NCBI GenBank assembly: GCA_039186435.1 | Contig: JBCDAA010000002.1 | Span: forward strand, 2,248-66,247 | Source of the DNA: Myxococcota bacterium | Lineage (GTDB): Bacteria > Myxococcota_A > Polyangia > Polyangiales > Houyiibacteriaceae | Length of the DNA stretch: 64,000 bases | Direction of reading: 5' to 3' | Part shown: one piece after another, positions 1-64,000 of the stretch | How the letters are laid out: each line of letters begins with the position of its first letter | How positions within the stretch are numbered: the stretch's first letter is position 1 | Translations under genes and position numbers: made by a program | The notes under the pieces: generated by a model | The model's database searches: none | Told to the model about the DNA's origin: nothing | Seen by the model: only the letters and a program-made list of their open reading frames with translations

Positions 1-69
1 TGCCTTCGATGTCTGCTTCGAGGCCGCAGAGGGCTTCACAGATTCGGCAAAAGCTTGTCTCCGTTCGCA

Positions 70-939
70 TCACCACCACTTGTCGAGGACGGCGCCGAGC
101 TCCTCGTCAGTGCAGTGTACGTCGACGACCTCCTTTTGTTCGAGAAGCCATTCGACGACGCGCTCGGCGCGCTCGCTTCCCCGTCCGCCCATTTCCATTG
201 CGTCGACGAAGCCGGGAACCAGGGTTTTGAGGCCGTTTTCTTCGAGCTCAAGCCAGCCCTGCTTGATAAACGCGCCGAGCAGCTCGTTCGCGCTTTGCCG
301 TAGCATGCTCACTTCCGCGCTCACGGTCAGGTCGGTTTCCTCACCGCCGGCATCGAGAGCAGGGGGAAAGAGCGCGCTAAACACGCCGGGCTTGAGCTTC
401 ATGACCTCCGGCGGACCGAAGGCGCTGATCGTGTACGTGCCCTGAAGGATCTCCGTCGCGCGGCGCTCTGGATCGCGCGAGGCCACGCCATCGCCGCGAA
501 AGCGGAACCGAACGCCCTCAAAGGGGATCGCCGCCTGAAGACGAATCGGGACGTTGGTGTCGTGGCCGTCGTCGAAGAAGACGTCGCAGGTGCCTTCGAG
601 CTCGACGTTCAGGTGCGTCTCCTCGTGACCGACGATGCGCAGCTTCGTTTCGTAGAGCTCGCCGGACTCAACGACATACAGGGAGGCTTCCGGATCCCCG
701 TCGCCTCGCCACGCGCCTTCCTGGTAGATCTCGAGGCCGATCAGATCACGCCATTCGTCGCCGTCGAAAGGGAGAGCCTCGATGAGGAGCCGAGGCGCAA
801 GTTTCTCCCGCGCGCCGGCGGAGCGCACCTCGGCGTCACTGCAGACCACTTTTAGACTCCAGAGGCCTTTCGGGCTGAGGGTGATCGCCGACCGCTTCGG
901 GTCGACCTCAAAGGTCCAATCGTCGCCCAGGCGCAGCAT
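70..939 (-). CDS. hypothetical protein, no recognisable family
   Basis: 289-aa ATG-initiated ORF with coding-like composition. Overlapping ORFs in other frames are Arg/Ser/Pro-rich shadows typical of high-GC DNA. No signal peptide or known motif seen. Confidence 0.55.
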   Translation of the reverse strand: MLRLGDDWTFEVDPKRSAITLSPKGLWSLKVVCSDAEVRSAGAREKLAPRLLIEALPFDGDEWRDLIGLEIYQEGAWRGDGDPEASLYVVESGELYETKLRIVGHEETHLNVELEGTCDVFFDDGHDTNVPIRLQAAIPFEGVRFRFRGDGVASRDPERRATEILQGTYTISAFGPPEVMKLKPGVFSALFPPALDAGGEETDLTVSAEVSMLRQSANELLGAFIKQGWLELEENGLKTLVPGFVDAMEMGGRGSERAERVVEWLLEQKEVVDVHCTDEELGAVLDKWW

Positions 940-1025
940 CGCGTTCAGCTAGCACCTCCGCGAGGCACGGCAAGACGGTCTGCTCACGTGGGATACGCGG
1001 CCGCGGAAATGCCCACGCGGAGCCG

Positions 1026-1868
1026 TCAGGCGAACGGCCGCAGTGCGGCGTCTACCGAGCCTAGGTAGCCCGCGCCAAAGAGGTTCACGTGCACGAGGAG
1101 CGGATAGAGCTGGTAGAGCGAGACCCGTTCTTCGGCGCCTTCGGCGAGTGGATAGGCTTCCTGGTAGGCATCGAAAACCCGCGCCGAAAAGCCGCCGAAG
1201 AGGCGCATCATCGCGAGGTCGACCTCCCGGTGACCACCGTAGACGGCGGGATCGATGAGGCAGGGCTGTCCGCGCTCGTCGCGGTGGAGGTTTCCGCCCC
1301 AGAGATCGCCGTGCAGGCGCGCCGGGGGTTCGGGGGGTCCGACGAGGGAATCGAGGCGCGCAAAGAGATCGTCAAAGCGTCGGCGAAGCGCGCGCGGAAC
1401 GAGCGCCCCCGCTCGGTCGAGCTCTGCGCGCAGGCGATGCTCCCGATAGAACGTTGCCCAGTCGTCTTCCGGGGTGTTGCGCTGAGGGAGGCGCCCAATG
1501 AAGTTGTCGTGATCGGCGCCAAAGCTCGCGGGGGTGTTCCGATGAAGCTCGGCGAGACCGCGTCCCAGGAGCTCGTCGAAGTCGCCGACGCGCGTGCCGG
1601 GCGAAAGAAATTCCAGCACGAGTACGTTCGATCCGGCTACGACGACCTTGGGGATCCGGAGTGGACCCACGCGTAAGAACGACAGGCCCTTCGCTTCGGC
1701 CGCGAACATGCTCCTCGGTGCGTTTCGATTTCCTTTGACGAACACGCGGCGTCCATCCGCGAGCGTGACGTCGAAGGCCTCGTTGATGTCGCCCCCGGAA
1801 AGGGCGCGCGTTTGGGTGGGCTCGCTTTGAAGGAGTTCGCTGAGCTCGTGAGCGAAGACTTCGTGCAC
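1026..1868 (-). CDS. fructosamine/ketosamine kinase family protein
   Basis: 280 aa. Has GGDINEAF near the N-terminus and HGDLWGGN plus IDPAVYGGHREVDLAM, the pattern of the fructosamine-3-kinase / aminoglycoside-phosphotransferase fold. Confidence 0.85.
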   Translation of the reverse strand: MHEVFAHELSELLQSEPTQTRALSGGDINEAFDVTLADGRRVFVKGNRNAPRSMFAAEAKGLSFLRVGPLRIPKVVVAGSNVLVLEFLSPGTRVGDFDELLGRGLAELHRNTPASFGADHDNFIGRLPQRNTPEDDWATFYREHRLRAELDRAGALVPRALRRRFDDLFARLDSLVGPPEPPARLHGDLWGGNLHRDERGQPCLIDPAVYGGHREVDLAMMRLFGGFSARVFDAYQEAYPLAEGAEERVSLYQLYPLLVHVNLFGAGYLGSVDAALRPFA

Positions 1869-2051
1869 GGTGAAACCCTAAACCACTCTTCCGTGGAAGG
1901 GATCTGTCCAAGCGACACATCTCTCGCGTTTCGGCCGGTCGGTTTGTGAACCCCGGGCACGGTGTGGCCGTTTCGAAGCAGGGCCGCTCACCGGCGCGCG
2001 CATTCTTACAGAAAGAGATGCGTGGCACGCCGGCTGCAGAGAACGCTCGCC

Positions 2052-2489
2052 ATGACCCACAGCCAAACGCTCGTCACATCGTTCGCGGTACTTTCGTTTC
2101 CGCTCTTGGGATGCTTCATCGACTCCGAGGAGATCGGCGCATCGCTGCCGTGCATCGCCTGCCATCTCGAGGAGCAGCAGCCACCGATCGTTTTGGGGGA
2201 CGTCGTGATTCCTGTGCAGGCCACGCATCGCATGGATCTCGGCGGCGTCTTCTCCGTGGAGCGGTCCGCTCGCTCCAACGATCACACCCTCGAGGAGAAC
2301 GTGACGATCATCGGCGAGGACGTAGTGGTTCACGCGACGGTCGATGGAGTCGACCTTGGCGACGCGCGCTCGGTCGCAATCGAAAAGGCCGCGCACGAGA
2401 TTCGCTACGCGGCCGAGTTCGACGACGGTGTCACCCTCTCAGGGACGCTGTGCTTTCAGGTGGAGAATCAGCCGGCGTCTTCGCCGTGA
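2052..2489 (+). CDS. small lipoprotein with a single CXXCH motif
   Basis: ATG 2052 gives MTHSQTLVTSFAVLSFPLLGC (lipobox). Contains CIACH. Third-position GC is high. The antisense ORF 1878-2396 looks like a shadow. The 3' end overlaps the convergent His-rich gene by 22 nt. Confidence 0.5.
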   Translation: MTHSQTLVTSFAVLSFPLLGCFIDSEEIGASLPCIACHLEEQQPPIVLGDVVIPVQATHRMDLGGVFSVERSARSNDHTLEENVTIIGEDVVVHATVDGVDLGDARSVAIEKAAHEIRYAAEFDDGVTLSGTLCFQVENQPASSP

Positions 2490-3223
2490 TGGTGTCCTGC
2501 GTCTTCGCCGTGATGGTGTCCTGCGTCTTCGCCATGATGGTGTCCGGCGTCTTCGCCATGATGGTGTCCGGCGTCTTCGCCGTGATGGTGACCGGCGTCT
2601 TCGCCGTGATGGTGTCCTGCGTCTTCGCCGTGATGGTGTCCTGCGTCTTCGCCATGATGGTGTCCGGCGTCTTCGCCGTGATGGTGTCCTGCGTCTTCGC
2701 CGTGATGGTGTCCGGCATCCGGGTCGCCGTGACCCGAGCTCGCGATCAGCGCGACCAGCATGATCTCCCGCGGCGCGTCTTCACCAAAGGTCAGCATGTA
2801 GGTGTCTTCGTCGTGAAGGTGCATGCGGTGATCGGCGTCGAATACGTCCGGACACACGCCGTGCTGAAGCCCGCTCGTCAGGCCAACCACACTGAGGTTT
2901 TCAAGGGCATCGCGATGGCTCGTGAAGAGCGCGATGTCCGAGTGGGGAACCGCAAGCGTGAGCATTGCGTAGGCCGGCCCCGACTCCGGCAGCGTGATGC
3001 GATACATCGTTTCCCCGAAGGCGATCTGCGCCGCACTCGCACCTTCTTCGGTGGCGGACGCGGCGACGTCGACGGGCGCCGAGGACGCAACACTGCAGGA
3101 GGACATCGCCGCGCTGTCGAGCGAGCCAACCGGACGGGAGTCGCCGCTCCCATCCGAGCAGCCGAGACCGAGAAGAATCGCGAAGGAAAGGGCAAGTCGC
3201 ATGAGGCGGACCCTAGCGGCCAT
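2468..3223 (-). CDS. His-rich repeat lipoprotein, C-terminal (HHHGEDAG)x10
   Basis: Signal/lipobox MAARVRLMRLALSFAILLGLGCS (alternative ATG at 3202). The C-terminus is HGDPDAG followed by ten identical HHHGEDAG units, then the stop at 2468. Confidence 0.8.
   Translation of the reverse strand: MAARVRLMRLALSFAILLGLGCSDGSGDSRPVGSLDSAAMSSCSVASSAPVDVAASATEEGASAAQIAFGETMYRITLPESGPAYAMLTLAVPHSDIALFTSHRDALENLSVVGLTSGLQHGVCPDVFDADHRMHLHDEDTYMLTFGEDAPREIMLVALIASSGHGDPDAGHHHGEDAGHHHGEDAGHHHGEDAGHHHGEDAGHHHGEDAGHHHGEDAGHHHGEDAGHHHGEDAGHHHGEDAGHHHGEDAG
2471..2731. repeat. 24-bp tandem repeat x10 (plus one diverged unit) encoding HHHGEDAG
   Basis: Units of cgtcttcgcc(g/a)tgatggtg(t/a)cc(t/g)g read directly. 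All six frames are open across it, which generates several spurious track ORFs. Confidence 0.95.
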
Positions 3224-4535
3224 CGCTTGACGCGCGAAGCGGCAATTCGTCGCGGTCGCGCAGCGGAACAATCCACGCCTTGGGTGCAAAACCATCCGAA
3301 ACGCGACTCAGGTCAACCTCGGGGTCGATCAATTGCTGGCCGGGGCGTCCGTTGAGAGACGCCCACGCGTCCGCGCGAACCTCGACCTCACCACGTCCTT
3401 CTTCATTCCATCGATCTCTCAAGTAGTGCGCGAAACTTAAGATCAGGTCGGGCTGCGTTGGCACCATGCGCAGCTGAAGGGGCGTGAGGAACTCGCGCGG
3501 ATGCACCGTCGTTTCGCCGCGTTCGCTGCGCACGAGAAAATCCACCTGCCCAACCTTCTCCATGAGCATCACGTTCCAGGCGAAGCGATAGCCCTGCTCG
3601 TGCCAGCAGCGGTCGCCCCCGTAGAAGTGCTGCCGCAGCGGAAGCAAAAGCTGAAGGGCGAAGTGCACGCCGAGGAGTGCAAGGGCCGGGCGAGAAAGCG
3701 TGGACGGTTTGACCGCGACCGACGGCGTGGGGATGCGCTTCACGAAGCGTCGTGGCCAGCTCGGATCAAGAAAGAGCGACGCCGCAATCGTCATCAAGAG
3801 CGGAAAGATCCCGATCGGAAAGAGCAGGCCGGTCACGAGGTGGAAAACGATCACTGCAGCGAAGGCGAGGGCGCGCGTTCGTTTCCAGAGAAGCGCGAAG
3901 GGCACAAGCAGATCGAAGAGCATGCCGGCCCAGCTCATCGCAAAGGCGAGCCAAGGTTCATCCATGACCGGCCCGACAATCGGGGCGTCCGAGTAGCGGG
4001 CGAGCCACGTCCCGAGCGGTTCGGCGCGAAGGAGCCAGTCCTCACGAATCTTCGCAGCGCCCGCAAAGACGTAGACGAGCCCAATTTGAAGTCGGAGCAC
4101 ACGGAGCGGCCAGCGGGGGATGGGAGCGGAGCTCTTGCGACGCGCATCGAGCGAGCCGGCGTTGCCGAGGGGCATGAAGAAGAGCAGCGCCGCTAGCACG
4201 CTGACGAGGTAGTAGTGATTGAGATAGTTCGTGCGGTCGATCAGCTCGACGTAGGTAAACGAGACAAAGAAGAGGGCGACGCTGAGGCGATAGCGATAGC
4301 CGGCCGCGATGCCGAGGGCGGAGATCCCAATGACGCCAAAGAGCATGTGCATGCCCACCGGCCCAAGGGGCTGGATGAACTCGAGCCCCGGGTAGGGGAA
4401 CGTGATCGCCGGGGCGATGTAGAGGTCGTGTACCCACCCTTCGAGCTCGTAGCGAAGGACGTTGAACGCCATCGCCAACCCGAAGAGCACCCGAAATGCG
4501 ATGAGCGACGCCGGATCGTGGCGCGGAGCGGTCAC
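3213..4535 (-). CDS. HTTM domain membrane protein (vitamin-K-dependent gamma-carboxylase-like)
   Basis: 440-aa polytopic membrane protein. The N-terminal LIAFRVLFGLAMAFNVLRY...FPYPGLEFI...ELIDRTNYLNHYYLVSVLA layout matches the HTTM domain as I recall it. Confidence 0.75.
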   Translation of the reverse strand: MTAPRHDPASLIAFRVLFGLAMAFNVLRYELEGWVHDLYIAPAITFPYPGLEFIQPLGPVGMHMLFGVIGISALGIAAGYRYRLSVALFFVSFTYVELIDRTNYLNHYYLVSVLAALLFFMPLGNAGSLDARRKSSAPIPRWPLRVLRLQIGLVYVFAGAAKIREDWLLRAEPLGTWLARYSDAPIVGPVMDEPWLAFAMSWAGMLFDLLVPFALLWKRTRALAFAAVIVFHLVTGLLFPIGIFPLLMTIAASLFLDPSWPRRFVKRIPTPSVAVKPSTLSRPALALLGVHFALQLLLPLRQHFYGGDRCWHEQGYRFAWNVMLMEKVGQVDFLVRSERGETTVHPREFLTPLQLRMVPTQPDLILSFAHYLRDRWNEEGRGEVEVRADAWASLNGRPGQQLIDPEVDLSRVSDGFAPKAWIVPLRDRDELPLRASSDGR

Positions 4536-4545
4536 TAGACGTGCT

Positions 4546-5619
4546 CTAGTCGCCGTCGGTCGGATTGAACGTCACCGTCACCGAGAGCGCCCCTGCGACC
4601 TCCGTCGAGAGGAACCGTTGGAGGTCGCGGATTGCGTCGTACGCAGCGTCGACGTCGCCCGGCGCCATGGTGATCGCGTCTCCTAGGGACGTGGGCTCCA
4701 GCGCTTCGAGTCGCGCGATGGCGGTGTCGATCCCCTCGGTCACCTGCGGGTCGAGCTCCGGTCGGCGAGAGAGCAACCAGTCACGAATGCCGACTCCATC
4801 GACGCCGTTGAAGTCGCCGCTGTAGACGTTGCGAACGCCGCGGAGAGCATCGATGGCGTCACCGAGCGAGCGCTCCGAGAAGGGCGCCTCGAGGAGCGTG
4901 AGATCGGGGACTCGATCGTTGCGGCGACCCTGGGGCTTTCCGACCTTGAGCTCGCGCACGTTTTCGATCGTAAAGACCATTTGGTCGAAGACGACGCTCG
5001 CAGCAGCGAAGACACTTCGATAGGGCGTCGTTCCGTTGACAAGGGCTCCGCCGTGGTCGCCGCCTTCGGACGCCCAGGCGTCGACGTATTCCCCGGCTTG
5101 GCGGTGAAGATGCGCGGTCAGAGCGAGGGCATACTCGCAGCGGCGAGGCTCGGCTTGAAGCGCGGCGAGGGGATCGTCCGGGGAAAAGAGTAGGTAGCCG
5201 AGGGCGGGAAAGCCCTTCGCGCCGCTTCCCATTCCGTCGAGGGCTTCCACGCTAAGCGGAGCGCTGTCCGCGAGGACGTCGTCGACAGTGGGCGTTCGCG
5301 CCGGCCAGAAGTCGACGGTGGGCCCAAGGCGCAGCGGGTTGTCCGTGTGCGGTCCAAAGGAAAAGGGCTCGGCTTGCTTGAGCGGCGCCTTGGCGGCGCC
5401 GAATGCGTCCCGAAGTGCTGCGAATCCGGCTTCGTCGGGCGCCGCGCAGAACGCTTCAGTCGTCTGCTGGAGCGCTTCGGTCTGCACCACGAAGTCTTGG
5501 TAGGTGGGAAGGAAGACCGTGTCCGTCATCGACTGGAGCATCGCGGAACGATCGAAATTGTCGGTCGTGCCGCCATCGCTGCAGGAGAGAAGGACGAACG
5601 CTAAAAGCACGCGGTTCAT
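4546..5619 (-). CDS. imelysin-like (M75 / IrpA-like) lipoprotein
   Basis: Internal ATG 5619 gives MNRVLLAFVLLSCSDGG and a 4-nt ATGA overlap with the upstream stop. The LPTYQDFVVQTEAL...AFCAAP...LKQAEPFSFGPH segment resembles imelysin-fold proteins. Confidence 0.7.
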   Translation of the reverse strand: MNRVLLAFVLLSCSDGGTTDNFDRSAMLQSMTDTVFLPTYQDFVVQTEALQQTTEAFCAAPDEAGFAALRDAFGAAKAPLKQAEPFSFGPHTDNPLRLGPTVDFWPARTPTVDDVLADSAPLSVEALDGMGSGAKGFPALGYLLFSPDDPLAALQAEPRRCEYALALTAHLHRQAGEYVDAWASEGGDHGGALVNGTTPYRSVFAAASVVFDQMVFTIENVRELKVGKPQGRRNDRVPDLTLLEAPFSERSLGDAIDALRGVRNVYSGDFNGVDGVGIRDWLLSRRPELDPQVTEGIDTAIARLEALEPTSLGDAITMAPGDVDAAYDAIRDLQRFLSTEVAGALSVTVTFNPTDGD

Positions 5620-6989
5620 AGAGACTCCAAAAAGGCGATCAACCGCGCGCGGTCTGCTTCCGAAAGGGCGCGGAATGCCTCGCGCGCTTCCTCTGCTTCT
5701 CCGCCGTGCCAGAGGATCGCCTCGGCGAAGCCGCGCGCTCGCCCATCGTGGAGGAGGTTCTGATGACCGTTGACCGACTCGAGGTAGCCGAGGCCCCAGA
5801 GCGGCGGCGTTCGCCACTCCTGTCCATCCGCTTCAAACACCGGGCGCGCATCGGCGAGGTCGGGGCCCATGTCGTGCAAAAGCAGATCGGTGTACGGCCA
5901 AATCGATTGATCCGAGAGTTCTGGAAAGCCCTCGAGCGTTCCCGTTTGGTGGTTGGCCACGTGGCAGCCATCACAGCTGAGGCGCCGAAACACCGAGCGT
6001 CCGCGGAGTACCTCCGATTCGAGCGCGCGAGGGCGAAACGGGGGCGCGAGGGTGCGACTGTAGAACGAGACCTTCTCGAGAAGCTCGTCGTCAATTTCTG
6101 GGGCGCCACCGTTTGGGGCAGCCGCGCAGTCGTCTTGGCCGGGCGGGCAGTTCTCAACAGGGTGGAGCGACGACGTGATGCCGAGGTCGCCGAAGAACGC
6201 GCCCGCGGTTTGGTGGCGGACGGTCGGCTGCTCGCTCTTCCAGCCGAAACGACCGATCGCCATGGCGCCAGCCTCCGGATCCCAAACCCGCTGAATCTCT
6301 CCGCTGATCGCGTCGCCGTCCGCGTCATCCGGATCGGCCAGTTCTTCCAGACGGGCCGCCGGGATCGCCTCGAGCAGCCCGAGGCCGATCATGTGCGGCG
6401 CGACGCGTGGCGAAAACTGAATCTCCGATGAAAGGGGGCCGAACGAGAGGTCTTCGAAGACGTACTCCGGTCGCCGCAGCGAATAGGGCGTTCCGTCCTC
6501 GTACGCGCCCGCTTCTTCGGTCCATCGAACAAAGACGCGACCTTCGCCTGGAACTTCACGAACCCCGAAGGGCTGAAACTGGCCGCCATACGCAGGATCC
6601 GGAAGAGGTCCGCCGTGCTCGTCGACCCCCGGAATCGAAAGGCGAATCAACACGCTCGTCAGCGTCGCGTTATCCTCCGGTGGCGTGCCTCGCCCGTCGC
6701 GAAAATGACAGGTCGAACAGGCGGCTCCGTTGAAGGTCGGGCCCAGGCCATCGCGCGCGGTCGTTGTGGACGGGGCGGTGACCCAGGCCTGGCCGAAGAA
6801 GGCGTTGCCCGTAAAAAAAGGCCCACGCCGTTCCGAGCTCAGGTTGGAGGACGGAAAGGTGTAGGCCTGTGACCCGCTCACGAGCAGGAGCAACGTCGTG
6901 TCTCCGCCGGGTCGCTCTTCCCCTGGTTCGAGCTGCGGGTCGGATCCACAGGCAACCAGGAGCGCGAGGCAGGCGGAGACACGGGTCAT
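5616..6989 (-). CDS. di-haem cytochrome c, DUF1111 (thiol-oxidoreductase-like) lipoprotein
   Basis: Lipobox LALLVACGS. Two CXXCH motifs (CSTCH, CDGCH). Size and GLGPTFNGAAC context are typical of DUF1111 proteins that accompany imelysins. Confidence 0.8.
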   Translation of the reverse strand: MTRVSACLALLVACGSDPQLEPGEERPGGDTTLLLLVSGSQAYTFPSSNLSSERRGPFFTGNAFFGQAWVTAPSTTTARDGLGPTFNGAACSTCHFRDGRGTPPEDNATLTSVLIRLSIPGVDEHGGPLPDPAYGGQFQPFGVREVPGEGRVFVRWTEEAGAYEDGTPYSLRRPEYVFEDLSFGPLSSEIQFSPRVAPHMIGLGLLEAIPAARLEELADPDDADGDAISGEIQRVWDPEAGAMAIGRFGWKSEQPTVRHQTAGAFFGDLGITSSLHPVENCPPGQDDCAAAPNGGAPEIDDELLEKVSFYSRTLAPPFRPRALESEVLRGRSVFRRLSCDGCHVANHQTGTLEGFPELSDQSIWPYTDLLLHDMGPDLADARPVFEADGQEWRTPPLWGLGYLESVNGHQNLLHDGRARGFAEAILWHGGEAEEAREAFRALSEADRARLIAFLESL

Positions 6990-6992
6990 GCG

Positions 6993-8160
6993 TTACTCAG
7001 GATTCGGGACGGTGAAGCCGAGCGCAAAGAAAACCTCGCTGAGCAGCATCTCCTGCTCGCGAAGCGAATCGATGAGCGCCTGAACACGCCCATTTCCTTC
7101 GGTGTTGCCCGGGGAGATCTCGAGATCGAAGGGGGGCTGAAGCGCGCGCGCAAGGTCCACGCTGGTCTGAATGCGCGTGCGGAGGTTGTCGGCGAGGGTC
7201 GGATCGAGCTCGCGCACGACGTCTTCGATGCTGGTGCCGCTCACGACCGAGCCGTCGATGCGGGTGTAGCGACCGAGGTAGATGTTCTGGACCCCGATGA
7301 CGTCGAAGAGCATGTCGTTGTGGGTGTTGTCGGAAAAGCAGCTGTGCTCCTCTTCCTGGTTGCCCGCGTCGAGGGCCGCCTGAAGACGCTCGCCGGCGGT
7401 CTCGAAGCCGCTGAGAACGATCATTCCCGTGAGAATGCGCTGGAGCGCGACGTCCTCGTCGACGGTCTCCATGTCCTGGCGGTAGTTCGACTGACCGGGC
7501 GCCCACGCGTCGACGAGATCCGAGAGGTTGCTCTCGAGAAGGTCGCCGGCGGTCGTAAGGTACTGCCCACGGCGGTCGGCGTTGTCGGCCGTTGAGAAGT
7601 CCTCGAAGGTGCGCTGGCCGGGCATCCGCATGCTCGGCTCGGTGAGGTCCTGGCCCCAGAGCAGGAACTCGATCGGATGCCAGCCGGCCGCCACGTCCGC
7701 GTCGCCGCCTTCGCCGTTGGCGCCGCTGATCGAATCGGCGGAAATCGTAAATCCGGTGTCGTTGACCCGGCCTGCGGTCGCATCGCCATCCACGTAGTCG
7801 ACGGTCTGCTCGTCCATGGGCCAGGCGTTGATGAGTCCTTCCGGGTCTCCGTCCATGCCGTCGATGGGGCCGTCGTAGAACCGGTACACCTCGGTCTGGA
7901 GGTAAGGCTCGCGGGCTTCAAGCCACACGTCCTTTGCCGCCTGCAGCGTATCTGCAGATGCGCCGTCGACGAGCGCCTGAAGTGCGGTGTTCATCCGCTG
8001 GATCTCCGTGAGGGAGTCCTGGTAGCTCGCGTGCACGATTTCGTTGTAGGTCTGAATCGCTGCCGCGGTCGTATCTGAGGATCCATCGCCGTCGTCGCCG
8101 CAGCTAAACGCCAGCAGGCTGAGACCCAAAGCCATCGTTCGCCTTGTCATTGTACTCTCC
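6993..8160 (-). CDS. imelysin family (M75, EfeO/IrpA-like) lipoprotein
   Basis: ATG 8160, preceded by AGGAGA, gives MTRRTMALGLSLLAFSCGDDG. The longer 8579 start adds an Arg-rich non-signal extension. There is a 3-nt gap to the next gene. Confidence 0.7.
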
Positions 8161-8164
8161 TGAA

Positions 8165-8189
8165 GAAATTGAAAATTGTTTTCAATTTC
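8165..8189. promoter_or_regulatory. perfect palindrome GAAATTGAAAA-TTG-TTTTCAATTTC, Fur-family (7-1-7-like) operator candidate
   Basis: 11-nt arms are exact reverse complements. The inner TGAAAAT-T-GTTTTCA resembles TGATAAT-N-ATTATCA. Lies 5 nt upstream of the imelysin operon start/SD. Confidence 0.6.
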
Positions 8190-8271
8190 GCCTTTCCTAC
8201 CAGGGAAAATCCTGAGTGCAATCGCTGTGTTGGGCCCCCGTGAGAAATCCCTCGAAGGATCTTGAGGTTTT

Positions 8272-8299
8272 TGAAAATCAATTTCATTAATGAGGTCAT
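8272..8299. promoter_or_regulatory. Fur-like box pair (TGAAAATCAATTTCA plus AATGAGGTCAT)
   Basis: 12/15 match to TGATAATCATTATCA by my count. Followed by an AATGA-N3-TCAT core that overlaps the ATG of the small ORF. Confidence 0.55.
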
Positions 8300-8528
8300 G
8301 CCCAAGCGACACTCGTTGGCCCGCAATTCTTTCTGCCGAATCGATCAGCTCTGCGGCTGTGGTCGAGTCATCGAGGTTTCCGTGGGGGCCTTCTCTTTGC
8401 GCTTCGACGCCGGGTCGCTGCGAAAGCTCGGCAACACGATCAACGAGGCGCTGAGCAAGCTCGAACGTGAGTCTGAAGAAGCGGCGTTGCTCCTCGACGT
8501 GAAGCCAGCGCCACGAGGGCAGGCATGA
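8298..8528 (+). CDS. candidate small protein (76 aa), unknown function
   Basis: The ATG overlaps the end of a Fur-like site. Third-position GC is coding-like. Sequence is MPKRHSLARNSFCRIDQLCGCG...VSVGAFSLRFDAGSLRKLGNTINEAL. No family recognised. Confidence 0.35.
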   Translation: MPKRHSLARNSFCRIDQLCGCGRVIEVSVGAFSLRFDAGSLRKLGNTINEALSKLERESEEAALLLDVKPAPRGQA

Positions 8529-8680
8529 ACGCCGCGCACGTTGCCCACTTCGAACTGGACGGTGACGTGCGCTCTCCAACTCGCTCGCCCATACTGGCAG
8601 CGGTGGGTAGTGGAGCTGGCGTGGGTTCTACGCGCTGCGGGCAACGCGTTTCTCCGCTTGAACACCCCCGATGATCTCGA

Positions 8681-10810
8681 ATGAGAGCCAACGACCGAAG
8701 CGCGCAACCGGTTGCGCGGCATAGAGCAGTTCTCGCGTTCACCCTGTGGGCGTCTGCGGCTCCGTTCACTTCGGCGCAGGATACGGAAGCGGAAGACGAG
8801 TTCACCCTTGATGAGCCGGGGGAACTCACTCTCGACGACGCTGGGGATATCCAGCTTGAGGGCGACCTTTCGGAGGACATGGATGACCTCATGCTCCGCA
8901 CGGTTGTCGTTACGGGGACGCGACGCGAGCAACCTCTTGAAGACCTTCCCGTCGCGGTTGAGGTCATCACTCAAGAAGAGATCGATCGCTCGGGCGCGGA
9001 GACCCTCGCGGAGCTCCTTGAAGAACGTGCCGGGCTTCAGACCTTCAACGCGTTTCGAGGGCAGGGCGTTCAGCTTCGCGGCCTAGAGCCGGAGCACACC
9101 CTGATTCTTGTTGATGGTGAGCGCACGATTGGCCGCATTGACGGCACCTTGGATCTCACCCGGTGGCAGCTCGAAGATGTCGAGCGGGTTGAGATTGCCC
9201 GTGGCTCGGCGTCCGCGCTTTGGGGAAGCGACGCGCTCGCAGGGGTCATCAACATCATTCCGCGCCGCGGTCAGGAGGGCTGGACCGCGTCGGCAAGAGC
9301 CACGTACGGCTACCAAGATCGGCGTCGAAGCAACCGGCGCTCGAACTTTGAGGGCGGACCGCGTATCGACGACGGAGAGGACCTCCCCGACGACAGCTAC
9401 GGCGGAACCTACGACCTTGTGGGACGCCTCGGGTACGGCACCCAGCGCGCTGGCGGAACGGTTTTCCTTGGCTACCACCGCCTCGACGGCTTTGACCTCG
9501 ACCCGCGCGATGGAGCCACGAACGCGCCGGATACCGAAACGATCACCGCCGGTCTTTCGGGGTGGGCGAAGTTCGGGCCCACAACGCTCCGACTTCGATC
9601 TGAGATCCTCCATCGCGACGACGTTATTTTTGAAGCGCGTGGGCCACGGCTGATCCGCGAGCGTCTCAACCGAACCGACACCGCGAACGTCAGTCTCACC
9701 CCGGTCATCGACTTCGACCGCGGACAGCTCACGATGCGGGTGGCGTACTCCCGTTTCCGCGATCAGTTTCTCCGGCGGATTGTCGGCGAAGAGCAGATCG
9801 ACCCCACGACGATCACCACCGAGCAGCTGGGTCAGCTTCAAGGGCGGTACGTGCACTCGTTTAACGACGCGCACGTTTTCACCATTGGCTACGACACCTC
9901 CCTTGAGACGCTTCGAACGCCTCGCCTTCAGCGCACCGGAACGCGCGCCCGCCTCGCGCCCTATGTTCAGCATGAATGGACTGTGTCGGAGGAGCCCTAC
10001 GTGGCCGTGGTTCCCGGCATTCGTCTCGACGCGGACAGCTGGTTCGGTACGGCCGTCTCGCCAAAGGTCGCGGTACGGGTCGACCCCCACGAGAAGCTCG
10101 TCTTGCGCGCGTCGGGCGGACGAGGCTTTCGTGCACCGGACTTCCGGGAACTTCTGCTTCAGTTCACCGACAACGAGAGCCTCGGCTACATCGTGTTTGG
10201 GAACCCAGACCTAGAGCCCGAGACCAGCTGGAGCGTGGATGGCGGTGCCGAGCTGCGTCTTGGCCGCGCTTGGCTCGGCGTGACCGGGTACGCGACCTAC
10301 GTCGACGACCTCATCACGGTAGACCTCTTCGAGGTGGACGGCGCGGTTTCCCGCTTTGGCTACGTGAATGTCGGAAGCGCACGGACTCGCGGCCTTGAGG
10401 CTCAGGCTCGCTTCGCTCCCCTCCGCGGCGGGGATCATCGTTTTCGCATCGACGCCTCGTACACCTTTCTCGATGCGGACGACCGCACCAACAACCGACC
10501 CCTTCCCGGTCGCGCGCGGCACGCGGGAACGCTTCACCTTCGCTATCAACATCAGCCCTCTGGCATCAGCGCCCTCTGGCGGTCGCGACTCTCGGGCGAG
10601 CGCATCTTCTTCGATGGCGACGAGCGGATTGAGGCGGAGCCCTTTCTCTCGCTGGATCTGCGCCTAGAAAAGAACTTTGCCGGTGACCGGTTCCGTATCT
10701 TCGTCGGCGTCGACAACGTACTCAACAACGGCGGCACGTTTCTCACGACCCGCCCGCGAACATTTTGGTTCGGCGTCGCCGCCCGGCGCCGAGCGGAGGA
10801 ACAAGAATAA
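8681..10810 (+). CDS. TonB-dependent outer-membrane receptor
   Basis: Signal peptide ending AAPFTSAQ, an acidic linker, a plug domain (VVVTGTRREQPLEDLPVAVEVITQEEIDRSGAETLAELL), and a ~550-aa barrel region. Confidence 0.9.
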   Translation: MRANDRSAQPVARHRAVLAFTLWASAAPFTSAQDTEAEDEFTLDEPGELTLDDAGDIQLEGDLSEDMDDLMLRTVVVTGTRREQPLEDLPVAVEVITQEEIDRSGAETLAELLEERAGLQTFNAFRGQGVQLRGLEPEHTLILVDGERTIGRIDGTLDLTRWQLEDVERVEIARGSASALWGSDALAGVINIIPRRGQEGWTASARATYGYQDRRRSNRRSNFEGGPRIDDGEDLPDDSYGGTYDLVGRLGYGTQRAGGTVFLGYHRLDGFDLDPRDGATNAPDTETITAGLSGWAKFGPTTLRLRSEILHRDDVIFEARGPRLIRERLNRTDTANVSLTPVIDFDRGQLTMRVAYSRFRDQFLRRIVGEEQIDPTTITTEQLGQLQGRYVHSFNDAHVFTIGYDTSLETLRTPRLQRTGTRARLAPYVQHEWTVSEEPYVAVVPGIRLDADSWFGTAVSPKVAVRVDPHEKLVLRASGGRGFRAPDFRELLLQFTDNESLGYIVFGNPDLEPETSWSVDGGAELRLGRAWLGVTGYATYVDDLITVDLFEVDGAVSRFGYVNVGSARTRGLEAQARFAPLRGGDHRFRIDASYTFLDADDRTNNRPLPGRARHAGTLHLRYQHQPSGISALWRSRLSGERIFFDGDERIEAEPFLSLDLRLEKNFAGDRFRIFVGVDNVLNNGGTFLTTRPRTFWFGVAARRRAEEQE

Positions 10811-12420
10811 TGCGTCGTTCTCTTTTCTTTTCCCTAGCGCTTCTTCTCGCTTGCGATGATCTCGGCAGCAGCCCGGTCGATTCGGGTGCCGATCCTGACG
10901 CCGGCACGGACGACGCCGGCGAGGTCGATGCCGGTGCGAGCGAACCGGTGCAGCACACCGACATCGGCAACGGCGTTACCGAGACCCTCGTCGACGGGAC
11001 CGACACGCGGCGTTGGCTGGCTCTCGATCTCGACAACGGCGGCGCTGTTCTCGATGTGAGCATCACCGAGGACACCGCGTGGGATCTTGCGATTCAGCGC
11101 TTCGCGTATCGCACGAACGGCGGCGCGGGAGGTCCCGGCAACGTGCGGGTCGCGTTCCGGGACGACGTGACCTTCGAGGCGGCGACCCAGGCTCCCGAGG
11201 TGGGCTGGACGCAGGATCAGCCCGCTGAGGATTCGATGATCCCGGACGATGTTCCGATGGGCGAAGAGGTCCCCACCACGGTCATCTCCCACGGTGAAGA
11301 TCCGTGGTTCAACTACAACCCGATGACGCACGTGCTGACGCCGAAGGAGCGTGTCTACTTCATCGAAACGAGTGACCGAGCCTACGTTGCGCTTCAGCCG
11401 GTCGACTACTACTCGCCGGAGACGGGGGACTCGGGGTATCCCGCGTTCCGCTGGAAGATGGTCGACGCGCCGGACGGCGTGCTGCCGGGCTTTGATGTCG
11501 ATGCCTCCTCGCGTGACACCTGGGTCTACCTGAACCTCAGTGGGGAGGTCGTCACCGTCGAGAACGAGGCGACTGACCCGTGGGATCTTGCGATCCAGCG
11601 CACGGCGATTCGCACGAACGGTGGTGTGAGCGGCCCGGGGGTTGGCGGTGCTCGCGAGGCGACCGAGACCTGGGAAGTCCTCACGGAGACCACAACCGTG
11701 GGCTTTGTCGAAGACTCCCTTCTTCCGCTTCCCGGCCCTCCAGGATCTGGCGAGGCGCCCGGAAACTCCGCGCTGGCGACCTGGTTCGACTACGAGGAGT
11801 CCACGCGAACCGTTTCGGCGCGAGCGAACGCGGCGTTCGTTGTACGAGGTGCCGCGGGCGGCTACAGCAAGCTTCGCGTCCTCGCCTGGGACGACGGCGT
11901 GTACCGTCTCGAGATCGAGCCGATTGCGCGCGTGGTCGACACCCGCAGCGCAAGTATCGACGCATCGTCGACCGACGTGTGGGCGTACTTCAGCTTCCGG
12001 CAGGGCGAGCTCGTCGAGGTTTCGAGCGCGTCGGATGACCCGTCCTGGGACATCGGCTTTCAACGCACCGCGATCACGACGAACGGTGGAACGAGCGGCG
12101 AAGGGGAAGGTGCGTCCTACGAGGCGAGCGCCGCGTTTGATGAGATCGATGCAGTGGACGGAGAGTTTCTCGTCGACGAAGACCTGCCTCTGCCCGGACC
12201 GCCGGGGAGCGGAACGTTCTCCGGAAACCCCGCCCTCAACACCTGGTTCGACTACAACGAAAGCACCCGCGAAGTGAGCGTGCGCGACACGGCCTTTGTG
12301 GTCCGCACGGCGGATGGCGGTTTCGTCAAGCTCCAGGTAGAAGCCTGGGACGACGGTAACTACACGCTTCGCTGGGCCTACGCGGGCGCGGGCGGAGCTC
12401 GCTTCGGAGACGACGAATGA
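10810..12420 (+). CDS. lipoprotein with three tandem HmuY-like domains
   Basis: The ATG overlaps the receptor stop (TAATG). Lipobox LALLLACDD. Three repeats each carry WD(L/I)(A/G)(I/F)QR-x4-TNGG-x-(G/S)G-x-G and a later ...KL(R/Q)V(L/E)AWDDG... strand, the pattern I associate with the HmuY family. Confidence 0.65.
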   Translation: MRRSLFFSLALLLACDDLGSSPVDSGADPDAGTDDAGEVDAGASEPVQHTDIGNGVTETLVDGTDTRRWLALDLDNGGAVLDVSITEDTAWDLAIQRFAYRTNGGAGGPGNVRVAFRDDVTFEAATQAPEVGWTQDQPAEDSMIPDDVPMGEEVPTTVISHGEDPWFNYNPMTHVLTPKERVYFIETSDRAYVALQPVDYYSPETGDSGYPAFRWKMVDAPDGVLPGFDVDASSRDTWVYLNLSGEVVTVENEATDPWDLAIQRTAIRTNGGVSGPGVGGAREATETWEVLTETTTVGFVEDSLLPLPGPPGSGEAPGNSALATWFDYEESTRTVSARANAAFVVRGAAGGYSKLRVLAWDDGVYRLEIEPIARVVDTRSASIDASSTDVWAYFSFRQGELVEVSSASDDPSWDIGFQRTAITTNGGTSGEGEGASYEASAAFDEIDAVDGEFLVDEDLPLPGPPGSGTFSGNPALNTWFDYNESTREVSVRDTAFVVRTADGGFVKLQVEAWDDGNYTLRWAYAGAGGARFGDDE

Positions 12421-14429
12421 ATCGTACCCTTGCCCTTTGCGTACTCCTCGGTTGTGGCGGATCGCCTTCGCCATCGGCCTCGACGCCGACGACGACCGAG
12501 CCCTCGGTGACGGTAGAAGACACCCCTGCAGAAGAAACGGCACAGATGATCGCTGCGGCGGATGTCGTGGTTGATGGCGGCTTGCCGCTACTCCCTCGTG
12601 GGCTGACCAGCTTTGGCCTCGCCGAGCACGAGGGCGCGCTCTACCTCCTTGGAGGCTTCTTTGGTGAGCCCCATCGCTACGTCGCAGAGGACCAGTCGGC
12701 GGCGCTGTACGTCCTGCGTCCCGGGATGCGCGAATGGGAAGAGGGACCCGGTCTCGATCGAGGGATGCAGAGCGTTGCTCTCGTCAACGTGCAAAACGCG
12801 CTTCACCGCATTGGCGGTATGCAGGTTCGTGACGGTGGGCTTCACTCGGTTGCGGAGCACGCGCGCCTCGACCCCGCGGCCGGTCGATGGACGACTCTTC
12901 CTGCGCTTCCGGAGCCGCGTTCGTCCCACGACGCCATTGCTCACGGCGACTCGCTTTGGGTGGTGGGTGGATGGCGCCTGTCCGGTGCGCCGCGCGAAGG
13001 AACGTTCGCAGAGACAGCGCTCCGCTTTGATGGCGAGACCTGGCATGCGACGCCGGCTCCCCTTCGGCGTCGAGCCCTTGGACTCGCGGCCACCGAGAAT
13101 CATCTCGTTGCGGTCGGCGGGCTCGCCGCAGAAGGCGTCTCTCAGCAGGTCGACATTCTCGACGTGAGCACGGGCGAGTGGTCTCGCGGCCCCGATCTGC
13201 CCGGAAACCGCACGGGTTTTGGCATCGCGGTGGTGGGCGTCGGCGACTCGGTGTACGCGAGCGGCTTCGACGGTGTTCTTCGTCGACTACGCGTCGGTGC
13301 GGACGCCTGGGAAGACGTCGGAACCATCGCCTTTCCGCGGTTCTTTCACCGCATGGTTCACGTCGATGGAGGCTTCGCGGTCGTGGGCGGGATCGGAGGA
13401 ATGCACACTTCCGGCCGAACCCGCGTGGTGGAGACCGTCCCCGATTCCGGCGGAGGCGCGCTGACGATCGCGGTGCCTTGGGACGCGGAAGCGAAGAACC
13501 GTCAGGGAACCTTCCTCGCCGGCGATCACCTCTACTTCTTCGGCGGCAACAACAGCCTCGGGCAGCATGACTTCGAGGTGGAGAACTTCGTGCGCGAAGG
13601 ATGGCGGCTCCACGTGCCCTCGCTCTCCTTCGAGCAGGTCGCGGATTATCCGGCGGCGCGCCAGACGATGACGACTCTTGTCGTCCCCTCCGAAGACCCG
13701 CGGGAAGAGCCGACGGTGATCTCGCTGGCGGGCTTCGGTCACGAGGGTCCGACGGCCGGGGAAGAGACCGTCGCGAAAACGCACCCGGAAATCTTTCGCT
13801 ACAGCGTGTCGGAGAACGCCTGGAGTCCGATGCCTTCGCTTCCGGTTTCGCGCAGTCAGCTCGGCGCGTTCTTTCACAACGGTGACCTCGTCGTGATGGG
13901 CGGCCTCGACTACGACCCGACCCGTCCGGAAAACGACCAGTTCCGCCATCTCACGGAGATCGTGTCGCTTACCGCGAACGGGACGGAGTTCCAGACGCTT
14001 GAGCAGGCCCTTCCCGGGCCGCGACGTGCCTTTGGCGGCGCCTACCTCAACGGGCGCTACTACCTGATCGGCGGCATGCGCGAAGGGTTTCAGCTCGTGG
14101 ATGGCTGCGTTGCCTTCGATCCCGCCGAGTCATCGTTCGACGAGGTCGCCTGTCCTCAGCGCACCCGTCTGAACCCGCGCCTCGTGGCGGTCGGCGAGCA
14201 ACTCGTCCTCGTGGGTGGTACCACGCGGCTCGAAAACGGTGAGCTTGGGGAGGACCGCAGCATCGAGGTGTACAACCCCGCGACCAATCGCTGGCGAGCT
14301 CTCGAGACGGAGCTTCCGTTCACGCCCAAGCATGCGCAGGCTTTCGACTATCACGGTGGTCTGCTCGTGGTTTCGACTCACAACGACGAGCGGCGTCTGC
14401 GACTCGCGTTCATTCCGGTGGCCGAGTGA
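12417..14429 (+). CDS. Kelch-repeat (probably double beta-propeller) lipoprotein
   Basis: ATGA overlap with the upstream gene. Lipobox LCVLLGCGG. About twelve blade signatures, including LYLLGGF, LHRIGGM, LWVVGGW, LVAVGGL, FAVVGGI, LYFFGGN, LVVMGGL, YYLIGGM and LVLVGGT. Confidence 0.75.
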   Translation: MNRTLALCVLLGCGGSPSPSASTPTTTEPSVTVEDTPAEETAQMIAAADVVVDGGLPLLPRGLTSFGLAEHEGALYLLGGFFGEPHRYVAEDQSAALYVLRPGMREWEEGPGLDRGMQSVALVNVQNALHRIGGMQVRDGGLHSVAEHARLDPAAGRWTTLPALPEPRSSHDAIAHGDSLWVVGGWRLSGAPREGTFAETALRFDGETWHATPAPLRRRALGLAATENHLVAVGGLAAEGVSQQVDILDVSTGEWSRGPDLPGNRTGFGIAVVGVGDSVYASGFDGVLRRLRVGADAWEDVGTIAFPRFFHRMVHVDGGFAVVGGIGGMHTSGRTRVVETVPDSGGGALTIAVPWDAEAKNRQGTFLAGDHLYFFGGNNSLGQHDFEVENFVREGWRLHVPSLSFEQVADYPAARQTMTTLVVPSEDPREEPTVISLAGFGHEGPTAGEETVAKTHPEIFRYSVSENAWSPMPSLPVSRSQLGAFFHNGDLVVMGGLDYDPTRPENDQFRHLTEIVSLTANGTEFQTLEQALPGPRRAFGGAYLNGRYYLIGGMREGFQLVDGCVAFDPAESSFDEVACPQRTRLNPRLVAVGEQLVLVGGTTRLENGELGEDRSIEVYNPATNRWRALETELPFTPKHAQAFDYHGGLLVVSTHNDERRLRLAFIPVAE

Positions 14430-14788
14430 TGCGAAACGCTCGCGCCCACGATCCAAACGGTCGCCGTGTCGTCCACCGACACGGCTCATGGGAAGTGCGC
14501 GCGGGCGTCGACCTTCAGCTGTGGGATCCGGAGCGAGAGGTTTCGCTCTTGCTTCCCTCCCCTTACGTCGCGGAGTTCTTCGAGCTTCTCACCCCGACCG
14601 GGTGGCCTCTTGAGATCCACGACTACGGGGTCCTTGTTCATCTCGCCGAGTCGCGCTTTCAGATCACGCTCCCGCCTTGGGCTCACCTTCGCGCGTGGCT
14701 CCGTTGGCACATTCGTACCGCGAGGATCTCATGCGAACGCGCAGAACTCGCATCGGTCCACCTGCTTCAACCCTCGGCTCTTCGATGA
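14429..14788 (+). CDS. small conserved hypothetical protein (paralog of 50353-50688)
   Basis: The ATG overlaps the Kelch stop (TGATG). Shares HDP(N/G), (S/P)WE(V/L)R, (L/I)LLPSP and WLRW segments, in the same order, with the product of 50353-50688. No signal peptide. Confidence 0.6.
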   Translation: MRNARAHDPNGRRVVHRHGSWEVRAGVDLQLWDPEREVSLLLPSPYVAEFFELLTPTGWPLEIHDYGVLVHLAESRFQITLPPWAHLRAWLRWHIRTARISCERAELASVHLLQPSALR

Positions 14789-16299
14789 CCGATCAGGAGC
14801 ACCAAGAGCAAGAGAGCGCTCTCGCCCCCTCCGGCGCTGCTGCACCCGCAGCCGCCGTCGGACGTTGGTGTCCCCGCATCCGTCGCCCCGGCGTCCTCGG
14901 CTGCCCCGGCGTCCTCGGCTGCCCCAGCGTCGTCTTCTGCCCCAGCGTCGGGTCCGACGCCGGCATCTTCGGGTTCAGGAATTCCCGCAAGGCGTCGAAG
15001 GGCGGGCGCAGGCTGAACGAGGCCAAAACCGTAGAGGTCATCGTGGCCCGTCGCGTCCGGCGTCGCGAAGAACGACTGGGCCGCAGTTTCGTTGAGCAGC
15101 GTTCCGATCTCGGCGCTTGTCACGCTGGGGTCGAGACTGATCAGCAGCCCCGCGATGCCTGCCACGATCGGGCAGGCCGACGATGTGCCCCCGAAAGTCG
15201 AGGTGTAGTCGTCCGGGGAAGCGCCGTCTGGCCCGGCGATGTCGGCCGTGTTCGTTCCCGTCGGAGCGACCACATCCACCGCGTCGCCGAGGTTGCTGAA
15301 CTGCACACCCTCGTCGAAGTTGTTCGTCCCCCCCACGCCGATCACACCATCGACCGCCGCGAGTTCGTTGGCCGCGACGACTCGGCTCTCGTTTCCGATC
15401 GCAAACACAACGACTCCCCCAAGGCCGTCGCGTCCTTCGGCGATCACGGTTTCGATGATCGCGCCGAGCGCCGGCGGAACAGGGATCGGATCCCGAAATC
15501 CCCAGCTGTTCGAGACGATGTCCGCGTCGACGTCCAAGGCGAATTCGAAGGCTCGAACATCCGCGGAGAGCGGCACGGCCTCGCCGGTTCCGGTAAGGAG
15601 GCGCACGCAGCGAAGCCGGCACTCGGGGCAGCTTCCTGCGACACCGAGGTTGTTGCTCGTGGACGCGGCGACCAGTCCGGCGCACGCCGTACCGTGTTCG
15701 TTGCTTCGCGTTTCCGGCCGGTACGTGGGATCCATGTCGCTGTCGACGACGTCGAGGCCCGAGTCCATTTTCTCGACCAGGTCCGGGTGGGTCAGATCAC
15801 ATCCGTTGTCGACAACGACGATGTTGACCTCGGGGTCGCCGTCCTCGATCGCCCAGGCCTCTTCCATATCCAGTCGGTCGTAGAACCACTGACCCGAGTA
15901 TCGCGGGTCGTTGGGCGGCAGCTCGACATCGTGCAGGATGTGGGGAATCTGAATGTCCGGCATGACGCTTCGCAGCCGTCCCGACCGAACGTGGTGAGCA
16001 AGGCGAAGGGCGAGGTCGAGACCGTCTTCGTTCGTTCGGGTGCTGACGACCCGAAGGAGTGCGAGTCGTTCCGAAGCGACGGTGACGACACGGACCTCGA
16101 GGTCGTTGATCGCGTCGTTTCGGTCGTGGAGCCAAAGGAGCGCGTGCGCGTCCACGCCGACGGGGTGACCGTCCCAGCGAAGGCCGCTCGGGGTGCGCTC
16201 CACTTTGACGTACTTCTCGCCATCGTAGAGCGACTGCGCACTCGCTACGTTGGTGAGCAGCGTGCTTGCGAGCACCAGGCCCTTTAGGATTTTTCGCAT
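14767..16299 (-). CDS. secreted subtilisin-like serine protease (S8) with MYXO-CTERM-type tail
   Basis: ATG 16299 gives signal MRKILKGLVLASTLLTNVASAQ. Triad contexts are VVVDNGCDLTHPDL, HGTACAG and GGTSSACPIVAG. The C-terminus is GGCGCSSAGGGESALLLLVLLIGHRR. Confidence 0.85.
   Translation of the reverse strand: MRKILKGLVLASTLLTNVASAQSLYDGEKYVKVERTPSGLRWDGHPVGVDAHALLWLHDRNDAINDLEVRVVTVASERLALLRVVSTRTNEDGLDLALRLAHHVRSGRLRSVMPDIQIPHILHDVELPPNDPRYSGQWFYDRLDMEEAWAIEDGDPEVNIVVVDNGCDLTHPDLVEKMDSGLDVVDSDMDPTYRPETRSNEHGTACAGLVAASTSNNLGVAGSCPECRLRCVRLLTGTGEAVPLSADVRAFEFALDVDADIVSNSWGFRDPIPVPPALGAIIETVIAEGRDGLGGVVVFAIGNESRVVAANELAAVDGVIGVGGTNNFDEGVQFSNLGDAVDVVAPTGTNTADIAGPDGASPDDYTSTFGGTSSACPIVAGIAGLLISLDPSVTSAEIGTLLNETAAQSFFATPDATGHDDLYGFGLVQPAPALRRLAGIPEPEDAGVGPDAGAEDDAGAAEDAGAAEDAGATDAGTPTSDGGCGCSSAGGGESALLLLVLLIGHRRAEG
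14886..14957. repeat. 18-bp tandem repeat (2 exact + 2 diverged units) encoding the (AAEDAG)n linker of the S8 protease
   Basis: ccccggcgtcctcggctg occurs twice, followed by ccccagcgtc... units. Confidence 0.8.
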
Positions 16300-16308
16300 C
16301 CCTAAGTT

Positions 16309-16327
16309 GATATTGACTTCCAATTTC
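16309..16327. promoter_or_regulatory. Fur-like box GATATTGACTTCCAATTTC
   Basis: 12/19 to GATAATGATAATCATTATC. An AT-rich island in the 40-bp divergent gap between the S8 protease and the HmuY-like operon. Confidence 0.5.
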
Positions 16328-16339
16328 GAAAGCAACCCG

Positions 16340-17140
16340 ATGAAGTACTTACTCACTCTCACACTCACGCTCAGTTTTGCCTGTGGCGATGATGACGGAA
16401 CTGATTTCGACGCCGGTGGCGGAACAGACGCGGGCGTGGACAGCGGCATGGTCGACACGGGCGTTGATGCAGCCCCGGAGGTTCGGTGCGAACCCACCTC
16501 GTCGGCATGTGTAGATGAGCAAATCGTTCAACTCGGCCTCTTTGACAACATTGCAGAAGGCGGCATCGAAAACGAGGACCTCGGCACGCACTGGCGGACG
16601 CGCATCGACGCGCGAGGTGGCGGGTTCATGACGTCGCAGTCCTACCTCTACCTGCGCTTCACGGACGGCGGGGCGGAGAAGCTGGAGCTCTCCGATGAGA
16701 CCGCGTTCGACTCGGGCGACTGGGACATGGCGTTTCGGCGCTTTGTGATGCGGCTCAACAGCGGCGTTTCCGGTCCCTCGTGTGTGGCCGCGGGCCGCAC
16801 CGCAGCGGACACCGACTTTGACACGTTGGCCGCGGTTCCAGACGGCCTCGCGTTCCGCACGGAGGAATACTACTCCACGCCGGACTGCAGCGTGGTTCCC
16901 GACGGATCCGGGCTCGGGAGTCCAGGCACCGCGCTGGCGAGCTACTGGACCTACCGCAGCTGTGTCGAAATGACCGGCAACGTTTACGTGGTTCAGCTCC
17001 CGTCGGGTCGTCACATCAAGCTCGAGGTCGAGACGTACTACACGCCGGAAGTTCAGGTCGCCTGCGACCGTGACGGGATGCTTCCGCCGGGACCTTCCGG
17101 CTCGGGCAACGTGCAGATCCTCTGGGCCTTCATCGACTGA
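16340..17140 (+). CDS. single-domain HmuY-like lipoprotein
   Basis: ATG 16340 gives MKYLLTLTLTLSFACGDDDG. Contains WDMAFRRFVMRLNSGVSGPS and a later YVVQLPSGRHIKLEVETYY strand, parallel to the repeats of 10810-12420. Confidence 0.6.
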   Translation: MKYLLTLTLTLSFACGDDDGTDFDAGGGTDAGVDSGMVDTGVDAAPEVRCEPTSSACVDEQIVQLGLFDNIAEGGIENEDLGTHWRTRIDARGGGFMTSQSYLYLRFTDGGAEKLELSDETAFDSGDWDMAFRRFVMRLNSGVSGPSCVAAGRTAADTDFDTLAAVPDGLAFRTEEYYSTPDCSVVPDGSGLGSPGTALASYWTYRSCVEMTGNVYVVQLPSGRHIKLEVETYYTPEVQVACDRDGMLPPGPSGSGNVQILWAFID

Positions 17141-17158
17141 ACCTTCATCGACTGAACC

Positions 17159-18634
17159 ATGCTGCGACACGCCGTCATCCTCATGGCCCTCGGCTGGGCC
17201 GCGATCGCGAACGCGGATCGTCCGGACACCCCCGGGACGATGGCGACGTTTCGTTTCGCCGAGGATGACGTCGTCGAGCGGGCAGACTTTGATCGCGTGC
17301 GTGTTCACTTCACGCGCTCGGGAGTGAACTCCGTCCCGGAAGCGGACATCGACGAGACCGGGGTTCCCGACTTCGTCGAGCTTGTGGGCACCAGCTACGA
17401 CGACGTTCTCACCGTCTACGCCAGCTGGGGGTTCCGTTTGCCACGAAGTGACGCTGACCTCGAGGACGACAACGGGGGCGACGAGCGCTTCGACGTCTAC
17501 CTGGTCGACTTCTTCGGCTCCGCCGACGGTTCGTTTCAAACGGACGCCTGTGATGGCGGCACCTGTATCGGCTACGCGGTCCAGGAAAACGACTTCGTCG
17601 GCTACGGCTACCCGAGTCTGGAGCGTGCGGTCGGAATCCTTTCGAGCCACGAGCTCTTTCATGCAGTTCAGGCGGCTTACGACGACGGACAGAACTCCGT
17701 CGTCGGCGAAGGGACCGCCGTGTGGGCGAGCGACCGCTTCAACCCGCGTTTCCGAGAGGTTCCCGCCTTCGCGCCTGGCTACTTCGAGCGCGCGGACCGA
17801 CCGATCGACCAGCCTCTCGTGGGTGCGGTCCTCGATGCCTTCGGCTACGGCGCATCGGTCTTCTTCACATTCCTGACCGAGCATCTTGGCGACGAAGATC
17901 TTGTGCTTCGTCTTTGGGAAGACTGCGTCGACGGCGCCCGCGGGGTGGAGGACCCGCAGTGGCTACCGGCGCTCATCGCGATGCTCGAGCGCGACTACGA
18001 CACTGAGTTCGAAACGATCTTTGTCGAGTTTGCGACCTGGAACTGGTTTACCGCCGGACGCGCAAATCCGGACCGCGCGTACGCCGAGGGGATTCGCTAC
18101 CCCGAGGTCAACATGCGCGACGCAACGTTGCCTTTTGAAGACGTACGCCCGCGGCACTTTCGAGCCGCGACACGCTACTACCGCTTCAGTGCGGGCGGGC
18201 GCGACGAGGTACGTGCGCGTCTGGTGGGTGATGGTGCAGCTGATCTTCGCCTTCGTCTGATCGATCTCGACACCGGCGCCCTGAGCGACGTTCGGGGTAC
18301 CGAGATCGCGGCACCAGGCGCGCCCTCCATGGCGCTCGCCATCATCAATCCTTCGCCGGCGGGTTCAAGCCGGCGCGCGACGCTTTGTCTCGGAACCGAG
18401 ATGGAAGTCGACCGTTGTGAACGTCTCCATGCGGAAGAGGACGACGCCTCCCTCGATGCCTCTTTCGATTCGTCTGTTGCTGACGCACATACACCCGACG
18501 CACGTGTCAGTGATGCAGGAGGGGGGGACACGGAACCAGGGTCCCCCGGTGGGGGTTGCTCCGCCGGGGGCTCTGGGAACGCGTTTTTTGGGTTTCTCGT
18601 GCTCGGGATTCTGTTGCGAAAGGAAGGGCCATGA
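17159..18634 (+). CDS. putative secreted HExxH metalloprotease with MYXO-CTERM-like tail
   Basis: Signal MLRHAVILMALGWAAIANA. HELFH motif (SSHELFHAVQAAYD). The C-terminus is GGGCSAGGSGNAFFGFLVLGILLRK. Confidence 0.65.
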   Translation: MLRHAVILMALGWAAIANADRPDTPGTMATFRFAEDDVVERADFDRVRVHFTRSGVNSVPEADIDETGVPDFVELVGTSYDDVLTVYASWGFRLPRSDADLEDDNGGDERFDVYLVDFFGSADGSFQTDACDGGTCIGYAVQENDFVGYGYPSLERAVGILSSHELFHAVQAAYDDGQNSVVGEGTAVWASDRFNPRFREVPAFAPGYFERADRPIDQPLVGAVLDAFGYGASVFFTFLTEHLGDEDLVLRLWEDCVDGARGVEDPQWLPALIAMLERDYDTEFETIFVEFATWNWFTAGRANPDRAYAEGIRYPEVNMRDATLPFEDVRPRHFRAATRYYRFSAGGRDEVRARLVGDGAADLRLRLIDLDTGALSDVRGTEIAAPGAPSMALAIINPSPAGSSRRATLCLGTEMEVDRCERLHAEEDDASLDASFDSSVADAHTPDARVSDAGGGDTEPGSPGGGCSAGGSGNAFFGFLVLGILLRKEGP

Positions 18635-18984
18635 ACGCGATCCAGCAGACGCTGATCTATCGCTTTGGCGGGCTCACCGAACTTGTTCTCGAGCGGTTTC
18701 GGCCCAAGGCGGAGCACGACGTGGATCAGAACCCTCTGGTCGACATGGGCTGCGTCGACGGTGGGCGAATGGTGCTGTGCGCCCTCGCTGAGGAGAACGT
18801 GTTCCAGCTCTCGGCAGAGCACCCCGACTTCGACGTAACGATCGTTGCCAATCACTGTCCTGAGTGCGGGCTGGGGTTGGTCTACGTTGAGCGTTTTCGC
18901 GGTGACCCCGCAGCGGCGGTGCGGTGGATCAGCGCCCTCCGGATGCATGTGCAGATGCCCGATCCATCCGGCGTCCTCCACTAG
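18631..18984 (+). CDS. hypothetical small protein
   Basis: ATGA overlap with the metalloprotease stop. 117 aa with a CPEC motif. No family recognised. Confidence 0.5.
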   Translation: MNAIQQTLIYRFGGLTELVLERFRPKAEHDVDQNPLVDMGCVDGGRMVLCALAEENVFQLSAEHPDFDVTIVANHCPECGLGLVYVERFRGDPAAAVRWISALRMHVQMPDPSGVLH

Positions 18985-18988
18985 CGGG

Positions 18989-19801
18989 ATGGGCGGACGT
19001 ACCGAGGTCGCGCTCGATGGGGTTCCGGAGACGATGCTCTGGACGCTCCACAATCGCGCGTCTGAGGCGAAGCGTCCGGACCGATTGCTCGACGACCCCG
19101 CAGCCGTCGCCATCTACGACGCCATCGACTACGACTACGAACGCAGCTTCGGTCCTCCGGACGGCTCCCACGCGATTCGCTCTCTCGTGTTCGATGAACG
19201 TGTACGCCCTTGGCTTGCTGCCCATCCGGGCGGCGAGGTGGTGGAGCTCGCGTGCGGTCTCGAGACGCAGTTCAAGCGCTGCGATGATGGGCAGGTTCGA
19301 TGGATTTGCGTCGATCTTCCTGATGCGATGAAGGTTCGCGAGAAGTTCCTCCCTGCAACGACGCGATGCCGGCACGTCACCCGAAGCGTTTTGGACTTTG
19401 CGTGGATGGATGAGGTTCAAGGAGATCGCGGCGTGTTTCTCAGCGCGCAAGGTCTCTTGATGTACCTCCCCCCGAGCGATGTAGAGAGGCTCTTCGTTGC
19501 GATTGGGGACCGCTTTCGTGGCGCGACGCTCATGTTCGATGTGATCCCGCGGTGGTTCTCTCGAAAGACGCTCGCCGGCTTCAACATCACCAAGCACTAC
19601 CAGGCGCCACCGATGCCCTGGGGGGTCGATCGAGGCGAGCTTGAGGGGACACTCCGTCGCTGGACGCCGCAGGTCGAGCGGCTGGAGCACATCCCCTTTA
19701 AGAGCTTTCGCGGAATCGCCGGGAAGGTTCTCCCGCTGGTGTCGCGACTTCCGGGCCTTCGCAACTACCTTCCCGGCATTGTGGTTGTTCAGTTCCGCTA
19801 G
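18989..19801 (+). CDS. SAM-dependent methyltransferase, TcmP / leucine-carboxyl-methyltransferase-like
   Basis: ATG 18989. GVPETMLWTLHNRASEAKRPDRLLDDPAAVAIYDAIDYDY... and E(L)ACGLETQF parallel the 38384-39211 product (IQETLLIPLLGRAEE...DPKAVEIVGRLNYDF, EIGAGLNTRY). This is the pattern of the LCM/TcmP family. Confidence 0.6.
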   Translation: MGGRTEVALDGVPETMLWTLHNRASEAKRPDRLLDDPAAVAIYDAIDYDYERSFGPPDGSHAIRSLVFDERVRPWLAAHPGGEVVELACGLETQFKRCDDGQVRWICVDLPDAMKVREKFLPATTRCRHVTRSVLDFAWMDEVQGDRGVFLSAQGLLMYLPPSDVERLFVAIGDRFRGATLMFDVIPRWFSRKTLAGFNITKHYQAPPMPWGVDRGELEGTLRRWTPQVERLEHIPFKSFRGIAGKVLPLVSRLPGLRNYLPGIVVVQFR

Positions 19802-19806
19802 CGATT

Positions 19807-21450
19807 CTATTCGGCAGGAAACACGCGGAGGGGCGTGCTGTACGCGAAGCGATCCTCGGCGTCCTCCAGCCCAAGCGATCCGCGGAAGCTCCAGCCCCAT
19901 CCGAAGAGGTCGCCGGTGGCGCTCAACGCAAGGGCCGGTCCGCCGGCTCCGACTTCGATCTCAACGATGTCGAAGGCGTCTCGATCCTCCTCGTCGACAG
20001 CGACCTCCGACGCGATGAGGCGGTTTTCAAGATCTCGCTCTCCGTCGGGGAGAAGTCCTTGGCCAAGCTGGCCGAGAGTTCCGAGGCCCCAAAGAAAGAC
20101 CCGACCCTCCGTCGTGAGGGCCATACCCACAAAGCCGTCCCCCGCGATGTTCTCGATGTTCGCCAGTGGGACCCGTTCTCCCGAAGCGTCTTCGACCCGC
20201 ACGGCGGTTGGCATGAGGATGTCGTCGCCAGAGTCGTCGCCGACCCCCGCTTGCCCCGATCGGTTCTGGCCCCACGCGAGAACAGTGCCGTCTTGGAGGA
20301 GCGCGTAGGTCGTACGGTTGGCCGCTGCGATCGCGGCGACGTCCAGAATCTCGAGACGCGTGGGCGTAGGGTGTGGATCCCGATCGGAAGTGCCGAGACC
20401 GAGCTGTCCCGCGTTGTTTTCGCCCCACGCCCAGATGCGCCCCTCGTTGTCTAGCGCAAACGACGCGTTCGTCCCGGCCGCGATCTGAATCACGTTGGTG
20501 AGTCCCTCGACGGCTGCGGGTCCGATTTCGGTCGTCGACTCGCGCCCGAGTTGTCCATCGTCGTTGGCGCCCCAGGACCAGACGGAACCGTCGTCGCGGA
20601 GGACGAGCGCGTGATCGAAACCGGCCTGAATCGCGATCGCGTTGCTGACGCCGGGGACCTCGGTCGGAGTGCGTCGGCACGGGCTCGTCCCGCGGGAGCC
20701 GCAGTCCTCTTCGGCCGCGTAGCCGAGCTGACCTTCGTCGTTGCTGCCCCAGGTCTCGACGGTACCCGTATCGGTTAGTGCGATCATGAACGTTTGACGA
20801 GTGACCACCGAGACCAGGTTGGGCGCATCTCGCACGTAGCGAAGCGGAAGCGTCGACTCCGGGGGCTCCTCGCCAAATCCCGATCCCTCGAGTGTTCCGT
20901 TTCCGAGCTGCCCGAGCTCGTTGCGACCCCAGGTGAAGAGCTCGCCGTCTCGAAGAAAGGCGGACTGGGAGTTACCGACGCTGATGCGGTGACCGAAGTA
21001 CACGGCCACCGAAGCCATCGTTTCGTTTCCAGCTTCGTCGAGGGCGACGACGATGACGTCGTTCGAACCAGGCGTGAGGGGAGCGGTGACCTCGAAGCTG
21101 CCGTCGTCGGCGACATCGATCGCTGCTGTGGTGTCTCCAGCGACGAGCGTGACGCTCGCAAGCCCCATGTCATCGGTGGCGGTTCCGGTCACCCGCACTC
21201 GCCGGACGGGTGTCATTCGGCCGGAGCGGGGGGATGAGAGTGAGACCGTCGGCGGCGTCGTATCCGGCGGCATCGCGTCGAAGCCAGCGTCGAAGCCGCC
21301 GTCAAAGCCGCTGTCAAAGCCGCTGTCGAATCCACTGTCGAATCCGCCGTCGACGGGCGAGGCATCGATGCCGCTGTCGAGTCCAGCTGTGCCGTCGTCG
21401 TCGCCGCACCCGCACAAGAATGTCACGAGAATCACTAGGTATTTGTTCAT
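19807..21450 (-). CDS. RCC1-repeat (7-blade) lipoprotein
   Basis: Lipobox VTFLCGCGDDDG, a (DSGF)n linker, then seven WG-x-N/G-x-x-GQLG blade motifs. Confidence 0.85.
   Translation of the reverse strand: MNKYLVILVTFLCGCGDDDGTAGLDSGIDASPVDGGFDSGFDSGFDSGFDGGFDAGFDAMPPDTTPPTVSLSSPRSGRMTPVRRVRVTGTATDDMGLASVTLVAGDTTAAIDVADDGSFEVTAPLTPGSNDVIVVALDEAGNETMASVAVYFGHRISVGNSQSAFLRDGELFTWGRNELGQLGNGTLEGSGFGEEPPESTLPLRYVRDAPNLVSVVTRQTFMIALTDTGTVETWGSNDEGQLGYAAEEDCGSRGTSPCRRTPTEVPGVSNAIAIQAGFDHALVLRDDGSVWSWGANDDGQLGRESTTEIGPAAVEGLTNVIQIAAGTNASFALDNEGRIWAWGENNAGQLGLGTSDRDPHPTPTRLEILDVAAIAAANRTTYALLQDGTVLAWGQNRSGQAGVGDDSGDDILMPTAVRVEDASGERVPLANIENIAGDGFVGMALTTEGRVFLWGLGTLGQLGQGLLPDGERDLENRLIASEVAVDEEDRDAFDIVEIEVGAGGPALALSATGDLFGWGWSFRGSLGLEDAEDRFAYSTPLRVFPAE
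21277..21348. repeat. 12-bp tandem repeat x6 encoding (DSGF/DGGF)n
   Basis: gtc(g/a)aa(g/t)cc(a/g)c(c/t) units read directly. Confidence 0.8.
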
Positions 21451-21463
21451 CGCCGGAGATGTT

Positions 21464-21482
21464 GAAATTGACTTTCACTATC
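21464..21482. promoter_or_regulatory. Fur-like box GAAATTGACTTTCACTATC
   Basis: 13/19 to the consensus. Lies in the divergent gap between the RCC1 lipoprotein and the methyltransferase operon. Confidence 0.55.
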
Positions 21483-21587
21483 TTCTAGCGAAGGTGTGCG
21501 GTGTGTCACGTCAAGGGGTTTTCTTCTGTAGATGAAAATGACATTCAATATCGAAGTCGCCAAGCCGTGGTGGCTGAAGGACAACCG

Positions 21588-22247
21588 ATGACCGAACCCG
21601 CGAAGCGCTTTGACGATGCGGAGATGTACGAGCGGCAGATTCGTCACGTCCTCCCAGGCTACGACCTGCTCCACTCCCTCACGTTCGCGCACCTCGAAGC
21701 GATCCTTCCGTCCGCCGGCCGTTTGCTGGTCGTTGGATGCGGCACGGGGCATGAGCTCGTGCGGGCGGCGGCGGTGCTTCCCGAATGGTCGATCGAGGCC
21801 GTGGAGAAGTCTGCGGCGATGCGTTTCGCTTCCCGGGGACGGGTGAATCGCTCCGGACTCCGTCGTCGGGTTCGGGTCGCGCCGACCTTTCCCGCGGAGC
21901 GCTCAGATGCTGGGCTGTGCCTTCTCGTGCTGCATCTCATCCCGGACGACGGTTCTCGGGAAGCCCTCTGGGCCGAGCTTGGAAACGCGATCGCGCCGGG
22001 GGGAACACTTCTCACCGCGGAGATTGAGTCGATGGACGAGTCCACGCGTTCGGCATGGCGTGGTTGGTCTTCCGAAGCCGGGGCGTCCGCCGTCAAACTT
22101 GAACAACTCGAGCATCGCCTTGATGGAGGGTTTCCCCTCGTAGACGCAGCGCGTCGGAATGCGCTAGCGAAAGAGGCCGGATTCGCCTTGGCGGGTGACT
22201 ACTTTCGCGCATTTGGCGTAGTTGCGAGTGCCTGGACAAAGGGCTAG
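21588..22247 (+). CDS. class I SAM-dependent methyltransferase
   Basis: ATG 21588 preceded by GAAGGA. Contains LLVVGCGTGHE (motif I) and LLVLHLIPDD. The upstream GTG 21501 start is less likely. Confidence 0.7.
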   Translation: MTEPAKRFDDAEMYERQIRHVLPGYDLLHSLTFAHLEAILPSAGRLLVVGCGTGHELVRAAAVLPEWSIEAVEKSAAMRFASRGRVNRSGLRRRVRVAPTFPAERSDAGLCLLVLHLIPDDGSREALWAELGNAIAPGGTLLTAEIESMDESTRSAWRGWSSEAGASAVKLEQLEHRLDGGFPLVDAARRNALAKEAGFALAGDYFRAFGVVASAWTKG

Positions 22248-22255
22248 TCCGCCGT

Positions 22256-22819
22256 ATGACGCGATGGTTGGTGTTGGTGATGTTGCTTGGGATCGCTTGT
22301 GGTGATGACGACGGTTCCACGGATGCGGGGACGGGTGCGTCCGATACTGGGACCGACGCATCCGCCGATGCTGGCGATCCTACCCCGCGAACGGTGACCC
22401 TCGAAGTGACTCCGGGAGTCGTTCCGGAGGAACCGACAACGACCGTTTCGTTTCGTTTGACGCTCGACGCGGAGCCACCGGCGAGCGGGACGCGCGTGTA
22501 TGTGCTTGGCGACCTTACGCGTGGCCTCACCCAGCTCGATGTTTTCGCGCTCTCGGTTGATCCTTCAACGAACGCGCGTCCACAGGGCGACCTCGACTTC
22601 AGCGGCTTTACGCTTCTCATGACGAGCCGTGAGGTGACCGTGTCAATCGACAGTTTTGCCGACGGAGAAGCCGAGGATCCCGTCGATGTGATGTTTCGGG
22701 TCGTGCCCTTCGAGGAAGTCCCTTGGGGTGAGTTGCCCGTGGATGGAGCCGAGGCCGCGGCACCCTACGTGGTTGGTGATCCGGCGACGGCCATGATTCG
22801 ACTCCAAGACAGTCCGTAG
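22256..22819 (+). CDS. hypothetical lipoprotein
   Basis: Lipobox VMLLGIACGDDDG. 187 aa, beta-rich. A Calx-beta-like fold is a weak guess only. Confidence 0.55.
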   Translation: MTRWLVLVMLLGIACGDDDGSTDAGTGASDTGTDASADAGDPTPRTVTLEVTPGVVPEEPTTTVSFRLTLDAEPPASGTRVYVLGDLTRGLTQLDVFALSVDPSTNARPQGDLDFSGFTLLMTSREVTVSIDSFADGEAEDPVDVMFRVVPFEEVPWGELPVDGAEAAAPYVVGDPATAMIRLQDSP

Positions 22820-22822
22820 CTT

Positions 22823-24400
22823 ATGCGCGCCTCGTGGTTTCTTTGGCATCGTCGCTTGGGGGCTGCGCTCGGGCTCTTTCTCTTCGTGATCTGTTCCTCG
22901 GGGTCGCTCGCTGTTCTCGGGGAGGAGTGGGACAACCTCTTTGGCGATGCCCCGGCAAACGCAAGCGGAGACGTCGACTGGGCCGGCATCGAGGCGGCGC
23001 TTCGCGAGGCGTACCCCTACGGCGAGATTCGAATCGTTTCCACGAGCCCGGATCGAGTGGTGCGGGCGACCGTGGAGACGCTTCGAGGTCAGTGGGTTGA
23101 AGTGCGGCTCGCGCGGAACCCCGCGCGGATCCTGAGCGTTCGCAGCCTCGTGACGGTCAAAGTCTTCCTGCGTCAGTTTCACAAGGGGCTGCTCGTTCCC
23201 AAAGGTCTTTACCTCGTCACGCTGATGTCGCTGCTGCTGCTCTTCAGCACGATCAGCGGACTCGTCATCTATCGACGCTGGTGGACTCATCTCTTTCGCC
23301 TGCGCCTCAAAGCCGAGCGGCGTCTCGCGTGGGCGGACATCCACCGAACGGTGGGTGTCTGGAGCGTGCCCTTCGCCCTGGTCATCGCGATCACCGGAAC
23401 CTGGTATCTCGTCGAGGCGAGTGCCCGCGATTTTGCGGGGGCGACCGTGGAAGCTGAGCCTCCCGAGCTCGCGCGGCCTTTTACCGAGCGCCGAGCAGGC
23501 ATGGACGCGTGGGTTCGGGTTGCGGAGTCTGAGCTTCCAGGTTTTGCGGTCCGAACCATTCTCTTCGGGGAGGACGCTGCCTCGCCCGTCCGCCTGGACG
23601 GAGAGCGAGATGCGATCCTGGTGAGGCCACGGGCCAACCGAGTCTATCTCGATCCCGCGACAGGTGAGGTCGTTGACGTGTGGTCGGAGGAGGACCAAAC
23701 GATCGCGCAGCGGTGGTCCGACATGGCGGACCCTCTTCACTTCGGCGACTTTGCGGGACTCGCGGTGAAGCTCCTTTGGTTTCTCGCCGGGCTATTTCTC
23801 TCGCTTGTTGTTCTCGCGGGGCCTCTCCTTGGATACCTGCGCGCGCGACGTCGGCTGGAGATGAAGCGAAAGCTCCCCTCGCTCTCACGGGGGCGCCGTT
23901 TCCTCGCGAACTTCGCGAACGGGCTCGTTGCCCTGGTGTTGCTTGCGTCGATTGCGCTCGCGACGATGTCGATGTCCATTCCCACGATCGCCGGCTGGGG
24001 AACCCCCGACCGCGTCACCCACCTTTCGGACGACGGCGAGGCGATGCTGGCTCGGCACGACGAAGGGGACGGGCGATGCACCTATCGAGTGGTCGGACCG
24101 GGTATCGCCGAGCACGAGAGGACGGTGTGGATTGACGGCGAGTCGCACACCCTCTCGCACGGGGAGCTCTTCGGCCCCTGCGGCGATACGGTTCAGCTCG
24201 GCGAACAGACGCTCGCCCTGACCCCTCTGGCTGACCTCGACGACGAGCCTCGTCGCGCGCTGGAGCGTCCTCCGACGCCCGCTTCGACGTATGTCACCTT
24301 GTTCGTGATCGTGTTCTTTGCGCTTCAGCTCTTCGCGGTTGTGCTCTGGCTTTGGTATGTGGCGCGCCCCAACCGGCGTGTCGCGGAGAAGAAGGGATAG
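22823..24400 (+). CDS. PepSY-associated TM-helix protein (PiuB/FoxB-like)
   Basis: N-terminal WFLWHRRLGAALGLFLF..., repeated H-x-x-x-G-x-W TM signatures (IHRTVGVWSVPFALVIAITG, PLHFGDFAGLAVKLLWFLAG), and large periplasmic loops. Confidence 0.8.
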   Translation: MRASWFLWHRRLGAALGLFLFVICSSGSLAVLGEEWDNLFGDAPANASGDVDWAGIEAALREAYPYGEIRIVSTSPDRVVRATVETLRGQWVEVRLARNPARILSVRSLVTVKVFLRQFHKGLLVPKGLYLVTLMSLLLLFSTISGLVIYRRWWTHLFRLRLKAERRLAWADIHRTVGVWSVPFALVIAITGTWYLVEASARDFAGATVEAEPPELARPFTERRAGMDAWVRVAESELPGFAVRTILFGEDAASPVRLDGERDAILVRPRANRVYLDPATGEVVDVWSEEDQTIAQRWSDMADPLHFGDFAGLAVKLLWFLAGLFLSLVVLAGPLLGYLRARRRLEMKRKLPSLSRGRRFLANFANGLVALVLLASIALATMSMSIPTIAGWGTPDRVTHLSDDGEAMLARHDEGDGRCTYRVVGPGIAEHERTVWIDGESHTLSHGELFGPCGDTVQLGEQTLALTPLADLDDEPRRALERPPTPASTYVTLFVIVFFALQLFAVVLWLWYVARPNRRVAEKKG

Positions 24401-24404
24401 GACG

Positions 24405-25592
24405 ATGCGAAGTCTCGTGATCGTGATTGCGCTGCTGGTCGGTTGCGGCGATGACAGCGCGCCAGTGGGTGACGCAGGTACCGATGTGGCGCTCGATGCC
24501 GCGCCGGCGACGAATCCAGCGTTTCTGGTCGTGAATCGCGTGCGAACGCCAGACAGTCGAGCGATTTTCCTCAACGTCCTTCCTGACCTGGAGCCACGGA
24601 CGATCGAGCCAGGGAACGGTCTCGAGGTTGGCGGCTCGTCGCGCGCAACCGTCTACGACGGGAAGGTCTACGCGTTTGAAAGCGAGACCGGCGAGGTCGC
24701 GCGCTATCGCGTCACGGAAGGCCTCGAGCTCGTCGAAGACGGCCGCTTCAGCATGACCGGCCTCGGCATCACGCGGTTTCGCACGCAGTTCATTTTTCTG
24801 TCGCCAACGCGGGCGTACTACGTGGACATCGCCGGTCGACAGGTGGTTGTCTTCAACCCGACGGCCATGGAGATCGTGAGCACGTTTCCCGCGGTCGAGT
24901 TCGAACGAGGGGACTTCAACATCTCGGTCGCGAGGCCGGTTCAGGTAGGGGACCGCGTCATGATCGCGGTCGCCTGGGACAACGCCTCGGATGGAGAGTT
25001 TGTGCCGAGTGTGGCGGTGGTTGTTCTCTCGGCGACCGAGGATCGAGTCGAGCGAATCATTGAAGATGATCGATGTGCGCTCGCGGGAGGCGGCTTCGCC
25101 GACGGCGATCGTTTCTACGCGATCGGCGACTCTGGGGCTGGGGGCTTCGACATCTTTGGCGTCGCGCCCATCGCCGATCCCTGCGTCGTGCGCACGGACG
25201 GAGAGACCTTCGACGACTTTGTGGTCGACCTTCGGACCGTCACCGGGGCGCCGCACTTCTCGGACGCTATCGGCGCCGGCGACGGAACCTTTGTGACGCG
25301 AATCTACGATTCTGACATCGACCCCGACACGCTCACGGATCCCTTCGGCTTCTTCAACCTGGAGGTTTGGCGCTACGCGATCGTGGAGATCGAGACGGGG
25401 ACCACCAGCCGAATTGAGGACCTCCCCCTCAGCGGGATTTCCTTCGACCCCATTGTGATCGAGGGCGACTACTACGTGCAGCTCGTCGACGAAGACGAGG
25501 GGCGGTCGACGCTCTACCGCCTCTCAACGGGCGGCGCGACGGAGACCGTCGAGGCGATCGGCGACATTCAAGGCGCAGCGCGCATCCGCTAG
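24405..25592 (+). CDS. lipoprotein, paralog family member P1 (unknown family)
   Basis: Lipobox IALLVGCGDD. Shares with P2-P4 the segments SPTRAYYVD...VVVFNPTAMEI, IEDDRC and DPCVVR. Confidence 0.7.
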   Translation: MRSLVIVIALLVGCGDDSAPVGDAGTDVALDAAPATNPAFLVVNRVRTPDSRAIFLNVLPDLEPRTIEPGNGLEVGGSSRATVYDGKVYAFESETGEVARYRVTEGLELVEDGRFSMTGLGITRFRTQFIFLSPTRAYYVDIAGRQVVVFNPTAMEIVSTFPAVEFERGDFNISVARPVQVGDRVMIAVAWDNASDGEFVPSVAVVVLSATEDRVERIIEDDRCALAGGGFADGDRFYAIGDSGAGGFDIFGVAPIADPCVVRTDGETFDDFVVDLRTVTGAPHFSDAIGAGDGTFVTRIYDSDIDPDTLTDPFGFFNLEVWRYAIVEIETGTTSRIEDLPLSGISFDPIVIEGDYYVQLVDEDEGRSTLYRLSTGGATETVEAIGDIQGAARIR

Positions 25593-25628
25593 ACCGCGCG
25601 CGATCCGTTCAAAGGAAGCGCGGCCTAG
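25589..25628. repeat. REP-like palindromic element, copy 1 (CTAGACCGCGC...CGTTCAAAGGAA...GCGCGGCCTAG)
   Basis: 11-bp stem with one mismatch. It begins with the TAG stop of gene 24405-25592 and is related to 63067-63121. Confidence 0.6.
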
Positions 25629-25776
25629 ATTGTTCGTCGCTTAAGCTGAACTCGTGAACGCGGCGGTCAGTTCGACAAAGAGCCGGTTTTCCAAGACCAG
25701 GAGCTCCGTTCATCAAAATGCGAGCAGCGGACTTAAGGCGGGAAGGTAGCGAAACGTCCGCCACCAGGTTATTCAA

Positions 25777-25901
25777 GAATGGAAGACAGCAAGGGCGAGG
25801 GGACCAGCCTGCAGCGACGGGACACTCGGCGCACCCCCTTAAGCACCATTGCTAGGAGGCGTGCAGGCTGATTCCCTCACCGTTGCTGTCTTCGATCATT
25901 C
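25777..25901. other. long imperfect hairpin (~35-bp stem, ~48-nt loop) in an ORF-free 310-bp gap
   Basis: GAATGGAAGACAGCAAGGGCGAGGGGACCAGCCTGCA pairs with TGCAGGCTGATTCCCTCACCGTTGCTGTCTTCGATCATTC, with four mismatches/wobbles and one bulge by eye. It abuts the stop of gene 25905-26789. Confidence 0.6.
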
Positions 25902-25904
25902 CGC

Positions 25905-26789
25905 TTACGGGCTACAGCGCATTCCCTCCTCAAGTTGGTCATCGCACACGGTGATCTCGTAGGGCACCTCGTCGCCGTCACCGCGAAGGAAGAACGAGAG
26001 CGACCGACCGCCGGGAAACGTAAAGGGCAGGCTGAGGATTTCGGTCGCGTCTTCACAAACCACGATGGTGGTCATGAACGAGTCCTCGCCGACGCTGACC
26101 GACGCCGAGAAGATCGTGTTCGTATCGTTGGGGGAAAACCCGAGGTCGCCGTACTCGGTGTTTTCGAACGCGGAGAACGGCGTGGTGCATGCGATCTGTT
26201 TCGTGTCGATCGCGCCAAGGTCGACGCCTGCGTGGAAGAACCGCACGTAGAAGCGACGTGGAAGCAGCTCAGCGAAGACGTCGGTGGGGTACACCTCGGT
26301 TTCGACGACGTCGCTTCCAAAAAGGATCGCCGTCAAGCGACCGTCCTCGTCGGGGAGTGCCGTATCACTCGTTCCCTCAAGGGCGGTTTCGCAGTCATCG
26401 CCCGCGATCCAACGAATCATGGAGGTCTCGCCGACAGGGATCGAGCGGTGGCCGGCGATTTCGCCAAGCGCCAACGGCTCGCTGAAGAGCGGCTCGCCGA
26501 ATCCACCCGCCGCGGAAACGCAAACGTTCACGGCACTACCCGTGGTGAGGAAATTCCCGAAGCGAATCGATCGTTCGGTTGGGATCGCGGCGTCCGTTCC
26601 GGCGTCTTCCCCCGCATCTTCCCCCGCGTCCTCACCTGCGTCTTCGCCTGCGTCCGCGACGGCGTCCTCTCCCGCATCTCTCGGGTCTACGGCGCTGTCC
26701 GTCCCGCTATCGACGCCTCCTGCGTCCACGCCTGAATCGTCATCGCCACAGGCGACGAGGAGCGCCATCATCATTAACGCAACTCTCAT
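25905..26789 (-). CDS. DUF4397-like lipoprotein with (DAGE)n linker
   Basis: Lipobox MALLVACGDDD. IRFGNFLTTGSAVNVCVS... resembles the DUF4397 opening strand seen more clearly in 31909-33420. The ATG overlaps the upstream stop (ATGA). Confidence 0.5.
   Translation of the reverse strand: MRVALMMMALLVACGDDDSGVDAGGVDSGTDSAVDPRDAGEDAVADAGEDAGEDAGEDAGEDAGTDAAIPTERSIRFGNFLTTGSAVNVCVSAAGGFGEPLFSEPLALGEIAGHRSIPVGETSMIRWIAGDDCETALEGTSDTALPDEDGRLTAILFGSDVVETEVYPTDVFAELLPRRFYVRFFHAGVDLGAIDTKQIACTTPFSAFENTEYGDLGFSPNDTNTIFSASVSVGEDSFMTTIVVCEDATEILSLPFTFPGGRSLSFFLRGDGDEVPYEITVCDDQLEEGMRCSP
26590..26680. repeat. imperfect 12-bp tandem repeat encoding (DAGE)n
   Basis: Seven units of the (g/c/t)gc(g/a)tc(t/c)tc(c/a/g)cc type. 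Confidence 0.7.
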
Positions 26790-28018
26790 CGCTCGACCTC
26801 GACGCGTCCAAAGCCAGTGATCAGCCCAGTTGTCTGAAAGATCTCGATCAGGCTCTCGTCCTCGGCGATCTCGATCAGCGTGTTGTTTCCGGTAAACGCG
26901 GCTTCCGGGCGCTGAATGAACTGCCGATCGCCCACTTCAAATCCGGGTCCCGTGCGCGGCGAGACGGCATCCAGATCAAGGCGCCTTGAGGCGCTCAGGT
27001 TGTTGATGTCGACTTCAACCCAATACGAGACGGGTTCGTTCAGGAAGGTGAGAGGCGCGTCGCGCGGGTCGACGCTGCCGAGGCTTTCGTCCATGGCTGT
27101 GGTCAGGAACTTCCCGTCGCCTCGATAGAAGAGCCCGGTGCACGGAAGGCCCCCCGCCGCCTCGTTGAAGTCCACGAAGAATGCGGGATCGAAGGCGAGC
27201 TCATCGGGGGGAATGCGAAGCAAGCAGCTTGGGGGGAGCTCGTCATCGAACCACTGGCGAACGAGGTAGTTGTCTCCAAAGACGTAGATTGATCCGTCTT
27301 CCGCGAGGGCCATCCCAGAAAATCCGCCGACGCAGCGCTCGTCTTCGATCACGGCTTCGATCTCGTCCGTGGCGGTGTTGAAGACGGCGACCTGAATGCC
27401 TGGAAAGAACCCGCCGGCGAAGTCCTGTTGTTGAACCACCACAAAGAGGAGGTCGTCGCGGAGAACGCCCGGATCGATCTCCGGGAGAAAGTCCGGCTTC
27501 ATCAGCGGGCGTAGATCGATCTGGTCACCAATTTCGAGCGCCGCCGGGTCCCAGATGACAACGCGAATCCCGCCGGAACCATCAAAGAGGTACGCCTTGT
27601 CGTCCGAGATGAAGTTGTTGCCGAAAGGGATGAAGGAGAGCCCGAGGGCCGCGAGGCTGATTCGCTCACCAGGCTCCAGGGAACCGTCGGCTTGGGGAAA
27701 CCAGCGCTGCAATACCGGTTCCTCCGCGGAGCCCGTGAAGACCCGGTTGCCCTGTACGAAGACGCGTGCGTTGCCAGGAAGCTCGACGGCGTTTTCGGTT
27801 CCGATGGTGCGCCCCTCGATTTCATCGACGAGCTGCAGGTAGGACGTGCGTCCTTCCGGGCTCGCGATGGTGGTCTGGACGTACCAAAAGGCGGCTGGTT
27901 CGGTGGACGCGTCCGATCCGTCCGGCGGAGCGGCATCGCGCGCTCCTGCGTCCACGGGGGCGTCATCGTCGCCACCGCAACCGGAGAGAAGCGCTACGAG
28001 CAGCCATCGAGCGGTCAC
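26786..28018 (-). CDS. lipoprotein, paralog family member P2
   Basis: GTG 28018 (GTGA overlap with the upstream stop) gives VTARWLLVALLSGCGGDDD. Motifs are DDKAYLFD...VVIWDPAALEI, IEDERC and PSCLLR. Confidence 0.65.
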   Translation of the reverse strand: MTARWLLVALLSGCGGDDDAPVDAGARDAAPPDGSDASTEPAAFWYVQTTIASPEGRTSYLQLVDEIEGRTIGTENAVELPGNARVFVQGNRVFTGSAEEPVLQRWFPQADGSLEPGERISLAALGLSFIPFGNNFISDDKAYLFDGSGGIRVVIWDPAALEIGDQIDLRPLMKPDFLPEIDPGVLRDDLLFVVVQQQDFAGGFFPGIQVAVFNTATDEIEAVIEDERCVGGFSGMALAEDGSIYVFGDNYLVRQWFDDELPPSCLLRIPPDELAFDPAFFVDFNEAAGGLPCTGLFYRGDGKFLTTAMDESLGSVDPRDAPLTFLNEPVSYWVEVDINNLSASRRLDLDAVSPRTGPGFEVGDRQFIQRPEAAFTGNNTLIEIAEDESLIEIFQTTGLITGFGRVEVER

Positions 28019-28665
28019 GGCGTCACCTGAAAGCAGTAGACGCGGCGAGGGGGATCGCAGGGCGCACTTGCGCTTGCCGTCCATCCGTCGCCGGCTTCCG
28101 CGCAGCGGCCGACCGTTCCGTCGTCTTCAGGGTAGTACGATCGCCAACGCCGGCAGTCGACACCGGAGTAGCGACCGTCTGGGTTGGTGCCGGTAAACAC
28201 CTCGACGTCGCCCAACTCGTCGCCGTTCTCATCGAAGGAGATCGGAACACGCGGTCCAACGCGAAGTTCCTCGCGAGATTCGAATGCCATCATACCGTCG
28301 GTACGGTACCAAGGGCCCTCGCCACGCACGCTATCAACCGCGTCGCGTTCCCTCGTCGAGATCCAGGCGATCCACTCGCCTCCGAGCTCGGCACCTAGGC
28401 GCGTGCAGGTCTCGTTGGCCCGCGGAACGGAGTCTCCGGACAGCACCTCGGAGCTGACGAACACCCACGGACCCGTGACGTCCGGAGCGGCGTCCTCGGG
28501 AGCGGCGTCCTGTGCAGCGTCCAGTGGAGCGGCGTCGTCGGGAGCGGCGTCCTCGGAAGCGGCGTCCGGCGCATCATTCGAGGCCGCGTCCGAACCGGAG
28601 GCAGCGTCCGCCTCGGTCGGGGCGTTCGAATCGCACGCGAGAAGACTCGCGATAAAAACGAGCAT
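28015..28665 (-). CDS. lipoprotein, DUF1554-like (endostatin / C-type-lectin-like) domain
   Basis: ATG 28665 gives MLVFIASLLAC and an Ala/Asp/Pro linker. It then has VFVSS...ANETC...WIAWIST...WYRTDG...VFTGTNPDG...DCRRW...RVYCFQ, the Cys/Trp spacing I associate with DUF1554. Confidence 0.45.
   Translation of the reverse strand: MLVFIASLLACDSNAPTEADAASGSDAASNDAPDAASEDAAPDDAAPLDAAQDAAPEDAAPDVTGPWVFVSSEVLSGDSVPRANETCTRLGAELGGEWIAWISTRERDAVDSVRGEGPWYRTDGMMAFESREELRVGPRVPISFDENGDELGDVEVFTGTNPDGRYSGVDCRRWRSYYPEDDGTVGRCAEAGDGWTASASAPCDPPRRVYCFQVTP
28478..28612. repeat. imperfect 15-18 bp repeats encoding the (DAAPxDAA)n linker
   Basis: Recurring agcggcgtcctcggg-like units. Confidence 0.6.
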
Positions 28666-28670
28666 CCTCG

Positions 28671-29177
28671 TCAACGGTTTCGCGTCTCCGGAAACCCGTC
28701 GCCATCCTCGTCCGCGATCTCCACGAGCCGGCCCGAGTCGAGGCCAAGTTGCTGAAAGCGGTCGAACACGCCGTCGTGATCGTCGTCGAACCAAACCGAG
28801 GTGGGGCGCCCGTTTCCAGCCATGATGACGGCACGGTCAAAGCGTCCGTCACCGTCGTCGTCGCTCTGGGCAATGCGCCCGTCGTTCGTTGCGCGGTACG
28901 CATCGGTCTCTTGCGAAGAAGAGAAGAACGTGCCCGCCACAAAACTTACAAGGGCGACCGCCAAGATGGTGAGCGGTTGACGTCGCGCGCGAACCCGCGA
29001 AGCTGTCGGGACCCCGAGGCCCATCAGACCTTCGGAAAGAGAGTGATCGCGACGCGGCACCATCACCTTCCAACGTCCGTCCGCTCGATCAACCTCGGCG
29101 AGAATCCCGTGTTCGAGAAGCTCGCGAACCATGTCGTGAGCGGGGGCGGGTTCGCCAAAGCTTCGAAGCGTTCGCAT
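28671..29177 (-). CDS. single-pass membrane protein with DxDxDG-type repeats
   Basis: 168 aa with a central TM helix (LTILAVALVSFVAGTFF). The C-terminal region has DDDGDGRFD, DDDHDGVFD and DEDGDGF Ca-binding-like motifs. Confidence 0.55.
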   Translation of the reverse strand: MRTLRSFGEPAPAHDMVRELLEHGILAEVDRADGRWKVMVPRRDHSLSEGLMGLGVPTASRVRARRQPLTILAVALVSFVAGTFFSSSQETDAYRATNDGRIAQSDDDGDGRFDRAVIMAGNGRPTSVWFDDDHDGVFDRFQQLGLDSGRLVEIADEDGDGFPETRNR

Positions 29178-29185
29178 GAAGGGTT

Positions 29186-29217
29186 CTTAATGAAAGTGAA
29201 TGGCGATTTCAATAAGA
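29186..29217. promoter_or_regulatory. AT-rich island with AATGAAAGTGAAT core (weaker Fur-like site)
   Basis: 11/19 for the best 19-mer. Lies in the divergent gap between 29177(-) and the TonB-C-fused receptor (29267). Confidence 0.4.
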
Positions 29218-29266
29218 TTGGGGCTGAATACGTGCGTTTCCGCATCCCCCAAAGGCTGCATCCCTC

Positions 29267-31765
29267 ATGATCGTTCGCTTGTCCCGTCTTCTTGCGGTGT
29301 GCTTGTTGCTTCCTGCGATGTCCTCGGCCCAAGGCCTCACGCCTCCTTCGCTGATCGAAGAGGCCGAGCCCACGCTTCGCGTGGAGCAAGAAGCAGCGGT
29401 CGTTCTGCGCATCACCATTGGTGCCGATGGCGCGGTCACGGAGGCGGAGGTGGTGGAAGGGGCAACGCCGTCTCTCGATCAGGCGGCGGTCGATGCCTTG
29501 CGTCGGTCGCGTTTTCGTCCAGCGACGCAGGCCGGCACTCCGGTTCCCGTTCGGGTTTTGTATCGACTGGTGTTTCGGCCGGACGTGTCGACGCAGGAAG
29601 AGCCGCCGGACACGGAACCGCAGGACACGGAACCGCAGGACGCGCCGCAGGACGCGCCGCAGGACGCGCCACAGGACACGGAACCGCAGGACACGCCGCA
29701 GGACGCGCCGCAGGACACGGAACCGCAGGACACGCCCACATTTGGCGCGGAAGCCGAGGTCGAGCGTGACTGGGAGGGACTCCTGGAACGTTCTGCGGAG
29801 GCCGTGAACGTGATCAACACGCGGGAGCTCCAGCACCGCGCGGTCGATCTCGGTGATGTGCTCGCCCGCGAACAAGGCGTCGCAATTCGGCGGAACGGCG
29901 GACTCGGATCCACCTCGCGCTTCTCTCTCGCCGGGCTCTACGATGACCAGATTCGCTTCTTCGTCGACGGCGTTCCGCTAAACGTCGCAGGCTTTCCATT
30001 CGGCCTTGCCAACGTTCCCATCTCCTTGGTCGACAGCGTCGAGATTCACCGAGGTGTGGTGCCCATTCGGCTCGGCGCGGATGCGCTTGGGGGCGCGGTG
30101 AATCTCAACGCGTCACAGCGCCTGCGGCAGACCTACGGCGCCGCCAGCTACCAGTTCGGGTCCTTCGGAACGCACCGCGCCTCGCTGGCGGCGCGCTATC
30201 ACGACGCGGACTCCGGCTTTGTCGTCGGAGGTCTCGCGTTCGCCGACCACAGTGACAACGACTACGACGTCGATGTCGAGATCCCCGACGAACGCGGACG
30301 CCTCCAACCCGCGCGCGTTCGGCGGTTTCACGATGCGTATACCGCGTTTGGTGGCACGTTTGACATCGGCGTGCTGGATCGACCCTGGGCGCGGCGGCTC
30401 ACGCTCCGCCTCTTCGGGACGGGATACGACAAAGAACTCCAGCACAACGTTGTGATGACCGTGCCCTATGGCGAGGTCACGTTCTTCGAGCGCGCCTACG
30501 GAGCGACTCTTCGCTACGACCACCAGATCGATGACGTTCGCGTGGATCTCGTGACAAGCGTCGCGACGCTACGAACGGACTTTCAGGACCTGGGAGAGCG
30601 CATCTTTGACTGGCGCGGCAACGTGCTCGGCGACCGCGCCGTACCAGGGGAGATTCAATCGGTTCCTCAGGATCAGACGTTTCGGCAGTGGACATCGTTT
30701 TCCCGGGCGGGAGTGTTCTGGGACGTGGTGAACGGACACACCCTCGGCGTGACGGCTACGCCGGAGTACACGACGCGGTCCGGCAACGATCGACGCACGG
30801 ACGATGAGCCCGACCCCCTGAGCGGCGAACAAGACCTCTTTAAACTGACGATCGGCGCCGCTCATGAGATGTCCATCGTCAACGACCGCATCGAGAATGT
30901 CCTGTTCGCCAAGTACTACTACTACCGTGCGGATACCGAGCAGCTGCTTCCAGGACGCGTCTTTCGGTCGCTCGACGAGCGCTCCCATACGCCCGGCGTC
31001 GGTAACGCAACGCGCTTCCTTCTTCATGACTCGTTCTGGATCAAGGCCTCTTACGAGTGGGCGACCCGTCTGCCCAATTCACCGGAGGTTTTTGGCGACG
31101 GTCGGTTGGTGCTAGCGAACCTGGAGCTGCAGCCCGAACGCAGCCACAACCTCAACCTCAGCGCGCAGCTCGATCACAATCACGAGGGGACCGGTCGGTG
31201 GGCTGCGGAAGTGAACCTCTTTGCGCGCTTGTCAGACGATCTGATCGTGCTTCTCGGGAACGAACGTTCCTTTATCCATCAGAACGTATTTCGCGCGCGC
31301 GGTCTCGGCGTCGAAGCGTCGGCCCAGTGGACATCGCCGGAGAGCCACGTGTCCCTCGGAGGAAACGTCACGTACCAGGACGTACGCAACGTTTCGTCGC
31401 AGGGGGCGTTCGGCGACTTTGATGGCGACCGAATTCCGAACCGGCCTTATTTCTTCGCGAACGCGAACGCGGCGCTCCGCGCGCCCAACCTGGTCGTCGA
31501 TGGGGACAGCCTGACGTTCAGCTGGGACTTTCGTTTTGTGCACGAGTTCTTTCGCGGCTGGGAGAGCCAGGGTCTTCGCGCGTTCAAGCAGACGGTGGAC
31601 ACGCAGCGAATCTTCGGCCTCGCGCTTTCCTACGCGACGCCGGATCCAACCCCGCTGACGTTTACGCTCGACCTCCAGAACGTGACCGATGCCCGCGTCT
31701 TTGACCTCTTTGGGGTTCAGCGCCCAGGGCGAACGGTCTTTTTCAAGGTTCGCGGCGAGATCTGA
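29267..31765 (+). CDS. TonB-dependent receptor with N-terminal TonB-C-like domain
   Basis: Signal LLPAMSSAQ. An ~80-aa TonB C-terminal-like module (VVLRITIGADGAVTEAEVVEG...LDQAAVDALRRSRFRPAT..GTPVPVRVLYRLVF), a PQD(T/A)(E)P repeat linker, a plug (RELQHRAVDLGDVLAREQGVAIRRNGGLGS) and a barrel. Confidence 0.85.
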   Translation: MIVRLSRLLAVCLLLPAMSSAQGLTPPSLIEEAEPTLRVEQEAAVVLRITIGADGAVTEAEVVEGATPSLDQAAVDALRRSRFRPATQAGTPVPVRVLYRLVFRPDVSTQEEPPDTEPQDTEPQDAPQDAPQDAPQDTEPQDTPQDAPQDTEPQDTPTFGAEAEVERDWEGLLERSAEAVNVINTRELQHRAVDLGDVLAREQGVAIRRNGGLGSTSRFSLAGLYDDQIRFFVDGVPLNVAGFPFGLANVPISLVDSVEIHRGVVPIRLGADALGGAVNLNASQRLRQTYGAASYQFGSFGTHRASLAARYHDADSGFVVGGLAFADHSDNDYDVDVEIPDERGRLQPARVRRFHDAYTAFGGTFDIGVLDRPWARRLTLRLFGTGYDKELQHNVVMTVPYGEVTFFERAYGATLRYDHQIDDVRVDLVTSVATLRTDFQDLGERIFDWRGNVLGDRAVPGEIQSVPQDQTFRQWTSFSRAGVFWDVVNGHTLGVTATPEYTTRSGNDRRTDDEPDPLSGEQDLFKLTIGAAHEMSIVNDRIENVLFAKYYYYRADTEQLLPGRVFRSLDERSHTPGVGNATRFLLHDSFWIKASYEWATRLPNSPEVFGDGRLVLANLELQPERSHNLNLSAQLDHNHEGTGRWAAEVNLFARLSDDLIVLLGNERSFIHQNVFRARGLGVEASAQWTSPESHVSLGGNVTYQDVRNVSSQGAFGDFDGDRIPNRPYFFANANAALRAPNLVVDGDSLTFSWDFRFVHEFFRGWESQGLRAFKQTVDTQRIFGLALSYATPDPTPLTFTLDLQNVTDARVFDLFGVQRPGRTVFFKVRGEI
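29606..29736. repeat. mixed 15/12-bp tandem repeats encoding (PQDTE/PQDA)n
   Basis: caggacacggaaccg and caggacgcgccg units alternate about ten times. Confidence 0.85.
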
Positions 31766-31874
31766 CCGGGCCACCTCCTTGCAATGGGTCCTGGATCACG
31801 CTCTTGGGCCAGGCGGCAAGAAATGAAAAGCGCTCACGATTTCAAATGCTTGCAAACCACTATGGGCGTGTGTA

Positions 31875-31893
31875 GATAATGACTTTCAATTTC
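31875..31893. promoter_or_regulatory. Fur-like box GATAATGACTTTCAATTTC
   Basis: 14/19 to the consensus. Lies 16 nt upstream of the DUF4397 lipoprotein ATG. Confidence 0.65.
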
Positions 31894-31908
31894 GATCGAG
31901 GAGGCGTC

Positions 31909-33420
31909 ATGGCCCGACGGCTTGGATGGGTGTTGCTGATCGCCGCGATCGCGTGCGGGGACGACGACGGAACCAGCGGCGATTCAGGCGTCGACACCGG
32001 ATCGGGAGACACCGGGCCGAGCGACACCGGATCGCGCGACACCGGATCGAGTGACACCGGACCAGGCGACACCGGACCAGGCGATACCGGGCCAGGCGAT
32101 ACCGGACCAGGCGATACCGGACCAGGCGACACCGGACCAGGCGATGCCGGACCGGGCGACGCTGGGATGGACGCCGACCTGCCGATGTCCACGATCCGCT
32201 TTGTCCACGTCGCGCCCGGCGAAGATGTTCTCGACGTTCTGATCGACGACGCGCCAGCCGGATCCATCGACCGCGACGAAGGAACAGCGGGCGTGTCGAC
32301 GGCGTCTGGGAGTCACACGATTCGAGTTCGGCGAAGTGGTGAGTCCGGTGACCTCTTCACGGTCGACGTCGACCTAAGTGAAGGCGAGACGACGTCGGTC
32401 GCCCTCTACGGAGCGACGCCCACGGGCCTCGTTCTCGTCGACGACGACGCTGGGATTTCCGCTGCCGAGACCAGGATCCGCGTGGCGCACGTCGCCGACG
32501 GAGTGGGGGAGGTCGACCTGTTTGTCATGGGCGATCCGCCCTCAGCGCTCCTGTCGGACGTCGCCTTCGAAGCCAGCGGATCGGTCGACGCGGCGCCTGA
32601 TGCGTTCCGACTCGGTGTCGACGCGAACGATGACACGTTCATCGATCTGGTGTTCTCGGTGCCGGCATTGATGGCCGGCGCGCTAGAGGCTGTTTACGCG
32701 GTCGCTGAGACCGGGGGCGACGTCTACCTCCTGGCTCACCGGCCCGACGGGAGCACGCTGCGAATTGATGCGGATGCACGCTGTGCGACCCTCAGCCACG
32801 ACGGAACGGTCCCCCTCGCTTCGACGATGAACACCGCGGGCGTCATCTCCGAGGACATGGTGACGGGCACACTGGCGATCATTGGCCGCGGTGATGGAAC
32901 ACCAGGCGACGCAGACGGCCTTTACCTCGTGACGATGCCGGACATGCTGGTTGGCTCCGGTCTGGATGTCTTCCCGCGAGAAGAGGATTTCGTTGTCGGG
33001 TCGCTCAACTTTGACGCCGACGGGGTGACCGGCTGCGGCGTGGAAACGGTCGAGGTCAGCGCCCTCGACCTGAGCGAGTTATGGACCGACGGATCCGCGA
33101 CTACCGATATCAGCGACGCAGCGCTTGGGTTGTGGTTCTTCAGCGAAGACCGTACGTCGATGATGTTTGGGGAGCTTGACGCGAGCGACACCGTCACCTT
33201 TTCTGGCGGCGCTCTGACCTCGGTCGATGTCAGCATCACCATCGCGTTTTCGTTGGTGGTCAACGACACCCTCACGGCGGTTTACGACGGGACGCTGAGC
33301 TTTGCTGGAGATGCGTTCACGATCGAGATCGATGATCTGGTCCCTGACATTCCCGTGTTCGTCGGCACCGTCGACTCGACGATGATCTTCGATCTTGAGG
33401 GGACCCTCAACGCGCTCTGA
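31909..33420 (+). CDS. DUF4397 lipoprotein with (DTGPG)n linker
   Basis: ATG 31909 gives MARRLGWVLLIAAIACGDDDG. IRFVHVAPGEDVLDVLIDD... and a second RIRVAHVADGVGEVDLFV repeat are typical of DUF4397. Confidence 0.65.
   Translation: MARRLGWVLLIAAIACGDDDGTSGDSGVDTGSGDTGPSDTGSRDTGSSDTGPGDTGPGDTGPGDTGPGDTGPGDTGPGDAGPGDAGMDADLPMSTIRFVHVAPGEDVLDVLIDDAPAGSIDRDEGTAGVSTASGSHTIRVRRSGESGDLFTVDVDLSEGETTSVALYGATPTGLVLVDDDAGISAAETRIRVAHVADGVGEVDLFVMGDPPSALLSDVAFEASGSVDAAPDAFRLGVDANDDTFIDLVFSVPALMAGALEAVYAVAETGGDVYLLAHRPDGSTLRIDADARCATLSHDGTVPLASTMNTAGVISEDMVTGTLAIIGRGDGTPGDADGLYLVTMPDMLVGSGLDVFPREEDFVVGSLNFDADGVTGCGVETVEVSALDLSELWTDGSATTDISDAALGLWFFSEDRTSMMFGELDASDTVTFSGGALTSVDVSITIAFSLVVNDTLTAVYDGTLSFAGDAFTIEIDDLVPDIPVFVGTVDSTMIFDLEGTLNAL
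31993..32165. repeat. 15-bp tandem repeat x ~11 encoding (DTGPG)n
   Basis: Near-identical ga(c/t)accgg(a/g)cc(a/g)ggc units. Confidence 0.9.
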
Positions 33421-33490
33421 TCCGTGTCGGTACGGCGACCGGCCAACGATTCTCTCCTCGGTTTCGTCGTACCCGCGCTAGGCTGCGCTG

Positions 33491-34168
33491 GTGATCGAGG
33501 TCGATGCGCTTTGGAAGAGCTACCCGCTCGGCGAGCGGAGCATCGTTGCGCTCCGCGACGTCAGCCTCCGCATTGACGACGGTGAGTTCGTCGCGGTGGT
33601 CGGCAGCTCCGGAAGCGGAAAGTCGACCCTCCTCAATGTGCTCGGTCTCCTCGATCGCTGGGATTCAGGGACGTATCAGCTGGCGGGGCGAAACATGGCC
33701 GGCCTCGCTGATCGCCGAAGCGCGCGTCTCCGAAACGAGTTGATTGGCTTTGTGTTTCAGTCCTTTCACCTGTTGCCGACGAAGAGCGCGTGGGAGAACG
33801 TGGCGCTTCCTTTGGCGTACCGGTCCTCGTCTCGCCGGGACCGAAAGAAACGCGCCCGTGCACTCCTTGAGCGCCTTGGTCTCGGCGACCGGGCGGTCCA
33901 TCGCCCGAACGAGCTCAGCGGCGGTCAGCGTCAGCGGGTTGCCATCGCTCGGGCACTCATCACTGATCCACCGCTCATTCTTGCCGATGAACCCACCGGA
34001 AACCTGGACTCGCAGACGACCAGCGAGGTGCTCGCGCTCCTTCGGTCGATGCACGGCGAGGGGCGCACCGTGGTCGTCGTCACCCATGATCCCGAGGTTG
34101 CCGCAGAAGCCGACCGCGTGATCACCATGCGCGACGCGGAGGTCGTCTCGCACGACAACCAAGGGTAA
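33491..34168 (+). CDS. ABC transporter ATP-binding protein (MacB/LolD-type)
   Basis: Walker A GSSGSGKST, signature LSGGQRQRVAIARAL, Walker B LILADEPTGNLD. Confidence 0.9.
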   Translation: MIEVDALWKSYPLGERSIVALRDVSLRIDDGEFVAVVGSSGSGKSTLLNVLGLLDRWDSGTYQLAGRNMAGLADRRSARLRNELIGFVFQSFHLLPTKSAWENVALPLAYRSSSRRDRKKRARALLERLGLGDRAVHRPNELSGGQRQRVAIARALITDPPLILADEPTGNLDSQTTSEVLALLRSMHGEGRTVVVVTHDPEVAAEADRVITMRDAEVVSHDNQG

Positions 34169-34214
34169 ACCCGGTGGCCTCTGAGGCCTTGATTCGGTAG
34201 CGTTCGCAGACGGC

Positions 34215-35435
34215 GTGGACCTTCTCTTCGAGACCTGGGAGAGCCTGACGCGTCGACCGCTGCGTACGGCGACGACAGCGTTCGGCGTGTTCTGGGGCAT
34301 GCTCTTGCTCGTCGTGATGCTCGGCGCCGCTGAAGGGTTCCGCAACGGCGTCGACCGGCTCTTCCAGGACGATTCAGCTACATCGGTTTGGATTTCTGCC
34401 GGAGCGACGAGCCGATCCTTCGAGGGGATGCCCGCCGGTCGAACCATCGAGCTTACGATCGATGACGTCGATGCCATCGCGGCGAATCTCGAGGAGCTGC
34501 GGGACGTTTCACCGCGCTATCCCGTTCAAGCCACCGTGACGGCGCCGCGGACGGGTCGCACCGCCGGTCTTCCGGTCTACGCGATCGGGCCGGGTTACGG
34601 CGCCGTCGAGCGAACGCAGGTCTGGCGTGGGCGTCTGCTCAACGAACTCGACGAGGAGCGAGCGCGCAACGTCGTCATCGTGGGGCGGCGTGCGGCGGAG
34701 ATTCTCTTTGATCGCGCGGAGTCCGCTCTCGGGGAGTGGCTCGACGTGAGCGGCAATCGCTTTCGCATCGTCGGCGTATTCACGGACGCTGGTGGCGATG
34801 GCGAAATGCGGCGCGTCTTTCTTCCCTACGCGTCGCTTCCGCACACCTTCGATGCGAGCCGACGAACAAAACTGATTGTCGCGATGTCGGACCCCGAAGC
34901 ACGCCCTGCGCTGATTCGTGATCGCGTTCGTCGGCTGCTCGCGCGGCGTCATCGATTCGCTGCGGACGACCCAACGGCACTAGAGGTCGACATCGCGATG
35001 GAGCAGTGGGAGAAGTTCTCGGCGCTGATGACAGGGATCGAGCTTATGGTGCTCGTCATCGGCCTTGGAACGCTCCTCACCGCGACCTCGGGGGTCAGCA
35101 ATATTCTCCTTGTTTCGGTTCGAGAGCGGACCCGCGAGATTGGGCTTCGTCGCGCGCTGGGAGCGTCCGCGACGGAGATCTTCGCGATGGTGATCGCGGA
35201 GGCTGTCCTGATCGCGTCCGTCGCCGGAGCGCTAGGCGTCGGAGCGGGCCTGGCGTTGCTCAAGGCGATTCGAGATCTCGGTGTTCGCTCCGACTTTTTT
35301 GAGCGGCCAGCGGTCGATGCGCTCGCGATTTGGGCGCTGCTCGGCGTGCTCGTTGCGATTGGCGCCTTGGCTGGCGTCTTTCCCGCGCGTCAGGCCGTTC
35401 GATGGACTCCTGCGGAGGCGCTTCGTGACGAATAA
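34215..35435 (+). CDS. ABC transporter permease (MacB/FtsX-like)
   Basis: 406 aa with an N-terminal TM helix, a large periplasmic domain, and a C-terminal FtsX-like three-helix bundle (REIGLRRALGAS...). Confidence 0.85.
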   Translation: MDLLFETWESLTRRPLRTATTAFGVFWGMLLLVVMLGAAEGFRNGVDRLFQDDSATSVWISAGATSRSFEGMPAGRTIELTIDDVDAIAANLEELRDVSPRYPVQATVTAPRTGRTAGLPVYAIGPGYGAVERTQVWRGRLLNELDEERARNVVIVGRRAAEILFDRAESALGEWLDVSGNRFRIVGVFTDAGGDGEMRRVFLPYASLPHTFDASRRTKLIVAMSDPEARPALIRDRVRRLLARRHRFAADDPTALEVDIAMEQWEKFSALMTGIELMVLVIGLGTLLTATSGVSNILLVSVRERTREIGLRRALGASATEIFAMVIAEAVLIASVAGALGVGAGLALLKAIRDLGVRSDFFERPAVDALAIWALLGVLVAIGALAGVFPARQAVRWTPAEALRDE

Positions 35436-36528
35436 GACGCGCTGGCCGGGTCGATTGCTTCGCTTGGCGGTGGTGCTTCTCGCTGGCGCGGCGCTCGTCG
35501 GGTACGTCACCCGCGAGGAACCCGAGATCTTCAATGGGCCGACATCGATCGTTGCGCGGGGTGATCTCGTGGAGACGACCGTCGTCGTTGGGGAGATCGC
35601 GCCTCGGACCGAAGTGCACGTTCGACCCACCATCACCGGCATCCTTACCGAAATCACCGTTCAGGCCGGCGACCGCGTGTCCCAAGGGCAGCACGTCGCG
35701 ACGGTGGCCCCGGTCGCCGATCCGGTAAGCCTGTCCAACGCGCAAACGCGACTCGCGCGGGCCCGATTGCAAGCGACCGCAGCGGCGCGCGAAGCGGAAC
35801 GCCGAGGCCGTCGTAGCGCTGGAGGCGAGCTCGCCGTCTCGCGGCAGGAATTCGACCGCGCTCGCGACGACGTCGCTCTCGCGGAAGCGGAAGTCGCTGC
35901 CGCACAGCGCGAACTTCGTCTCATCGCCCGGGGAACAAGCCGGGCGAGTGGTCAGGCGTCGACACGGGTCATTTCCCCCATGGCCGGGACCGTGCTCGAC
36001 GTACCAGTGGTCATCGGAACGTTCGTCAGCGACACCAACTCGTTTCGGGACGGTACTTCAGTGGCTGTGGTCGCGGCGATGGATGACCTTCTCTTCAAAG
36101 GGCAGGTCGACGAAGCGCACGTCGGCTCGCTTGAGCTTGGCGCCACCATCGAGCTTCGGGTTGGGGCGCATCCCGAGGAGCGGATTCGCGCCCGTCTCGA
36201 GCACATCGCACCCCAAGCCACCCGCGACGTCGACTCGCGAGGCGTGACGACCTTCGAGATCTGGGCGGCGCTCGAGGCACCTTCGGTTTCCCTGCGTGCC
36301 GGCTACAGCGCGACCGCTGAGATCACGATCGACGAGCGCCGAGATGCGTTGCTGGTCGACGAAGGAACGCTCACGTTCGAAGACGGCAACGCGATGGTCG
36401 ATGTGCTTGCGGGTGGGACGCTCCACCGACGCGCCGTGGCGGTCGGCCTTTCCGATGGGGTTCGTATCGAGGTGCTCGACGGCCTCTCGGAAGGGGACGA
36501 GGTCGCGATTCGAACCACCCGCGAGTGA
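35425..36528 (+). CDS. efflux periplasmic adaptor (HlyD/MacA-like)
   Basis: GTG 35425 overlaps the permease end. Has a membrane anchor, a lipoyl-like GDRVSQGQHVATV segment, a coiled coil (LARARLQATAAAREAERR...), and a beta-barrel C-terminus. Confidence 0.8.
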   Translation: MTNKTRWPGRLLRLAVVLLAGAALVGYVTREEPEIFNGPTSIVARGDLVETTVVVGEIAPRTEVHVRPTITGILTEITVQAGDRVSQGQHVATVAPVADPVSLSNAQTRLARARLQATAAAREAERRGRRSAGGELAVSRQEFDRARDDVALAEAEVAAAQRELRLIARGTSRASGQASTRVISPMAGTVLDVPVVIGTFVSDTNSFRDGTSVAVVAAMDDLLFKGQVDEAHVGSLELGATIELRVGAHPEERIRARLEHIAPQATRDVDSRGVTTFEIWAALEAPSVSLRAGYSATAEITIDERRDALLVDEGTLTFEDGNAMVDVLAGGTLHRRAVAVGLSDGVRIEVLDGLSEGDEVAIRTTRE

Positions 36529-37752
36529 TCAGCGCAAACGAAAGCCGTTGAGAATGATCCCGGCTGTTTGAATCGCGCGCACCGGTCGGTCCCCGGAGAC
36601 GTCGAAGAGCCTACCGCCGGAGAAGTCCGCCCCGGGAGCGACAACGTAGGCGGTATCGTCGATCGTGAACGTGATCTGCGATGTCGAGAAGGGCTCGAGG
36701 TCCGTGAACACCTCCGCATCCTCGTCTCCGGCGAGGTCGAAGCGACCCCAGCGCCACATCGAGGTGCCGTTGAGTTCGCCGATCGTCAACGTCCCGTCCG
36801 GCACCAAGCTCTCATCGAGGACGCGCGTGAAGACGACGGTGCCCGTTCCTCCAAACATCGCAGCCGAAGGAACCCCACCGGTACGCTCGGAGAAGAGAAC
36901 GCGCTCCGCGATGTCATAGGACCCTGGGTCAAATCGCACGTAGCACTCCTCGCCGGCGCTCAGACCAGCGAGGCGGTTGGTTACCGAGGCAGTGTCGGAG
37001 GCCACGTAGATCGTACCGTCATCGAGCACTCGCGCGTAGGTGACGCCCTCGCAGTCCACGTCGATGACCTGCGAGATCGCTTCGGCTTCGGTGTCGATGA
37101 CCAGAACGCGCGAGAGTTCGTTGATCGACCCCGAGAACGACGCGTAGGTCACGGGGATGACCAGATCGTTCCCACGCCGTACGCCGCGGTTCACGAGCGG
37201 GATCCAGCCGGGGAGATCGAGCTGATCGAGGCTCTCCGTCCTGTCGATCACCATCTCCTCAGGATTCCAGAGGACCATTCGTCGGCTGAGGGTATCGAGA
37301 ACATACCCTCGGGTGGGCGACGTGAAGACGAGGTTTGCCGGGCTCGCCCGACTCGCGTCGACACTCGATCCAGCGAACGAGATTTCGCCGTCCTGACGCA
37401 AGACGCGGTCCTCGCTGATGCGCCATCGAGTCACCACAGGCGCCTGTCCGTTAGTCGTGAAGAAGGTTCCTGGTGTCGGGCCAGGCACCGCGATTCCGCC
37501 GCCTGGAACTTCGAGACCGATTGTGGGATCGACCTCGGTGTCCGCGTCGAGGGTTTCGACAAAGGAAAGCAAGCCGGTCTGTGGCGTTCCGGAAATGCGT
37601 GCGGAGATTGCAAAGTTCACCGGCGGAAGCATCGTGCCGCCAGCGTCGGTTCCGCTGTCCGTGTCACCGGCGTCGCTCGGACTGGCGGAGTCGTCGCCGC
37701 ACGCGATCGCAAAGAGCGTCGCGAGAACACACCAGAGCACCCTTGTTGTCAT
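36529..37752 (-). CDS. lipoprotein, paralog family member P3
   Basis: Lipobox TLFAIACGDD. Motifs are SPTRGYVLD...MVLWNPEEMVI, IDVDC and EECYVR. Its stop abuts the stop of the convergent adaptor gene with zero gap. Confidence 0.7.
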   Translation of the reverse strand: MTTRVLWCVLATLFAIACGDDSASPSDAGDTDSGTDAGGTMLPPVNFAISARISGTPQTGLLSFVETLDADTEVDPTIGLEVPGGGIAVPGPTPGTFFTTNGQAPVVTRWRISEDRVLRQDGEISFAGSSVDASRASPANLVFTSPTRGYVLDTLSRRMVLWNPEEMVIDRTESLDQLDLPGWIPLVNRGVRRGNDLVIPVTYASFSGSINELSRVLVIDTEAEAISQVIDVDCEGVTYARVLDDGTIYVASDTASVTNRLAGLSAGEECYVRFDPGSYDIAERVLFSERTGGVPSAAMFGGTGTVVFTRVLDESLVPDGTLTIGELNGTSMWRWGRFDLAGDEDAEVFTDLEPFSTSQITFTIDDTAYVVAPGADFSGGRLFDVSGDRPVRAIQTAGIILNGFRLR

Positions 37753-37836
37753 ACCGTCTTCTTAGTCCTGATGCGTAAGTACGCCAGCGTGGACTCCGGC
37801 GAAGAAAACGAGCCCAATCGGGGTGCTCGACTCAAC

Positions 37837-38265
37837 CTACGGAGCCGTGACGACTAGCTCTCCGCGCATCGCTACGAAGTGCCCGGGGAACGTACAGACA
37901 TAAGGATAGGTTCCCGGTTCCGGAGCGGTGAAGGTGACCTCGGTCGTTTCACCTCCTCCGACCAGCGACGTGTGGGCGATGATCGCGTCGCGCTGCGCGT
38001 CGGGAATGAAGTTGTTCGCTGCACCGGCTGCGGAAGCGGCGGCGGCGAAGGCGGGCACGTCGGTGTCTGGCTTCAAGATGACGACGTTGTGGCCCATGGC
38101 GGTCTTCGCCATTTGGCCGGTGTGACGAAGAGTGATCGTGACCTTCTGGCCGCTCACCGCCTCGATACGCGTGGTGTTGAAGGACATCTGATCCCCCGCC
38201 TGGAGCTCGACCGCGACATCCCCGCCGCAACCGAGCAGCACAACCAACCCAACGATATGTCTCAT
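37837..38265 (-). CDS. azu: azurin, lipoprotein form
   Basis: Lipobox VVLLGCGG, then QAGDQMSFNT..., GHNVV (His ligand) and YVCTFPGHFVAMRG (Cys-His-Met ligands). Collinear with classical azurin. Confidence 0.9.
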   Translation of the reverse strand: MRHIVGLVVLLGCGGDVAVELQAGDQMSFNTTRIEAVSGQKVTITLRHTGQMAKTAMGHNVVILKPDTDVPAFAAAASAAGAANNFIPDAQRDAIIAHTSLVGGGETTEVTFTAPEPGTYPYVCTFPGHFVAMRGELVVTAP

Positions 38266-38305
38266 GACTTTCGTTGTGCATTAATGACTTTGAATATCAA
38301 AGTCA
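38264..38305. promoter_or_regulatory. three overlapping TGACTTT(C/G)(G/A) half-sites including the 9-3-9 palindrome TGACTTTGA-ATA-TCAAAGTCA
   Basis: The palindrome at 38285-38305 has exact arms. AATGACTTTGAAT and ATGACTTTCG cores abut the azurin start codon. Confidence 0.55.
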
Positions 38306-38351
38306 GCAATTGAGAGAACGCACGAGAACGAGTGCGCGCGCCCTTCTATAT

Positions 38352-38370
38352 GATAATGAAAGTCATTAGC
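38352..38370. promoter_or_regulatory. Fur-like box GATAATGAAAGTCATTAGC (best match in window)
   Basis: 16/19 to GATAATGATAATCATTATC. Lies 14 nt upstream of the methyltransferase/ABC-exporter operon. Confidence 0.7.
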
Positions 38371-38383
38371 GATTGGAGCCGCA

Positions 38384-39211
38384 TTGAAAGACATCGCCGT
38401 CGAGCTTGGGCCCATTCAGGAGACCCTTCTGATCCCGCTTCTGGGACGCGCTGAGGAGACCCTCAAGAAGCGCGCTCTCCTCCGCGACCCGAAGGCCGTC
38501 GAGATCGTGGGTCGGCTCAACTATGACTTCTCGAAATGGCACGGCACTTCGAGCCTCGTTGGCGCATGCGTTCGGGCCCGTCTCTTTGACGCGATCGTCA
38601 TGTCGTTCCTCAAGGAGAACCCAGAGGGGACCGTCGTTGAAATCGGTGCGGGGCTAAACACGCGTTACGAGCGTCTCGACAACGGAACGGCCCGCTGGGT
38701 GGAGCTCGACCTTCCGGACAGCATGGCGCTTCGTCGTGAGTTCTTCGAGGATACCGAGCGCCGGACTCTCGTTACGGGAAGTGTTACCGACCCGGAATGG
38801 CATACGGCGGTCGGGGACGGTCCCGTCTGCTTCGTGTCGGAAGCGGTGTTGATCTACCTCGATGGGGACCAAGTTAAGGACGTCTTCGCGCAGCTGCTCG
38901 AACGCTTTTCGGGCGCGTGGGTTGTCATGGACACGGTGTCGTCCAAGATGGTGGACAGCCAAGCGAAGCACGACGCGATGCGCAAGCTTTCGGAGGAGAG
39001 CTGGTTTCGATGGAAGTGCGATGACCCGGCGAACCTCCACGAGTGGGGGCTGTGGCTGCAGCGGTCGCAAACGTTCCTCGATGCGTCAGACGAAATCGTC
39101 GAGGATATGCCGTGGGCGTATCAGATGATCACCCGATACGCGCCGTGGCTCATCCGTCGGCAGGTGAGCGGATATCGCATCAACCGTTTCGTACTTGGGC
39201 CGCCCGAGTGA
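38384..39211 (+). CDS. SAM-dependent methyltransferase, TcmP/LCM-like
   Basis: TTG start. Paralogous in layout to 18989-19801 (see that entry). Confidence 0.6.
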   Translation: MKDIAVELGPIQETLLIPLLGRAEETLKKRALLRDPKAVEIVGRLNYDFSKWHGTSSLVGACVRARLFDAIVMSFLKENPEGTVVEIGAGLNTRYERLDNGTARWVELDLPDSMALRREFFEDTERRTLVTGSVTDPEWHTAVGDGPVCFVSEAVLIYLDGDQVKDVFAQLLERFSGAWVVMDTVSSKMVDSQAKHDAMRKLSEESWFRWKCDDPANLHEWGLWLQRSQTFLDASDEIVEDMPWAYQMITRYAPWLIRRQVSGYRINRFVLGPPE

Positions 39212-40944
39212 AGCGGCTCCTCGCCTTCGTCCATAGCCCGTGGCTTGCGCTTGCGGTTGTGCTTCTGTGCTGCGCCGCACTCCTGGAGCTGACCCCTCAC
39301 GTGGTCGTCTACCTCGCAGCCGATGCACTTCTGCGCGACACACCGGCGATGGACCGCCTCCCGTGGCTTGCGGCGCTTGCGGTTGGTGGCGTGGTGCTTC
39401 GATATGTCTTCCTCGGCACAGGAACCGTTTTGAGCCACGCGACGGCGTTTCGAATGATGCGTCTAGCCCGGATCGCGATCGCCGAGAAACTCGCGCGGGT
39501 TCCGCTCGGGTTCTTCGGAACGCATTCGAGCGGGGACCTCAAGAAGACCACCGTCGACGATGTTGCGGCTCTCGAAGGCGTGTTTGCGCACAACCTTCCG
39601 GACCTTGCCTCTGCAGTGGTTGTCCCCGTCGCCGCGTTTGCGTGGCTTGCCCACGTTCTCGGGTGGGCAATGGCTCTCGTCAGTCTCGGTCTCGTGCCGA
39701 TCGCGTTCGCGGTTCAGGCCCGCGTGATGGGGTCGATGGGGGACGAGTTCAAGAAATGGCATGCTGCCGAAACGCGCGCGAACGAGTCGATCCTCGAGTT
39801 CCTTCGGGGCATCGCGGTTCTCAAGTCTTTTGATCGCGAAGCGCAGTCCCTCGAGCGAGTTCGCGATGGTGTCTACGGCATCCGTGACTACGCGACGGAA
39901 GTGACCGAGCGCATGATGACGGGCTATGCGCTTTTTGAGGTGCTCGTCTCGCACACGCTCCTCCTCGTGGTCCCGACGGCCGTTGCCGCGTATCTCGCCG
40001 GCTGGGTCGACGCGCCGGGTGTCGTGCTCTTCGTGGTTCTTGGCGCGGGAATGACCGCGCCCCTTTTGAAGCTGATGTTTCTCTTTGGTCGTGGCCACAT
40101 GACGAAACTCGGGGCGAAGCGAATTGTAGACGTGCTGGCCGCGGATGAGCTGACGGCGGGCGAGAGCGACGCCCCCAAGACGTTCGACATTGAAGTTCGC
40201 GGGGTGAGTTTTCGCTACGCGGAGGAGCGACCGAACGCCCTTGAGAACGTCAGCATCGTCGTCCCGGAGGGAACGGTGACCGCGATTGTGGGCCCGTCAG
40301 GATCGGGGAAGACCACGTTGGGTCGCATGCTGGTTCGAAGCACGGATCCCGATTCGGGAGCGATCGCGATCGGGGGCGTGGACCTCCGGGAGCTTCGCCC
40401 GGAACTCCTTACCACCCTCGTCGGTCGGGTCGAACAGGCGACGACGCTCTTCGTCGGGAGTGCACGAGAGAACCTTCTCCTCGCCAAGCCCGACGCGACC
40501 GACGATGAGCTTGAACGCGTGACGCGGGCCGCCAAGCTGCACGAGGTTCTCGCGCGACTTCCAAGCGGCTACGACACCGAACTTCAGGAGCGGGGCGGGC
40601 GGTTGTCTGGAGGGGAGCGACAGCGGCTTGGGATCGCGCGCGCGCTGCTTAAGGACGCGCCGGTGCTCCTCCTCGACGAGGTGACGTCCAACTTGGATGC
40701 CGAGACAGAGCACGCGGTTCAGCAGGGCATCAGCGCCCTCGCGGAGGGGCGGACGGTGATCGTGATCGCGCACCGACTCCGAAGCGTCGTTGGCTGCGAC
40801 CAAATTGTGGTTCTCGACGACGGTGCGGTCGTTGAGTCTGGAACGCACGAAGAGCTCCTCGCTCGCGACGGGCTCTACCGCGAGCTTTGGGACGCCCAAG
40901 AGTCGGCGCGTGACTGGACGCTTCGCGGGGGAGCGGCGCCTTGA
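39208..40944 (+). CDS. ABC exporter, fused permease/ATPase (half-transporter 1)
   Basis: GTG 39208 (GTGA overlap). Six-TM domain, then GPSGSGKTT, LSGGERQRLGIARAL and LLLDEVTSNLD. Confidence 0.85.
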   Translation: MKRLLAFVHSPWLALAVVLLCCAALLELTPHVVVYLAADALLRDTPAMDRLPWLAALAVGGVVLRYVFLGTGTVLSHATAFRMMRLARIAIAEKLARVPLGFFGTHSSGDLKKTTVDDVAALEGVFAHNLPDLASAVVVPVAAFAWLAHVLGWAMALVSLGLVPIAFAVQARVMGSMGDEFKKWHAAETRANESILEFLRGIAVLKSFDREAQSLERVRDGVYGIRDYATEVTERMMTGYALFEVLVSHTLLLVVPTAVAAYLAGWVDAPGVVLFVVLGAGMTAPLLKLMFLFGRGHMTKLGAKRIVDVLAADELTAGESDAPKTFDIEVRGVSFRYAEERPNALENVSIVVPEGTVTAIVGPSGSGKTTLGRMLVRSTDPDSGAIAIGGVDLRELRPELLTTLVGRVEQATTLFVGSARENLLLAKPDATDDELERVTRAAKLHEVLARLPSGYDTELQERGGRLSGGERQRLGIARALLKDAPVLLLDEVTSNLDAETEHAVQQGISALAEGRTVIVIAHRLRSVVGCDQIVVLDDGAVVESGTHEELLARDGLYRELWDAQESARDWTLRGGAAP

Positions 40945-42665
40945 TCGATCTTGGCTTTGACCTTGCCGGTCGCGTCGATCCCCGCATGCGCACTGGGTTG
41001 TGGCAGTCGGCCGTCGCCTCCGTCGCGGAGGTTGCGACCTATGCGCTCGCGTACGTCGTGCTCGAGAGCGTGCTTTCGGGGCAAAGGGTGGAACACATCC
41101 CGTGGATCGCTGCGGGGGCGATCCTTCTCGCCGTACTGGTGGGCTGGTTCTTCAAAGCGCGCGCTGGCCTCAACAACTTCGCGTCGACCTACAGTCTGGT
41201 GTGCGATGTACGGATGCGTCTCCTCGAGCATCTCCGCCGGCTGCCCATGGGCTTTTGGGCGTCCCGACGGGCCGGCGCAGTAAGCAGCATGCTTACGGAT
41301 GAGTTTGCGCTCTACACCGAGATCGCGACCCACGTTTGGGGGATGACGATTGCGCAGGCGACGTTTCCGGCGGTTCTTCTCGTCCTGCTCGCGATCGTGG
41401 ATTGGCGTCTCGCGATCGTTGCGGCGGCGCTCGTTCCTCTCGCTCTTCGAGCGGTTCCCTGGAGCCACCGCCTTCTCGATCGAGCCAGCGCGCGGCTTGC
41501 CAAAGTCCACGAAGAGTCTGTCGGTACGCTAGTCGAGTACGTGCAAGGGATCGAAACGCTACGTGAGTACGGAGCGGTCGGTTCTCAGCACCAAGCCCTG
41601 GAGGCATCTCAACGAGACCTGGAAAAGGAAATGATGCGGACCGAGCTCGCTCCGGCGCCCGCGATTCTGATGTACGCGTTTCTCGTTCACTTTGGCTTTG
41701 CGCTCGTTGTGGCGATCGGAGGCTGGCTGGTTGCGGAAGACGGACTTTCGCCGTTGACGCTTGTTCTCTTCCTCGTCGTCGGGCTCCGCTTCTTCGGATC
41801 CTTGGCCGATCTCTCCCTCTTCTTGGCGGAGGCGCGTTTTGCTTCACGGACTCTCCGGCGCCTACGCACGGTTGTTTCGACGGAAGCGCAGCACGATGTC
41901 GAAGTCGGGAACTCGCCGGTGGACGCGTCGCTCTCCGTCTCGGGTGTTCGTTTCGCCTACGAAGAAGGACGGCCGGTAATCGACGGGGTGGATGCCGAGT
42001 TCCGACCGGGGACACTCACAGCCCTCGTCGGTCCTTCCGGGTCGGGGAAGACCACCCTCGCGATGCTCTTGCCGCGGCTCTGGGACGCGGACGAGGGGAC
42101 GATCACCCTCGGTGGCGTGGATGTTCGCGACCTTCCGCTGCGTGAGCTGCAGTCGCATATCTCCGTTGTTTTTCAGGACGTGGTGCTCTTTCAGGGGACG
42201 GTCGAAGAGAACATTCGACTCGCTCGGCCGGGGGCGACCCGTGCCGAGGTTGTCGCCGCCGCAAAAGCAGCCAGGGCCGACGAGTTCATCGCTACTCTTC
42301 CGCTCGGGTACGACACTCTTCTCGGCGAGGGCGCGGAGGACCTTTCAGGCGGTCAGCGACAGCGCCTTTCGATCGCGCGTGCGCTCCTCAAGGACGCGCC
42401 GATTCTGATCCTCGACGAGGCGACTTCGGCAGTGGATCCGTACAACGAGCGTTTGATTCAGGAGGCGCTTGCGCGGCTCGTGAAGGGGCGAACCGTAATC
42501 GTCATCGCCCACCGCCTCGCGACGATTCAACACGCCGATCAGATTCTCGTGCTCGATGGTGGCCGCGTCGTTGAACGAGGCACGCACGACGACCTCCGGG
42601 CAGAGGACGGACTCTACGAGCGCTTGTGGGTGCGTCATCAGGAAGCCGCGCGCTGGCGGCTGTGA
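40941..42665 (+). CDS. ABC exporter, fused permease/ATPase (half-transporter 2)
   Basis: The start overlaps the upstream stop (TTGA; ATG 40986 is an alternative). Has GPSGSGKTT, LSGGQRQRLSIARAL and LILDEATSAVD. Confidence 0.85.
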   Translation: MIDLGFDLAGRVDPRMRTGLWQSAVASVAEVATYALAYVVLESVLSGQRVEHIPWIAAGAILLAVLVGWFFKARAGLNNFASTYSLVCDVRMRLLEHLRRLPMGFWASRRAGAVSSMLTDEFALYTEIATHVWGMTIAQATFPAVLLVLLAIVDWRLAIVAAALVPLALRAVPWSHRLLDRASARLAKVHEESVGTLVEYVQGIETLREYGAVGSQHQALEASQRDLEKEMMRTELAPAPAILMYAFLVHFGFALVVAIGGWLVAEDGLSPLTLVLFLVVGLRFFGSLADLSLFLAEARFASRTLRRLRTVVSTEAQHDVEVGNSPVDASLSVSGVRFAYEEGRPVIDGVDAEFRPGTLTALVGPSGSGKTTLAMLLPRLWDADEGTITLGGVDVRDLPLRELQSHISVVFQDVVLFQGTVEENIRLARPGATRAEVVAAAKAARADEFIATLPLGYDTLLGEGAEDLSGGQRQRLSIARALLKDAPILILDEATSAVDPYNERLIQEALARLVKGRTVIVIAHRLATIQHADQILVLDGGRVVERGTHDDLRAEDGLYERLWVRHQEAARWRL

Positions 42666-42685
42666 TGCGAGGGGACGCGTCCTAG

Positions 42686-42706
42686 AGAGGCGAACAGATC
42701 GCCTCT
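42686..42706. terminator. hairpin between convergent genes (AGAGGCG-N7-CGCCTCT)
   Basis: 7-bp stem and 7-nt loop in the 39-bp gap between the ABC exporter and the two-CxxC gene. No clear U-tract. Confidence 0.35.
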
Positions 42707-43115
42707 AGTTGAGGTGAACCTCGCGTTGAAGGCGAAGCTGTTGGAGGAGGGCGCGCACGAATTCGATCGCCCCGAATACGGAGCCCTCAAAGCAGGCGAC
42801 GCAAACTCCGTCGAGACGGTTCTGACGCGTGTCGAAGCCAACGGGAACGAGGGCTTCGAAGGAGCTGTGGGTACAGCGGATGCAGAACTCGTTTTTTTCC
42901 GGCCGGGCGAGGAGCGTGATGTCGCCGGCGCCGTGGATGCCGGTGGTGATGAGCGGCTTGACCACGGACTGAGGTTTGTTTCGGATCCACTCGCGATAGA
43001 GAAGCCGTATTGATTGGTCGGCCATCGCGTTTTGAAGGACGACTTCGGCGAGATTTCCGAGCAGGTACACCAACGTGTCCCGCGGGAAGCCGCCATCACT
43101 CCACTCTTCGGTCAT
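42705..43115 (-). CDS. hypothetical cytoplasmic protein with two CxxC motifs
   Basis: 136 aa. CIRC and CVAC lie ~26 residues apart. Preceded by a Fur-like box. No family recognised; any FhuF-like or metal-cluster idea is a guess. Confidence 0.5.
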   Translation of the reverse strand: MTEEWSDGGFPRDTLVYLLGNLAEVVLQNAMADQSIRLLYREWIRNKPQSVVKPLITTGIHGAGDITLLARPEKNEFCIRCTHSSFEALVPVGFDTRQNRLDGVCVACFEGSVFGAIEFVRALLQQLRLQREVHLN

Positions 43116-43136
43116 CACACCGCGAGGTTAGCATAT

Positions 43137-43155
43137 CGATAAGGATTTTCATATT
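43137..43155. promoter_or_regulatory. Fur-like box GATAAGGATTTTCATATTC
   Basis: 14/19 to the consensus. Lies ~20 nt upstream of the two-CxxC protein gene. Confidence 0.6.
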
Positions 43156-43202
43156 CGATAACGCGGATGGCTCTCTTGATGAAGCGATTTAAGTGTTTGA
43201 AA

Positions 43203-43790
43203 TTATTTGCTTCCCATCCGCCGCATGGATGCGAGAAAGTGCTCGTCGAGGTCAGGCCTCGTCGGGTCCCAGCCAAAAACCTCGCAGATTCGGGCTCGGT
43301 TGTTGAGCCAGTCGTACACCGCGCTGCGAAAGATCCAAATCAGATGTTCCGCCGGGATGTCGTCCCGAAGGATTCCAGCGGCTTGCGCGCGTTCGACGAG
43401 GCCCACGACCCAGCGCAATAGCGCGGCCTCACCTTCGAAGTCGGTGTCTCCTGCGAGCTCGGCCCACATGCCGATTCGACGGGCGAGCGGCTCTGCCTCG
43501 GCGAAATCGAAGAATGCCCGCATCAAGCTGAGAACGGGATCCTCTCCCTTGGCGCGCTTGATTTCGAGAAGGAGGCGCTCGTTGGCGCGGCGCACGACCT
43601 CGCGCTTCACCTCCTTCCAGAGCTCTTCTTTCGAGCCAAAATGGTAGCTGATCAGCGGCTGAGAAAGGCCTGCCCGTCGCGCGATCGCTCGAAGCGACCC
43701 GGTTTCGAAGCCCCGTTCCGCGAACTCCTCGATCGCTGCCTCAAGGGCGCGAGCGCGGACTCCTTCGGGGTCGCGGCGACGGTCGCTCAT
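43203..43790 (-). CDS. TetR family transcriptional regulator
   Basis: N-terminal HTH: FAERGFETGSLRAIARRAGLSQPLISYHFGSKEELW. Confidence 0.9.
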   Translation of the reverse strand: MSDRRRDPEGVRARALEAAIEEFAERGFETGSLRAIARRAGLSQPLISYHFGSKEELWKEVKREVVRRANERLLLEIKRAKGEDPVLSLMRAFFDFAEAEPLARRIGMWAELAGDTDFEGEAALLRWVVGLVERAQAAGILRDDIPAEHLIWIFRSAVYDWLNNRARICEVFGWDPTRPDLDEHFLASMRRMGSK

Positions 43791-43834
43791 CCTGGCCGGC
43801 TACCACAGGCGGTAGCCTCGGTCACTTGCTTCGT

Positions 43835-43854
43835 TATTTATCACATGATAAATA
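43835..43854. promoter_or_regulatory. palindrome TATTTATCA-CA-TGATAAATA, probable TetR operator
   Basis: Exact 9-nt arms in the 64-bp gap between the divergent tetR and hydrolase genes. Confidence 0.6.
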
Positions 43855-45423
43855 GTGAGGGTGAAATCGATAGGGGTTTGCCTTTCAATGCTCCTTCTTC
43901 TCGGGTGCGAAGGCAGCCAGCGCTGTGATGAGCCCGCGTCGATGGAGACCCACCAGGTTCGCGCGTCGGATGACGTCGAGCTCGTCTTCACGATCTTTCG
44001 TCCGGCTGGGGCCTGCGGCGCCGACCCGGTTCCCATCATCCTCTGGAATCACGGGTATCCGGAGTCGCGGGCGGACTCCTTGGACGACGCGCGTCCCTAT
44101 CTCGAACGCGGCTACGGGTTTGTCTCCCTCGACCAGCGGGGCATCCTCGGGGAGACCGGAGGATTCACCAGCGGTGCCGCCCGTCCTGGCATCGAGGACG
44201 CCGACGCGAGCCTCGTCCTCGATTGGGTGCACGACAACGTTGAGTGGGCCGAGCGTGAACCTTCGTCGGGAATCGAACGGGACCTTGCTGTGGGAACGTT
44301 CGGCAACGGCGGCGGTGGCCATCTCTCTCTACTTCTCGCCGCGTCGGATCCACGCATCGACGCGGTCGTTCCCTACGTGGCGTACTCGTCCGTACTCGAC
44401 GATGTATTCGTCCCGAACGAGGCTCCCCGCGCATTTTGGGCCGCTCTCTTTCTCGATTTCTCCATCACCCTCGGAGTGCGTTTCGATCCAACGTTGCTGC
44501 CGTCGATCGAGAGCGCCGGCGAAACCCTGATCGTCGACGAAGTACTCCGCGAGGTCTGGCGGGAGTCCGACATTACTTCGGTCGGCGACCGCATTCGCGC
44601 GCCGACGATGTTCCTCCATCCGCTTCCCGATCAGATCACGAGCGGACTTCGCGCGGCGGTACGTAGCCATCAGTCGATCGCGACGGATCCCTCGGAGCGA
44701 TGGCTCATCGGCTTGAATGCGCCCTTTCTCGATATCGGAGATACCCGCGGATTTGGCGTGGGGGCGCCCGACCGAGAACGTCCGAACCAGTGCGCTGACA
44801 TCTACACGCCAGGCTTTCAGGGAGGTGGCCTCGGCCGTTTTCTCGACGGCGAGCTGCTCTTTCTCTTCTTCGACGCGTTCGTTCGCCGTGACGAGGCAGC
44901 TCGGGCACGGATGGACAGGGTGCCGCACGTGCTTCTTCCGATCGAACAAGACGGGTGTCTTCGCGCGGACGCGTGGCCGGTGGCGGCGCGCGTTGAGGAG
45001 TACGCCCTTGGGAACGTCGCGATTCCGCAGGACGACGCGGCGATGTCGTTTCCTCTTTTGGAGGCCACGGAGCCGATGCTCCTCGCGGGCACGGTCGAGT
45101 TCGCCGCGACGATTCCTGACGGGCAGGACGAGATTTTTCTCGGTTCCCTCGTCGTCGTCAGCGGTGACCGCTCCTACGTGGTGAACGACCAGGTGCACGG
45201 CGCGCAGACGGGACGTTTCTCGGGGCGAATCAACCTGGATCTCAGCACCGTCGTGACGCGCTTGGAGGCCGGAGACTCGCTTCGCTTTGTGGTCGAGGGC
45301 GAACAGTTTCTCTACGCCCGCGCCGGGGGTGAGATCACGGAGCCGGCGTCTCTCGAGGATGTTGTGGTTCGGGTGCCCTTCGCGGAGATCGGTCTCGCGG
45401 GTGGGCCGGAGATGATCGAGTGA
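43855..45423 (+). CDS. CocE/NonD (S15)-like alpha/beta-fold lipoprotein, nucleophile Ser apparently absent
   Basis: Lipobox SMLLLLGCEG. PVPIILWNHGY...GYGFVSLDQRG is typical of the family. Where GxSYxG is expected the sequence reads VGTFGNGGGGH. Confidence 0.6.
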   Translation: MRVKSIGVCLSMLLLLGCEGSQRCDEPASMETHQVRASDDVELVFTIFRPAGACGADPVPIILWNHGYPESRADSLDDARPYLERGYGFVSLDQRGILGETGGFTSGAARPGIEDADASLVLDWVHDNVEWAEREPSSGIERDLAVGTFGNGGGGHLSLLLAASDPRIDAVVPYVAYSSVLDDVFVPNEAPRAFWAALFLDFSITLGVRFDPTLLPSIESAGETLIVDEVLREVWRESDITSVGDRIRAPTMFLHPLPDQITSGLRAAVRSHQSIATDPSERWLIGLNAPFLDIGDTRGFGVGAPDRERPNQCADIYTPGFQGGGLGRFLDGELLFLFFDAFVRRDEAARARMDRVPHVLLPIEQDGCLRADAWPVAARVEEYALGNVAIPQDDAAMSFPLLEATEPMLLAGTVEFAATIPDGQDEIFLGSLVVVSGDRSYVVNDQVHGAQTGRFSGRINLDLSTVVTRLEAGDSLRFVVEGEQFLYARAGGEITEPASLEDVVVRVPFAEIGLAGGPEMIE

Positions 45424-46670
45424 CGTACGAGCGACTCGGAGGAGTCCCGAAACATCTCGCACTCTGCCTGGCGCTGCTCGCCTGTGGGGGCACGTCGTCG
45501 CGAGACGCGGAGGTCGACGTAGGAGACGCGCCCGAAGGGCCGCTTCGGCAGTTCCTCGTGGGCGGAATCACCGTGACGCCCGATGGAAGCAACGCGTTTG
45601 GCGTCGTAGTTTCGGAGCTTTCCCTCGGCGTGGACATCGACCTTGGCTCCGCGGCCGTCTTTGCGGGAAGGCCGTCCGTCGCGGTTTCTCCCGACCGAGA
45701 CGGCGTCGTCTGGATCGGTCTCGACGAAGAACCTGTGGTTGAACGGTACGAGGTAGGCGCTGACGGGTTCCTCGAGCTCGTGGACCGCATGAGCGTTGCG
45801 GGTCTCGGTCTGTCGAGCGGTCGCGGCACGGAGCTCGACGGGATTCAGATTCTCTCGCCGCAGAAGGCGTACCTGATCGACGCAGAGACCCTCCAAGTCG
45901 TGGTGTTCGATCCGACCGAAATGGAACTCCTGCGCTCTTTTTCCCTCGAGGGCTTGGCGCGCGAAGGGCGCGGGTTCATCGACATTGTTCGAGACGGCGA
46001 ACGCATCGTGATCGTCGCGAGTACGTTTCGCGCGGACGACACCGCGGACCTTGAAACGAGGGCGGCGTTCGTCGACCTGCAGACCGATGAGGTTCGCTAC
46101 GCGTCCCAAGGTCGCTGCGGAAATCTGGCGTGGAGTGCACGCGACTCGGATGGAAATCTCTACTTTGCGTCTCATCCGCAGCAGGGGGCCGACGTTGCGG
46201 TTGGCACGGCAGGCGATCCTCCGAGTCCGCCCTGTCTCGTGCGGATTCGCGCGGGGGAGGCTGGCTTTGACGAAGGCTACTTCGTCGACCTTCGAGAGCT
46301 CGCGGGTGGCCCGGCGGGTGCGGTCGTTCAAGCCGGTGGCGGGTGGGCGTACACGCTGGTCTACGACGAAAGTCGAACGCCGCTGACGATCGACAACGTG
46401 GCCCTATCGACGCTCCTTGCGGAGTGGCGTTATTTCGCGTTTCGGCTGGGTGACGAAGCTGAAGGGGGTCAGCGGATCGAGAGCATTCGCCCCTCGTCCG
46501 GCATCGGGTTGGGATTCAGCGTCAACACCGGGATCGCGGAAGTGCCCATGGTCACAATCCCGAACGCTGGGTTTGCGCGAAGCACCGTGTACGACGTTTC
46601 CGATCCTCTCTCCTTCGAACGGCGGATGTTGGTACCGGGTCTTGCGTTTGGGGCGTTGAGAGTTCGCTGA
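45420..46670 (+). CDS. lipoprotein, paralog family member P4
   Basis: The GTG start overlaps the upstream stop. Lipobox LALLACGG. Motifs are SPQKAYLID...VVVFDPTEMEL, SQGRC and PPCLVR. Confidence 0.65.
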   Translation: MTYERLGGVPKHLALCLALLACGGTSSRDAEVDVGDAPEGPLRQFLVGGITVTPDGSNAFGVVVSELSLGVDIDLGSAAVFAGRPSVAVSPDRDGVVWIGLDEEPVVERYEVGADGFLELVDRMSVAGLGLSSGRGTELDGIQILSPQKAYLIDAETLQVVVFDPTEMELLRSFSLEGLAREGRGFIDIVRDGERIVIVASTFRADDTADLETRAAFVDLQTDEVRYASQGRCGNLAWSARDSDGNLYFASHPQQGADVAVGTAGDPPSPPCLVRIRAGEAGFDEGYFVDLRELAGGPAGAVVQAGGGWAYTLVYDESRTPLTIDNVALSTLLAEWRYFAFRLGDEAEGGQRIESIRPSSGIGLGFSVNTGIAEVPMVTIPNAGFARSTVYDVSDPLSFERRMLVPGLAFGALRVR

Positions 46671-46800
46671 CGGCGCGAACCTCCGAGCGAAGCGAGGCGC
46701 GAAGCGTCATTGGAGGGGGGACCCGCGGGGATTCACTCCCCGTGGGGGGAGGTCTAGGGATAGACCTCCCAGAGGTAAAAAGTTCGCTGACCGCGATCAT
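46661..46800. repeat. direct repeat AGTTCGCTGAC(G/-)(G/C)CGCGA flanking two stable hairpins
   Basis: Copies at 46661 and 46781. Hairpins lie at 46722-46746 (10-bp stem, one G-U) and 46747-46770 (10-bp perfect stem, GGGA loop). Confidence 0.6.
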
Positions 46801-46803
46801 GCC

Positions 46804-46822
46804 GATAGTGATTTTCAAGTTC
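46804..46822. promoter_or_regulatory. Fur-like box GATAGTGATTTTCAAGTTC
   Basis: 13/19 to the consensus. Lies 32 nt upstream of the small-membrane/PepSY gene pair. Confidence 0.5.
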
Positions 46823-46854
46823 GACAATGCAGCCTGGCTCGCTATGGTTCGCGC

Positions 46855-47118
46855 GTGGCGGCGCAGCCTCAAACGAAACGAGTGATCGCGTGCGTTAGTG
46901 CGGGGTTCTTCCTTGCGTTGCTCGTGGCCCTTGGAGCGACCGCATGGCTTCCGGAAGGGGCAGGTAAGGTCAACAACCTCGTATTCCCGGCCGTCGCCTT
47001 TCCGCTGGTGTGGGTTGGCATCGCGGTCTTTCTTCTGGGAGCGCGGCGTCGTCGTGCGTGGGCGATCTCGTTGGGTGTTGCGCTCCTCGCCGCGTTGCCC
47101 GCGCTGATTCGGCTATGA
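46855..47118 (+). CDS. small membrane protein (3 TM)
   Basis: 87 aa, hydrophobic. The stop overlaps the PepSY start (ATGA). Small membrane proteins commonly precede PepSY-TM genes. Confidence 0.5.
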   Translation: MAAQPQTKRVIACVSAGFFLALLVALGATAWLPEGAGKVNNLVFPAVAFPLVWVGIAVFLLGARRRRAWAISLGVALLAALPALIRL

Positions 47119-48623
47119 CGCGTGAAGTCGGTGTTCGTCGGGCGCTCTACGAAGCCCATCGCGCGGTCGGACTCGCGTTCGGGTTCCTCGGCCTTCTGCT
47201 TGTGTTCAGCGGGGTAGTCGCGATCTTTGTGGACGACCTCGCCGCGTGGGCCGAGCGCGATCGTCACAGTCCTCCGATGAGTGCGTCGGTGGAACGGCTG
47301 GACGAGTGGCTCGCGACGGCTTCCGCCCGCGTCGACGCGGAGCGACGATCGAGCGTGCGCGTCTTTCAACGCGAGCGCGATGCGGTTCTCTTCCTCTTTT
47401 CGAGTGATGGCGACCCCGTCTTCGAGGCGGTTTGGGTCGATCCCGTGGGCGGCGCCCTCGCGGACTATCGCCGAGGAAGCATCGCGGAGATCTTCGCGCC
47501 CCTCGACGGGCAGGTGCTGAGCCGATTCTTCGTCAGCCTTCACGTTCGTTTTCTCCTTCCAGGTCGGGCTGGAAGCCTGAGCGTAGGCCTCGTCGGAATC
47601 ATGCTGCTGCTTCTGGTCTTCACCGGGATCTATGTGCACTGGCCGCGGCGAGCGCTTTTTCGCCGGCCTCGTGGTGCACGACGGCAACTCCTCGGCGCAG
47701 TTCACACGTTAGCTGGCATTTGGACGCTTCCGTTCACCGTACTGATCATCGTGACGGGGGCGTTCTTTAGTTTTGCCACGACGGTTCTTCTTCCAGCGCT
47801 CGCGTTCGCATCGCACGGCGGCGACATCGAGGCAGTTCAGCGCGCGATTCAGACTCCGGTCGAGGTTCCGCCAGCGACCGGTCAGGCCTCCGCGTCGTCC
47901 ATCTGTGCGGATGCCATCGAGCGCACCAACCTCGTGCTGCAGCAGGTGGAACTCAAAAACTGGGGGGAGCAAGACGCGCACGCGATCGTGCGCCTCGCCG
48001 ACCCGGGGTGGGACCTGAGCGGTCGTCTCTTGGCCTACAGCGGCCACACGGGCGAGTTTCTCGAAGAGCGCGGGTCGATTGGCGCCAAACCCTCCGCTGG
48101 CGCGACGACCGTCGAAGCTGTGCGCGCCCTTCATTTTGGAACGCTCGCAGGCGCGACGACGAAGATTCTGTGGGCCATCTTTGGGCTTTTGATGTGCGTG
48201 CTCTCGATCTCGGGGCTTTGGGTTCGTGCTGCCCGCACACGCACTTGGCGATCTCAGCTCCTTGTTGTGGCGTCCGCGTCGTTTCCGTTTGCGAGCTTCC
48301 TCGCGGTGCTGGCCTGGGCGATATCGCCGACGACGACGGCGATGACGGTGGCGTTCGGTGCGGCGCACGTGATCGGCGCCCTTGCGGGTTTGCGTAACCT
48401 GCGCCTCTTGGCCGGTCTAACGGCCACCACTGGGCTCCTCGTTCCCATCGCCGGCTACCTTGCGACGGACGTGAGCCCGTTTGCCGCGCTCGCGCAGTCT
48501 GAAGGCGCCTCTGTGATCGCGGTCGACGGGTTCTGTGTGCTGCTCTCGCTGACGCTCTGGATCCTCATTGCCCGCGGAGTGCGTGCAGCGCCGTCCGAAG
48601 ATCCCAGTCTCGCTCATCGCTAA
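47115..48623 (+). CDS. PepSY-associated TM-helix protein
   Basis: ATG 47115. Has YEAHRAVGLAFGFLGLLLVFSG, VHTLAGIWTLPFTVLIIVTG and ALHFGTLAGATTKILWAIFG signatures. Confidence 0.8.
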   Translation: MTREVGVRRALYEAHRAVGLAFGFLGLLLVFSGVVAIFVDDLAAWAERDRHSPPMSASVERLDEWLATASARVDAERRSSVRVFQRERDAVLFLFSSDGDPVFEAVWVDPVGGALADYRRGSIAEIFAPLDGQVLSRFFVSLHVRFLLPGRAGSLSVGLVGIMLLLLVFTGIYVHWPRRALFRRPRGARRQLLGAVHTLAGIWTLPFTVLIIVTGAFFSFATTVLLPALAFASHGGDIEAVQRAIQTPVEVPPATGQASASSICADAIERTNLVLQQVELKNWGEQDAHAIVRLADPGWDLSGRLLAYSGHTGEFLEERGSIGAKPSAGATTVEAVRALHFGTLAGATTKILWAIFGLLMCVLSISGLWVRAARTRTWRSQLLVVASASFPFASFLAVLAWAISPTTTAMTVAFGAAHVIGALAGLRNLRLLAGLTATTGLLVPIAGYLATDVSPFAALAQSEGASVIAVDGFCVLLSLTLWILIARGVRAAPSEDPSLAHR

Positions 48624-49854
48624 GACTTTGAGGACCGAAGGGAACGAGCCGATCGGGCTGGACCGCGTTCGGGTCGGACGCATCGCCGTTGGCTCGCACA
48701 AAGCGGGCAGTCGAGAACGTCGCTTCCAATCCGGTACGCGGAAGCCGGAAGGAGTACACCTCGCCAAAGTAGTTCGGTGGGGTACTCGTGGGTCGTCCAA
48801 CGAGAAGACCGAGGCCGAAGTCCTCGACTGCGTTGGCGGTCATCATCGCCGAGGAGAGGGTTTGTGGGCCGATCAGAAACGCAACCGGCCCGTGAAAGCG
48901 AAGGGGGTGGGGCGGCGGCTCACGGAGAGCGGGAACCTGCACCAATACCTCGCCGGGTGACGCTTGCTCGTAGTCGACAAACCCTTGCCCTTCGAGGGAC
49001 GCCTGCATTCGTCGCGAGACCTTCCAACGCTTTTCCCCAAACATTCGAAAGGGCTCCTCGGCGACGTACATGAGAACGAGCTCGCCGACGAGGGTGCTCC
49101 CCCCGCGGTTGTCGCGAAGATCGATCACGAGGCCGCGTGCACTTCGGTTGGCCACTTCCTGGAAGAAGGCCGCCAACCATCGGTCGTAGCTTTCGATCTC
49201 GAAGATACCCGACATGGTGCGCACTCGAAGCATCGCGATGTCGCCTTCAAGCCAATACCCGGAGAGCGCGAACTCCTTTGGTTCGGGCGTGGGTTCGTAG
49301 GGTGCGCTCATCGACTCGTGGTTCGCGCGGACTTCGACCAGGTTGTTCCGGCGTCCGAATGCGCGGAGTGCCGCAGGTACGAGAAGTGGAAGTCCCTCGT
49401 CGACTCCACTCGGGAGCTCCGCCGCGATGTGCGGGCGCCCCCAATCGAAGAGCTGCTCGACCGGATGACCACCGATGCGACGTACTTCCGCGCCGGCGGG
49501 AAGCGGACCGTAGGGGCGGTTGAGAAACGCACGCCCCTCGTGGACCACGATCGGGAGTCGCGGGCTCGTTCCGCCGGGGGGCCGAATCGTAGTGTGGGAG
49601 TCGCCAAGAAGTGCTGAAAGTCGCGCGAGGCGGCTGTAGACCATCTCTGGTGTGAGGTGTTCTGGGAGGGTGTCGAGTGTTGCCCGGAACGCGCGCTCGA
49701 GGTCGTCCCGTTCGATGTTCGCGTCGGGTTCAGGGTGGACCTCCCAAAGCACGGACCACCAGGTACGCAGGTCTGCTGCTGCGTCGCTCCGGGACATCGC
49801 AGTCCGCTCAACGGGACTGACGAGCACCACCGCGAGCAGAAACGCGTGCCTCAT
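48565..49854 (-). CDS. S41 family peptidase
   Basis: ATG 49854 gives MRHAFLLAVVLVSP. LVIDLRDNRGGST is typical of the S41 (tail-specific protease-like) catalytic region. The 3' end overlaps the convergent PepSY gene by 59 nt. Confidence 0.7.
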   Translation of the reverse strand: MRHAFLLAVVLVSPVERTAMSRSDAAADLRTWWSVLWEVHPEPDANIERDDLERAFRATLDTLPEHLTPEMVYSRLARLSALLGDSHTTIRPPGGTSPRLPIVVHEGRAFLNRPYGPLPAGAEVRRIGGHPVEQLFDWGRPHIAAELPSGVDEGLPLLVPAALRAFGRRNNLVEVRANHESMSAPYEPTPEPKEFALSGYWLEGDIAMLRVRTMSGIFEIESYDRWLAAFFQEVANRSARGLVIDLRDNRGGSTLVGELVLMYVAEEPFRMFGEKRWKVSRRMQASLEGQGFVDYEQASPGEVLVQVPALREPPPHPLRFHGPVAFLIGPQTLSSAMMTANAVEDFGLGLLVGRPTSTPPNYFGEVYSFRLPRTGLEATFSTARFVRANGDASDPNAVQPDRLVPFGPQSLSDERDWDLRTALHALRGQ

Positions 49855-50255
49855 GGGTCCTTGCGCCACCAGCGGACGCAGTCGACGACGAGGAGGAGGC
49901 TCCACACCACCATCGTCCCGAGAAGGATCGACTGCGACGCTTGCACCGAGCTTTCGGGCGTGACGCCTTCGGCGGCGAAGTGAGCGCCGTTGGCGAGCAG
50001 GAAAAGTGCTGCTGCGATCGTGCTGAGGATCCGGAACACGCGGTGTTTGAGGTAAAGCGTTAGCGTTCCGAGGAGCGCGGGAACCACGTAGAACGTCGCT
50101 TTGAGCCCGACGTTCGACCACGGGACCACGCCCGTTGCGTTGGGGCTTTCAATCGAAACGCCGTAGCGGAGTCCGGTGAGCGAGTAGGTGAAGTGCAGGA
50201 TCATTCCCACGACGAGGACGAACCACAGCACCGCAATCCGAACCTGCCGAGACAT
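49851..50255 (-). CDS. hypothetical 4-TM membrane protein
   Basis: ATG 50255 (GTG 50273 is an alternative). Four hydrophobic helices. The stop overlaps the S41 start. Confidence 0.55.
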   Translation of the reverse strand: MSRQVRIAVLWFVLVVGMILHFTYSLTGLRYGVSIESPNATGVVPWSNVGLKATFYVVPALLGTLTLYLKHRVFRILSTIAAALFLLANGAHFAAEGVTPESSVQASQSILLGTMVVWSLLLVVDCVRWWRKDP

Positions 50256-50352
50256 CAGTGGCTCGCGAGCCACAGGGAGAACGCGACACCCACCAAAACG
50301 GCGACGACGAGAGATGCCATCGCGACGGTGCGATCTTGCTCGTCTCGAATGG

Positions 50353-50688
50353 TCACGGGGCGATCCTTGCCGCGAGTGATTCGGCCTTTCCGCGCACCTG
50401 CCAGCGGAGCCACGACTGAAGCTCGCTGGCGCTCGGAAGGCGATGCGCGACCGGCCAAAGACCGGCGTGGACGTCGGTCCAGGTCCTGAATTTCTCGCGA
50501 TGACCGGACCAAAGCGCGCAGTCGAAGACGCGCGGGTTCAGGGGGCTGGGCAAGAGGATCGAGAGGCCGAGCTCGGGCCAGAGGAGCTGAACGCTGACGG
50601 CGGTGGTCGAGTCCGCGACCCGTAGCTCCCAGGGGCCCTCGAAGGCGACGACTTCGCGCAAACCGGGGTCGTGAATCCCATCCAGCAT
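50353..50688 (-). CDS. small conserved hypothetical protein (paralog of 14429-14788)
   Basis: 111 aa. See 14429-14788 for the shared segments. A Fur-like box starts 5 nt upstream of the ATG. Confidence 0.6.
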   Translation of the reverse strand: MLDGIHDPGLREVVAFEGPWELRVADSTTAVSVQLLWPELGLSILLPSPLNPRVFDCALWSGHREKFRTWTDVHAGLWPVAHRLPSASELQSWLRWQVRGKAESLAARIAP

Positions 50689-50692
50689 GAGA

Positions 50693-50723
50693 CGATATTG
50701 AATGTCATTTTCATTAATTGAAA
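50693..50723. promoter_or_regulatory. Fur-like box GATATTGAATGTCATTTTC overlapping TTTCA-TTAAT-TGAAA
   Basis: 14/19 to the consensus, plus an adjoining short palindrome. Starts 5 nt upstream of the ATG at 50688. Confidence 0.6.
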
Positions 50724-50775
50724 GCGTCCGCGTGAGATTACGCAGGTGGGGTCACTTCGGCCAATCGGAGAAACC

Positions 50776-50788
50776 TTTGGAATCCAAA
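50776..50788. promoter_or_regulatory. 13-bp perfect palindrome TTTGGA-A-TCCAAA
   Basis: Exact palindrome in the non-coding gap upstream of the 50688 operon. No known regulator assigned. Confidence 0.3.
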
Positions 50789-50830
50789 TGCTTAGGCCCT
50801 CTTTTGACGCGAGTCATTACCGAGAGACTC

Positions 50831-51040
50831 GAATGTCAACAAAATCAGGTTGGCTGCTTTTGGGCTTAGCGCGGGGTGAGCGCGTTCAATGTCGTGAGTG
50901 TCAATAAAATCAGGTTGGCTCCTTTTGGGCTCAGCGTGTGAGCGCGTTCAATGTCGTGAGTGTCAATAAAATCAGGTTGGCTGCTTTTGACTGCTATTGA
51001 CCTTGGGCTCTCTGGGCTGCTTTTGACCTTGGGCTTTGCC
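50831..51040. repeat. non-coding tandem repeat, 2.5 copies of a 62-65 bp unit plus a degenerate tail
   Basis: GTCAA(C/T)AAAATCAGGTTGGCT(G/C)CTTTTGGGCT...GAGCGCGTTCAATGTCGTGAGT starts at 50835, 50900 and 50962. The tail repeats GGGCTGCTTTTGACCTTGGGCT. Confidence 0.85.
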
Positions 51041-51123
51041 TTGGAAGCTCCACGCGCTGAATTGAAAAAGCGCCCACCCGCGGACGGGTGAGCGCTTTCC
51101 CTGTGTGTGTGGATCTCAGTCCA

Positions 51124-51723
51124 TCAGGCCATCAGGCTGTTGATGAGCCACCAGATCCCGATCCCGATCGAGATCGCGCCGAGCCCCATGGTGATCCACC
51201 CTTCGCGAATCGCCCGCGGTGCGCGATGGACCGGCACGCCGACAAGACCTGCGATCGCCGCCATGCCGACCGTGGCGCCAACCCCGAAGAGACCGAGGAA
51301 GAGGATGCCCAGGCCGGTGCTGTTCATCGCCGCCGATGCAAGGAGTACCGCCGCTCCTGTGCCAGCGGCCCCGTGGGCCACGCCGACGGTGAACGGGCGC
51401 CAGCGCGACTTCGTCTTCTGCGCCTCGGTCCGGCTTCGCCGCATGGTGCGAAGACCGAGAACGATGAGAATCACGCCAACGCTACCCTCGAGGGTCGCGT
51501 CGAGCCACGAGGGCACCTCTGCGCGGAAGGAAAGCAGCACGCCGCCAAAGGCGATCAGCGCCAGCGCATGCCCGCTGCCCCATAAGGCACCCATCGCCGC
51601 TGCGCGCCGCGGTGAGGTGTTCTGCGGAACGAAGGTGCCCACTGCTGCGAGGTGGTCCGGCTCGAACGCGTGCCGCACCCCGAGAGCGAGACCCATGAGC
51701 CCAGCACTTAACGCGGCGCTCAT
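51124..51723 (-). CDS. putative nickel/cobalt transporter (NicO/NiCoT-like, sodT-type)
   Basis: 199-aa 6-TM protein with RHAFEPDHLAAV (an HX4DH-type signature). ATGA overlap with the sodX stop. Confidence 0.65.
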   Translation of the reverse strand: MSAALSAGLMGLALGVRHAFEPDHLAAVGTFVPQNTSPRRAAAMGALWGSGHALALIAFGGVLLSFRAEVPSWLDATLEGSVGVILIVLGLRTMRRSRTEAQKTKSRWRPFTVGVAHGAAGTGAAVLLASAAMNSTGLGILFLGLFGVGATVGMAAIAGLVGVPVHRAPRAIREGWITMGLGAISIGIGIWWLINSLMA

Positions 51724-52094
51724 GTTCGTCTCGCAAGAAGTCGAAGGCCGCGAGGTGAAATTCGCAGGGTCGCTTTGCCGAGGATCGCCGCTTTCGGAAT
51801 GGTCCCGAGCTGCCGGCTGTCTCGCGCCCCAAAGGGGTTGTCGCTTGTCACTGAAATCCCATTTGGCGTTGCCGTTGCGACTCGCTTGACGAGGCGCTGG
51901 CGACTCTCCGCATCCTGAAAAATCACAATATCGCCCGGAGCTACGCTCCCTTTACGGACCAGAAGCCGGTCCCCTTCCTCGAGGGCCGGTTCCATGCTCG
52001 TGCCTTCGACGGCGACCAGCGATCGCCGCCGAAGGGTCCATGCAGTGAGTTCGCGAACGGTCCGGGCGACGCTCGTCAGCCGGCGAGGACCCAC
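51720..52094 (-). CDS. sodX: nickel-SOD maturation protease SodX (S26-like)
   Basis: GTSMEPAL (Ser) and LVKRV (Lys) signal-peptidase-like dyad. Lies immediately downstream of sodN. Confidence 0.8.
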   Translation of the reverse strand: MGPRRLTSVARTVRELTAWTLRRRSLVAVEGTSMEPALEEGDRLLVRKGSVAPGDIVIFQDAESRQRLVKRVATATPNGISVTSDNPFGARDSRQLGTIPKAAILGKATLRISPRGLRLLARRT

Positions 52095-52549
52095 GCGACC
52101 TGCCGCTTCTTCGTCGCCCAGAACATGTCGTGGATCTTTTCCACGGCTTCCATGAGCTCGTCGGCGTGCTGCGCGCTGACCTCAACCTTGCAAGCCGAGC
52201 AAAGCTTGGCGGCTTTCCAAAACGTATCGTGCAGGTCCGGGTACTCGTCGAGGTGCTGCGGCTTGAAGTAGTCGGTCCAGAGCACGAGGAGCTCGTGCTT
52301 GGTGAGCGCTGCCTGCTCTTCTTTGATGGCGGCGTAGCGGCTGAGGGTGTTGTGGTAGCGAACCACCGCGGTCGCATCGCTCGGGTCGGGCGGGGTCATC
52401 GCCAGCATCTTCTTCGTCATGGAACGAACCGCCTCCGCCGTGATGCGGGCGGCTGCCGGGTCGTAGATCCCGCACGGGCCGTCACAGTGCGCCTGGACCG
52501 GCTCGGCCGGGAGTTTCGAAACCAGATGGCTGAGGAGCTTGGAAAACAT
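52076..52549 (-). CDS. sodN: nickel superoxide dismutase
   Basis: A pro-peptide followed by HCDGPCGIYDP (Ni-hook HCxxPCGxY). The rest is collinear with Streptomyces SodN (VLWTDYFKP.H...YP.LH). Confidence 0.9.
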   Translation of the reverse strand: MFSKLLSHLVSKLPAEPVQAHCDGPCGIYDPAAARITAEAVRSMTKKMLAMTPPDPSDATAVVRYHNTLSRYAAIKEEQAALTKHELLVLWTDYFKPQHLDEYPDLHDTFWKAAKLCSACKVEVSAQHADELMEAVEKIHDMFWATKKRQVAWVLAG

Positions 52550-52768
52550 GGACTCTCCTAGTTGAGGGATGCCTCGTTGGAGGCTGATGGTGAGGGTGAC
52601 GCAGGAACGCGCGCAAGGGCGTTTTGCCGCGAAAAACTGAGCCTTGGAACCACGCGGATGTCAAAGCCGTCAAGATGATTTTCGATTGTCCGGACGCCGG
52701 CGCGACAACGCGTCGTGAATCGCCGCGTTTGAGCGAGTCTGGCGCCCAGGACAGAAACCCGAGGTGCG

Positions 52769-53245
52769 TCAGAATTGGTGCGTCTTTCGAAGGTGGGCGA
52801 GGAGCCCTCGGCAGCCCGCCTCGCAGATGTCGAGCACGCGATCGAAGCCGTCCGATCCGCCGTAGTAGGGGTCCGGCACCTCCGCGCCCTCCGGCGCTGC
52901 ATCATCGAAGTCGCGCAGCAACGAGAGCTTGTGCCCTTGGTGTCCCTTTGCCATGGCCTGCAAGCGCTGGAGGTTGCTCTGGTCCATCGCGATGACGTAG
53001 TCGAAGCGGCCGAGGTCCTGGCGAACGAACTGACGCGCGCTTCCGTCGACACGAATGCCGCGCTTCTTGGCGGCCGCGCGCGAGCGTCGATCGGGCGCCT
53101 CGCCGACGTGGTAGGCACCCGTTCCCGCGCTGTCGAGCTCGATCTGGTCTTGCAGCCCTTCTTCCCGCAGCAGATGACGCATCACGCCTTCCGCCGTTGG
53201 CGACCGACAGATATTGCCCAGACAAACGAAGCAAACGCGAATCAT
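52769..53245 (-). CDS. low-molecular-weight protein-tyrosine phosphatase
   Basis: VCFVCLGNICRSP P-loop and a DPYYG acid loop. Confidence 0.9.
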   Translation of the reverse strand: MIRVCFVCLGNICRSPTAEGVMRHLLREEGLQDQIELDSAGTGAYHVGEAPDRRSRAAAKKRGIRVDGSARQFVRQDLGRFDYVIAMDQSNLQRLQAMAKGHQGHKLSLLRDFDDAAPEGAEVPDPYYGGSDGFDRVLDICEAGCRGLLAHLRKTHQF

Positions 53246-53947
53246 CTACAGCGTACGCGGACCGCTCTGAATCAACCGATCGATGCGTCCTTGGCTAAAG
53301 CCCGTGAGGATGGTGCCTCGAAAATCGATCACGGGAATCCCGCTCGGCTGCAGTCCAGCGGCGCGTGCCTTTTGCTGCATCTCCGTGCGGGCGCCGGGAT
53401 CCCGTTCGATGTCTTTTTCTTCGAAAGGCACGCCTCGCTGCGTGAGGTACGCCGCCGCCGATCGACACGCGCCGCACCAGGATGCGCCGTAGATGATCAC
53501 ATCGGTTGAGGCGAGGGCGCCCGCGGTTCCTTCTGGTTCCGCGCCGGTCTCCGCTTGGCCGAGGCCCATCGCTCGATCGACGAATGCATCGAAGGCATCT
53601 CGTCCGAACTGCCGCACAGGATAGCGACCGTTCTCCTCTGCGCGCAGGTCGGCGACGTACACGCTGCCGGGGTCGCGCTGGTCTGGAGGAACGTTGAGGG
53701 AGTCCACGCGAACATGCTCGCGCCGCGCTTCTGGAATCTCACTGCGGGAGGGCGCGGTATGAGGACCCTCTTCGTCGTACCAGGTCAGCACGAGGTCCTC
53801 GGCTTCGCCGCGAACGGCAAAGGGCGGCTCCACTGGGACGCCCTCGACGCTCTCTTCCGCGGCTGGAGGCGCGTGTTCACAAGCAAAACCGCCGACAAGG
53901 GCCGTGAAGGCCAAGAGCAGCATCGGGGAGTAGGAAATCGGGTGCAT
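53246..53947 (-). CDS. glutaredoxin-like domain lipoprotein
   Basis: Lipobox LVGGFAC. The C-terminal VIIYGASWCGACRSAAAYLTQRGVPFEEKDI is a thioredoxin-fold CxxC. Confidence 0.75.
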   Translation of the reverse strand: MHPISYSPMLLLAFTALVGGFACEHAPPAAEESVEGVPVEPPFAVRGEAEDLVLTWYDEEGPHTAPSRSEIPEARREHVRVDSLNVPPDQRDPGSVYVADLRAEENGRYPVRQFGRDAFDAFVDRAMGLGQAETGAEPEGTAGALASTDVIIYGASWCGACRSAAAYLTQRGVPFEEKDIERDPGARTEMQQKARAAGLQPSGIPVIDFRGTILTGFSQGRIDRLIQSGPRTL

Positions 53948-54044
53948 GTTCGTAGGCCGACGCGAGGTTCCTATTCATAGCAGGAAGGGACGTACCTCAC
54001 GAGCTCTCCCTGAGGCCCGTCGGCAATTGGTGTATAGCTGAGCC

Positions 54045-54500
54045 ATGCGGCGAGAGCGCATCTCAAGAATACCGTCAGTCGATCCGTGGATCGGGGGCGC
54101 CGCCACGATCCTCCTCTTGTCGTTGTGCGCCTGCAGCGGGGACCGCGAGGTCAACGAAGCGCGCCTCTTTCTCGACCGCTACGATACGTTACAGCATCCG
54201 AGCATCGAAGTAAGACGCTCCCGGCTCGACGCGTTTCGCGCGATGGCATTTCGGTCCGAGGAGGTTCGTGCGGCGCAGACGCGCTGCGTCGAACTCCATC
54301 AGGCGGTTCTCGATGCGGAGTTGGCCTCGACGCGAGCGGCCGATGAGCTTGGCCGGGTCGAGGCGGGAGCAGCACCCCCATCGGGGGTCGAAGCGTTGCT
54401 GAGACAGAGCCAAGAAGCGGTCGGCCGCGCGGAAGAGTCGCGGGAGGGATGCGATCAAGCCCTCGCCGAGCTACGAACGCGCCATGGGCGTCAGCCGTAA
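54045..54500 (+). CDS. hypothetical lipoprotein
   Basis: Lipobox LLLSLCACSG. Helical, 151 aa. Confidence 0.55.
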   Translation: MRRERISRIPSVDPWIGGAATILLLSLCACSGDREVNEARLFLDRYDTLQHPSIEVRRSRLDAFRAMAFRSEEVRAAQTRCVELHQAVLDAELASTRAADELGRVEAGAAPPSGVEALLRQSQEAVGRAEESREGCDQALAELRTRHGRQP

Positions 54501-55278
54501 GCAAATGGGTTCTCCGTGGTCGTCGCGAGCGTGCTGGCTCGCCCTTCTGGTGGCTTGTGGCGGGGCGCCCCCAAGCGCCGCGGAGGTTGCTGCGCCGCCG
54601 ATCGACGCGCCACCTCAGGAGAGTTCAGATCTCATCGAAGTCCGAACGTTGGTGATCGCGTGGGCCGGCGCGGAAGGCGTGGGTTCGGACGTAACGCGAA
54701 GCGAAGCGCAGGCACGCGTTCGCGCAGAGACCGTTGCCGATCTCGCGCGGCAGCCCGACTCGAACTTCGGAGAACTGGCGCGCGCGTACGCGGATGCGCC
54801 GCCCGCCACCGAGCGTCTTGAACGTGGCGCGGAAGGCATCGAACCAACGATTGCGGGCGTCGCGTTCAACCTCAACATCGGCCAGATCGGAGGCCCGGTT
54901 CGAACCGACGCGGGCTTTGTCGTGGTGGAACGTCGACCCGATCCGCTCACCGGTCCGGCGGAGGTCGAGGCGCGCCATATCCTGATCGTGTACGAGGGAT
55001 CGCGCGCGGCTGACGAGGAGACGACCCGGACCCAGGAAGAAGCGCGTCTTCGCGCGGAAGAGGTCGTGCGGCGCGCCCGGGAAGGCGAGGACTGGGACGC
55101 GCTACACGCCCGCTACTCCGAGGAACCCAACGGGCCTCCCGGCGGGAGCCTGGGAACCTTCGGCCGCGGCCAAATGACTCCGGCGTTCGAGCGCGCGGTC
55201 TTTGGGCTCGAGGTGGGAAGCATCAGCGACGCGATTCTGACGCCCTTCGGCTACCACGTGATTCAGCGCACGCGATGA
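54484..55278 (+). CDS. parvulin-type peptidyl-prolyl isomerase lipoprotein
   Basis: Lipobox LALLVACGG. Has RHILIVYEG..., GGSLGTFGRGQMTPAFE and FGYHVIQR. Confidence 0.8.
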   Translation: MGVSRKQMGSPWSSRACWLALLVACGGAPPSAAEVAAPPIDAPPQESSDLIEVRTLVIAWAGAEGVGSDVTRSEAQARVRAETVADLARQPDSNFGELARAYADAPPATERLERGAEGIEPTIAGVAFNLNIGQIGGPVRTDAGFVVVERRPDPLTGPAEVEARHILIVYEGSRAADEETTRTQEEARLRAEEVVRRAREGEDWDALHARYSEEPNGPPGGSLGTFGRGQMTPAFERAVFGLEVGSISDAILTPFGYHVIQRTR

Positions 55279-56216
55279 GCGTGGACTACGAGGTGTTGGA
55301 GCGCATCAACCGCAGCTTCAACGCACAGATCCCCTACAACGCGTGGCTCGGTCTCGAGGCGATCGACCACGGACCCGCGCGTGCGGTGATGCGTCTTCCA
55401 AAAGCGGCGCATCACATTGGCGATCCTACGAGGCGGGTGATTCATGGCGGCGTGATCACCGCCGCCATGGACGCGACGGCGGGGGCGTCGGTGTTCTTGG
55501 CGCTTCGGGAACCGCGCCGCATTGCAACGCTCGACCTTCGCATCGACTACCTGCGGCCCGCGACGGCGGCCCACGACGTGATCAGCGAGGTCAGCTGCTA
55601 TCACGTCACCCACCAGGTCGCGTTCGCGCGCGGCGTTGCGTACCACGAAGATCCGAGCGAACCGATCGCGAGCTGCGCGGGCACCTTCATGGTTTTTCCC
55701 AACGTGGTCTCTCCTCTGATGGAGATCGCCAAGGCTCCCCTTCCGGATGTCGCCGTTCCCGAAGTGAGTGTCGACCCGTCCCTCGATGTCGGGGAACGCA
55801 TCGCGGAGGCGCGCGAAGAGGGCGACCCCGCGTCCTTTGTGAGCGCGATTCCGTACATGCAGGCGATGGGGATGGAGATGCGCCGGGACGCGGACGGCCT
55901 CCTCGGTGTGCTGCCTTTTGGGGAGCACCTCATCGGCAACTACGTCGTTCGCGCACTTCATGGAGGGACGCTCGGTTCCCTGCTCGAATCGACAGCGGCG
56001 ATGGAGGTGCTCTGGCGCGGTGAAAGCCAGGGCATTCCCCGAATCGTCAACATCACCGTGGAGTATCTCCGTTCGGCCAAGGCCGCCGACACCTTTGCAC
56101 GCGCGACGATCACCAAAGCGGGACGCCGCGTCACGGCGGTGCGCGCGGTCGCCTGGCAGGACAACGAGGACAAACCAGTCGCGGCCGCCAACCTTCAGTT
56201 TCTCACGGCCGAGTAA
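55275..56216 (+). CDS. double hotdog-fold (PaaI-like) thioesterase
   Basis: Two repeats carrying HGG(V/T) motifs (VIHGGVITAAMDATAG; ALHGGTLGSLLEST). Confidence 0.7.
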   Translation: MSVDYEVLERINRSFNAQIPYNAWLGLEAIDHGPARAVMRLPKAAHHIGDPTRRVIHGGVITAAMDATAGASVFLALREPRRIATLDLRIDYLRPATAAHDVISEVSCYHVTHQVAFARGVAYHEDPSEPIASCAGTFMVFPNVVSPLMEIAKAPLPDVAVPEVSVDPSLDVGERIAEAREEGDPASFVSAIPYMQAMGMEMRRDADGLLGVLPFGEHLIGNYVVRALHGGTLGSLLESTAAMEVLWRGESQGIPRIVNITVEYLRSAKAADTFARATITKAGRRVTAVRAVAWQDNEDKPVAAANLQFLTAE

Positions 56217-57298
56217 TGGCGACTCCGATCTACGGCCTCACCTGCCAGGAGCTCTGCGAGGAGTCTCGCCATCGGCTCGAACGCGGACACGGCCGCGCTC
56301 GCGAGGTGTACCAGCAGGTGATGTGGCGCGGTCGCTACGCACCGGAGGAGCTCGGTCTCGGACCCCGATCGATCGACGCGTGGCGGAGCGCGTTTTCGAT
56401 GCCGCTTCTCGAGGTGATGCAGTCGGTGCAGGAGGAAGGGCCGCGGGGCTCGACCGCCAAAGCGATCCTTCGCACGGAAGACGGCCTCGAAGTTGAATGC
56501 GTGCACATTCCCATGGGTCGCGGGCGCCACACGCTCTGTCTCTCGTCCCAGGTCGGTTGCAAGATGGGCTGCACGTTTTGCGAAACCGGCCGGATGGGGT
56601 TGATCCGTCACCTCCGCGCCGACGAGATCGTAGCCCAGGTGCTCGTCGCGCGCTTCGTGCTCGGGTGGGACATTCACAACGTCGTGTTCATGGGCATGGG
56701 CGAAGCGCTCGATAACGCGGGCGCGGTCATTCAGGCCCTGCGCGTGTTGAACGACCCGGGCGGGCTCGCGATCGCTCAGGAGCGGATCACGGTCTGCACC
56801 GTCGGGCACCTCAAGGGGATTCAGCGCCTTGCGGCCGCAGGGTTCAAACGTCTCGACCTCAGCGTAAGCCTGAACTCCGCCGACGACATCACCCGCAGCC
56901 GCATCATGCCCGTGAACCGGAAGACGTCGCTCGCAAGACTGCAGGCCGCCCTCGTCGCGTACCGACCCCGCCGCAACTTCACCCTCGGCGTGAACTATTG
57001 CCTTCTCCCCGGGATCAACGACACCCGCGAAGACGCCGAACGCATCGCGCAGTTTTGTGCGCCCATCGCGCGGGTTCTCGTCAACGTGATTCCCTACAAC
57101 CCCGGCAACGATCCGCTGACGCGCGCCCCGGACGAAGCGGAGGTCGATCGTTTCATCGGTTGGCTCCGCGAGGAAGGCCTGCCGGTTCGAAAGCGCATTA
57201 CGAAGGGTCGAAGCGTGATGGCCGCGTGCGGGCAGCTCGGAAACGCGGACCTTCGTCGTCGGCTGAGGTTAGCCAAAGCGGACGAACGCGGCGCCTAG
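56216..57298 (+). CDS. rlmN: 23S rRNA/tRNA adenine-C2 methyltransferase RlmN (radical SAM)
   Basis: SSQVGCKMGCTFCETG radical-SAM cluster motif, GMGEAL, and a C-terminal ACGQL. Confidence 0.85.
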   Translation: MATPIYGLTCQELCEESRHRLERGHGRAREVYQQVMWRGRYAPEELGLGPRSIDAWRSAFSMPLLEVMQSVQEEGPRGSTAKAILRTEDGLEVECVHIPMGRGRHTLCLSSQVGCKMGCTFCETGRMGLIRHLRADEIVAQVLVARFVLGWDIHNVVFMGMGEALDNAGAVIQALRVLNDPGGLAIAQERITVCTVGHLKGIQRLAAAGFKRLDLSVSLNSADDITRSRIMPVNRKTSLARLQAALVAYRPRRNFTLGVNYCLLPGINDTREDAERIAQFCAPIARVLVNVIPYNPGNDPLTRAPDEAEVDRFIGWLREEGLPVRKRITKGRSVMAACGQLGNADLRRRLRLAKADERGA

Positions 57299-58102
57299 GG
57301 CGACGACGGTCGCCGCGACGATTCGGCGAACGCCCAACGACTCCTTTAGGAAGGCAACCGCGAGAAGTGCGGCGAAGACGACGGAGGTTTCCCGAAGCGC
57401 CGCAACCAGCGCGATTGGAGCTTGCTCCATCGCCCAGAGCGCGACCGCGTACCCACCTCCAGAAAAAACGCCCGCTAGCAGGGACGTCTTCCAGCGTGCC
57501 CGAAGCTCCGGGGCGATGCGCCGGCCGCGAACCAGCGCCGCCCCAACTGCGAAGACGGCTCCCTGGACTGCGGTGAGCCACAGAACATAGGGGAGGGATG
57601 CGCCGGCGCGCCGCACGGCGGTCCCGTCGATGAGCGTGTACGACGCGATGAACACGGCTGCTGCGCCGGCGAAGAGAAGCGAAGGCCGCGAGGTCTTTGC
57701 GACGATGCCCATCGCGACGACGCCGCTGCCGATCAGCACGACGCCAAGGGTGGCGGTTGCGCTGAGCGCTTCCTGCATCCACGCGGCTCCGACGAGCGCG
57801 ACGAGCAAAGGAGGAACCCCACGGGCGATGGCATACACGCTCGAGAGGTCGCCGCGGCGATACGCGATCGTGACGAGTGCAAAGTAGGCAACGTGGGCGA
57901 CGACGGATGCACCGAGGTAAGGCCAGACGTTGCGGGGCAGCGTCGGAACAAAAAAGAGGGCAGGAGTCGCAAGGAGGACCCACGTGATCGAGAGGCCGGC
58001 GGCCGCGATGAGGGGGTCGCCCTTTCGCCCTTTGACGAGGGCGTTCCACGTGGCGTGGAGGAGTGCTGCGCCAAGAACGGCGAGGGCGTCCAGCGCGAGG
58101 TG
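57269..58102 (-). CDS. EamA/DMT family transporter, 5' end lacks a canonical start (possible pseudogene or non-canonical initiation)
   Basis: The open frame of 278 codons reads as a full 10-TM EamA protein. The first ATG/GTG/TTG in frame is only at 57838. TTG-AAA-TAG sits immediately upstream in frame. Confidence 0.55.
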   Translation of the reverse strand, partial: HLALDALAVLGAALLHATWNALVKGRKGDPLIAAAGLSITWVLLATPALFFVPTLPRNVWPYLGASVVAHVAYFALVTIAYRRGDLSSVYAIARGVPPLLVALVGAAWMQEALSATATLGVVLIGSGVVAMGIVAKTSRPSLLFAGAAAVFIASYTLIDGTAVRRAGASLPYVLWLTAVQGAVFAVGAALVRGRRIAPELRARWKTSLLAGVFSGGGYAVALWAMEQAPIALVAALRETSVVFAALLAVAFLKESLGVRRIVAATVVALGAAFVRFG

Positions 58103-58122
58103 CTATTTCAACTCGCCCGAGC

Positions 58123-58629
58123 TTAGAACCAGCGACTGAGGAACACCCGCACCCGCTGCCAAAGCACCGTGTGCCACGCAGGCTTTGGCGCCGGAATCGA
58201 AAGCGGTGTGAGCGGCGTTGCGGGCGCGTCCCCGCGAAGCGCCTCGTCGTTACGATCGGCGTCGAAATGCCAATCGTCTTCCGGGCGGTGGAGGACGTAG
58301 GGCTGCGTCTCGTCTCGGCGCGCGCGGCGCGAAGGCTGAAAGGGAACGGTGGGCTCGGCGCGGCGACCTTCGTAACGGAGTTCGAGCACCAGGCTTGGTG
58401 TTCCGTCGCGAACCGCCACACCCACGCTCGTGAGCTCGGCGCGTCGTCCGTGATCATCTTGAATACGACCGTGCAGCTTCAGAAAGGGAAGCTCCTGTCG
58501 CAGCGTCAGGCCCGCGTCGTCGGCGCGGTCTACGTGGGCGCGAACGGGGCCATCGACTCCGTCCAGGAAGAAACGTGCCGCGGCGCCAACCTGCGGCGCG
58601 TCGGCTCGGGGGTTCGGCGCTTGCATCAT
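58123..58629 (-). CDS. hypothetical protein
   Basis: 168-aa ORF with coding-like composition. No family recognised (PilZ-like is only a guess). Confidence 0.45.
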   Translation of the reverse strand: MMQAPNPRADAPQVGAAARFFLDGVDGPVRAHVDRADDAGLTLRQELPFLKLHGRIQDDHGRRAELTSVGVAVRDGTPSLVLELRYEGRRAEPTVPFQPSRRARRDETQPYVLHRPEDDWHFDADRNDEALRGDAPATPLTPLSIPAPKPAWHTVLWQRVRVFLSRWF

Positions 58630-59094
58630 GTCCCCAAATGATCAGAAACGCGTGACGAGGTCCAATTTCTGCGCACACGTTTGTGGGAGAGAAAACTGAT
58701 CGGAGCGTGCAGTAACTAGCTCGATGCGCGGTCTCTCGATTCGAGCGAACAACGCTGGGCATCAACCTTCGGAGCGTGCGACGCGGGTTCGAACTCCGCG
58801 GACGCCGTTCGTCGTTTGGCTCGGCGACGCTGTCTGTGATGCCGGAGTTCGTGTGATCCACGCTCGCGTTCATCGCTGCGAGTCGCGCGCTCAAAGTGCG
58901 AGGTTGGGTTCAAGTCCTCGGGCCCCTTGAAGCGCCGAGTTCGGGAGCCATGCACACAACCTCGAGTTTCCCGGTCCAGCGAACCCAGCCTCCGTCCGTC
59001 GAATCCGACTGCCGTGGTCGGACAGATTTAATTGTAATATCAAGTGTTTGCGTCGCTGGATCCACGATGTCCATTTTTATGGTTGGCCTCCATT

Positions 59095-59108
59095 CAAGTG
59101 TTCACTTG
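59095..59108. promoter_or_regulatory. palindrome CAAGTG-TT-CACTTG upstream of the reductase/MerR/diiron cluster
   Basis: Exact 6-nt arms. A second CAAGTGTT copy lies at 59041. Candidate MerR-type operator, unverified. Confidence 0.3.
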
Positions 59109-59172
59109 GCAGTGGAGTGCGTTGTGTAAAGTGATGCTTGACACTCTGCGGGCGGTGGGGCAGTTTGAATTC

Positions 59173-60600
59173 ATGGCGATTCGTCGAGATGTGCCTCCGC
59201 GTCCGCCTGGGCCGCTCGATTTCGCGGCTCGGGCCGTGTCGCTCGCTCTTCCGCGTTCGGCCAAGCGGGTCGATCGGCTTCGCCTCGACCTCGAAAGCGT
59301 GACCAGCCGACTCCGTGGCGAAGGCCCGTCGTCCTATCGCGATGACCAGCACGCGCCGCCACCTCCACCTGCTCTTTCCGAGGTGGACCTTCTCGCGTTG
59401 ATGCCTCGCCGCGTCGCGGAACGTCTTCGTCAAACGCGTCGCGACCTCGACATGCTGACGAAACGCGCGCGCGGCGATCGGCCTTCGCCGCTGGTCGAGC
59501 GGAAGCCGGGGGGCCGTTCCCTACCGCCGCCCGCGCCGGGCGTTGTGGTGGGACTTCCCCGCTCGCTTGCGCCGCGGGTGATGAAGGTCGTGCAGCTCGA
59601 GCGAGAAACGGCCGATGCGGTGTCGATCTACCTTGAGCCGGAAGACGGTCAGCCGCTTTCCCACGTCGCCGGTCAGTTCCTCAGCATCGACGTGGACGTG
59701 GACGGAGTCCTTCACCGTCGCGCGTATTCGCTCGCGTCTCCCTCGTCGTTGGAAGCGCGCCCGCACATCACGGTCAAGCGCGTTCCGAACGGCATCGTTA
59801 GCAATCACCTCAACGATCATCTGAGCGTCGGTGATTCGCTTTCGACGCTCGGTCCGTCGGGCTCCTTCGTCGTCGCGCCGGACCCGCTTCAAACCCGCCG
59901 TTTCGTGCTGATTGCCGGCGGAAGTGGGATCACGCCGATCATGTCGATCGCCCACACGGTACTCCTCCACGAACCCGGTTCGACGGTGACGCTTCTCTAC
60001 GGCAATCGCGACGTAGACTCGGTGATTTTTCGAGCGCGCCTCGAGGACCTCGCCTCGCGCTTTCCGAAGCGACTTCGCCTCGAGCACGTTTGGGAGAAGG
60101 GCGACGCCCGCGCAGCGACTCTCGGCCGGCTCGACGCCACGACCACGACCGCTTGCCTTCAAGCCTGCGACGCGCTCGACGACGTTCACGAATATTTCGT
60201 CTGCGGACCGACACCGATGATGGATGCGGTCCGCGAGGCGCTCGAGTCCGCCGGCGTTTCTCACGATCGGATTCACGAGGAGCGCTTTACACGGCCGGAA
60301 GACCGTCAGTCCGCCGCCGTTCCCGAGGGCCCGCAGCGACTGCGAATTCTTCTTCAAGGGCGTGAAACCACAGTGCGCGCGGATGAAGGACAGACGCTTC
60401 TCGAAGCCGGTCTTTCCGCGGGCCTGGACATCCCCTTCAGCTGCGCGATGGGCGGTTGCGCGGCGTGCAAGGTAAAGTTGGTGGAGGGTGATGTGGCGAG
60501 CGACGAGCCCAACTGCCTAACGACGGCCGAACGGCAAGAGGGCTGGGTTCTCGCGTGCTGCTCCCGCGCCCTGTCCCCATGCACTCTGGAGATCGTATGA
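59173..60600 (+). CDS. FNR-like oxidoreductase (FAD/NAD-binding + C-terminal 2Fe-2S ferredoxin), N-terminal extension uncertain
   Basis: The domain proper starts near ATG 59581 (MKVVQLERETADAVSIYLEP, RAYSLAS, LIAGGSGITP; C-terminal CAMGGCAACK). The preceding ~135 codons are Pro/Arg-rich and may or may not be translated. Confidence 0.7.
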   Translation: MAIRRDVPPRPPGPLDFAARAVSLALPRSAKRVDRLRLDLESVTSRLRGEGPSSYRDDQHAPPPPPALSEVDLLALMPRRVAERLRQTRRDLDMLTKRARGDRPSPLVERKPGGRSLPPPAPGVVVGLPRSLAPRVMKVVQLERETADAVSIYLEPEDGQPLSHVAGQFLSIDVDVDGVLHRRAYSLASPSSLEARPHITVKRVPNGIVSNHLNDHLSVGDSLSTLGPSGSFVVAPDPLQTRRFVLIAGGSGITPIMSIAHTVLLHEPGSTVTLLYGNRDVDSVIFRARLEDLASRFPKRLRLEHVWEKGDARAATLGRLDATTTTACLQACDALDDVHEYFVCGPTPMMDAVREALESAGVSHDRIHEERFTRPEDRQSAAVPEGPQRLRILLQGRETTVRADEGQTLLEAGLSAGLDIPFSCAMGGCAACKVKLVEGDVASDEPNCLTTAERQEGWVLACCSRALSPCTLEIV

Positions 60601-61358
60601 CCGTCGAAGCCTTACCGTCGCGAACCTCGGGCGACGCGAAGTCGAAGGATGCGGAGCATCGCTTTCGAATGAAGGATCTTTGCGAAGCCGCGGGCCTCGA
60701 GCGTCAGGCGATCCACTTCTACATCCAGCAAGGTCTGCTTCCGCCGGGTCGAAAGACGGGCCGCAACATGGCCTGGTACACCCAGGCGCATATCGACCGT
60801 CTCCTGTTGATCAAGAAGCTGCAGAACGAGCAGTTTCTCCCGCTCAAGGCGATCAAGGCCCTTCTCGACGGGCGCGACTCGAGCTTTACGCCTCAACAGC
60901 GCGCGTTCCTCACCGAGGTCAAAGGACGCCTCGGCAGCTCCCTCAACGGCGGCGAAGAGCGCGGGCGGATGATCGACGCGGCGTCTCTCGCGGAGCGCGC
61001 TGGCGTTGAGCTGCGCGACATCGAAGAGGCTGTTGAAGTCGGCGCGGTCGGATCCCGAACCACCGAGGACGGCGAGCTCGAGATCGCGGCGGCGGACGCG
61101 TGGATGGTCGAGCTCTTCGGACAGATGCGTCGTCTCGGATTCACCCGCGAGCTCGGCTTCACGGTCAAAGACGTGATGGTCTACGAGGAGGCGATGTCGC
61201 GACTCTTTCAGGAAGAGGTGCTGCTCGTCTCCGGTCGCCTCGCAGGACTGCCCCCGTCGCAGGCCGCCGCGATGATCGAGCGCGCGTTGCCGGTCATTCA
61301 CACCTTCTTGACTCGCTACCACGCGAGCCGTGTTCGAGACTTCTTTGGTTCGCTCTAA
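60597..61358 (+). CDS. MerR family transcriptional regulator
   Basis: ATGA overlap with the upstream stop. HTH is FRMKDLCEAAGLERQAIHFYIQQGLLPPG. Confidence 0.8.
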   Translation: MTVEALPSRTSGDAKSKDAEHRFRMKDLCEAAGLERQAIHFYIQQGLLPPGRKTGRNMAWYTQAHIDRLLLIKKLQNEQFLPLKAIKALLDGRDSSFTPQQRAFLTEVKGRLGSSLNGGEERGRMIDAASLAERAGVELRDIEEAVEVGAVGSRTTEDGELEIAAADAWMVELFGQMRRLGFTRELGFTVKDVMVYEEAMSRLFQEEVLLVSGRLAGLPPSQAAAMIERALPVIHTFLTRYHASRVRDFFGSL

Positions 61359-61372
61359 GGTCGCCCGAGGTA

Positions 61373-62611
61373 ATGGTCATGAAAACGCAAGCTCTCCTCC
61401 GAATGTTCCCCGAGAAGTACCGCGATCGCGTGGAGCCCTATCTCGAAGCCGCCGAGCTGATGGCGGAGATTCGCGACCCGAAGGTTGCCGCGTCGCTGGG
61501 CCCGTCGAGCGTGCGGGGACTCTTGTTGCAGCGAGGAAAACAGGGCGTTCCGAGCAAGATGCCGGCGCACCACGAAGCGCATTTCGACTGGAGCTACCCG
61601 AGCGATCAGCCGGAGATGCTCGAGCTCTATCGGCGCGCGAAGGAGCAGCAGTGGGACGGTGAAAAGCGTCTCGACTGGTCGACGGATGTCGATCCGCTGA
61701 ACCCAGAGGTGCCGGTGATTCCGGAGCACTTCCTCAACTTCGAAAAACTCGAGGAGTACGGAGTGAAGCTCTCGGCAAGAGAGCGCAACGAGCTTCGATC
61801 CTCGATTCTGGCGTGGCAGCTCAGCCAGTTTTTGCACGGAGAGCAGGGCGCGCTCTTCGCTGCGGCGCAGGTGACGGAGGCCGTCCAGTTCTTCGATGGC
61901 AAACTCTACGGCGCGACTCAGGTCATGGACGAAGCGCGGCACGTTGAGGTCTTTCATCGCTACCTCGATACGAAGCTCAACAAGCTCTACCAGATCAACG
62001 ACAACCTCTTCGTGATCATCGACGCGCTCATGAGTGACTCGCGCTGGGACATGAAATTTCTCGGCATGCAGATCATGGTCGAAGGGCTTGCTCTCGGTGC
62101 GTTTGGAACGCTCTACAAGATGACGAAGGAGCCGCTTCTTAAGGAACTGCTCAAGAATGTTATTCAGGACGAAGCGCGACACGTACACTACGGCGTGCTG
62201 GCCCTTCGCGAGCACTTCAACAACCACATCAGCGAGCGGGAGCGTCGCGAGCGTGAGGACTGGGCGTTTGAGGTGGCGCTTTTGATGCGAAACCGTTTCC
62301 TCGCGTACGAGGTGTACGACGAGTGGTTCGCCGAGACTTCGCTGACCCGTGCGCAGTGGCGAGATGTCGTCAACACGTCGCCGGGCCTCGAGGAGTTTCG
62401 CTACGTGATGTTCCGGCGGCTGGTGCCGAACCTGCGGGAGATTGGCCTTCTTACCGACCGCATCAAGCCGCATTACGCCCGCGTCGGCCTGATGAAGTAC
62501 TTTCACGAAAAGTCGGCCGACATGATCACCGGCGACGAGATGATCGAGGAGCTCGATGCATCGGGTGGGCTTCCGGACCACGACCACGACCACGATGTCG
62601 CCGTTGCGTGA
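61373..62611 (+). CDS. ferritin-like diiron-carboxylate oxygenase (AurF-like)
   Basis: Two E...ExxH pairs (GEQGA...DEARHVEVF; VEGLALG...QDEARHVHYG) and an acidic His/Asp tail (DHDHDHD). Confidence 0.65.
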   Translation: MVMKTQALLRMFPEKYRDRVEPYLEAAELMAEIRDPKVAASLGPSSVRGLLLQRGKQGVPSKMPAHHEAHFDWSYPSDQPEMLELYRRAKEQQWDGEKRLDWSTDVDPLNPEVPVIPEHFLNFEKLEEYGVKLSARERNELRSSILAWQLSQFLHGEQGALFAAAQVTEAVQFFDGKLYGATQVMDEARHVEVFHRYLDTKLNKLYQINDNLFVIIDALMSDSRWDMKFLGMQIMVEGLALGAFGTLYKMTKEPLLKELLKNVIQDEARHVHYGVLALREHFNNHISERERREREDWAFEVALLMRNRFLAYEVYDEWFAETSLTRAQWRDVVNTSPGLEEFRYVMFRRLVPNLREIGLLTDRIKPHYARVGLMKYFHEKSADMITGDEMIEELDASGGLPDHDHDHDVAVA

Positions 62612-62672
62612 CGCTCCGGTGACACCACTCGGCGAGTTGGGGATCCGCTTCGTGGGATCGTATCCTTAGGGC

Positions 62673-63071
62673 GTGGGGGCTTCCGAACATCCAGCGCTTG
62701 AGCGCTCGACCTCCCCGATCCCTCCGGCGTCGGGGCGAGAGGTCTGGGTGGCCACCTGGGACGTTGGAGGGCTTCGCCGCCTTCGCCTGCGCCTTCACGG
62801 CCGCGCGGATGTGCGTCCTGTCGACGACCTGCGAATGCTGGCGCGGGCGAACGGTTCTGTGACGGTGGTGCTCGACGCCTGCGCGCCGGGCGTGGACGCC
62901 CTCGAGGCCGCGCCGCTTCTCAACGGATCGTACGCGATGGTGATCGTGTGGGGCGCGAGTCCAGAGCTGCGCGAAGCGCTCGCGGCGGAGCCGGGAACGC
63001 GCGGATGGATGCACGTTCCGAACGACACGACGTCGCGCGAGCTCGCAGAGATCCTCAGCTCGCTCTTCTAG
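62673..63071 (+). CDS. hypothetical protein
   Basis: 132-aa GTG-initiated ORF. No family recognised. Confidence 0.4.
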   Translation: MGASEHPALERSTSPIPPASGREVWVATWDVGGLRRLRLRLHGRADVRPVDDLRMLARANGSVTVVLDACAPGVDALEAAPLLNGSYAMVIVWGASPELREALAAEPGTRGWMHVPNDTTSRELAEILSSLF

Positions 63072-63121
63072 ACCGCGCTTCCTTTGAACGCGCAATCAGT
63101 TCAAAGTGCGCGCGTTCTAGA
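63067..63121. repeat. REP-like palindromic element, copy 2 (TCTAGACCGCGC-TTCCTTTGAACG...GCGCGTTCTAGA)
   Basis: Shares TAGACCGCGC and the 12-mer TTCCTTTGAACG (the reverse complement of CGTTCAAAGGAA in copy 1). Contains an 8-bp GAACGCGC/GCGCGTTC stem between convergent genes. Confidence 0.6.
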
Positions 63122-63124
63122 CTC

Positions 63125-64000
63125 CTACGCGCGGGATTCGAGCTCTTCCCAGCGCGCGGTTTTCTCTTCGATCGTCGCGCGGCACGCCTCGAGCTTTGCG
63201 ACGAGCGCAGGCGCTTCGGCCCCGCCGCCAGCGTAGGTGCTCGGGTCGGCGAGGGTCGCTTCGAGGGCGCTGGCCTCCGACTCGAGGTCGTCGATCTCTT
63301 CCAGAAGCGACGCGAGCTCGCGCTTTTCCTTCGAGCTCAAACCGGTGCGCGGTTTCTTCGGTACGGGCTTCTTTGGGGGCGGCGCTTCACTACGCTGTCG
63401 CTCGGTTCGAAGCGCGCGGTACATCGTGTAGTCGCCCATCGTGCGCACGACTTCGCCTTTCCCCTCGAAGGAGAGGATCGAGGTCGCGATGCGATCGAGA
63501 AAGAAGCGATCGTGGGTGACGACGAGCGCGCCGACGCCGAGCTCCAGGATCAGCTCTTCGAGGGCCGCGAGCGTCATCACGTCGAGGTCGTTCGTCGGTT
63601 CGTCGAGGACGAGAAGGTTGGTGGGGCGAAGGAGGAGCTTGGCCAAAAGCACCCGCGCCTTTTCGCCGCCGGAGAGGGCGCTAACCGGCTGACGCTGCTG
63701 CGCCCCGTCAAAAAGAAAGCGCTCGAGGTAGCCGTGAACGCTCATGGTGCGGCCACCAAACTCGAGCTGTCGCTGTCCACCCGAGACGTTTTCGAGAATG
63801 GTCTCGCTCTCGATGAGCCCTTCGCGACGCTGGCCGAGGTAGGTCACCGTGGTGTTCTTGCCGACGACGACGCGGCCGCTTGCGGGCTCGAGTTGTCCGA
63901 GGACCGCCCGCAGAAGCGAGGTTTTGCCCGCGCCGTTCGGGCCGAGAATTCCGACGCGTTCTCCCTTGGCGAGGGCGAGGGTGAGATCCCGAACGAGCAC
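63125..64000 (-). CDS. ABC-F family ATPase (Uup-like), 5'-truncated by window edge
   Basis: Second ABC cassette (GPNGAGKTS, LSGGEKARVLLA, LVLDEPTNDLD) and a C-terminal coiled coil. Runs off the window at 64000. Confidence 0.85.
   Translation of the reverse strand: MLVRDLTLALAKGERVGILGPNGAGKTSLLRAVLGQLEPASGRVVVGKNTTVTYLGQRREGLIESETILENVSGGQRQLEFGGRTMSVHGYLERFLFDGAQQRQPVSALSGGEKARVLLAKLLLRPTNLLVLDEPTNDLDVMTLAALEELILELGVGALVVTHDRFFLDRIATSILSFEGKGEVVRTMGDYTMYRALRTERQRSEAPPPKKPVPKKPRTGLSSKEKRELASLLEEIDDLESEASALEATLADPSTYAGGGAEAPALVAKLEACRATIEEKTARWEELESRA

Follow-up and report, generated by a model that had tools for sequence, protein, structure and literature searches.

Conserved Fur-box-like sites precede the operons of a dense iron-uptake island in a Myxococcota bacterium

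The classical Fur box of E. coli, GATAATGATAATCATTATC, is a 19-bp sequence of dyad symmetry that has been modelled both as hexamers and as overlapping 7-1-7 elements. The delta-proteobacterial counterpart, the dFUR box WTGAAAATNATTTTCAW, was defined on the feoAB and fur genes of Geobacter, Desulfuromonas and Desulfovibrio rather than on Myxococcota (Rodionov et al. 2004, PMC545781); these genera represent a related lineage, the former Deltaproteobacteria. In Myxococcus xanthus, FurA (MXAN_3702) is a repressor of siderophore genes (PMC11388931), and putative Fur boxes accompany genes induced in iron competition: MXAN_5023-5026 (TonB-dependent receptor [TBDT], imelysin, HTTM), MXAN_3914/3915 (PepSY/TonB), MXAN_1314-1317 (hypothetical–TBDT–HmuY), and MxcH (PMC9548883 supplement). 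The M. xanthus sites come from heterologous matrices, and the regulon has been called unidentified (PMC9738627). Fur control of imelysin/di-haem operons is documented in P. aeruginosa and V. cholerae (PMC3143127). The XusABC system of Bacteroides comprises a TBDT, a DUF4374 lipoprotein and a PepSY_TM reductase.

The DNA analyzed here, a 64-kb window from an uncultured myxobacterium (Myxococcota), contains a 43-kb gene island with 12 conserved Fur-box-like site clusters, spanning 8165 to 50720 and lying directly 5' of some 14 operons that serve the uptake of haem, siderophores and iron. Judged from the sequence, the AT-rich patches that hold these sites are probably operators for an iron-sensing Fur-family repressor of this bacterium. 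The gene map made here bears out an earlier estimate: 14 transcription units with about 40 genes between them. Unit 1 (2468..8150, minus strand) runs imelysin–DHOR di-haem–imelysin–HTTM–unk244, a synteny kept in the related loci L001–L007, and unit 2 (8298..14788, plus strand) consists of a 76-aa ORF, a TonB-dependent receptor (TBDT1), a triple HmuY, a Kelch gene and unk120. Units 3–5 (14767..21450) are an S8 peptidase (−), HmuY-like–unk491–unk117–LCM methyltransferase (+) and an RCC1 lipoprotein (−); units 6–8 (21588..31765) are methyltransferase–unk187–PepSY_TM–XusB-like P1 (+), unk168 through XusB-like P2 to unk294 (−), and the TonB_C+Plug receptor TBDT2 (+). Units 9–12 (31909..43115) comprise DUF4397–ABC–MacB–HlyD (+), cupredoxin–XusB-like P3 (−), the LCM methyltransferase LCM2 with two ABC exporters (+), and unk137 (−), and units 13–14 (46855..50688) an 87-aa membrane ORF with the second PepSY_TM (+) and unk111–unk140–S41 peptidase (−). 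A NicO-like gene and a Ni-SOD flank the island.

Site A (8165..8189), correctly described by the first-pass annotation as a perfect 11-3-11 palindrome, GAAATTGAAAATTGTTTTCAATTTC, ends 14 bp upstream of the imelysin1 ATG (8150, −) and matches 15/16 specified positions of the dFUR box; its orthologous position is kept in 10/10 relatives. Site B (8267..8291), two overlapping 19-mers including TTGAAAATCAATTTCAT, also matches the dFUR box at 15/16 and lies 6 bp upstream of ATG 8298, where the 76-aa ORF leads into TBDT1–HmuY–Kelch; the 7-1-7 site noticed earlier at 8272-8286 is real, apart from one asymmetric position. The relative L002 has the same two-site divergent layout as A and B. Site C (16309..16327; GATATTGACTTCCAATTTC) occupies the middle of the 40-bp gap between the divergent S8 peptidase (ATG 16299, −) and HmuY-like (ATG 16340, +) genes, and is kept in L007 (at 4362) and L006 (at 628). 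Site D (21464..21482; GAAATTGACTTTCACTATC) is 13 bp upstream of the RCC1 lipoprotein ATG (21450, −), and site E (21534..21552; GAAAATGACATTCAATATC), a 15/19 match to GATAATGATAATCATTATC with the top PWM score of the whole window, is 35 bp upstream of the methyltransferase ATG (21588, +). Site F (29186..29210; CTTAATGAAAGTGAATGGCGATTTC), in the gap between the divergent unk168 (ATG 29177, −) and TBDT2 (ATG 29267, +), is weak and degenerate, at 16.6 bits.

Further along, site G (31875..31893; GATAATGACTTTCAATTTC) lies 15 bp upstream of ATG 31909, the start of the DUF4397 lipoprotein and so of the DUF4397–ABC–MacB–HlyD operon. Site H (38280..38305), in which ATTAATGACTTTGAATATC overlaps the perfect 9-3-9 palindrome TGACTTTGAATATCAAAGTCA already recognized at 38285-38305, lies 14 bp upstream of the cupredoxin ATG (38265, −), and site I (38352..38370; GATAATGAAAGTCATTAGC) 13 bp upstream of the LCM2 start at 38384. 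Site J (43138..43156; GATAAGGATTTTCATATTC) is 22 bp upstream of the unk137 ATG (43115, −). Site K (46804..46822; GATAGTGATTTTCAAGTTC), 32 bp upstream of GTG 46855 of the 87-aa membrane ORF that precedes the second PepSY_TM gene, abuts TCGACA-16-TATGGT (46821-46848), the sole sigma-70-like match. Site L (50694..50712; GATATTGAATGTCATTTTC) is 5 bp upstream of the unk111 ATG (50688, −), the first gene of the unk111–unk140–S41 peptidase unit.

The sites listed in the first-pass annotation all exist, but its list left out the strong site E, included the weak site F, and placed two sites, at 43137 and 50693, one base too low, where 5–7/19 positions match; shifted to 43138-43156 and 50694-50712, these match GATAATGATAATCATTATC at 15/19 each. 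Its counts of 16/19 at 38352 and 11/19 at 29186 hold on the best strand, whereas the others were each one short: 15/19 at 31875, 14/19 at 21464 and 46804, and 13/19 at 16309. Identities to the E. coli Fur box are 13–16/19 at 11 of the 12 sites. The boxes end 5–56 bp (median 13) upstream of start codons, mostly 5–15 bp, and for this reason overlap of box and promoter is geometrically likely; a sigma-70 consensus scan found promoters no commoner than in shuffles.

The shared motif is a symmetric 19-mer, tGAAATTGA-N3-TCAATTTCa, with 6-bp phasing: an inverted repeat that reads either as phased NATWAT-type hexamers or as overlapping 7-1-7 elements, and at 9/12 clusters overlapping matches are offset by 6 bp. 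Fourteen positions match the Fur 19-mer at 13/19 or more; 500 permutations of the consensus that keep its palindrome predict 1.2. The core proposed earlier, AWTGA-N3-TCAWT, is borne out, with 10 matches at no more than one mismatch, all within the AT islands, against 1.7 in dinucleotide shuffles. AT-richness was controlled by shuffling each AT island on its own, composition preserved. Summed matches to the E. coli consensus were 167, where shuffles gave 113 ± 3.6; for the delta-proteobacterial one the figures were 155 and 106 ± 3.3, an excess of z ~15 for both. Taken singly against island shuffles, site F lacks significance with either consensus (P = 0.17 and 0.06), and site H reaches nominal significance with the E. 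coli 19-mer (P = 0.03) but misses it with the delta-proteobacterial 17-mer (P = 0.12). PWM peaks of 15 bits or more, counted without overlap, number 12; all fall within 8165-50712, and there are none in the remaining 21 kb of the window. That nearly every promoter gap carries such a patch was likewise confirmed: 9/10 promoter-bearing gaps of the gene island have a site, compared with 0/9 outside (Fisher P ~1e-4). The one exception is the TetR/S15 gap (43791-43887).

Fifteen loci of other Myxococcota also keep the motif 5' of orthologous genes. For the imelysin ortholog, a site of 15–25 bits occurs within 400 bp upstream in 10/10 Myxococcota loci, where other 400-bp windows have a median of ~1 bit. 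Four of five RCC1-DHOR operons, including that of Labilithrix luteola (CP012333.1), have a site near the called start; sites stand 15–21 bp upstream of the RCC1 orthologs in L022–L024, and overlap the called start in L021. Sites accompany the cupredoxin orthologs in L006, L007 and L008 and the unk111 ortholog of L004, the divergent gap at S41 in L025 holds two, and the HmuY-like/S8, TBDT1 and small-protein orthologs have sites upstream, too. Ni-SOD adjoins sites in L025 and in L008, lying divergent from cupredoxin in the latter. An independent motif built from 30 sites in relatives has a left/right symmetry of r = 0.86. No Fur-family gene was found in the window, nor in the 15 related loci by tblastn with an E. 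coli Fur query.

How well published boxes fit was expressed, for each consensus, as the mean fraction of specified positions matched. The dFUR box fits best (81%), followed by the B. subtilis Fur 7-1-7 (74%) and E. coli Fur (73%); the figures for Zur, PerR, Nur, Mur, Irr and IdeR are 46–67%. The Zur box, at 51–57% against 73–81% for Fur, was set aside, the island having no znuABC, COG0523 or ribosomal-protein paralog genes, as were the PerR, Mur, Nur, Irr and IdeR operators (46–67%; no catalase/ahpC, mntH/sit or hydrogenase/urease targets). With the classical Fur box the sites share length, dyad symmetry, a GA-N3-TGA-N3-TCA-N3-TC skeleton, 6-bp phasing, arrays of up to 25–35 bp, and placement 5' of TonB-dependent receptor, haem and siderophore genes. 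They differ in the half-site, GAAATTGA rather than GATAATGA, in a free central triplet, in lying nearer the start codon than is typical of E. coli Fur targets, and in being AT islands in a 64% GC host. The dFUR box differs in register, being a 7-1-7 17-mer where the dominant form here is a 19-mer with central TGA-N3-TCA, and in regulon, feoAB rather than aerobic-type uptake (TonB receptors, haem, siderophores).

Architecture, consensus fit, positions, gene content and motif conservation all speak for Fur-type operators, as first proposed, and the genes behind them include the TBDTs, HmuY, imelysin/DHOR, PepSY_TM, XusB-like lipoproteins and cupredoxin. Boxes of the Fur, Zur, Mur and PerR types are alike, however, and actinobacterial Zur boxes are akin to the delta-proteobacterial Fur box, so another Fur-family paralog (Zur for zinc, Mur for manganese, Nur for nickel or PerR for peroxide) might bind instead, and the island answer to that signal and not to iron. 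The cupredoxin in the regulon, the Ni-SOD near sites in L008 and L025, and the NicO-like and Ni-SOD genes flanking the island would suit such a paralog. We consider it unlikely: the fit to published Zur, PerR, Nur and Mur boxes is 51–67%, compared with 73–81% for Fur; mntH/sitABCD, catalase and ahpC are absent from the island along with the zinc genes; the genes present are of the haem, siderophore and imelysin kind; the M. xanthus counterparts are iron-responsive and attributed to Fur; and in the PWM scan no strong site turned up at the window's own Ni-SOD and NicO genes.

Less likely still is a dimeric regulator from outside the Fur family, iron-responsive or specific to the surface-protein regulon, acting on an AT-rich palindrome. 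The binder's identity is deduced, and the window does encode a TetR, within the island (43203-43790), and a MerR (60555-61358). But the TetR gap carries a different palindrome, TTATTTATCA-CA-TGATAAATA, and no Fur-type motif, so that the TetR/S15-P4 unit pair, inside the island but without a site, appears to have an operator of its own; the related loci keep the motif with no conserved neighboring regulator; and a 19-bp, hexamer-phased architecture is a hallmark of Fur. That the sites are generic promoter, UP-element or translation-initiation sequence, AT-rich in a high-GC genome and Fur-like through composition, is highly improbable: they do contain TTGAC- and TATAAT-like strings and adjoin start codons, some of them with no Shine-Dalgarno sequence, but the matches do not reappear in composition-preserving shuffles, the symmetric motif has no orientation relative to the gene, none of the nine promoter gaps outside the island has one, and G1, G7, A8, C13 and C19 are near-invariant in the 30 sites, drawn from genomes with only 40–70% protein identity.

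If Fur is the binder, iron the signal and repression the outcome, as we infer, the operator would be a symmetric 19-bp box, (t)GAwAwTGA-N3-TCAwTwTC(a), often lengthened by 6-bp-phased wTGAww hexamers to 25–35 bp, with room for one or two dimers. Because most boxes end 5–15 bp from the start codon, bound repressor would sit across the core promoter, the start of transcription or a very short leader, and so would stop transcription at initiation or early in elongation. A drop in cellular Fe(II) should release the repressor from the DNA, and the ~40 genes of the 14 units would come on together: the haem receptor with its HmuY hemophore-like proteins; the imelysin/di-haem/HTTM operon; Xus-like modules for xenosiderophores, made up of receptor, XusB-like lipoprotein and PepSY_TM reductase; the ABC exporters and LCM methyltransferases; the cupredoxin; secreted peptidases; and the RCC1/Kelch propeller lipoproteins.

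The island is an ordinary but dense iron regulon. Its site density is indeed high, as the first-pass annotation remarked, but the same in kind as in other iron-uptake islands. With the putative M. xanthus FurA regulon it has gene families with putative Fur boxes in common, among them that of MxcH, a TonB_C-containing receptor. It differs in that the units are packed into one island, and in its extras: RCC1, Kelch, four XusB-like proteins, LCM methyltransferases, the cupredoxin, and S8/S41 peptidases. Its value lies in a conserved regulatory link for the RCC1, Kelch, LCM methyltransferase and peptidase genes; so dense a regulon ties several unstudied surface proteins to iron. A bolder reading, which we hold only tentatively, is that this one switch defines an undescribed iron/haem piracy apparatus of marine or uncultured Myxococcota, in which surface lipoproteins of the beta-propeller kind (RCC1 with its DHOR di-haem partner, Kelch, the HmuY-like proteins and the four XusB-like proteins) act jointly with the secreted S8/S41 peptidases, the LCM-type methyltransferases with their ABC exporters, and the cupredoxin. 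Were it true, their joint task would be to strip iron or haem from prey proteins and foreign siderophores, and the RCC1-DHOR(-Kelch) pair would constitute a functional module that is new, conserved and under iron control.

The earlier view that many of these genes have no assigned role in iron biology was overstated, since imelysin/DHOR/HTTM and PepSY_TM are already iron-linked and P1–P4 model as XusB-like. By profile against the PDB, P1–P4 match XusB (E = 7e-5). An AF2 model of the family (pLDDT 75, pTM 0.75) has the DUF4374 beta-propeller fold, and its best PDB match is ferrichrome-bound B. fragilis XusB (E = 6e-16, TM 0.74). BtuG-type propellers trail this by about five to six orders of magnitude (3.7e-10 and weaker), with only Barnesiella viscericola XusB (E = 6.3e-11) in between; Pfam DUF4374 scores fall under the curated cut-off. 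All four have an invariant L-x-x-C-G lipobox-like motif with a lipoprotein Cys, and model as predicted siderophore-binding lipoproteins. P1 lies directly 3' of the first PepSY_TM gene and P4 upstream of the second; the P2 operon is divergent from TBDT2, and P3 is paired with the cupredoxin. The modelled fold, the lipoprotein Cys and, for P1 and P4, the PepSY_TM neighbor are shared with Bacteroides XusABC, whereas sequence identity to Bacteroides XusB is only ~16%, the phylum is another, and four paralogs occur in a single island.

Fur boxes ahead of iron-uptake genes are textbook biology, and the twelve operator-like clusters of the iron, haem and siderophore uptake island (sites A to L, 8165–50712) are probably of just this kind: operators of an iron-sensing repressor of the Fur family. 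We infer the identity of the binder, its metal and the sign of regulation from sequence. The window is 64% GC, at which gene calling by GC3 failed to separate the reading frames; a self-trained codon model, with start codons refined by signal peptides and ribosome-binding sites, finds ~57 genes instead. By Pfam scans, 2.4–50.7 kb is dense in envelope and metal-related genes: an imelysin–DHOR di-haem–imelysin–HTTM operon (8150 to 2468, minus strand); a TonB-dependent receptor, a triple-HmuY protein and a Kelch protein (8298–14788, plus strand); an S8 peptidase; an HmuY-like operon whose last gene encodes an LCM methyltransferase; an RCC1 lipoprotein; a methyltransferase–PepSY_TM operon; a TonB_C+Plug receptor; a DUF4397–ABC–MacB–HlyD group; a cupredoxin; LCM with two ABC exporters; TetR, then an S15 peptidase; a second PepSY_TM protein; and an S41 peptidase.

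All of the sites listed in the first-pass annotation are found in the sequence, most of them at the coordinates it reported; two had been shifted by one base and belong at 43138–43156 and 50694–50712, each matching GATAATGATAATCATTATC at 15/19. The 11-3-11 palindrome it described at 8165–8189 is indeed perfect, as is the 9-3-9 palindrome at 38285–38305, and one strong site (15/19 at 21534–21552) was missing from its list. Its estimate of about 40 genes in 14 transcription units agrees with our own count—40 genes in 14 site-bearing units—and so does its impression that nearly every promoter gap carries a site: the 12 clusters occupy nine of the ten promoter-bearing gaps of the island, versus none of the nine outside it (Fisher P ~1e-4, by our own arithmetic). 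Sites E (21531–21553) and L (50693–50715, reverse complement) are identical across 22 nt, ATGAAAATGACATTCAATATCG, an identity that could reflect either chance agreement between two near-consensus sites or duplication of a short segment.

Among published operators, the closest is the delta-proteobacterial Fur box, WTGAAAATNATTTTCAW, of Rodionov et al. 2004 (PMC545781): the islands match 81% of its specified positions, and sites A (8165) and B (8267) match 15 of 16. The 7-1-7 Fur box of B. subtilis (74%) and the Fur box of E. coli (73%) follow. That a different Fur paralog is at work, or a different metal, is unlikely: matches to the operators of Fur's relatives and of other metal regulators fall to 46–67%, against 73–81% for Fur, with Nur nearest at 67%, then Mur (62%), PerR (61%), Zur (51–57%), Irr (56%) and IdeR (46%). 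A Fur-family gene is absent from the window by Pfam and by tblastn with E. coli Fur, and from the 15 related loci used for footprinting (L001–L010 and L021–L025) by the same tblastn query. Less likely again is a regulator from outside the Fur family. The TetR protein of the island was considered as the binder and rejected, since its own gap is without the motif and has a different palindrome. That gap, between TetR (43203–43790, minus strand) and the operon of the S15 peptidase and the XusB-like lipoprotein P4 (43888–46670, plus strand), is the sole promoter gap of the island that lacks a Fur-like motif; the near-perfect palindrome it contains, TTATTTATCA-CA-TGATAAATA at 43826–43854, is probably TetR's own operator.

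That the sites are generic promoter DNA or an artefact of composition is most improbable of all, because shuffling was done island by island, so that AT-richness cannot account for the match, and the shuffles fall far below the observed identities: 167 summed identities to the E. coli Fur 19-mer versus 113 ± 3.6, and 155 to the delta-proteobacterial 17-mer versus 106 ± 3.3. The core AWTGA-N3-TCAWT, allowing no more than one mismatch, occurs 10 times, always within the islands, versus 1.7 times in shuffles, and the Fur consensus is matched at 13/19 or better at 14 positions, versus 1.2 for palindrome-preserving permutations of that consensus. Individually, site H (38280) reaches P = 0.03 against the 19-mer and 0.12 against the 17-mer, and site F (29186) is not significant against either in the per-island shuffles.

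Inside most AT islands, matches recur at a shift of 6 bp, forming hexamer arrays of 25–35 bp. Our working PWM was fixed at 19 bp and built from nine sites; a 23-bp PWM iterated without constraint was discarded, having drifted to a generic hexamer-repeat model that matched coding regions. Thirty sites taken from other genomes only give the motif tGAAATTGA-ctt-TCAnTtTC(g/a), in which G1, G7, A8, C13 and C19 are near-invariant and the left and right halves are symmetric (r = 0.86). From the end of the box to the start codon, the distances by unit are 14, 6, 9, 12, 13, 35, 8, 56, 15, 14, 13, 22, 32 and 5 bp, such that a bound dimer would have to sit on the promoter, on the start of transcription or on a very short leader; this coverage we infer, since a sigma-70 consensus scan of the window did not locate promoters. 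With boxes so near start codons, a translation enhancer or other 5′-UTR RNA element was also considered. It was rejected because the motif is symmetric, can face either way with respect to the gene it precedes, and in a single copy serves divergent genes at site C (16309), in the middle of a 40-bp gap. Scans of the window for Rfam families and tRNAs returned nothing, and so a riboswitch or other RNA explanation does not apply.

Orthologs of the imelysin protein, 62–71% identical, were found only in metagenome-assembled genomes of Myxococcota (Sandaracinus, Myxococcales or ‘Deltaproteobacteria’ type), a distance at which intergenic DNA can no longer be aligned. All ten of these loci have a 15–25-bit site within 400 bp upstream of the imelysin gene, versus a median of ~1 bit for their other 400-bp windows. 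Equally high scores occur in few other windows, and these precede orthologs of other island genes: TBDT1 (the TonB-dependent receptor of the HmuY–Kelch operon), HmuY x3-Kelch, HmuY-like/S8, cupredoxin (three loci) and the small unk111. Orthologs of the RCC1 lipoprotein, 45–62% identical, were taken from five further genomes (at 10001 in L021–L024 and 7592 in L025), and in four of these, including that of the cultured Labilithrix luteola (CP012333.1), a box lies near the called start: 15–21 bp upstream in L022–L024, overlapping it in L021. The fifth locus has two boxes farther upstream, in a gap beside an S41 peptidase gene. Judged by sequence, then, both the motif, as a cis-element, and its regulon are conserved, because sites recur upstream of imelysin, RCC1 and other island-gene orthologs. 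A DHOR gene directly follows RCC1 in all five genomes, with a Kelch gene next in L021; the window itself has RCC1 on its own, with its DHOR gene inside the imelysin operon. This suggests that RCC1 and DHOR are a functional pair. A metagenome scan with the RCC1 protein was set aside: it returned only 28–36% identical proteins from low-GC organisms, in which PWM matches were compositional noise. Neither the window's imelysin nor the Sandaracinus amylolyticus RCC1 protein had an exact match among recorded proteins.

Much of this gene set has counterparts elsewhere. Imelysin–di-haem–imelysin operons are under Fur in P. aeruginosa and V. cholerae (PMC3143127), and in M. xanthus the myxochelin genes are repressed by FurA, MXAN_3702 (PMC11388931). 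The Fur regulon of M. xanthus lacks experimental definition (PMC9738627). A supplementary table flags, among M. xanthus genes with putative Fur boxes that are induced in iron competition, MXAN_5023–5026 (receptor, imelysin, HTTM), MXAN_1314–1317 (hypothetical, receptor, HmuY), MXAN_3914/3915 (PepSY/TonB) and the TonB_C-containing receptor MxcH (PMC9548883)—the same families as in the island. In Bacteroides, foreign siderophores are taken up by the receptor XusA, the DUF4374 lipoprotein XusB and the PepSY_TM reductase XusC (PMC13142918). The four paralogous lipoproteins P1–P4 match XusB among PDB profiles (E = 7e-5), and the top structural match of an AlphaFold model (pLDDT 75) is ferrichrome-bound B. 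fragilis XusB (E = 6e-16, TM 0.74); on this model, a XusB-like siderophore-capture fold would reach beyond Bacteroidota. Near P2, a GC-rich stretch left uncalled by the gene model (28085–28670) encodes on the minus strand an Ala/Asp/Pro-rich low-complexity repeat (…DAAPEDAAPD…) without a match in the Pfam scan; this is probably either an N-terminal linker of P2 or a small lipoprotein gene in its own right (28015–28794).

The mechanism is not new: motif and regulon logic are familiar, and in M. xanthus a link to Fur already exists for much of this gene set. What is modestly new is a clean clade-specific motif, tGAAATTGA-N3-TCAATTTCa, usable for scanning Myxococcota genomes; the unusual packing of 14 units in one locus; and the conserved recruitment of RCC1-DHOR(-Kelch), LCM methyltransferase/ABC exporter, cupredoxin, peptidase and XusB-like genes. 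We know of no bacterial function for RCC1-DHOR(-Kelch) lipoprotein operons, HTTM in imelysin operons, LCM methyltransferases with ABC exporters, DUF4397 or the small unk111 and unk120 proteins, and conserved co-regulation offers such poorly characterized families testable iron-related roles.

Extra copies of the motif in L022 (15500–15530, 18147–18171 and 20908–20926) and L021 (14796–14814) adjoin DUF3570/DUF4266/DUF2271 genes and lie close to a flavodoxin–FAD–NAD reductase gene, which suggests that the regulon reaches these uncharacterised families too. Ni-SOD lies beside the island (52076–52549), diverges from a box-bearing cupredoxin gene in L008 (365–1600), and lies downstream of two boxes in L025 (6039–7226); upstream of the window's sodN there is only a weak PWM match (~12 bits at 52669). 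Perhaps Ni-SOD belongs to the regulon in some genomes and not in others, and spares iron by taking the place of Fe-SOD. Between unk111 (site L, 50694) and a NicO-like gene, a 435-bp gap holds three ~52-nt direct repeats without an Rfam match (GTGAGCGCGTTCAATGTCGTGAGTGTCAATAAAATCAGGTTGGCTNCTTTTG; 50811–50989, spaced 62–65 bp), followed by a shorter repeat, TTGGCTGCTTTTGAC. Finally, two small unannotated ORFs lie directly 3′ of sites B and K (46804), before the receptor and PepSY_TM genes: one of 76 aa (8298–8528, plus strand) with a Cys-rich N-terminus and no Pfam match, the other of 87 aa (46855–47118, plus strand) with two predicted membrane helices. M. xanthus offers a parallel, in that the hypothetical gene MXAN_1314, with a putative Fur box, precedes a TBDT–HmuY cluster (PMC9548883).

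What the first reader, a model, noticed from the sequence alone, without database searches (positions are those of the whole stretch)
2468..8189. Imelysin / di-haem DUF1111 / imelysin operon extended by an HTTM (gamma-carboxylase-like) protein and a His/Glu-repeat lipoprotein
Seen: five tightly packed minus-strand genes lie behind a perfect 25-bp palindrome. Inter-gene spacing is a 3-nt gap, an ATGA overlap, a 10-nt gap, then a short overlap or gap.

The products in order are imelysin, a DUF1111 protein with CSTCH and CDGCH, an imelysin-like protein, a 440-aa HTTM membrane protein, and a lipoprotein ending in (HHHGEDAG)x10.

Established knowledge:
- Imelysin-fold proteins (as in EfeO) and DUF1111 di-haem proteins co-occur in iron-uptake loci.
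- HTTM is the bacterial homolog of the membrane catalytic domain of vitamin-K-dependent gamma-glutamyl carboxylase. Its bacterial substrates are unknown.

Inference (speculative): the last gene supplies ten identical Glu-Asp sites plus thirty His on a flexible tail, immediately downstream of the HTTM gene. It is therefore a candidate substrate or partner. The tail could be Glu-modified, or it could act as a periplasmic or surface metal sponge handing metal to the imelysin/haem module.
Basis: partly seen in the sequence, partly recalled or inferred. Interest (0 to 1): 0.7.

Follow-up and report, generated by a model that had tools for sequence, protein, structure and literature searches.

The report
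Iron-uptake operon with carboxylase-like membrane enzyme
This is an iron-uptake gene cluster whose vitamin-K-carboxylase-like membrane enzyme is almost always paired with an imelysin-like protein in other bacteria, whereas the histidine-rich lipoprotein behind it is a local add-on and probably a metal binder, not the enzyme's substrate.

Summary
Five tightly packed minus-strand genes (imelysin, di-haem DHOR/DUF1111, imelysin-like, HTTM, lipoprotein with 10 x HHHGEDAG) lie behind an inverted repeat of 11-nt perfect arms around a 3-nt centre.

The inverted repeat contains a Fur-type 7-1-7 box. A second box lies 100 nt away, and a TonB receptor/HmuY operon diverges from the same region.

The idea that the His/Glu tail is the HTTM substrate fails its own test:
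- None of 80 HTTM loci from other genomes has a homologue of the lipoprotein or any His-rich ORF within 10 kb.
- None of 12 genomic contexts of the lipoprotein's family contains an HTTM gene.
- That family usually carries His/Asp/Gly tails. Glu makes up 4% of them and is absent from 8 of 19.

The conserved HTTM partner is the IPPA-type imelysin-like gene, directly upstream in 78 of 79 evaluable loci. The catalytic Lys218 equivalent is invariant in all 81 sequences, while the coupling Lys217 is Ala in 80 of 81.

The lipoprotein is most likely an accessory metal-binding protein. A conserved, Fur-box-associated imelysin/HTTM module appears to be undescribed in the searched literature, and it is the more interesting result.

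The parts
8165..8189 (.). Inverted repeat with 11-nt perfect arms and a 3-nt centre. Its core at 8170-8184 (TGAAAATTGTTTTCA) is a Fur-type 7-1-7 box, ending 15 nt upstream of the imelysin ATG just before the RBS.
   Evidence: It has 1 mismatch to TGAAAATNATTTTCA and 3 mismatches to the E. coli Fur 7-1-7 consensus. There are 9 matches in the window against 0.47 expected.
8272..8286 (.). Second Fur-type 7-1-7 box (TGAAAATCAATTTCA). It lies 12 nt upstream of a possible small plus-strand gene and faces the TonB receptor operon.
6993..8150 (-). Gene 1: ICMP/LruB-type imelysin lipoprotein with a GxHxxE motif (GWHPIE).
   Evidence: Pfam PF09375 at 4e-69. NCBIfam imelysin LruB at 1.9e-42, below the equivalog cut-off.
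5616..6989 (-). Gene 2: di-haem oxidoreductase (DHOR/DUF1111) lipoprotein with CSTCH and CDGCH.
   Evidence: Pfam PF06537 at 1.8e-88; sequence.
4546..5619 (-). Gene 3: IPPA-type imelysin-like lipoprotein. The motif His is lost (GFPALG) and the C-terminus is FNPTDGD.
   Evidence: Pfam PF09375 at 2.6e-45. It shares the C-terminal motif with PDB 3pf0 IPPA. A homologue lies directly upstream of HTTM in 78 of 79 evaluable loci.
3213..4535 (-). Gene 4: HTTM membrane protein homologous to residues 59-512 of human vitamin-K-dependent gamma-carboxylase. The catalytic Lys is conserved as K162.
   Evidence: Pfam PF05090 at 2.8e-78 and PF22777 at 2.9e-45. PDB GGCX match at E about 4e-40. Residue conservation in 81 sequences.
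2468..3202 (-). Gene 5: lipoprotein with a beta-sandwich domain (conserved Cys pair, RxHxH motif) and a C-terminal (HHHGEDAG)x10 tail.
   Evidence: AlphaFold2 pLDDT 87.6.
2471..2710 (-). Tandem repeat of ten 24-nt units that encodes the His/Glu/Asp tail. All differences between units are synonymous.
8681..10810 (+). Divergent TonB-dependent receptor gene.
   Evidence: Pfam Plug and TonB_dep_Rec_b-barrel.
10810..12420 (+). Lipoprotein with three HmuY domains. Its start overlaps the TonB receptor stop.
   Evidence: Pfam PF14064 at 1.4e-48 in 3 stretches; ORFs.
12417..14429 (+). Kelch-repeat lipoprotein with an ATGA overlap to the HmuY gene. A homologue lies next to the imelysin operon in locus L018.
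   Evidence: Pfam Kelch families. tblastn gives 43% identity over 634 aa in L018.

Best explanation
The region is a metal-regulated (Fur-type box), TonB-dependent iron or haem acquisition locus of a Myxococcota bacterium.

Its minus-strand operon is the known Fur-regulated imelysin / di-haem DUF1111 / IPPA-type imelysin-like module, extended by an HTTM membrane protein. The HTTM gene is not a local oddity. An IPPA-type imelysin-like gene followed directly by HTTM is a conserved pair across Myxococcota, Bacteroidota and other phyla. It is embedded either in this four-gene module or in a DUF4856 / imelysin-like / HTTM / TonB-receptor module.

Inferred: HTTM is the inner-membrane enzymatic partner of the periplasmic imelysin-like lipoprotein. 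It most likely uses reduced menaquinone and O2 as GGCX does, because the catalytic base is retained. It lacks the residue and the domain that couple human GGCX to propeptide-bearing Glu substrates.

The fifth gene belongs to a separate, unnamed family of lipoproteins. These have a beta-sandwich domain, a conserved Cys pair and an RxHxH(E/D) motif, and usually a His/Asp/Gly-rich tail. Elsewhere the family sits alone or in copper-handling loci next to di-haem peroxidase genes. In this operon it is most likely a lineage-specific accessory that binds or buffers metal in the periplasm, not an HTTM substrate.
For: Shown:
- Domain assignments.
- Fur-type boxes are enriched 9 against 0.47 expected in the window. 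Similar boxes recur just upstream of the homologous modules in high-GC genomes where chance matches are rare: L018, L033, L067, L062, L034, L005, L010, L077.
- The PA4370-PA4373 operon is Fur-regulated (PMC3143127).
- An imelysin-like gene lies directly upstream of HTTM in 78 of 79 evaluable loci.
- The two module types are established.
- K162 (=K218), H107 (=H160) and N106 (=N159) are invariant in 81 of 81 sequences.
- The lipoprotein family has 39 relatives. 20 of 32 aligned members have His-rich tails.
- The domain model is a confident beta-sandwich.
- All DNA differences between repeat units are synonymous, which indicates selection on the peptide.
- Family contexts are copper or di-haem loci, or stand-alone genes.
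Against: - No experiment bears on this locus.
- The metal specificity of the boxes (Fur, Zur or Nur) and of the tail is unknown.
- The family's other contexts point to copper rather than iron, so the gene could be a functionally unrelated passenger.
- The HTTM chemistry is inferred only from conserved residues. A Glu-pocket subset (N159, H160, mostly Y395) is retained, so a carboxylase activity on some acidic substrate is not excluded.
- The 10-nt spacing to HTTM is compatible with a functional link in this one organism.
- No close relative of this MAG was available to test whether the arrangement is stable.
Confidence: 0.6

Rival explanations
1. One reading: the (HHHGEDAG)x10 tail is a substrate of the adjacent HTTM enzyme. 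Its Glu (or Asp) residues are carboxylated to create a Gla/His metal-binding tail.
For: - The gene is co-directional and only 10 nt downstream of HTTM.
- Every repeat contains Glu-Asp.
- HTTM keeps the catalytic Lys and part of the GGCX Glu pocket: N159, H160 and mostly Y395.
- A bacterial homologue, MloH, carboxylates an aspartyl group.
Against: - 0 of 80 HTTM loci have a homologue of the lipoprotein or any His-rich ORF within 10 kb.
- 0 of 12 contexts of the lipoprotein family contain HTTM.
- Family tails are 4% Glu and 8 of 19 have none.
- K217, needed for substrate coupling, is Ala in 80 of 81 sequences. The part of GGCX that carries W501-, G558- and T591-type propeptide-binding residues is absent, because the homology ends at human residue 512.
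- No propeptide-like element was identified.
Confidence: 0.07
2. The lipoprotein gene is a passenger. It is a copper, nickel or zinc homeostasis protein that landed at the end of the operon and has no functional tie to the imelysin/HTTM machinery beyond co-transcription.
For: - Relatives sit in copper loci with multicopper oxidases, Cus-type RND pumps, CopZ, MerR, MopE and MbnP, or stand alone.
- The gene is absent from all 80 homologous HTTM modules.
Against: - The 10-nt spacing implies co-expression with an iron-regulated operon.
- GC3 of the domain (0.77) matches its neighbours, so there is no sign of recent foreign origin.
- In 6 of 12 contexts the family member lies beside a di-haem peroxidase gene, and a di-haem enzyme (DHOR) is present in this operon too. 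However, DHOR and CCP_MauG show no significant sequence similarity.
Confidence: 0.25
3. The HTTM protein is not an enzyme here. It serves instead as the inner-membrane permease or anchor of the system, the missing EfeU-like component.
For: - The imelysin 'outer-membrane cluster' operons lack an EfeU permease (PMC3143127).
- HTTM is the only integral membrane protein in the operon.
Against: The catalytic K218 equivalent and the H160 and N159 equivalents are invariant in 81 of 81 sequences. That is the pattern expected for retained chemistry rather than a scaffold.
Confidence: 0.1

Closest known systems
[quoted passage not shown]
   Same: The order is the same: ICMP-type imelysin with GxHxxE, then a DUF1111 di-haem protein, then an IPPA-type imelysin-like protein without the motif His. 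All are lipoproteins or periplasmic proteins, and a Fur-type operator lies upstream.
   Different: Here the operon continues into an HTTM gene and a His-rich lipoprotein gene. The paper's text contains no mention of 'carboxylase' or 'TonB'.
Riemerella anatipestifer cluster RAYM_09779-09794 (TonB receptor, 'vitamin K-dependent gamma-carboxylase', imelysin, hypothetical protein), PMC5609570
   Same: It has the same imelysin-like/HTTM pair. [quoted passage not shown] It corresponds to the DUF4856 / imelysin-like / HTTM / TonB-receptor module seen in most Bacteroidota loci.
   Different: It has no DHOR and no second imelysin, the TonB receptor is in the same operon, and there is no His-rich lipoprotein. 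The paper only lists the genes in a table.
[quoted passage not shown]
   Same: The protein is homologous over GGCX residues 59-512 (E about 4e-40). K218, H160, N159 and Y395 equivalents are present. As in the Leptospira homologue, K217 is not conserved.
   Different: It is 440 aa against 758 aa and lacks the C-terminal part of the propeptide-binding domain. W157, N158, L394 and R436 are replaced. No substrate is known. It sits in a metal-uptake operon rather than a protein-maturation or natural-product pathway.
EfeUOB ferrous iron transporter
   Same: It includes an imelysin-fold (M75) periplasmic component acting with a periplasmic haem peroxidase-like protein in iron uptake (PMC3143127).
   Different: There is no EfeU/Ftr1 permease and no cupredoxin domain. 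The haem protein is a DHOR c-type di-haem protein. The membrane protein is HTTM.
MbnP/MbnH-type pairs (copper-binding protein plus MauG-like di-haem enzyme)
   Same: Relatives of the lipoprotein lie directly beside CCP_MauG genes in 6 of 12 contexts, once together with an MbnP gene, in copper loci.
   Different: The lipoprotein has no Pfam MbnP match. DHOR is not detectably similar to CCP_MauG. The resemblance is by context only.

Membership tests
Imelysin / DUF1111 / imelysin-like iron-uptake operon (PA4370-72 type) | ICMP-type imelysin with a GxHxxE motif | tested here: met
   PF09375 at 4.4e-69. The motif is present as GWHPIE.
Imelysin / DUF1111 / imelysin-like iron-uptake operon (PA4370-72 type) | DUF1111/DHOR protein with two CxxCH haem motifs between the two imelysin genes | tested here: met
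   PF06537 at 1.8e-88. CSTCH and CDGCH are present.
Imelysin / DUF1111 / imelysin-like iron-uptake operon (PA4370-72 type) | IPPA-type imelysin-like protein lacking the motif His | tested here: met
   PF09375 at 2.6e-45. The motif is GFPALG. The C-terminal FNPTDGD matches FNSTDGD of IPPA, PDB 3pf0.
Imelysin / DUF1111 / imelysin-like iron-uptake operon (PA4370-72 type) | Regulation by Fur or iron | tested here: inconclusive
   Two Fur-type 7-1-7 boxes are present, with 9 matches against 0.47 expected in the window, and similar boxes recur upstream of homologous modules. There are no expression or binding data for this organism.
[quoted passage not shown] | HTTM transmembrane catalytic domain plus lumenal domain homology | tested here: met
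   PF05090 at 2.8e-78 and PF22777 at 2.9e-45. PDB GGCX match at E about 4e-40 over human residues 59-512.
[quoted passage not shown] | Catalytic base Lys218 | tested here: met
   K162 aligns with K218 and is invariant in 81 of 81 sequences.
[quoted passage not shown] | Complete Glu pocket (N158, N159, H160, Y395, R436; L394) | tested here: inconclusive
   N159 and H160 are invariant. Y395 is Y in 60 of 81 sequences. N158 is Leu, L394 is Gly, and R436 is Met, Gln or Glu.
[quoted passage not shown] | Lys217 coupling residue | tested here: not met
   It is Ala in 80 of 81 sequences. Its role is taken from bioRxiv 10.1101/2025.02.09.637231.
[quoted passage not shown] | Full propeptide-binding domain (region including W501, G558, T591) | tested here: not met
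   The protein is 440 aa and the homology ends at human residue 512 of 758.
[quoted passage not shown] | Carboxylation of Glu in a propeptide-bearing protein substrate | not testable with these tools
   This needs biochemistry or mass spectrometry.
Unnamed His-tail beta-sandwich lipoprotein family (P0002-P0039) | Lipobox Cys, two further invariant Cys, and an RxHxH(E) motif | tested here: met
   C15, C36 and C117 are invariant and H130 is nearly invariant in 32 sequences. The window protein has R-M-H-L-H-D.
Unnamed His-tail beta-sandwich lipoprotein family (P0002-P0039) | His/acid/Gly-rich C-terminal tail | tested here: met
   20 of 32 members have such a tail. The window tail is the longest and most regular of the 32 aligned members.
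MbnP copper-binding protein | Sequence match to the MbnP family | tested here: not met
   There is no Pfam hit at E <= 0.01. Foldseek against PDB gives only weak generic beta-sandwich matches with E >= 1e-3.

The most novel reading that the evidence does not exclude
The imelysin-linked HTTM proteins are menaquinone- and O2-dependent modifying enzymes of bacterial metal uptake. They carboxylate or otherwise activate acidic residues on a periplasmic lipoprotein partner, namely the IPPA-type imelysin with its invariant C-terminal DxDGD end. In this MAG they may also act on the appended Glu-Asp/His tail. This would give bacterial vitamin-K-carboxylase homologues their first protein substrates.
Probability: 0.2. 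Interest if true: 0.85.

Novelty: new variant of a known kind. Interest (0 to 1): 0.5.

Why it matters
Bacterial relatives of the vitamin-K-dependent carboxylase are widespread, but almost nothing is known about what they do. Here the subfamily closest to this gene is tied to one specific partner (an IPPA-type imelysin-like lipoprotein), to Fur-type operators and to TonB-dependent receptors in at least two phyla, and it keeps the catalytic lysine.

That turns a vague question into a testable one. One can delete or mutate K162 in a tractable flavobacterium or myxobacterium and look for iron-uptake defects, menaquinone epoxide and modified imelysin.

The work also defines an unannotated family of His-tailed lipoproteins linked to copper and di-haem loci. 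It removes a tempting but unsupported substrate assignment.

Tried and rejected
- A k-mer-based homologue search with the lipoprotein domain found only the protein itself. The exhaustive HMMER search was needed to find the family.
- The search for related loci on metagenomes with family alignments A2 and A4 failed because no stretch was conserved enough. Family contexts therefore rest on 12 look-ups.
- Foldseek of the domain model against PDB gave only weak generic beta-sandwich hits, such as a collagen-binding domain and the enterotoxin C-terminal domain, with TM <= 0.6. Cupredoxin or metallochaperone membership is not claimed.
- PDB sequence search of the whole lipoprotein matched only low-complexity repeats.
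- DHOR against CCP_MauG showed no significant similarity. DHOR has no solved relative by sequence. The 'di-haem partner' parallel is therefore by context only.
- The conserved C-terminal DxDGD of the imelysin-like protein was considered as an HTTM-specific mark. It is also present in IPPA (PDB 3pf0), so it is a family trait.
- High-His ORFs near HTTM genes in high-GC loci were all Arg-rich wrong-frame artefacts.
- The terminator and promoter scans gave nothing above chance.
- Literature searches for imelysin+HTTM and for DUF4856 gave no papers, and the 30 papers listed for HTTM alone included none on iron uptake.

Full report
**Observation**

The window is from a Myxococcota MAG; the lipoprotein is NCBI locus AAGE52_00305. 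ORF listing and Pfam confirm five co-directional minus-strand genes:
- Imelysin, 6993-8150 (PF09375, 4e-69).
- Di-haem DHOR/DUF1111, 5616-6989 (PF06537, 2e-88, with CSTCH and CDGCH).
- A second imelysin-fold gene, 4546-5619 (PF09375, 3e-45).
- A 440-aa HTTM protein, 3213-4535 (PF05090, 3e-78), which also matches the GGCX lumenal domain (PF22777, 3e-45).
- A 244-aa lipoprotein, 2468-3202, with no Pfam or NCBIfam family.

The junctions are a 3-nt gap, an ATGA overlap, a 10-nt gap and another 10-nt gap. The last becomes an 11-nt overlap with the alternative start.

The tail is ten 24-nt units that encode identical HHHGEDAG peptides. All nucleotide differences between units are synonymous, which argues for a translated, selected peptide.

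The 'perfect 25-bp palindrome' is really 11-nt perfect arms around a 3-nt centre at 8165-8189.

**Regulation and setting**

The palindrome core TGAAAATTGTTTTCA is a 7-1-7 inverted repeat three mismatches from the E. coli Fur consensus. A second copy, TGAAAATCAATTTCA, lies at 8272-8286. Such boxes occur 9 times in the window against 0.47 expected from shuffles.

On the other strand, a TonB-dependent receptor, a triple-HmuY lipoprotein and a Kelch lipoprotein form a translationally coupled operon.

Similar boxes sit just upstream of the homologous modules in high-GC genomes, where chance matches are rare. Examples are L018, L033, L067, L062, L034, L005 and L077, and L010 has a box one mismatch from the Fur consensus.

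The literature agrees:
- PA4370-PA4373 and VC1264-66 are Fur-regulated imelysin / DUF1111 / imelysin-like operons (PMC3143127).

Iron regulation of this particular locus remains an inference.

**The HTTM gene**

A scan of one genome per species found at least 540 relatives. The best 80 (42-50% identity) were fetched with 10-kb flanks.

An imelysin-like gene of the gene-3 type lies immediately upstream of HTTM in 76 loci by tblastn. It is also there in L011 (Pfam) and L038 (partly masked). L068 is cut at the contig end, and L051 is the one exception. That gives 78 of 79 evaluable loci.

Two architectures recur:
- Imelysin / DHOR / imelysin-like / HTTM, as in the window, Archangium, Cystobacter, Nannocystaceae, Sulfidibacter and others.
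- DUF4856 / imelysin-like / HTTM / TonB receptor, in most Bacteroidota and some Sandaracinaceae.

Gene 3 is of the IPPA type. It lacks the motif His (GFPALG) and ends in FNPTDGD, as IPPA (PDB 3pf0) ends in FNSTDGD. This C-terminal DxDGD is conserved in at least 70 of 73 HTTM-linked sequences.

**Catalytic residues**

The protein aligns with human GGCX residues 59-512 (E about 4e-40). Residue roles come from the GGCX cryo-EM preprint. Across the 81 sequences:
- The catalytic base K218 is invariant (K162), and H160 and N159 are also invariant.
- Y395 is Tyr in 60 of 81.
- K217, the coupling residue also missing in the Leptospira homologue, is Ala in 80 of 81.
- N158, L394 and R436 are replaced.
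- The C-terminal roughly 250 residues that complete the propeptide-binding domain are absent.

I infer a retained quinol/O2 chemistry with a different mode of substrate engagement. The strictly adjacent imelysin-like lipoprotein is the most likely partner. This step is inference only.

**The lipoprotein**

An exhaustive HMMER search with the 164-residue N-terminal part found 39 proteins, 14 of them at E <= 1e-10. The family has a lipobox Cys, two further invariant Cys and a nearly invariant His in an RxHxH(E) motif.

It splits into two groups:
- A His-tail group, to which the window protein belongs.
- A 'PDWMT...AFHEWGAY' group with acidic N-terminal linkers and no tail.

Of 32 aligned members, 20 have His-rich tails. 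Excluding the window protein, these tails are 25% His, 22% Asp, 24% Gly and only 4% Glu, and 8 of 19 have no Glu at all.

AlphaFold2 with a 28-sequence alignment gives a confident beta-sandwich (pLDDT 87.6, pTM 0.80). It has no close solved relative.

Seen from the HTTM side:
- No locus among the 80 has a tblastn match to the lipoprotein domain.
- The gene downstream of HTTM is a TonB receptor in most Bacteroidota and is variable in Myxococcota.
- No genuine His-rich ORF exists within 10 kb of any of the 80 HTTM genes.

Seen from the lipoprotein side, twelve family members were located on contigs:
- Five of the tail-less group are each followed directly by a CCP_MauG di-haem peroxidase gene. 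Four of the five are preceded by a TSP3/AhpC-like gene. Four lie near multicopper oxidase genes, RND efflux pumps (three of them Cus-type) or other copper-handling genes.
- One His-tail member lies next to MbnP plus CCP_MauG and an RND pump.
- The other six are stand-alone, near MgtC, or on contigs too short to judge.
- None of the 15 loci contains HTTM, imelysin, DHOR, a TonB receptor or HmuY at E <= 1e-3.

**Conclusion and limits**

The best-supported reading has two parts. First, this is a Fur-box-associated iron or haem uptake locus whose conserved, apparently undescribed extension is the imelysin-like/HTTM pair. Second, it carries a lineage-specific, co-transcribed His-tailed lipoprotein that binds or buffers metal.

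The tail-as-substrate idea survives only as a low-probability possibility for this single organism.

Open points:
- The metal specificity of the lipoprotein; family contexts suggest copper.
- The real chemistry of HTTM.
- Whether the boxes are bound by Fur.

In the searchable open-access library no paper holds both 'imelysin' and 'HTTM', none mentions DUF4856, and the 30 papers listed for 'HTTM' alone include none on iron uptake. Subscription literature was not covered.

Noticed in passing
window 8298-8528 (+): A possible 76-aa gene (MPKRHSLARNSFCRIDQLCGCGR...) lies in the 'intergenic' region. It has a GAGG RBS and the second Fur-type box 12 nt upstream of its ATG. GC3 is 0.73. It has no Pfam or NCBIfam hit and no homologue in the fetched loci.
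   Followed up: partly
window 2052-2489 (+): A convergent 145-aa putative lipoprotein (signal peptide ending LLGC) contains a CIACH (CxxCH) haem-type motif. GC3 is 0.79. Its 3' end overlaps the last repeat unit of the His-tail gene by 22 nt. It has no family hit.
   Followed up: partly
window 21463-21477, 21533-21547, 31874-31888, 43137-43151, 46803-46817, 50699-50713, 52670-52684: Further Fur-type 7-1-7 boxes. A pair lies upstream of an RCC1-repeat lipoprotein gene (19807-21450), with a PepSY_TM gene (22823-24400) about 1.3 kb further on. One lies at the start of a DUF4397 lipoprotein gene that follows a TonB-dependent receptor gene (29267-31765). One lies near the Ni-SOD gene. Together they suggest a metal regulon spread over the window.
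   Followed up: partly
window 52076-52549 (-) and 51124-51723 (-): A nickel superoxide dismutase gene (PF09055, 2e-48) and a weak, below-threshold match to the nickel-transport family NicO (PF03824, 2e-5, 24.5 bits against a 27.7-bit cut-off) lie close together.
   Followed up: no
window 29267-31765 (+): A TonB-dependent receptor carries an N-terminal TonB_C domain (PF03544, residues 40-104) ahead of the Plug domain, which looks like an unusual fusion.
   Followed up: no
window 12417-14429 (+); L018 587-2434: A Kelch-repeat lipoprotein is translationally coupled to the HmuY gene. It has a 43%-identical homologue directly upstream of the Fur-type box and imelysin operon in a Nannocystaceae locus, so it may belong to the system.
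   Followed up: partly
L081-L084, L088 and L090 (about 9200-11850); L087 3861-5563: In the tail-less branch of the lipoprotein family, the beta-sandwich lipoprotein (conserved PDWMT and AFHEWGAY motifs) is followed directly by a CCP_MauG di-haem peroxidase gene in 5 of 5 contexts. In 4 of the 5 (not L087) a TSP3/AhpC-like gene precedes it. Most of these loci also carry copper-handling or RND efflux genes. The arrangement is reminiscent of MbnP/MbnH and appears uncharacterised.
   Followed up: partly
window 4549-4569 (C-terminus of the imelysin-like gene); 73 loci: The extreme C-terminus DxDGD (FNPTDGD here) is conserved in at least 70 of 73 HTTM-linked imelysin-like proteins. It is also present in PDB 3pf0 (IPPA). 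Its function is unknown.
   Followed up: partly
L008 7547, L027 7485, L044 7529, L052 7556, L072 7418 and others: A recurrent palindromic box TTAAAATWATTTTAA lies about 100 nt upstream of the DUF4856 gene in Pontibacter-type modules. It resembles the Riemerella Fur box reported in PMC5609570.
   Followed up: no

Follow-up and report, generated by a model that had tools for sequence, protein, structure and literature searches.

A TonB-dependent receptor, a three-domain HmuY lipoprotein and a double-Kelch lipoprotein in a myxobacterial gene cluster for outer-membrane uptake that is probably repressed by iron

In Porphyromonas gingivalis and Bacteroidota generally, the gene of the HmuY-fold lipoprotein lies beside that of the TonB-dependent receptor HmuR in hmuYRSTUV, with HmuS (CobN-like) and HmuTUV encoded downstream, and gingipains cooperate with HmuY in P. 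gingivalis. Another receptor-associated lipoprotein, BtuG of Bacteroides, is a single seven-bladed, non-Kelch surface beta-propeller which is encoded under a cobalamin riboswitch and caps the TonB-dependent transporter BtuB. Within HmuY, Arg79 forms a salt bridge with a haem propionate (PMC2671838). Two axial ligands of the haem iron (His-His, His-Met or Met-Met), His134 and His166 in P. gingivalis HmuY, count among the features of the HmuY family. Such ligands are lacking in the accepted members BfrB and BfrC; BfrB binds haem with no ligand to the iron, and the paralogue BfrC does not bind haem or PPIX (PMC12106395). In myxobacteria, HmuY-HmuR pairs were already mentioned in 2009 for Plesiocystis, Stigmatella and Myxococcus (PMC2671838), and a six-gene hemin-transport regulon of Myxococcus xanthus is induced alongside other iron-acquisition genes (PMC3986340).

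The locus described here lies in a 64-kb window (the whole stretch of DNA analysed) and is probably a myxobacterial gene cluster for outer-membrane uptake under iron repression. HmuY/HmuR-type haem acquisition, a known kind of system, appears to be represented in it by a new variant, consisting of a TonB-dependent receptor, a three-domain HmuY lipoprotein (HmuY3) and a conserved, uncharacterised double-Kelch lipoprotein. The features are the following:

3213..8150, minus strand: divergent operon of four genes, all assigned by Pfam
3213-4535, minus strand: HTTM membrane protein (divergent operon; Pfam)
4546-5619, minus strand: second imelysin (divergent operon; Pfam)
5616-6989, minus strand: di-haem oxidoreductase, DHOR (divergent operon; Pfam)
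6993-8150, minus strand: imelysin lipoprotein (divergent operon; Pfam)
8169..8185, no strand: candidate Fur box 1, TTGAAAATTGTTTTCAA, beside the divergent imelysin gene
8271..8287, no strand: candidate Fur box 2, TTGAAAATCAATTTCAT; its end lies 11 nt upstream of the ATG at 8298
8298..8528, plus strand: sORF1, 76 aa, first gene of the operon, conserved in relatives
8681..10810, plus strand: TonB-dependent receptor, 709 aa (Pfam Plug and barrel)
10810..12420, plus strand: HmuY3 lipoprotein, 536 aa (Pfam, PDB profile search, AF2, Foldseek)
12417..14429, plus strand: double-Kelch lipoprotein, 670 aa (Pfam Kelch families, AF2, Foldseek)
14429..14788, plus strand: ORF4, 119 aa, of a rare uncharacterised family
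14767..16299, minus strand: subtilase (peptidase S8) with a MYXO-CTERM-like sorting tail (Pfam)
16340..17140, plus strand: HmuYs, single-domain HmuY-family lipoprotein (Pfam HmuY)
17159..18634, plus strand: MXAN_6640-family putative HExxH metalloprotease (NCBIfam NF045524)

An earlier note on this DNA had described positions 8298-14788 as an operon of four genes, with the receptor gene first. The four products that it named are indeed encoded there, the receptor, the triple-HmuY lipoprotein and the Kelch lipoprotein being recognised by Pfam and ORF4 having no Pfam match, but the ATG at 8298 belongs to a separate 76-aa ORF in another frame and the receptor ORF begins at 8681; the stretch therefore holds five genes. 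The three reported start/stop overlaps are all present in the sequence, between the receptor stop TAA (10808-10810) and the HmuY3 ATG (10810-10812), the HmuY3 stop TGA (12418-12420) and the Kelch ATG (12417-12419), and the Kelch stop TGA (14427-14429) and the ORF4 ATG (14429-14431). The description of HmuY3 and the Kelch protein as obligatorily co-translated does not hold across relatives, in which about 30 to 190 nt lie between the two genes, or the pair is divergent or rearranged. Nor do the five genes make up the whole unit, since two MYXO-CTERM proteases, another HmuY lipoprotein and the divergent imelysin/di-haem/HTTM operon are also part of the cluster. The arrangement had also been presented as one not known to be described, a view to be qualified by the existing database annotation of the 536-aa protein as 'HmuY family protein' and by the pairs mentioned in 2009. 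The placement in a myxobacterium is borne out by an NCBI Myxococcota MAG that contains identical proteins. The first gene, sORF1, is 53-58% identical to genes at the equivalent position in the related loci L005, L006, L012 and L014 and carries the motif CGCGRVIEV..G..TLRFD; it matched nothing in Pfam or NCBIfam, and its NCBI name is hypothetical protein AAGE52_00330.

HmuY3 has a lipobox (LLAC, Cys15) and three tandem HmuY domains (about 10948-11484, 11488-11940 and 11941-12417). Pfam HmuY (PF14064) matched three separate stretches of it with E=1.2e-48 (165.6 bits, gathering cut-off 27), a PDB profile search returned BfrB (8b6a, 2e-23) and HmuY (3h8t, 1e-20), the AF2 model has the all-beta HmuY fold (pLDDT 92.2), and all 12 Foldseek matches in the PDB at E <= 0.001 were HmuY-family structures (target-normalised TM 0.59-0.80). 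Pfam, the profile search and the predicted fold thereby agree with the earlier proposal that all three repeats belong to the HmuY family; of the checks suggested with it, HMM searches gave significant Pfam matches to both HmuY and Kelch families, and structure prediction gave the HmuY fold for the three-repeat protein. The WD(L/I)(A/G)..R..NGG strings occur exactly as had been quoted, one per repeat (WDLAIQR, WDLAIQR and WDIGFQR in repeats 1 to 3). A KL(R/Q)V(L/E)AWDDG strand, attributed to every repeat, is found in repeats 2 and 3 but not in repeat 1, which reads YVALQPVDYY.

The WD..xxR arginine, equated with Arg79 of HmuY, is kept in all three HmuY3 repeats and in 80/81, 64/81 and 59/81 family sequences for repeats 1, 2 and 3, respectively. 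A near-invariant histidine on a predicted beta-hairpin is also found once per repeat in the family (80/81, 77/81 and 65/81 sequences). HmuY3 has it in repeat 1 only (His174, nt 11329), with Arg333 and Arg487 in repeats 2 and 3, and its close relatives have it in all three. A search for His/Met axial ligands, likewise suggested earlier, found none conserved at the positions of P. gingivalis HmuY His134/His166: no conserved His or Met aligned with His134, and the family histidine, registered by hand via the BfrB alignment, falls a few residues away from the His166 position, HMMER having left that HmuY loop unaligned. The loss of the family histidine in two of the three domains, together with the BfrB/BfrC precedent, was counted against the haem reading.

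With P. gingivalis the window has in common the adjacency of HmuY-fold lipoprotein and TonB-dependent receptor genes, the WD(M/L)A..R..N.G.SG strand with its propionate-binding arginine, and nearby surface protease genes. In contrast to that system, the receptor gene precedes the HmuY gene, three tandem domains stand in place of one, and His134/His166 give way to a different, single histidine per domain, present here in domain 1 only; no genes for HmuS or HmuTUV were found in the examined parts of the window, the double-Kelch gene following downstream instead, and the Fur box is of delta-proteobacterial type. BfrB (Bacteroides fragilis HmuY Bf-2, PDB 8b6a), the best match by profile (2e-23) and by structure (TM 0.80, target-normalised), resembles repeats 2 and 3 in having no iron-coordinating His/Met, but it is a single-domain Bacteroidota protein, whereas repeat 1 and most family members have the conserved histidine.

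The receptor comprises a signal peptide, an acidic linker, a TonB box (RTVVVTG), a plug (Pfam Plug, 1.3e-21) and a barrel (TonB-dependent barrel, 3.2e-46). It reached the cut-off of no NCBIfam subfamily, its best partial score being that of the TonB-B12 model (173 bits, cut-off 600 bits). With the receptors of L002, L008 and L009 it shares 34-36% identity and a FRAP/NPDL region, and in these loci canonical haem operon genes (PBP, permease, ATPase, haem-degrading/chaperone) adjoin the receptor gene. The order in Stigmatella aurantiaca (CP002271 locus) is TBDR-HmuY3-HemS/ChuX-PBP-FecCD-ABC, and in L008 and L009 TBDR-HmuY3-PBP-FecCD-ABC with a PNPOx/HugZ-like gene; MXAN_1316-1321 of M. xanthus is probably a comparable haem operon, with MXAN_1317 as the probable HmuY3 homologue. 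These myxobacterial operons, whose HmuY proteins are more distant relatives, resemble the present one in placing the receptor before HmuY and in the identity of the two proteins (34-36% for the receptor, 37-42% for the three-domain HmuY), but further along they have HemS/ChuX in Stigmatella, a HugZ-like gene in L008 and L009, and in each case PBP, FecCD and ABC ATPase genes, where the window has the double-Kelch gene and ORF4. The examined parts of the window contained neither an inner-membrane transporter for haem nor an enzyme that degrades it; this, and the B12-receptor model as the receptor's best partial score, were counted against a haem module.

Regulation was approached through the 17-bp palindromic delta-proteobacterial FUR consensus, WTGAAAATNATTTTCAW (PMC545781). 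Box 1 agrees with it at 16/17 positions and box 2 has one mismatch, both predicted boxes lying between the divergent operons; the window contains seven sites with at most three mismatches, against 0.07 expected. Box 1 has counterparts at the equivalent position in L005 and L007, and a near-identical copy of box 2 stands directly before the first operon gene in the homologous loci L005, L006, L007, L012 and L014, with a more degenerate copy (>2 mismatches) in L013. In a count restricted to boxes with no more than two mismatches, which left the L013 copy unscored, the related loci had 42 Fur-type boxes per 1.06 Mb as opposed to 0.4 in shuffles, a roughly 100-fold enrichment, most of them just upstream of TBDR, HmuY or Kelch genes. 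A Fur-like box also stands upstream of the L008 haem operon. The boxes are candidates, recognised by their match to the consensus; they probably confer iron regulation in vivo. Rfam detected no riboswitch in the window, nor any family in the leader even at E up to 10.

The Kelch protein bears a lipobox (LLGC, Cys13), followed by a disordered linker of about 40 aa and two six-bladed propellers. Several Pfam Kelch families matched both halves at around 1e-26, and the AF2 model is confident (pLDDT 92.5, pTM 0.90), in line with the earlier description of a Kelch lipoprotein of about 12 blades. Foldseek returned only generic six-bladed Kelch domains (target-normalised TM 0.72-0.78), and neither a catalytic motif nor a known enzyme fold was detected in the protein. 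The family comprises >300 proteins of similar length, with many invariant His, Arg and Gln residues. The locus resembles BtuG-BtuB in that a beta-propeller lipoprotein, as a conserved accessory, is encoded beside a TonB-dependent receptor, but it differs in its two six-bladed Kelch propellers, its Fur boxes and the lack of a riboswitch. It thus lacks two features of a BtuG-type B12-capturing propeller, the seven-bladed non-Kelch fold and, by Rfam, the cobalamin riboswitch.

We consider it rather likely that the region is a module under Fur control, repressed by iron, which acquires haem, or an iron-tetrapyrrole close to it, at the outer membrane. The operon context of the relatives, the Fur boxes and the lack of a cobalamin riboswitch together argue for haem or iron rather than a corrinoid as the presumable ligand, which narrows a choice left open in the earlier note. 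That the module imports another tetrapyrrole or macrocycle (a metal-free porphyrin, a corrinoid or a chlorophyll breakdown product), the Kelch protein being a high-affinity binder like BtuG on BtuB, seems improbable. Such a ligand would suit the arginines that replace the family histidine in repeats 2 and 3, yet close HmuY3 relatives have histidine in all three; it would suit a receptor whose top partial score is TonB-B12, yet 173 bits is far under the 600-bit cut-off and neither leader nor window has a cobalamin riboswitch. The binding of the porphyrin ring by BfrB, the best structural match, without iron coordination, the many invariant polar Kelch residues, as expected of a specific binding site, and the failure to find a haem ABC importer or oxygenase nearby are also in its favour, and are to be set against Fur boxes, an iron signal, on the operon and its homologues, and against homologous HmuY3 proteins and receptors within canonical haem operons.

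For the haem or iron-tetrapyrrole module, the following course is proposed. Under iron limitation, Fur would leave the two operators between the divergent operons, and sORF1, the receptor, HmuY3, the double-Kelch protein and ORF4 would then be expressed. HmuY3 would act as a lipid-anchored, flexibly tethered, haemophore-like capture protein, passing its ligand to the receptor encoded upstream, as HmuY does to HmuR. Because the family histidine is kept in domain 1 only, domains 2 and 3 would probably bind the porphyrin in the manner of BfrB, with no ligand to the iron, or else act as spacers or in docking. We infer that the double-Kelch lipoprotein would be a dedicated extracytoplasmic partner of the receptor/HmuY pair, most likely a co-receptor or a platform on which haem sources or the receptor complex dock.

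Proteases could supply the ligand. The subtilase (Pfam Peptidase_S8, 4.6e-38; MYXO-CTERM domain match at residues 547-571) has a syntenic counterpart of 52% identity in L006 and occurs also in L016, L017 and L022. HmuYs (Pfam HmuY 2.2e-9, 38.1 bits; lipobox SFAC; motif WDMAFRRF) is 63% identical to the syntenic L006 gene, with homologues in 17 Kelch loci. The metalloprotease (NF045524, 211 bits, cut-off 140) has a signal peptide, HELFH at residue 164 and a MYXO-CTERM-like tail (GGGCSAGG...FLVLGILLRK), and the pair of small HmuY and MXAN_6640-family protease genes recurs in Plesiocystis (L011) and in 10 metagenomic Kelch loci. The MYXO-CTERM subtilase, the HExxH protease and the second HmuY lipoprotein plausibly act at the cell surface to free haem from haemoproteins.

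The divergent operon would be concerned with periplasmic iron handling. It resembles EfeUOB-type/imelysin systems in encoding two imelysin (M75) lipoproteins and a haem-containing oxidoreductase, but instead of an EfeU/Ftr1 permease and a DyP peroxidase it has the di-haem DHOR and HTTM proteins; no description of an imelysin-type operon linked to an HmuY/receptor operon was found in the literature searched. From the same analogy (EfeO has an imelysin domain, EfeB is a peroxidase), haem might enter the periplasm via the receptor, with the Kelch and imelysin/di-haem oxidoreductase/HTTM proteins releasing and importing only the iron, in replacement of the HmuTUV/haem-oxygenase route. We regard this as unlikely. 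Imelysin-like proteins have been implicated in iron uptake (PMC3143127), and the operon is divergent from, and has its Fur-box promoter region in common with, the receptor operon; in L005 and L007, too, all four genes are divergent from the HmuY/Kelch genes and share such a promoter with them, and some of the four lie nearby in L010, L013, L017, L036, L041 and L089, but many Kelch-HmuY loci with long flanks are without the imelysin cluster. Haem ABC importer or haem-degrading genes occur in none of the retrieved Kelch-type loci, and the Kelch-type and ABC/HemS/HugZ-type sets downstream of TBDR-HmuY were never found together in one retrieved locus; an ABC importer could, however, be encoded outside the 64 kb covered. 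No catalytic motif or known enzyme fold was detected in the Kelch protein, and its localisation is itself a prediction.

An HmuY ORF is present in 35/80 metagenomic Kelch loci, within 320 bp in 34 of these 35. Kelch genes are linked to HmuY in L005-L007, Sandaracinus amylolyticus and Plesiocystis pacifica in differing orientations, and, judged by synteny, the HmuY-Kelch link is real and conserved across relatives. A chance or lineage-specific juxtaposition of the Kelch gene and ORF4 as functionally unlinked neighbours would fit the absence of ORF4 from the closest syntenic loci, the non-conserved HmuY-Kelch translational coupling and the Kelch homologues below 40% identity, which mostly have no HmuY neighbour, but it is very improbable and, for the Kelch gene, already largely refuted by the synteny statistics: HmuY is found in 14/15 loci with Kelch identity of at least 40% and flanks of at least 3 kb on both sides, the adjacency withstands rearrangement in Sandaracinaceae, Nannocystaceae and many metagenomic lineages, Fur boxes lie upstream even of Kelch genes without an HmuY neighbour, and ORF4 homologues directly follow Kelch genes in two unrelated contigs.

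As a tentative and rather doubtful extension, the double-Kelch lipoproteins of about 670 aa might be an unrecognised class of Fur-regulated accessories to TonB-dependent receptors, defining in Myxococcota an alternative HmuY-type branch with extracytoplasmic haem/iron processing. If so, this branch would work with imelysin/di-haem/HTTM proteins and MYXO-CTERM surface proteases, in contrast to the classical branch, in which haem is imported by HmuTUV and opened by HemS/HugZ-type enzymes.

The coding signal of ORF4 is the weakest (0.11 as against 0.29-0.62 bits per codon), and 15 homologues were found among 1.84 billion representatives. Its place in the operon, as earlier supposed, is backed by the homologues directly 3' of the Kelch gene in L092 and L042, but not by the closest syntenic loci (L005-L007), which lack it. 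Judged from its homologues and their motif (HDP..R.V..G.WEVR...LQLW.PE..VS.L.PS), ORF4 is a member of a rare, real family that belongs to the operon only occasionally.

The best-supported reading of the module built around HmuY3, a three-domain HmuY lipoprotein, is Fur-repressed, TonB-dependent acquisition of haem or a close iron-tetrapyrrole. Its genes, control sites and neighbours are listed below.

Features of the HmuY3 locus (coordinates, strand, description)
3213-8150, minus: operon of imelysin, di-haem oxidoreductase (DHOR), imelysin and HTTM genes, with a Fur-box promoter in common with the HmuY3 operon
8169-8185: Fur box 1, TTGAAAATTGTTTTCAA, 16/17 positions of the delta-proteobacterial consensus
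8271-8287: Fur box 2, TTGAAAATCAATTTCAT, 16/17 positions of the same consensus
8298-8528, plus: sORF1, 76 aa (ORF call)
8681-10810, plus: TonB-dependent receptor, 709 aa (Pfam)
10810-12420, plus: HmuY3 lipoprotein, 536 aa (Pfam)
12417-14429, plus: double-Kelch lipoprotein, 670 aa (Pfam)
14429-14788, plus: ORF4, 119 aa, without Pfam match
14767-16299, minus: subtilase with a MYXO-CTERM-like tail, downstream of the coordinates of the earlier note
16340-17140, plus: HmuYs, single-domain HmuY lipoprotein (Pfam 2.2e-9, motif WDMAFRRF)
17159-18634, plus: putative HExxH metalloprotease of the MXAN_6640 family (211 bits, cut-off 140)

The three start/stop overlaps reported previously (TAATG at 10808-10812, ATGA at 12417-12420 and TGATG at 14427-14431) are all present, and Pfam supported the proposed identities, finding Plug and barrel domains in the receptor, HmuY (PF14064, E = 1.2e-48) over three separate stretches of the second product and Kelch families in both halves of the third. 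The earlier note had counted four genes, opening with the receptor at 8298; its four named products stand, but the plus strand carries five ORFs, and 8298 is the ATG of sORF1, in a frame other than that of the receptor. The three WD..R..NGG strands were quoted correctly, while the KL(R/Q)V(L/E)AWDDG strand, assigned to every repeat, occurs in repeats 2 and 3 but not in repeat 1. Obligatory co-translation of HmuY and Kelch has to be abandoned, as the tight coupling is not kept in relatives: among the fetched related loci, genomic or metagenomic (L plus a number), the HmuY-Kelch gap is 30 nt in L005 (a Sandaracinus MAG) and 189 nt in L006, with an overlap of the two in L007. Identical proteins are present in NCBI, from a Myxococcota MAG, the second already named 'HmuY family protein'. 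A 49-aa ORF at 8525-8674 was rejected for its absent conservation and non-coding composition, as were antisense ORFs (e.g. 16349-17884, minus strand), whose matches are shadows of opposite-strand genes.

Membership of HmuY3 in the HmuY family and fold is established by profile search, structural model and fold comparison. Besides the Pfam match, a profile made from the HmuY3 repeats and searched against the PDB retrieved Bacteroides fragilis BfrB (8b6a, 2e-23) and Porphyromonas gingivalis HmuY (3h8t, 1e-20). The AlphaFold2 model, computed with 81 homologues as input, is all-beta after a disordered linker of ~45 residues (pLDDT 92.2, pTM 0.79), and all 12 of its Foldseek matches in the PDB at E <= 0.001 are HmuY-family structures. 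The family comprises at least 120 sequences, mostly of 500-570 aa, from Sandaracinus, Polyangiaceae, Stigmatella, other Myxococcota and Pseudobacteriovorax; a scan of genome contigs with the single HmuY3 query matched one distant Poribacteria locus. In Pseudobacteriovorax antillogorgiicola (L004), a solitary three-domain homologue (9964-11599) has a 1-mismatch Fur box directly upstream and no adjoining receptor, the nearest lying ~8 kb off on the opposite strand.

A W-Y-D-Y-D-P-x-T-H motif, located on a predicted beta-hairpin, is found in every repeat of the family; the His that ends it is near-invariant in each repeat in turn (80/81, 77/81 and 65/81 sequences). This His shares a loop with HmuY His166, a few residues off, by hand registration via the BfrB alignment, HMMER having left that loop of HmuY unaligned; profile alignment gave no conserved counterpart of HmuY His134. 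Of the checks proposed in the earlier note, the HmuY fold is there by model and Foldseek; the conserved His is present only in repeat 1 (His174, counted from the ATG at 10810) and is replaced by Arg333 and Arg487 in repeats 2 and 3, whereas most close relatives keep all three. The equivalent of HmuY Arg79, which salt-bridges a haem propionate (PMC2671838), is kept in three of three repeats. Among known HmuY-family proteins the ligand pair is His-His, His-Met or Met-Met, or is lacking altogether; BfrB does not coordinate the iron of the haem it binds, and neither haem nor PPIX is bound by BfrC (PMC12106395). Given this variation, the loss of His in repeats 2 and 3 is compatible with family membership.

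Synteny, assessed by looking up contigs that encode the exact proteins and by scanning metagenomes, separated the relatives into two kinds of locus. Distant HmuY3 homologues (37-42% identity) lie in canonical haem operons, ordered in Stigmatella aurantiaca as receptor, HmuY3, HemS/ChuX, periplasmic binding protein, FecCD permease and ABC ATPase, and joined in L008 and L009, with a transporter of the same type, by a PNPOx/HugZ-like gene. The six-gene hemin-transport regulon MXAN_1316-1321 of Myxococcus xanthus, which iron-scavenging cells induce along with siderophore genes (PMC3986340), is probably an operon of this HmuY3 type. Closer homologues (49-64% identity; L005, L006, L007) are followed instead by the double-Kelch gene, and these loci are usually divergent from an imelysin/di-haem oxidoreductase/imelysin/HTTM operon, as in the window. 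No Kelch locus held a homologue of the haem ABC importer, of HemS or of HugZ-like proteins, these being confined to HmuY loci devoid of a Kelch gene, so that among the fetched loci the two kinds do not overlap and the receptor-HmuY pair is never continued by both gene sets. The examined parts of the window likewise yielded no haem ABC importer or haem-degrading gene.

No NCBIfam subfamily could be assigned to the receptor, all models scoring far under their cut-offs, and the FRAP/NPNL region contains zero His between the boxes in receptors of every class; since His is absent from canonical haem receptors too, its content there says nothing on specificity.

Regulation by iron is suggested by the 147-bp spacer between the divergent operons, which holds both matches to the published delta-proteobacterial Fur box, WTGAAAATNATTTTCAW (PMC545781). 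Across the 64-kb window, sites with <=3 mismatches numbered 7, against 0.07 expected. Fur box 2 recurs nearly identically just 5' of the start codon of the leading gene in L005, L006, L007, L012 and L014, in spacers that are otherwise divergent and GC-rich, and L013 has a degenerate copy with >2 mismatches at the same place. The fetched loci contain 42 sites with <=2 mismatches per 1.06 Mb, compared with 0.4 in shuffles, most of them lying just 5' of a receptor, HmuY or Kelch gene, also where the Kelch gene has no HmuY neighbour. As comparative evidence, box matches, conserved placement and enrichment across loci together make predicted Fur (iron) control of the operon well supported. Rfam at gathering thresholds detected no riboswitch in the whole window, and a search of 8050-8800 for cobalamin or other riboswitches at E up to 10 returned one spurious lncRNA match only; matches in promoter and terminator consensus scans were no commoner than in shuffled sequence.

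The double-Kelch lipoprotein has an LLGC lipobox (Cys13) followed by a disordered linker of ~40 residues, past which the AlphaFold2 model is confident and rigid (pLDDT 92.5, pTM 0.90), with two six-bladed Kelch propellers. Searches of the PDB by sequence and fold gave no functional relative, only eukaryotic KLHL/Keap1 and designed or generic Kelch propellers. The family numbers >300 proteins of very uniform length, from Sandaracinus amylolyticus, Haliangium ochraceum, Plesiocystis pacifica, Paraliomyxa and many MAGs, with dozens of invariant residues, several His, Arg and Gln among them, for example within GN.SLGQHDFE.ENF, FPRFFHR and GGMREGFQLVD.C. Rearranged loci keep its link to HmuY: in S. 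amylolyticus DSM 53668 (CP011125, 7.194-7.216 Mb) the genes for a receptor, a 558-aa HmuY, two unknown proteins, imelysin and HTTM run divergently from the Kelch gene, whose neighbours in P. pacifica are a pair of HmuY genes, a receptor gene and that of a 526-aa protein. When metagenomes were scanned with the Kelch family alignment, 35 of 80 loci had an ORF with one, two or three HmuY domains, in 34 of them <=320 bp from the Kelch gene. Among loci with >=3 kb of flank on both sides, HmuY was present in 14/15 at >=40% Kelch identity versus 3/8 at <40%. Kelch homologues lacking HmuY shared no recurrent neighbour except a ~1000-aa ORF, seen in 7 loci; weak receptor matches accompanied it in several of these.

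The small ORFs at either end of the operon differ in their conservation. sORF1, directly after the Fur box, is 53-58% conserved as the first gene in L005, L006, L012 and L014, bears the motif CGCGRVIEV..G..TLRFD and has no signal peptide; it matched no known family, and a word-indexed search for homologues returned only the query. A 30%-identical copy adjoins the Kelch gene in L044. HemP/HmuP-type proteins occupy the same position in other haem loci, and sORF1 might be a small regulator or chaperone. For ORF4 the coding statistics are the weakest of all, and L005-L007 lack it. A spurious ORF, suggested by this absence from syntenic loci and by the weak codon score, was rejected on the evidence of 15 homologues among 1.84 billion representatives (exhaustive HMMER search; signature HDP..R.V..G.WEVR...LQLW.PE..VS.L.PS), with copies directly 3' of the Kelch gene in L092 (175-531; 4-nt overlap) and L042 (about 10965-11351). 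ORF4 is a real gene, from a very rare family of small proteins and only occasionally present in the operon.

Beyond the operon, the subtilase and the HExxH protease both end in MYXO-CTERM-like sorting signals and flank the HmuYs gene. The HmuYs/protease pair recurs in Plesiocystis and 10 metagenomic Kelch loci, and the subtilase in L006, L016, L017 and L022. On the divergent side, the second imelysin ATG (5617-5619) overlaps the DHOR stop codon, and HTTM is a vitamin-K-carboxylase-like membrane protein within a putative iron gene cluster.

In the proposed mechanism, the tethered multi-domain HmuY lipoprotein would capture the ligand and pass it to the adjacent receptor, the double-Kelch lipoprotein would serve as a dedicated, conserved extracytoplasmic partner, and the surface-anchored proteases could plausibly free haem from proteins, which would fit a predatory lifestyle. 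For the Kelch protein, a surface role as co-receptor or docking platform is favoured only slightly over a periplasmic one. Also compatible is a periplasmic component that would extract iron from haem with the imelysin, di-haem and HTTM proteins, from which the missing ABC and haem-degrading genes of Kelch-type loci would follow. Either function, a way of docking haem sources at a TonB-dependent receptor or an extracytoplasmic haem-to-iron route, would be new.

The arrangement had been put forward as undescribed, which holds in part. Myxobacterial HmuY-receptor pairs were mentioned in one sentence in 2009 (PMC2671838), and the HmuY naming likewise precedes this work; HmuY annotation and HmuY-receptor pairs are therefore known, and the system belongs to HmuY/HmuR-type haem acquisition, within which the double-Kelch lipoprotein is one family without known function. 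Literature searches for HmuY with Kelch returned only unrelated papers, and those for Kelch with TonB-dependent receptors and haem nothing relevant; no description was found of multi-domain HmuY, the Kelch partner, its absence from ABC/haem-degrading loci or the Fur boxes. As far as is known, work on HmuY haemophore-like proteins has dealt almost exclusively with single-domain forms from host-associated Bacteroidota, to which this locus adds a large family (>100 sequences) of HmuY lipoproteins with two or three domains, carried by free-living predatory Myxococcota. The system bears on iron recovery from lysed prey by predatory bacteria and is testable, being carried by the cultivated species S. 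amylolyticus and P. pacifica.

Several minor observations concern the remainder of the window. About 1.2 kb downstream of the protease gene, the minus strand encodes an RCC1-repeat beta-propeller protein with Ig-like domains (19807-21450); related loci showed no such gene. Another TonB-dependent receptor-like protein (832 aa, 29267-31765) has a TonB_C-like N-terminal domain before the plug, and behind its gene come those for a DUF4397 protein and a MacB-type ABC system (33491-35435). PepSY-associated TM proteins are often iron-regulated, and the one at 47010-48623 is a further hint that iron-acquisition genes abound in the window. Further Fur-box-like sites with 2-3 mismatches occur at 21462-21478, 21532-21548, 31873-31889, 43136-43152 and 50698-50714: two surround the point where a methyltransferase-like gene begins (21501), the first within the spacer to the RCC1-repeat gene and the second ~30 nt inside; another directly precedes the DUF4397 gene (31879); and one lies ~10 nt upstream of a small minus-strand ORF (50353-50688). 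Finally, the closely related metagenomic loci L012 (~400-700) and L014 (~4640-4940) contain, upstream of the Fur box and sORF1, a direct repeat of ~100 bp in two full copies and a partial third (...GATCTCGAA.ACCAGGGATCTCCTGACGGGCCACGCGCTCGGGCGGCCGGCTG.GCGGCAAAA...).
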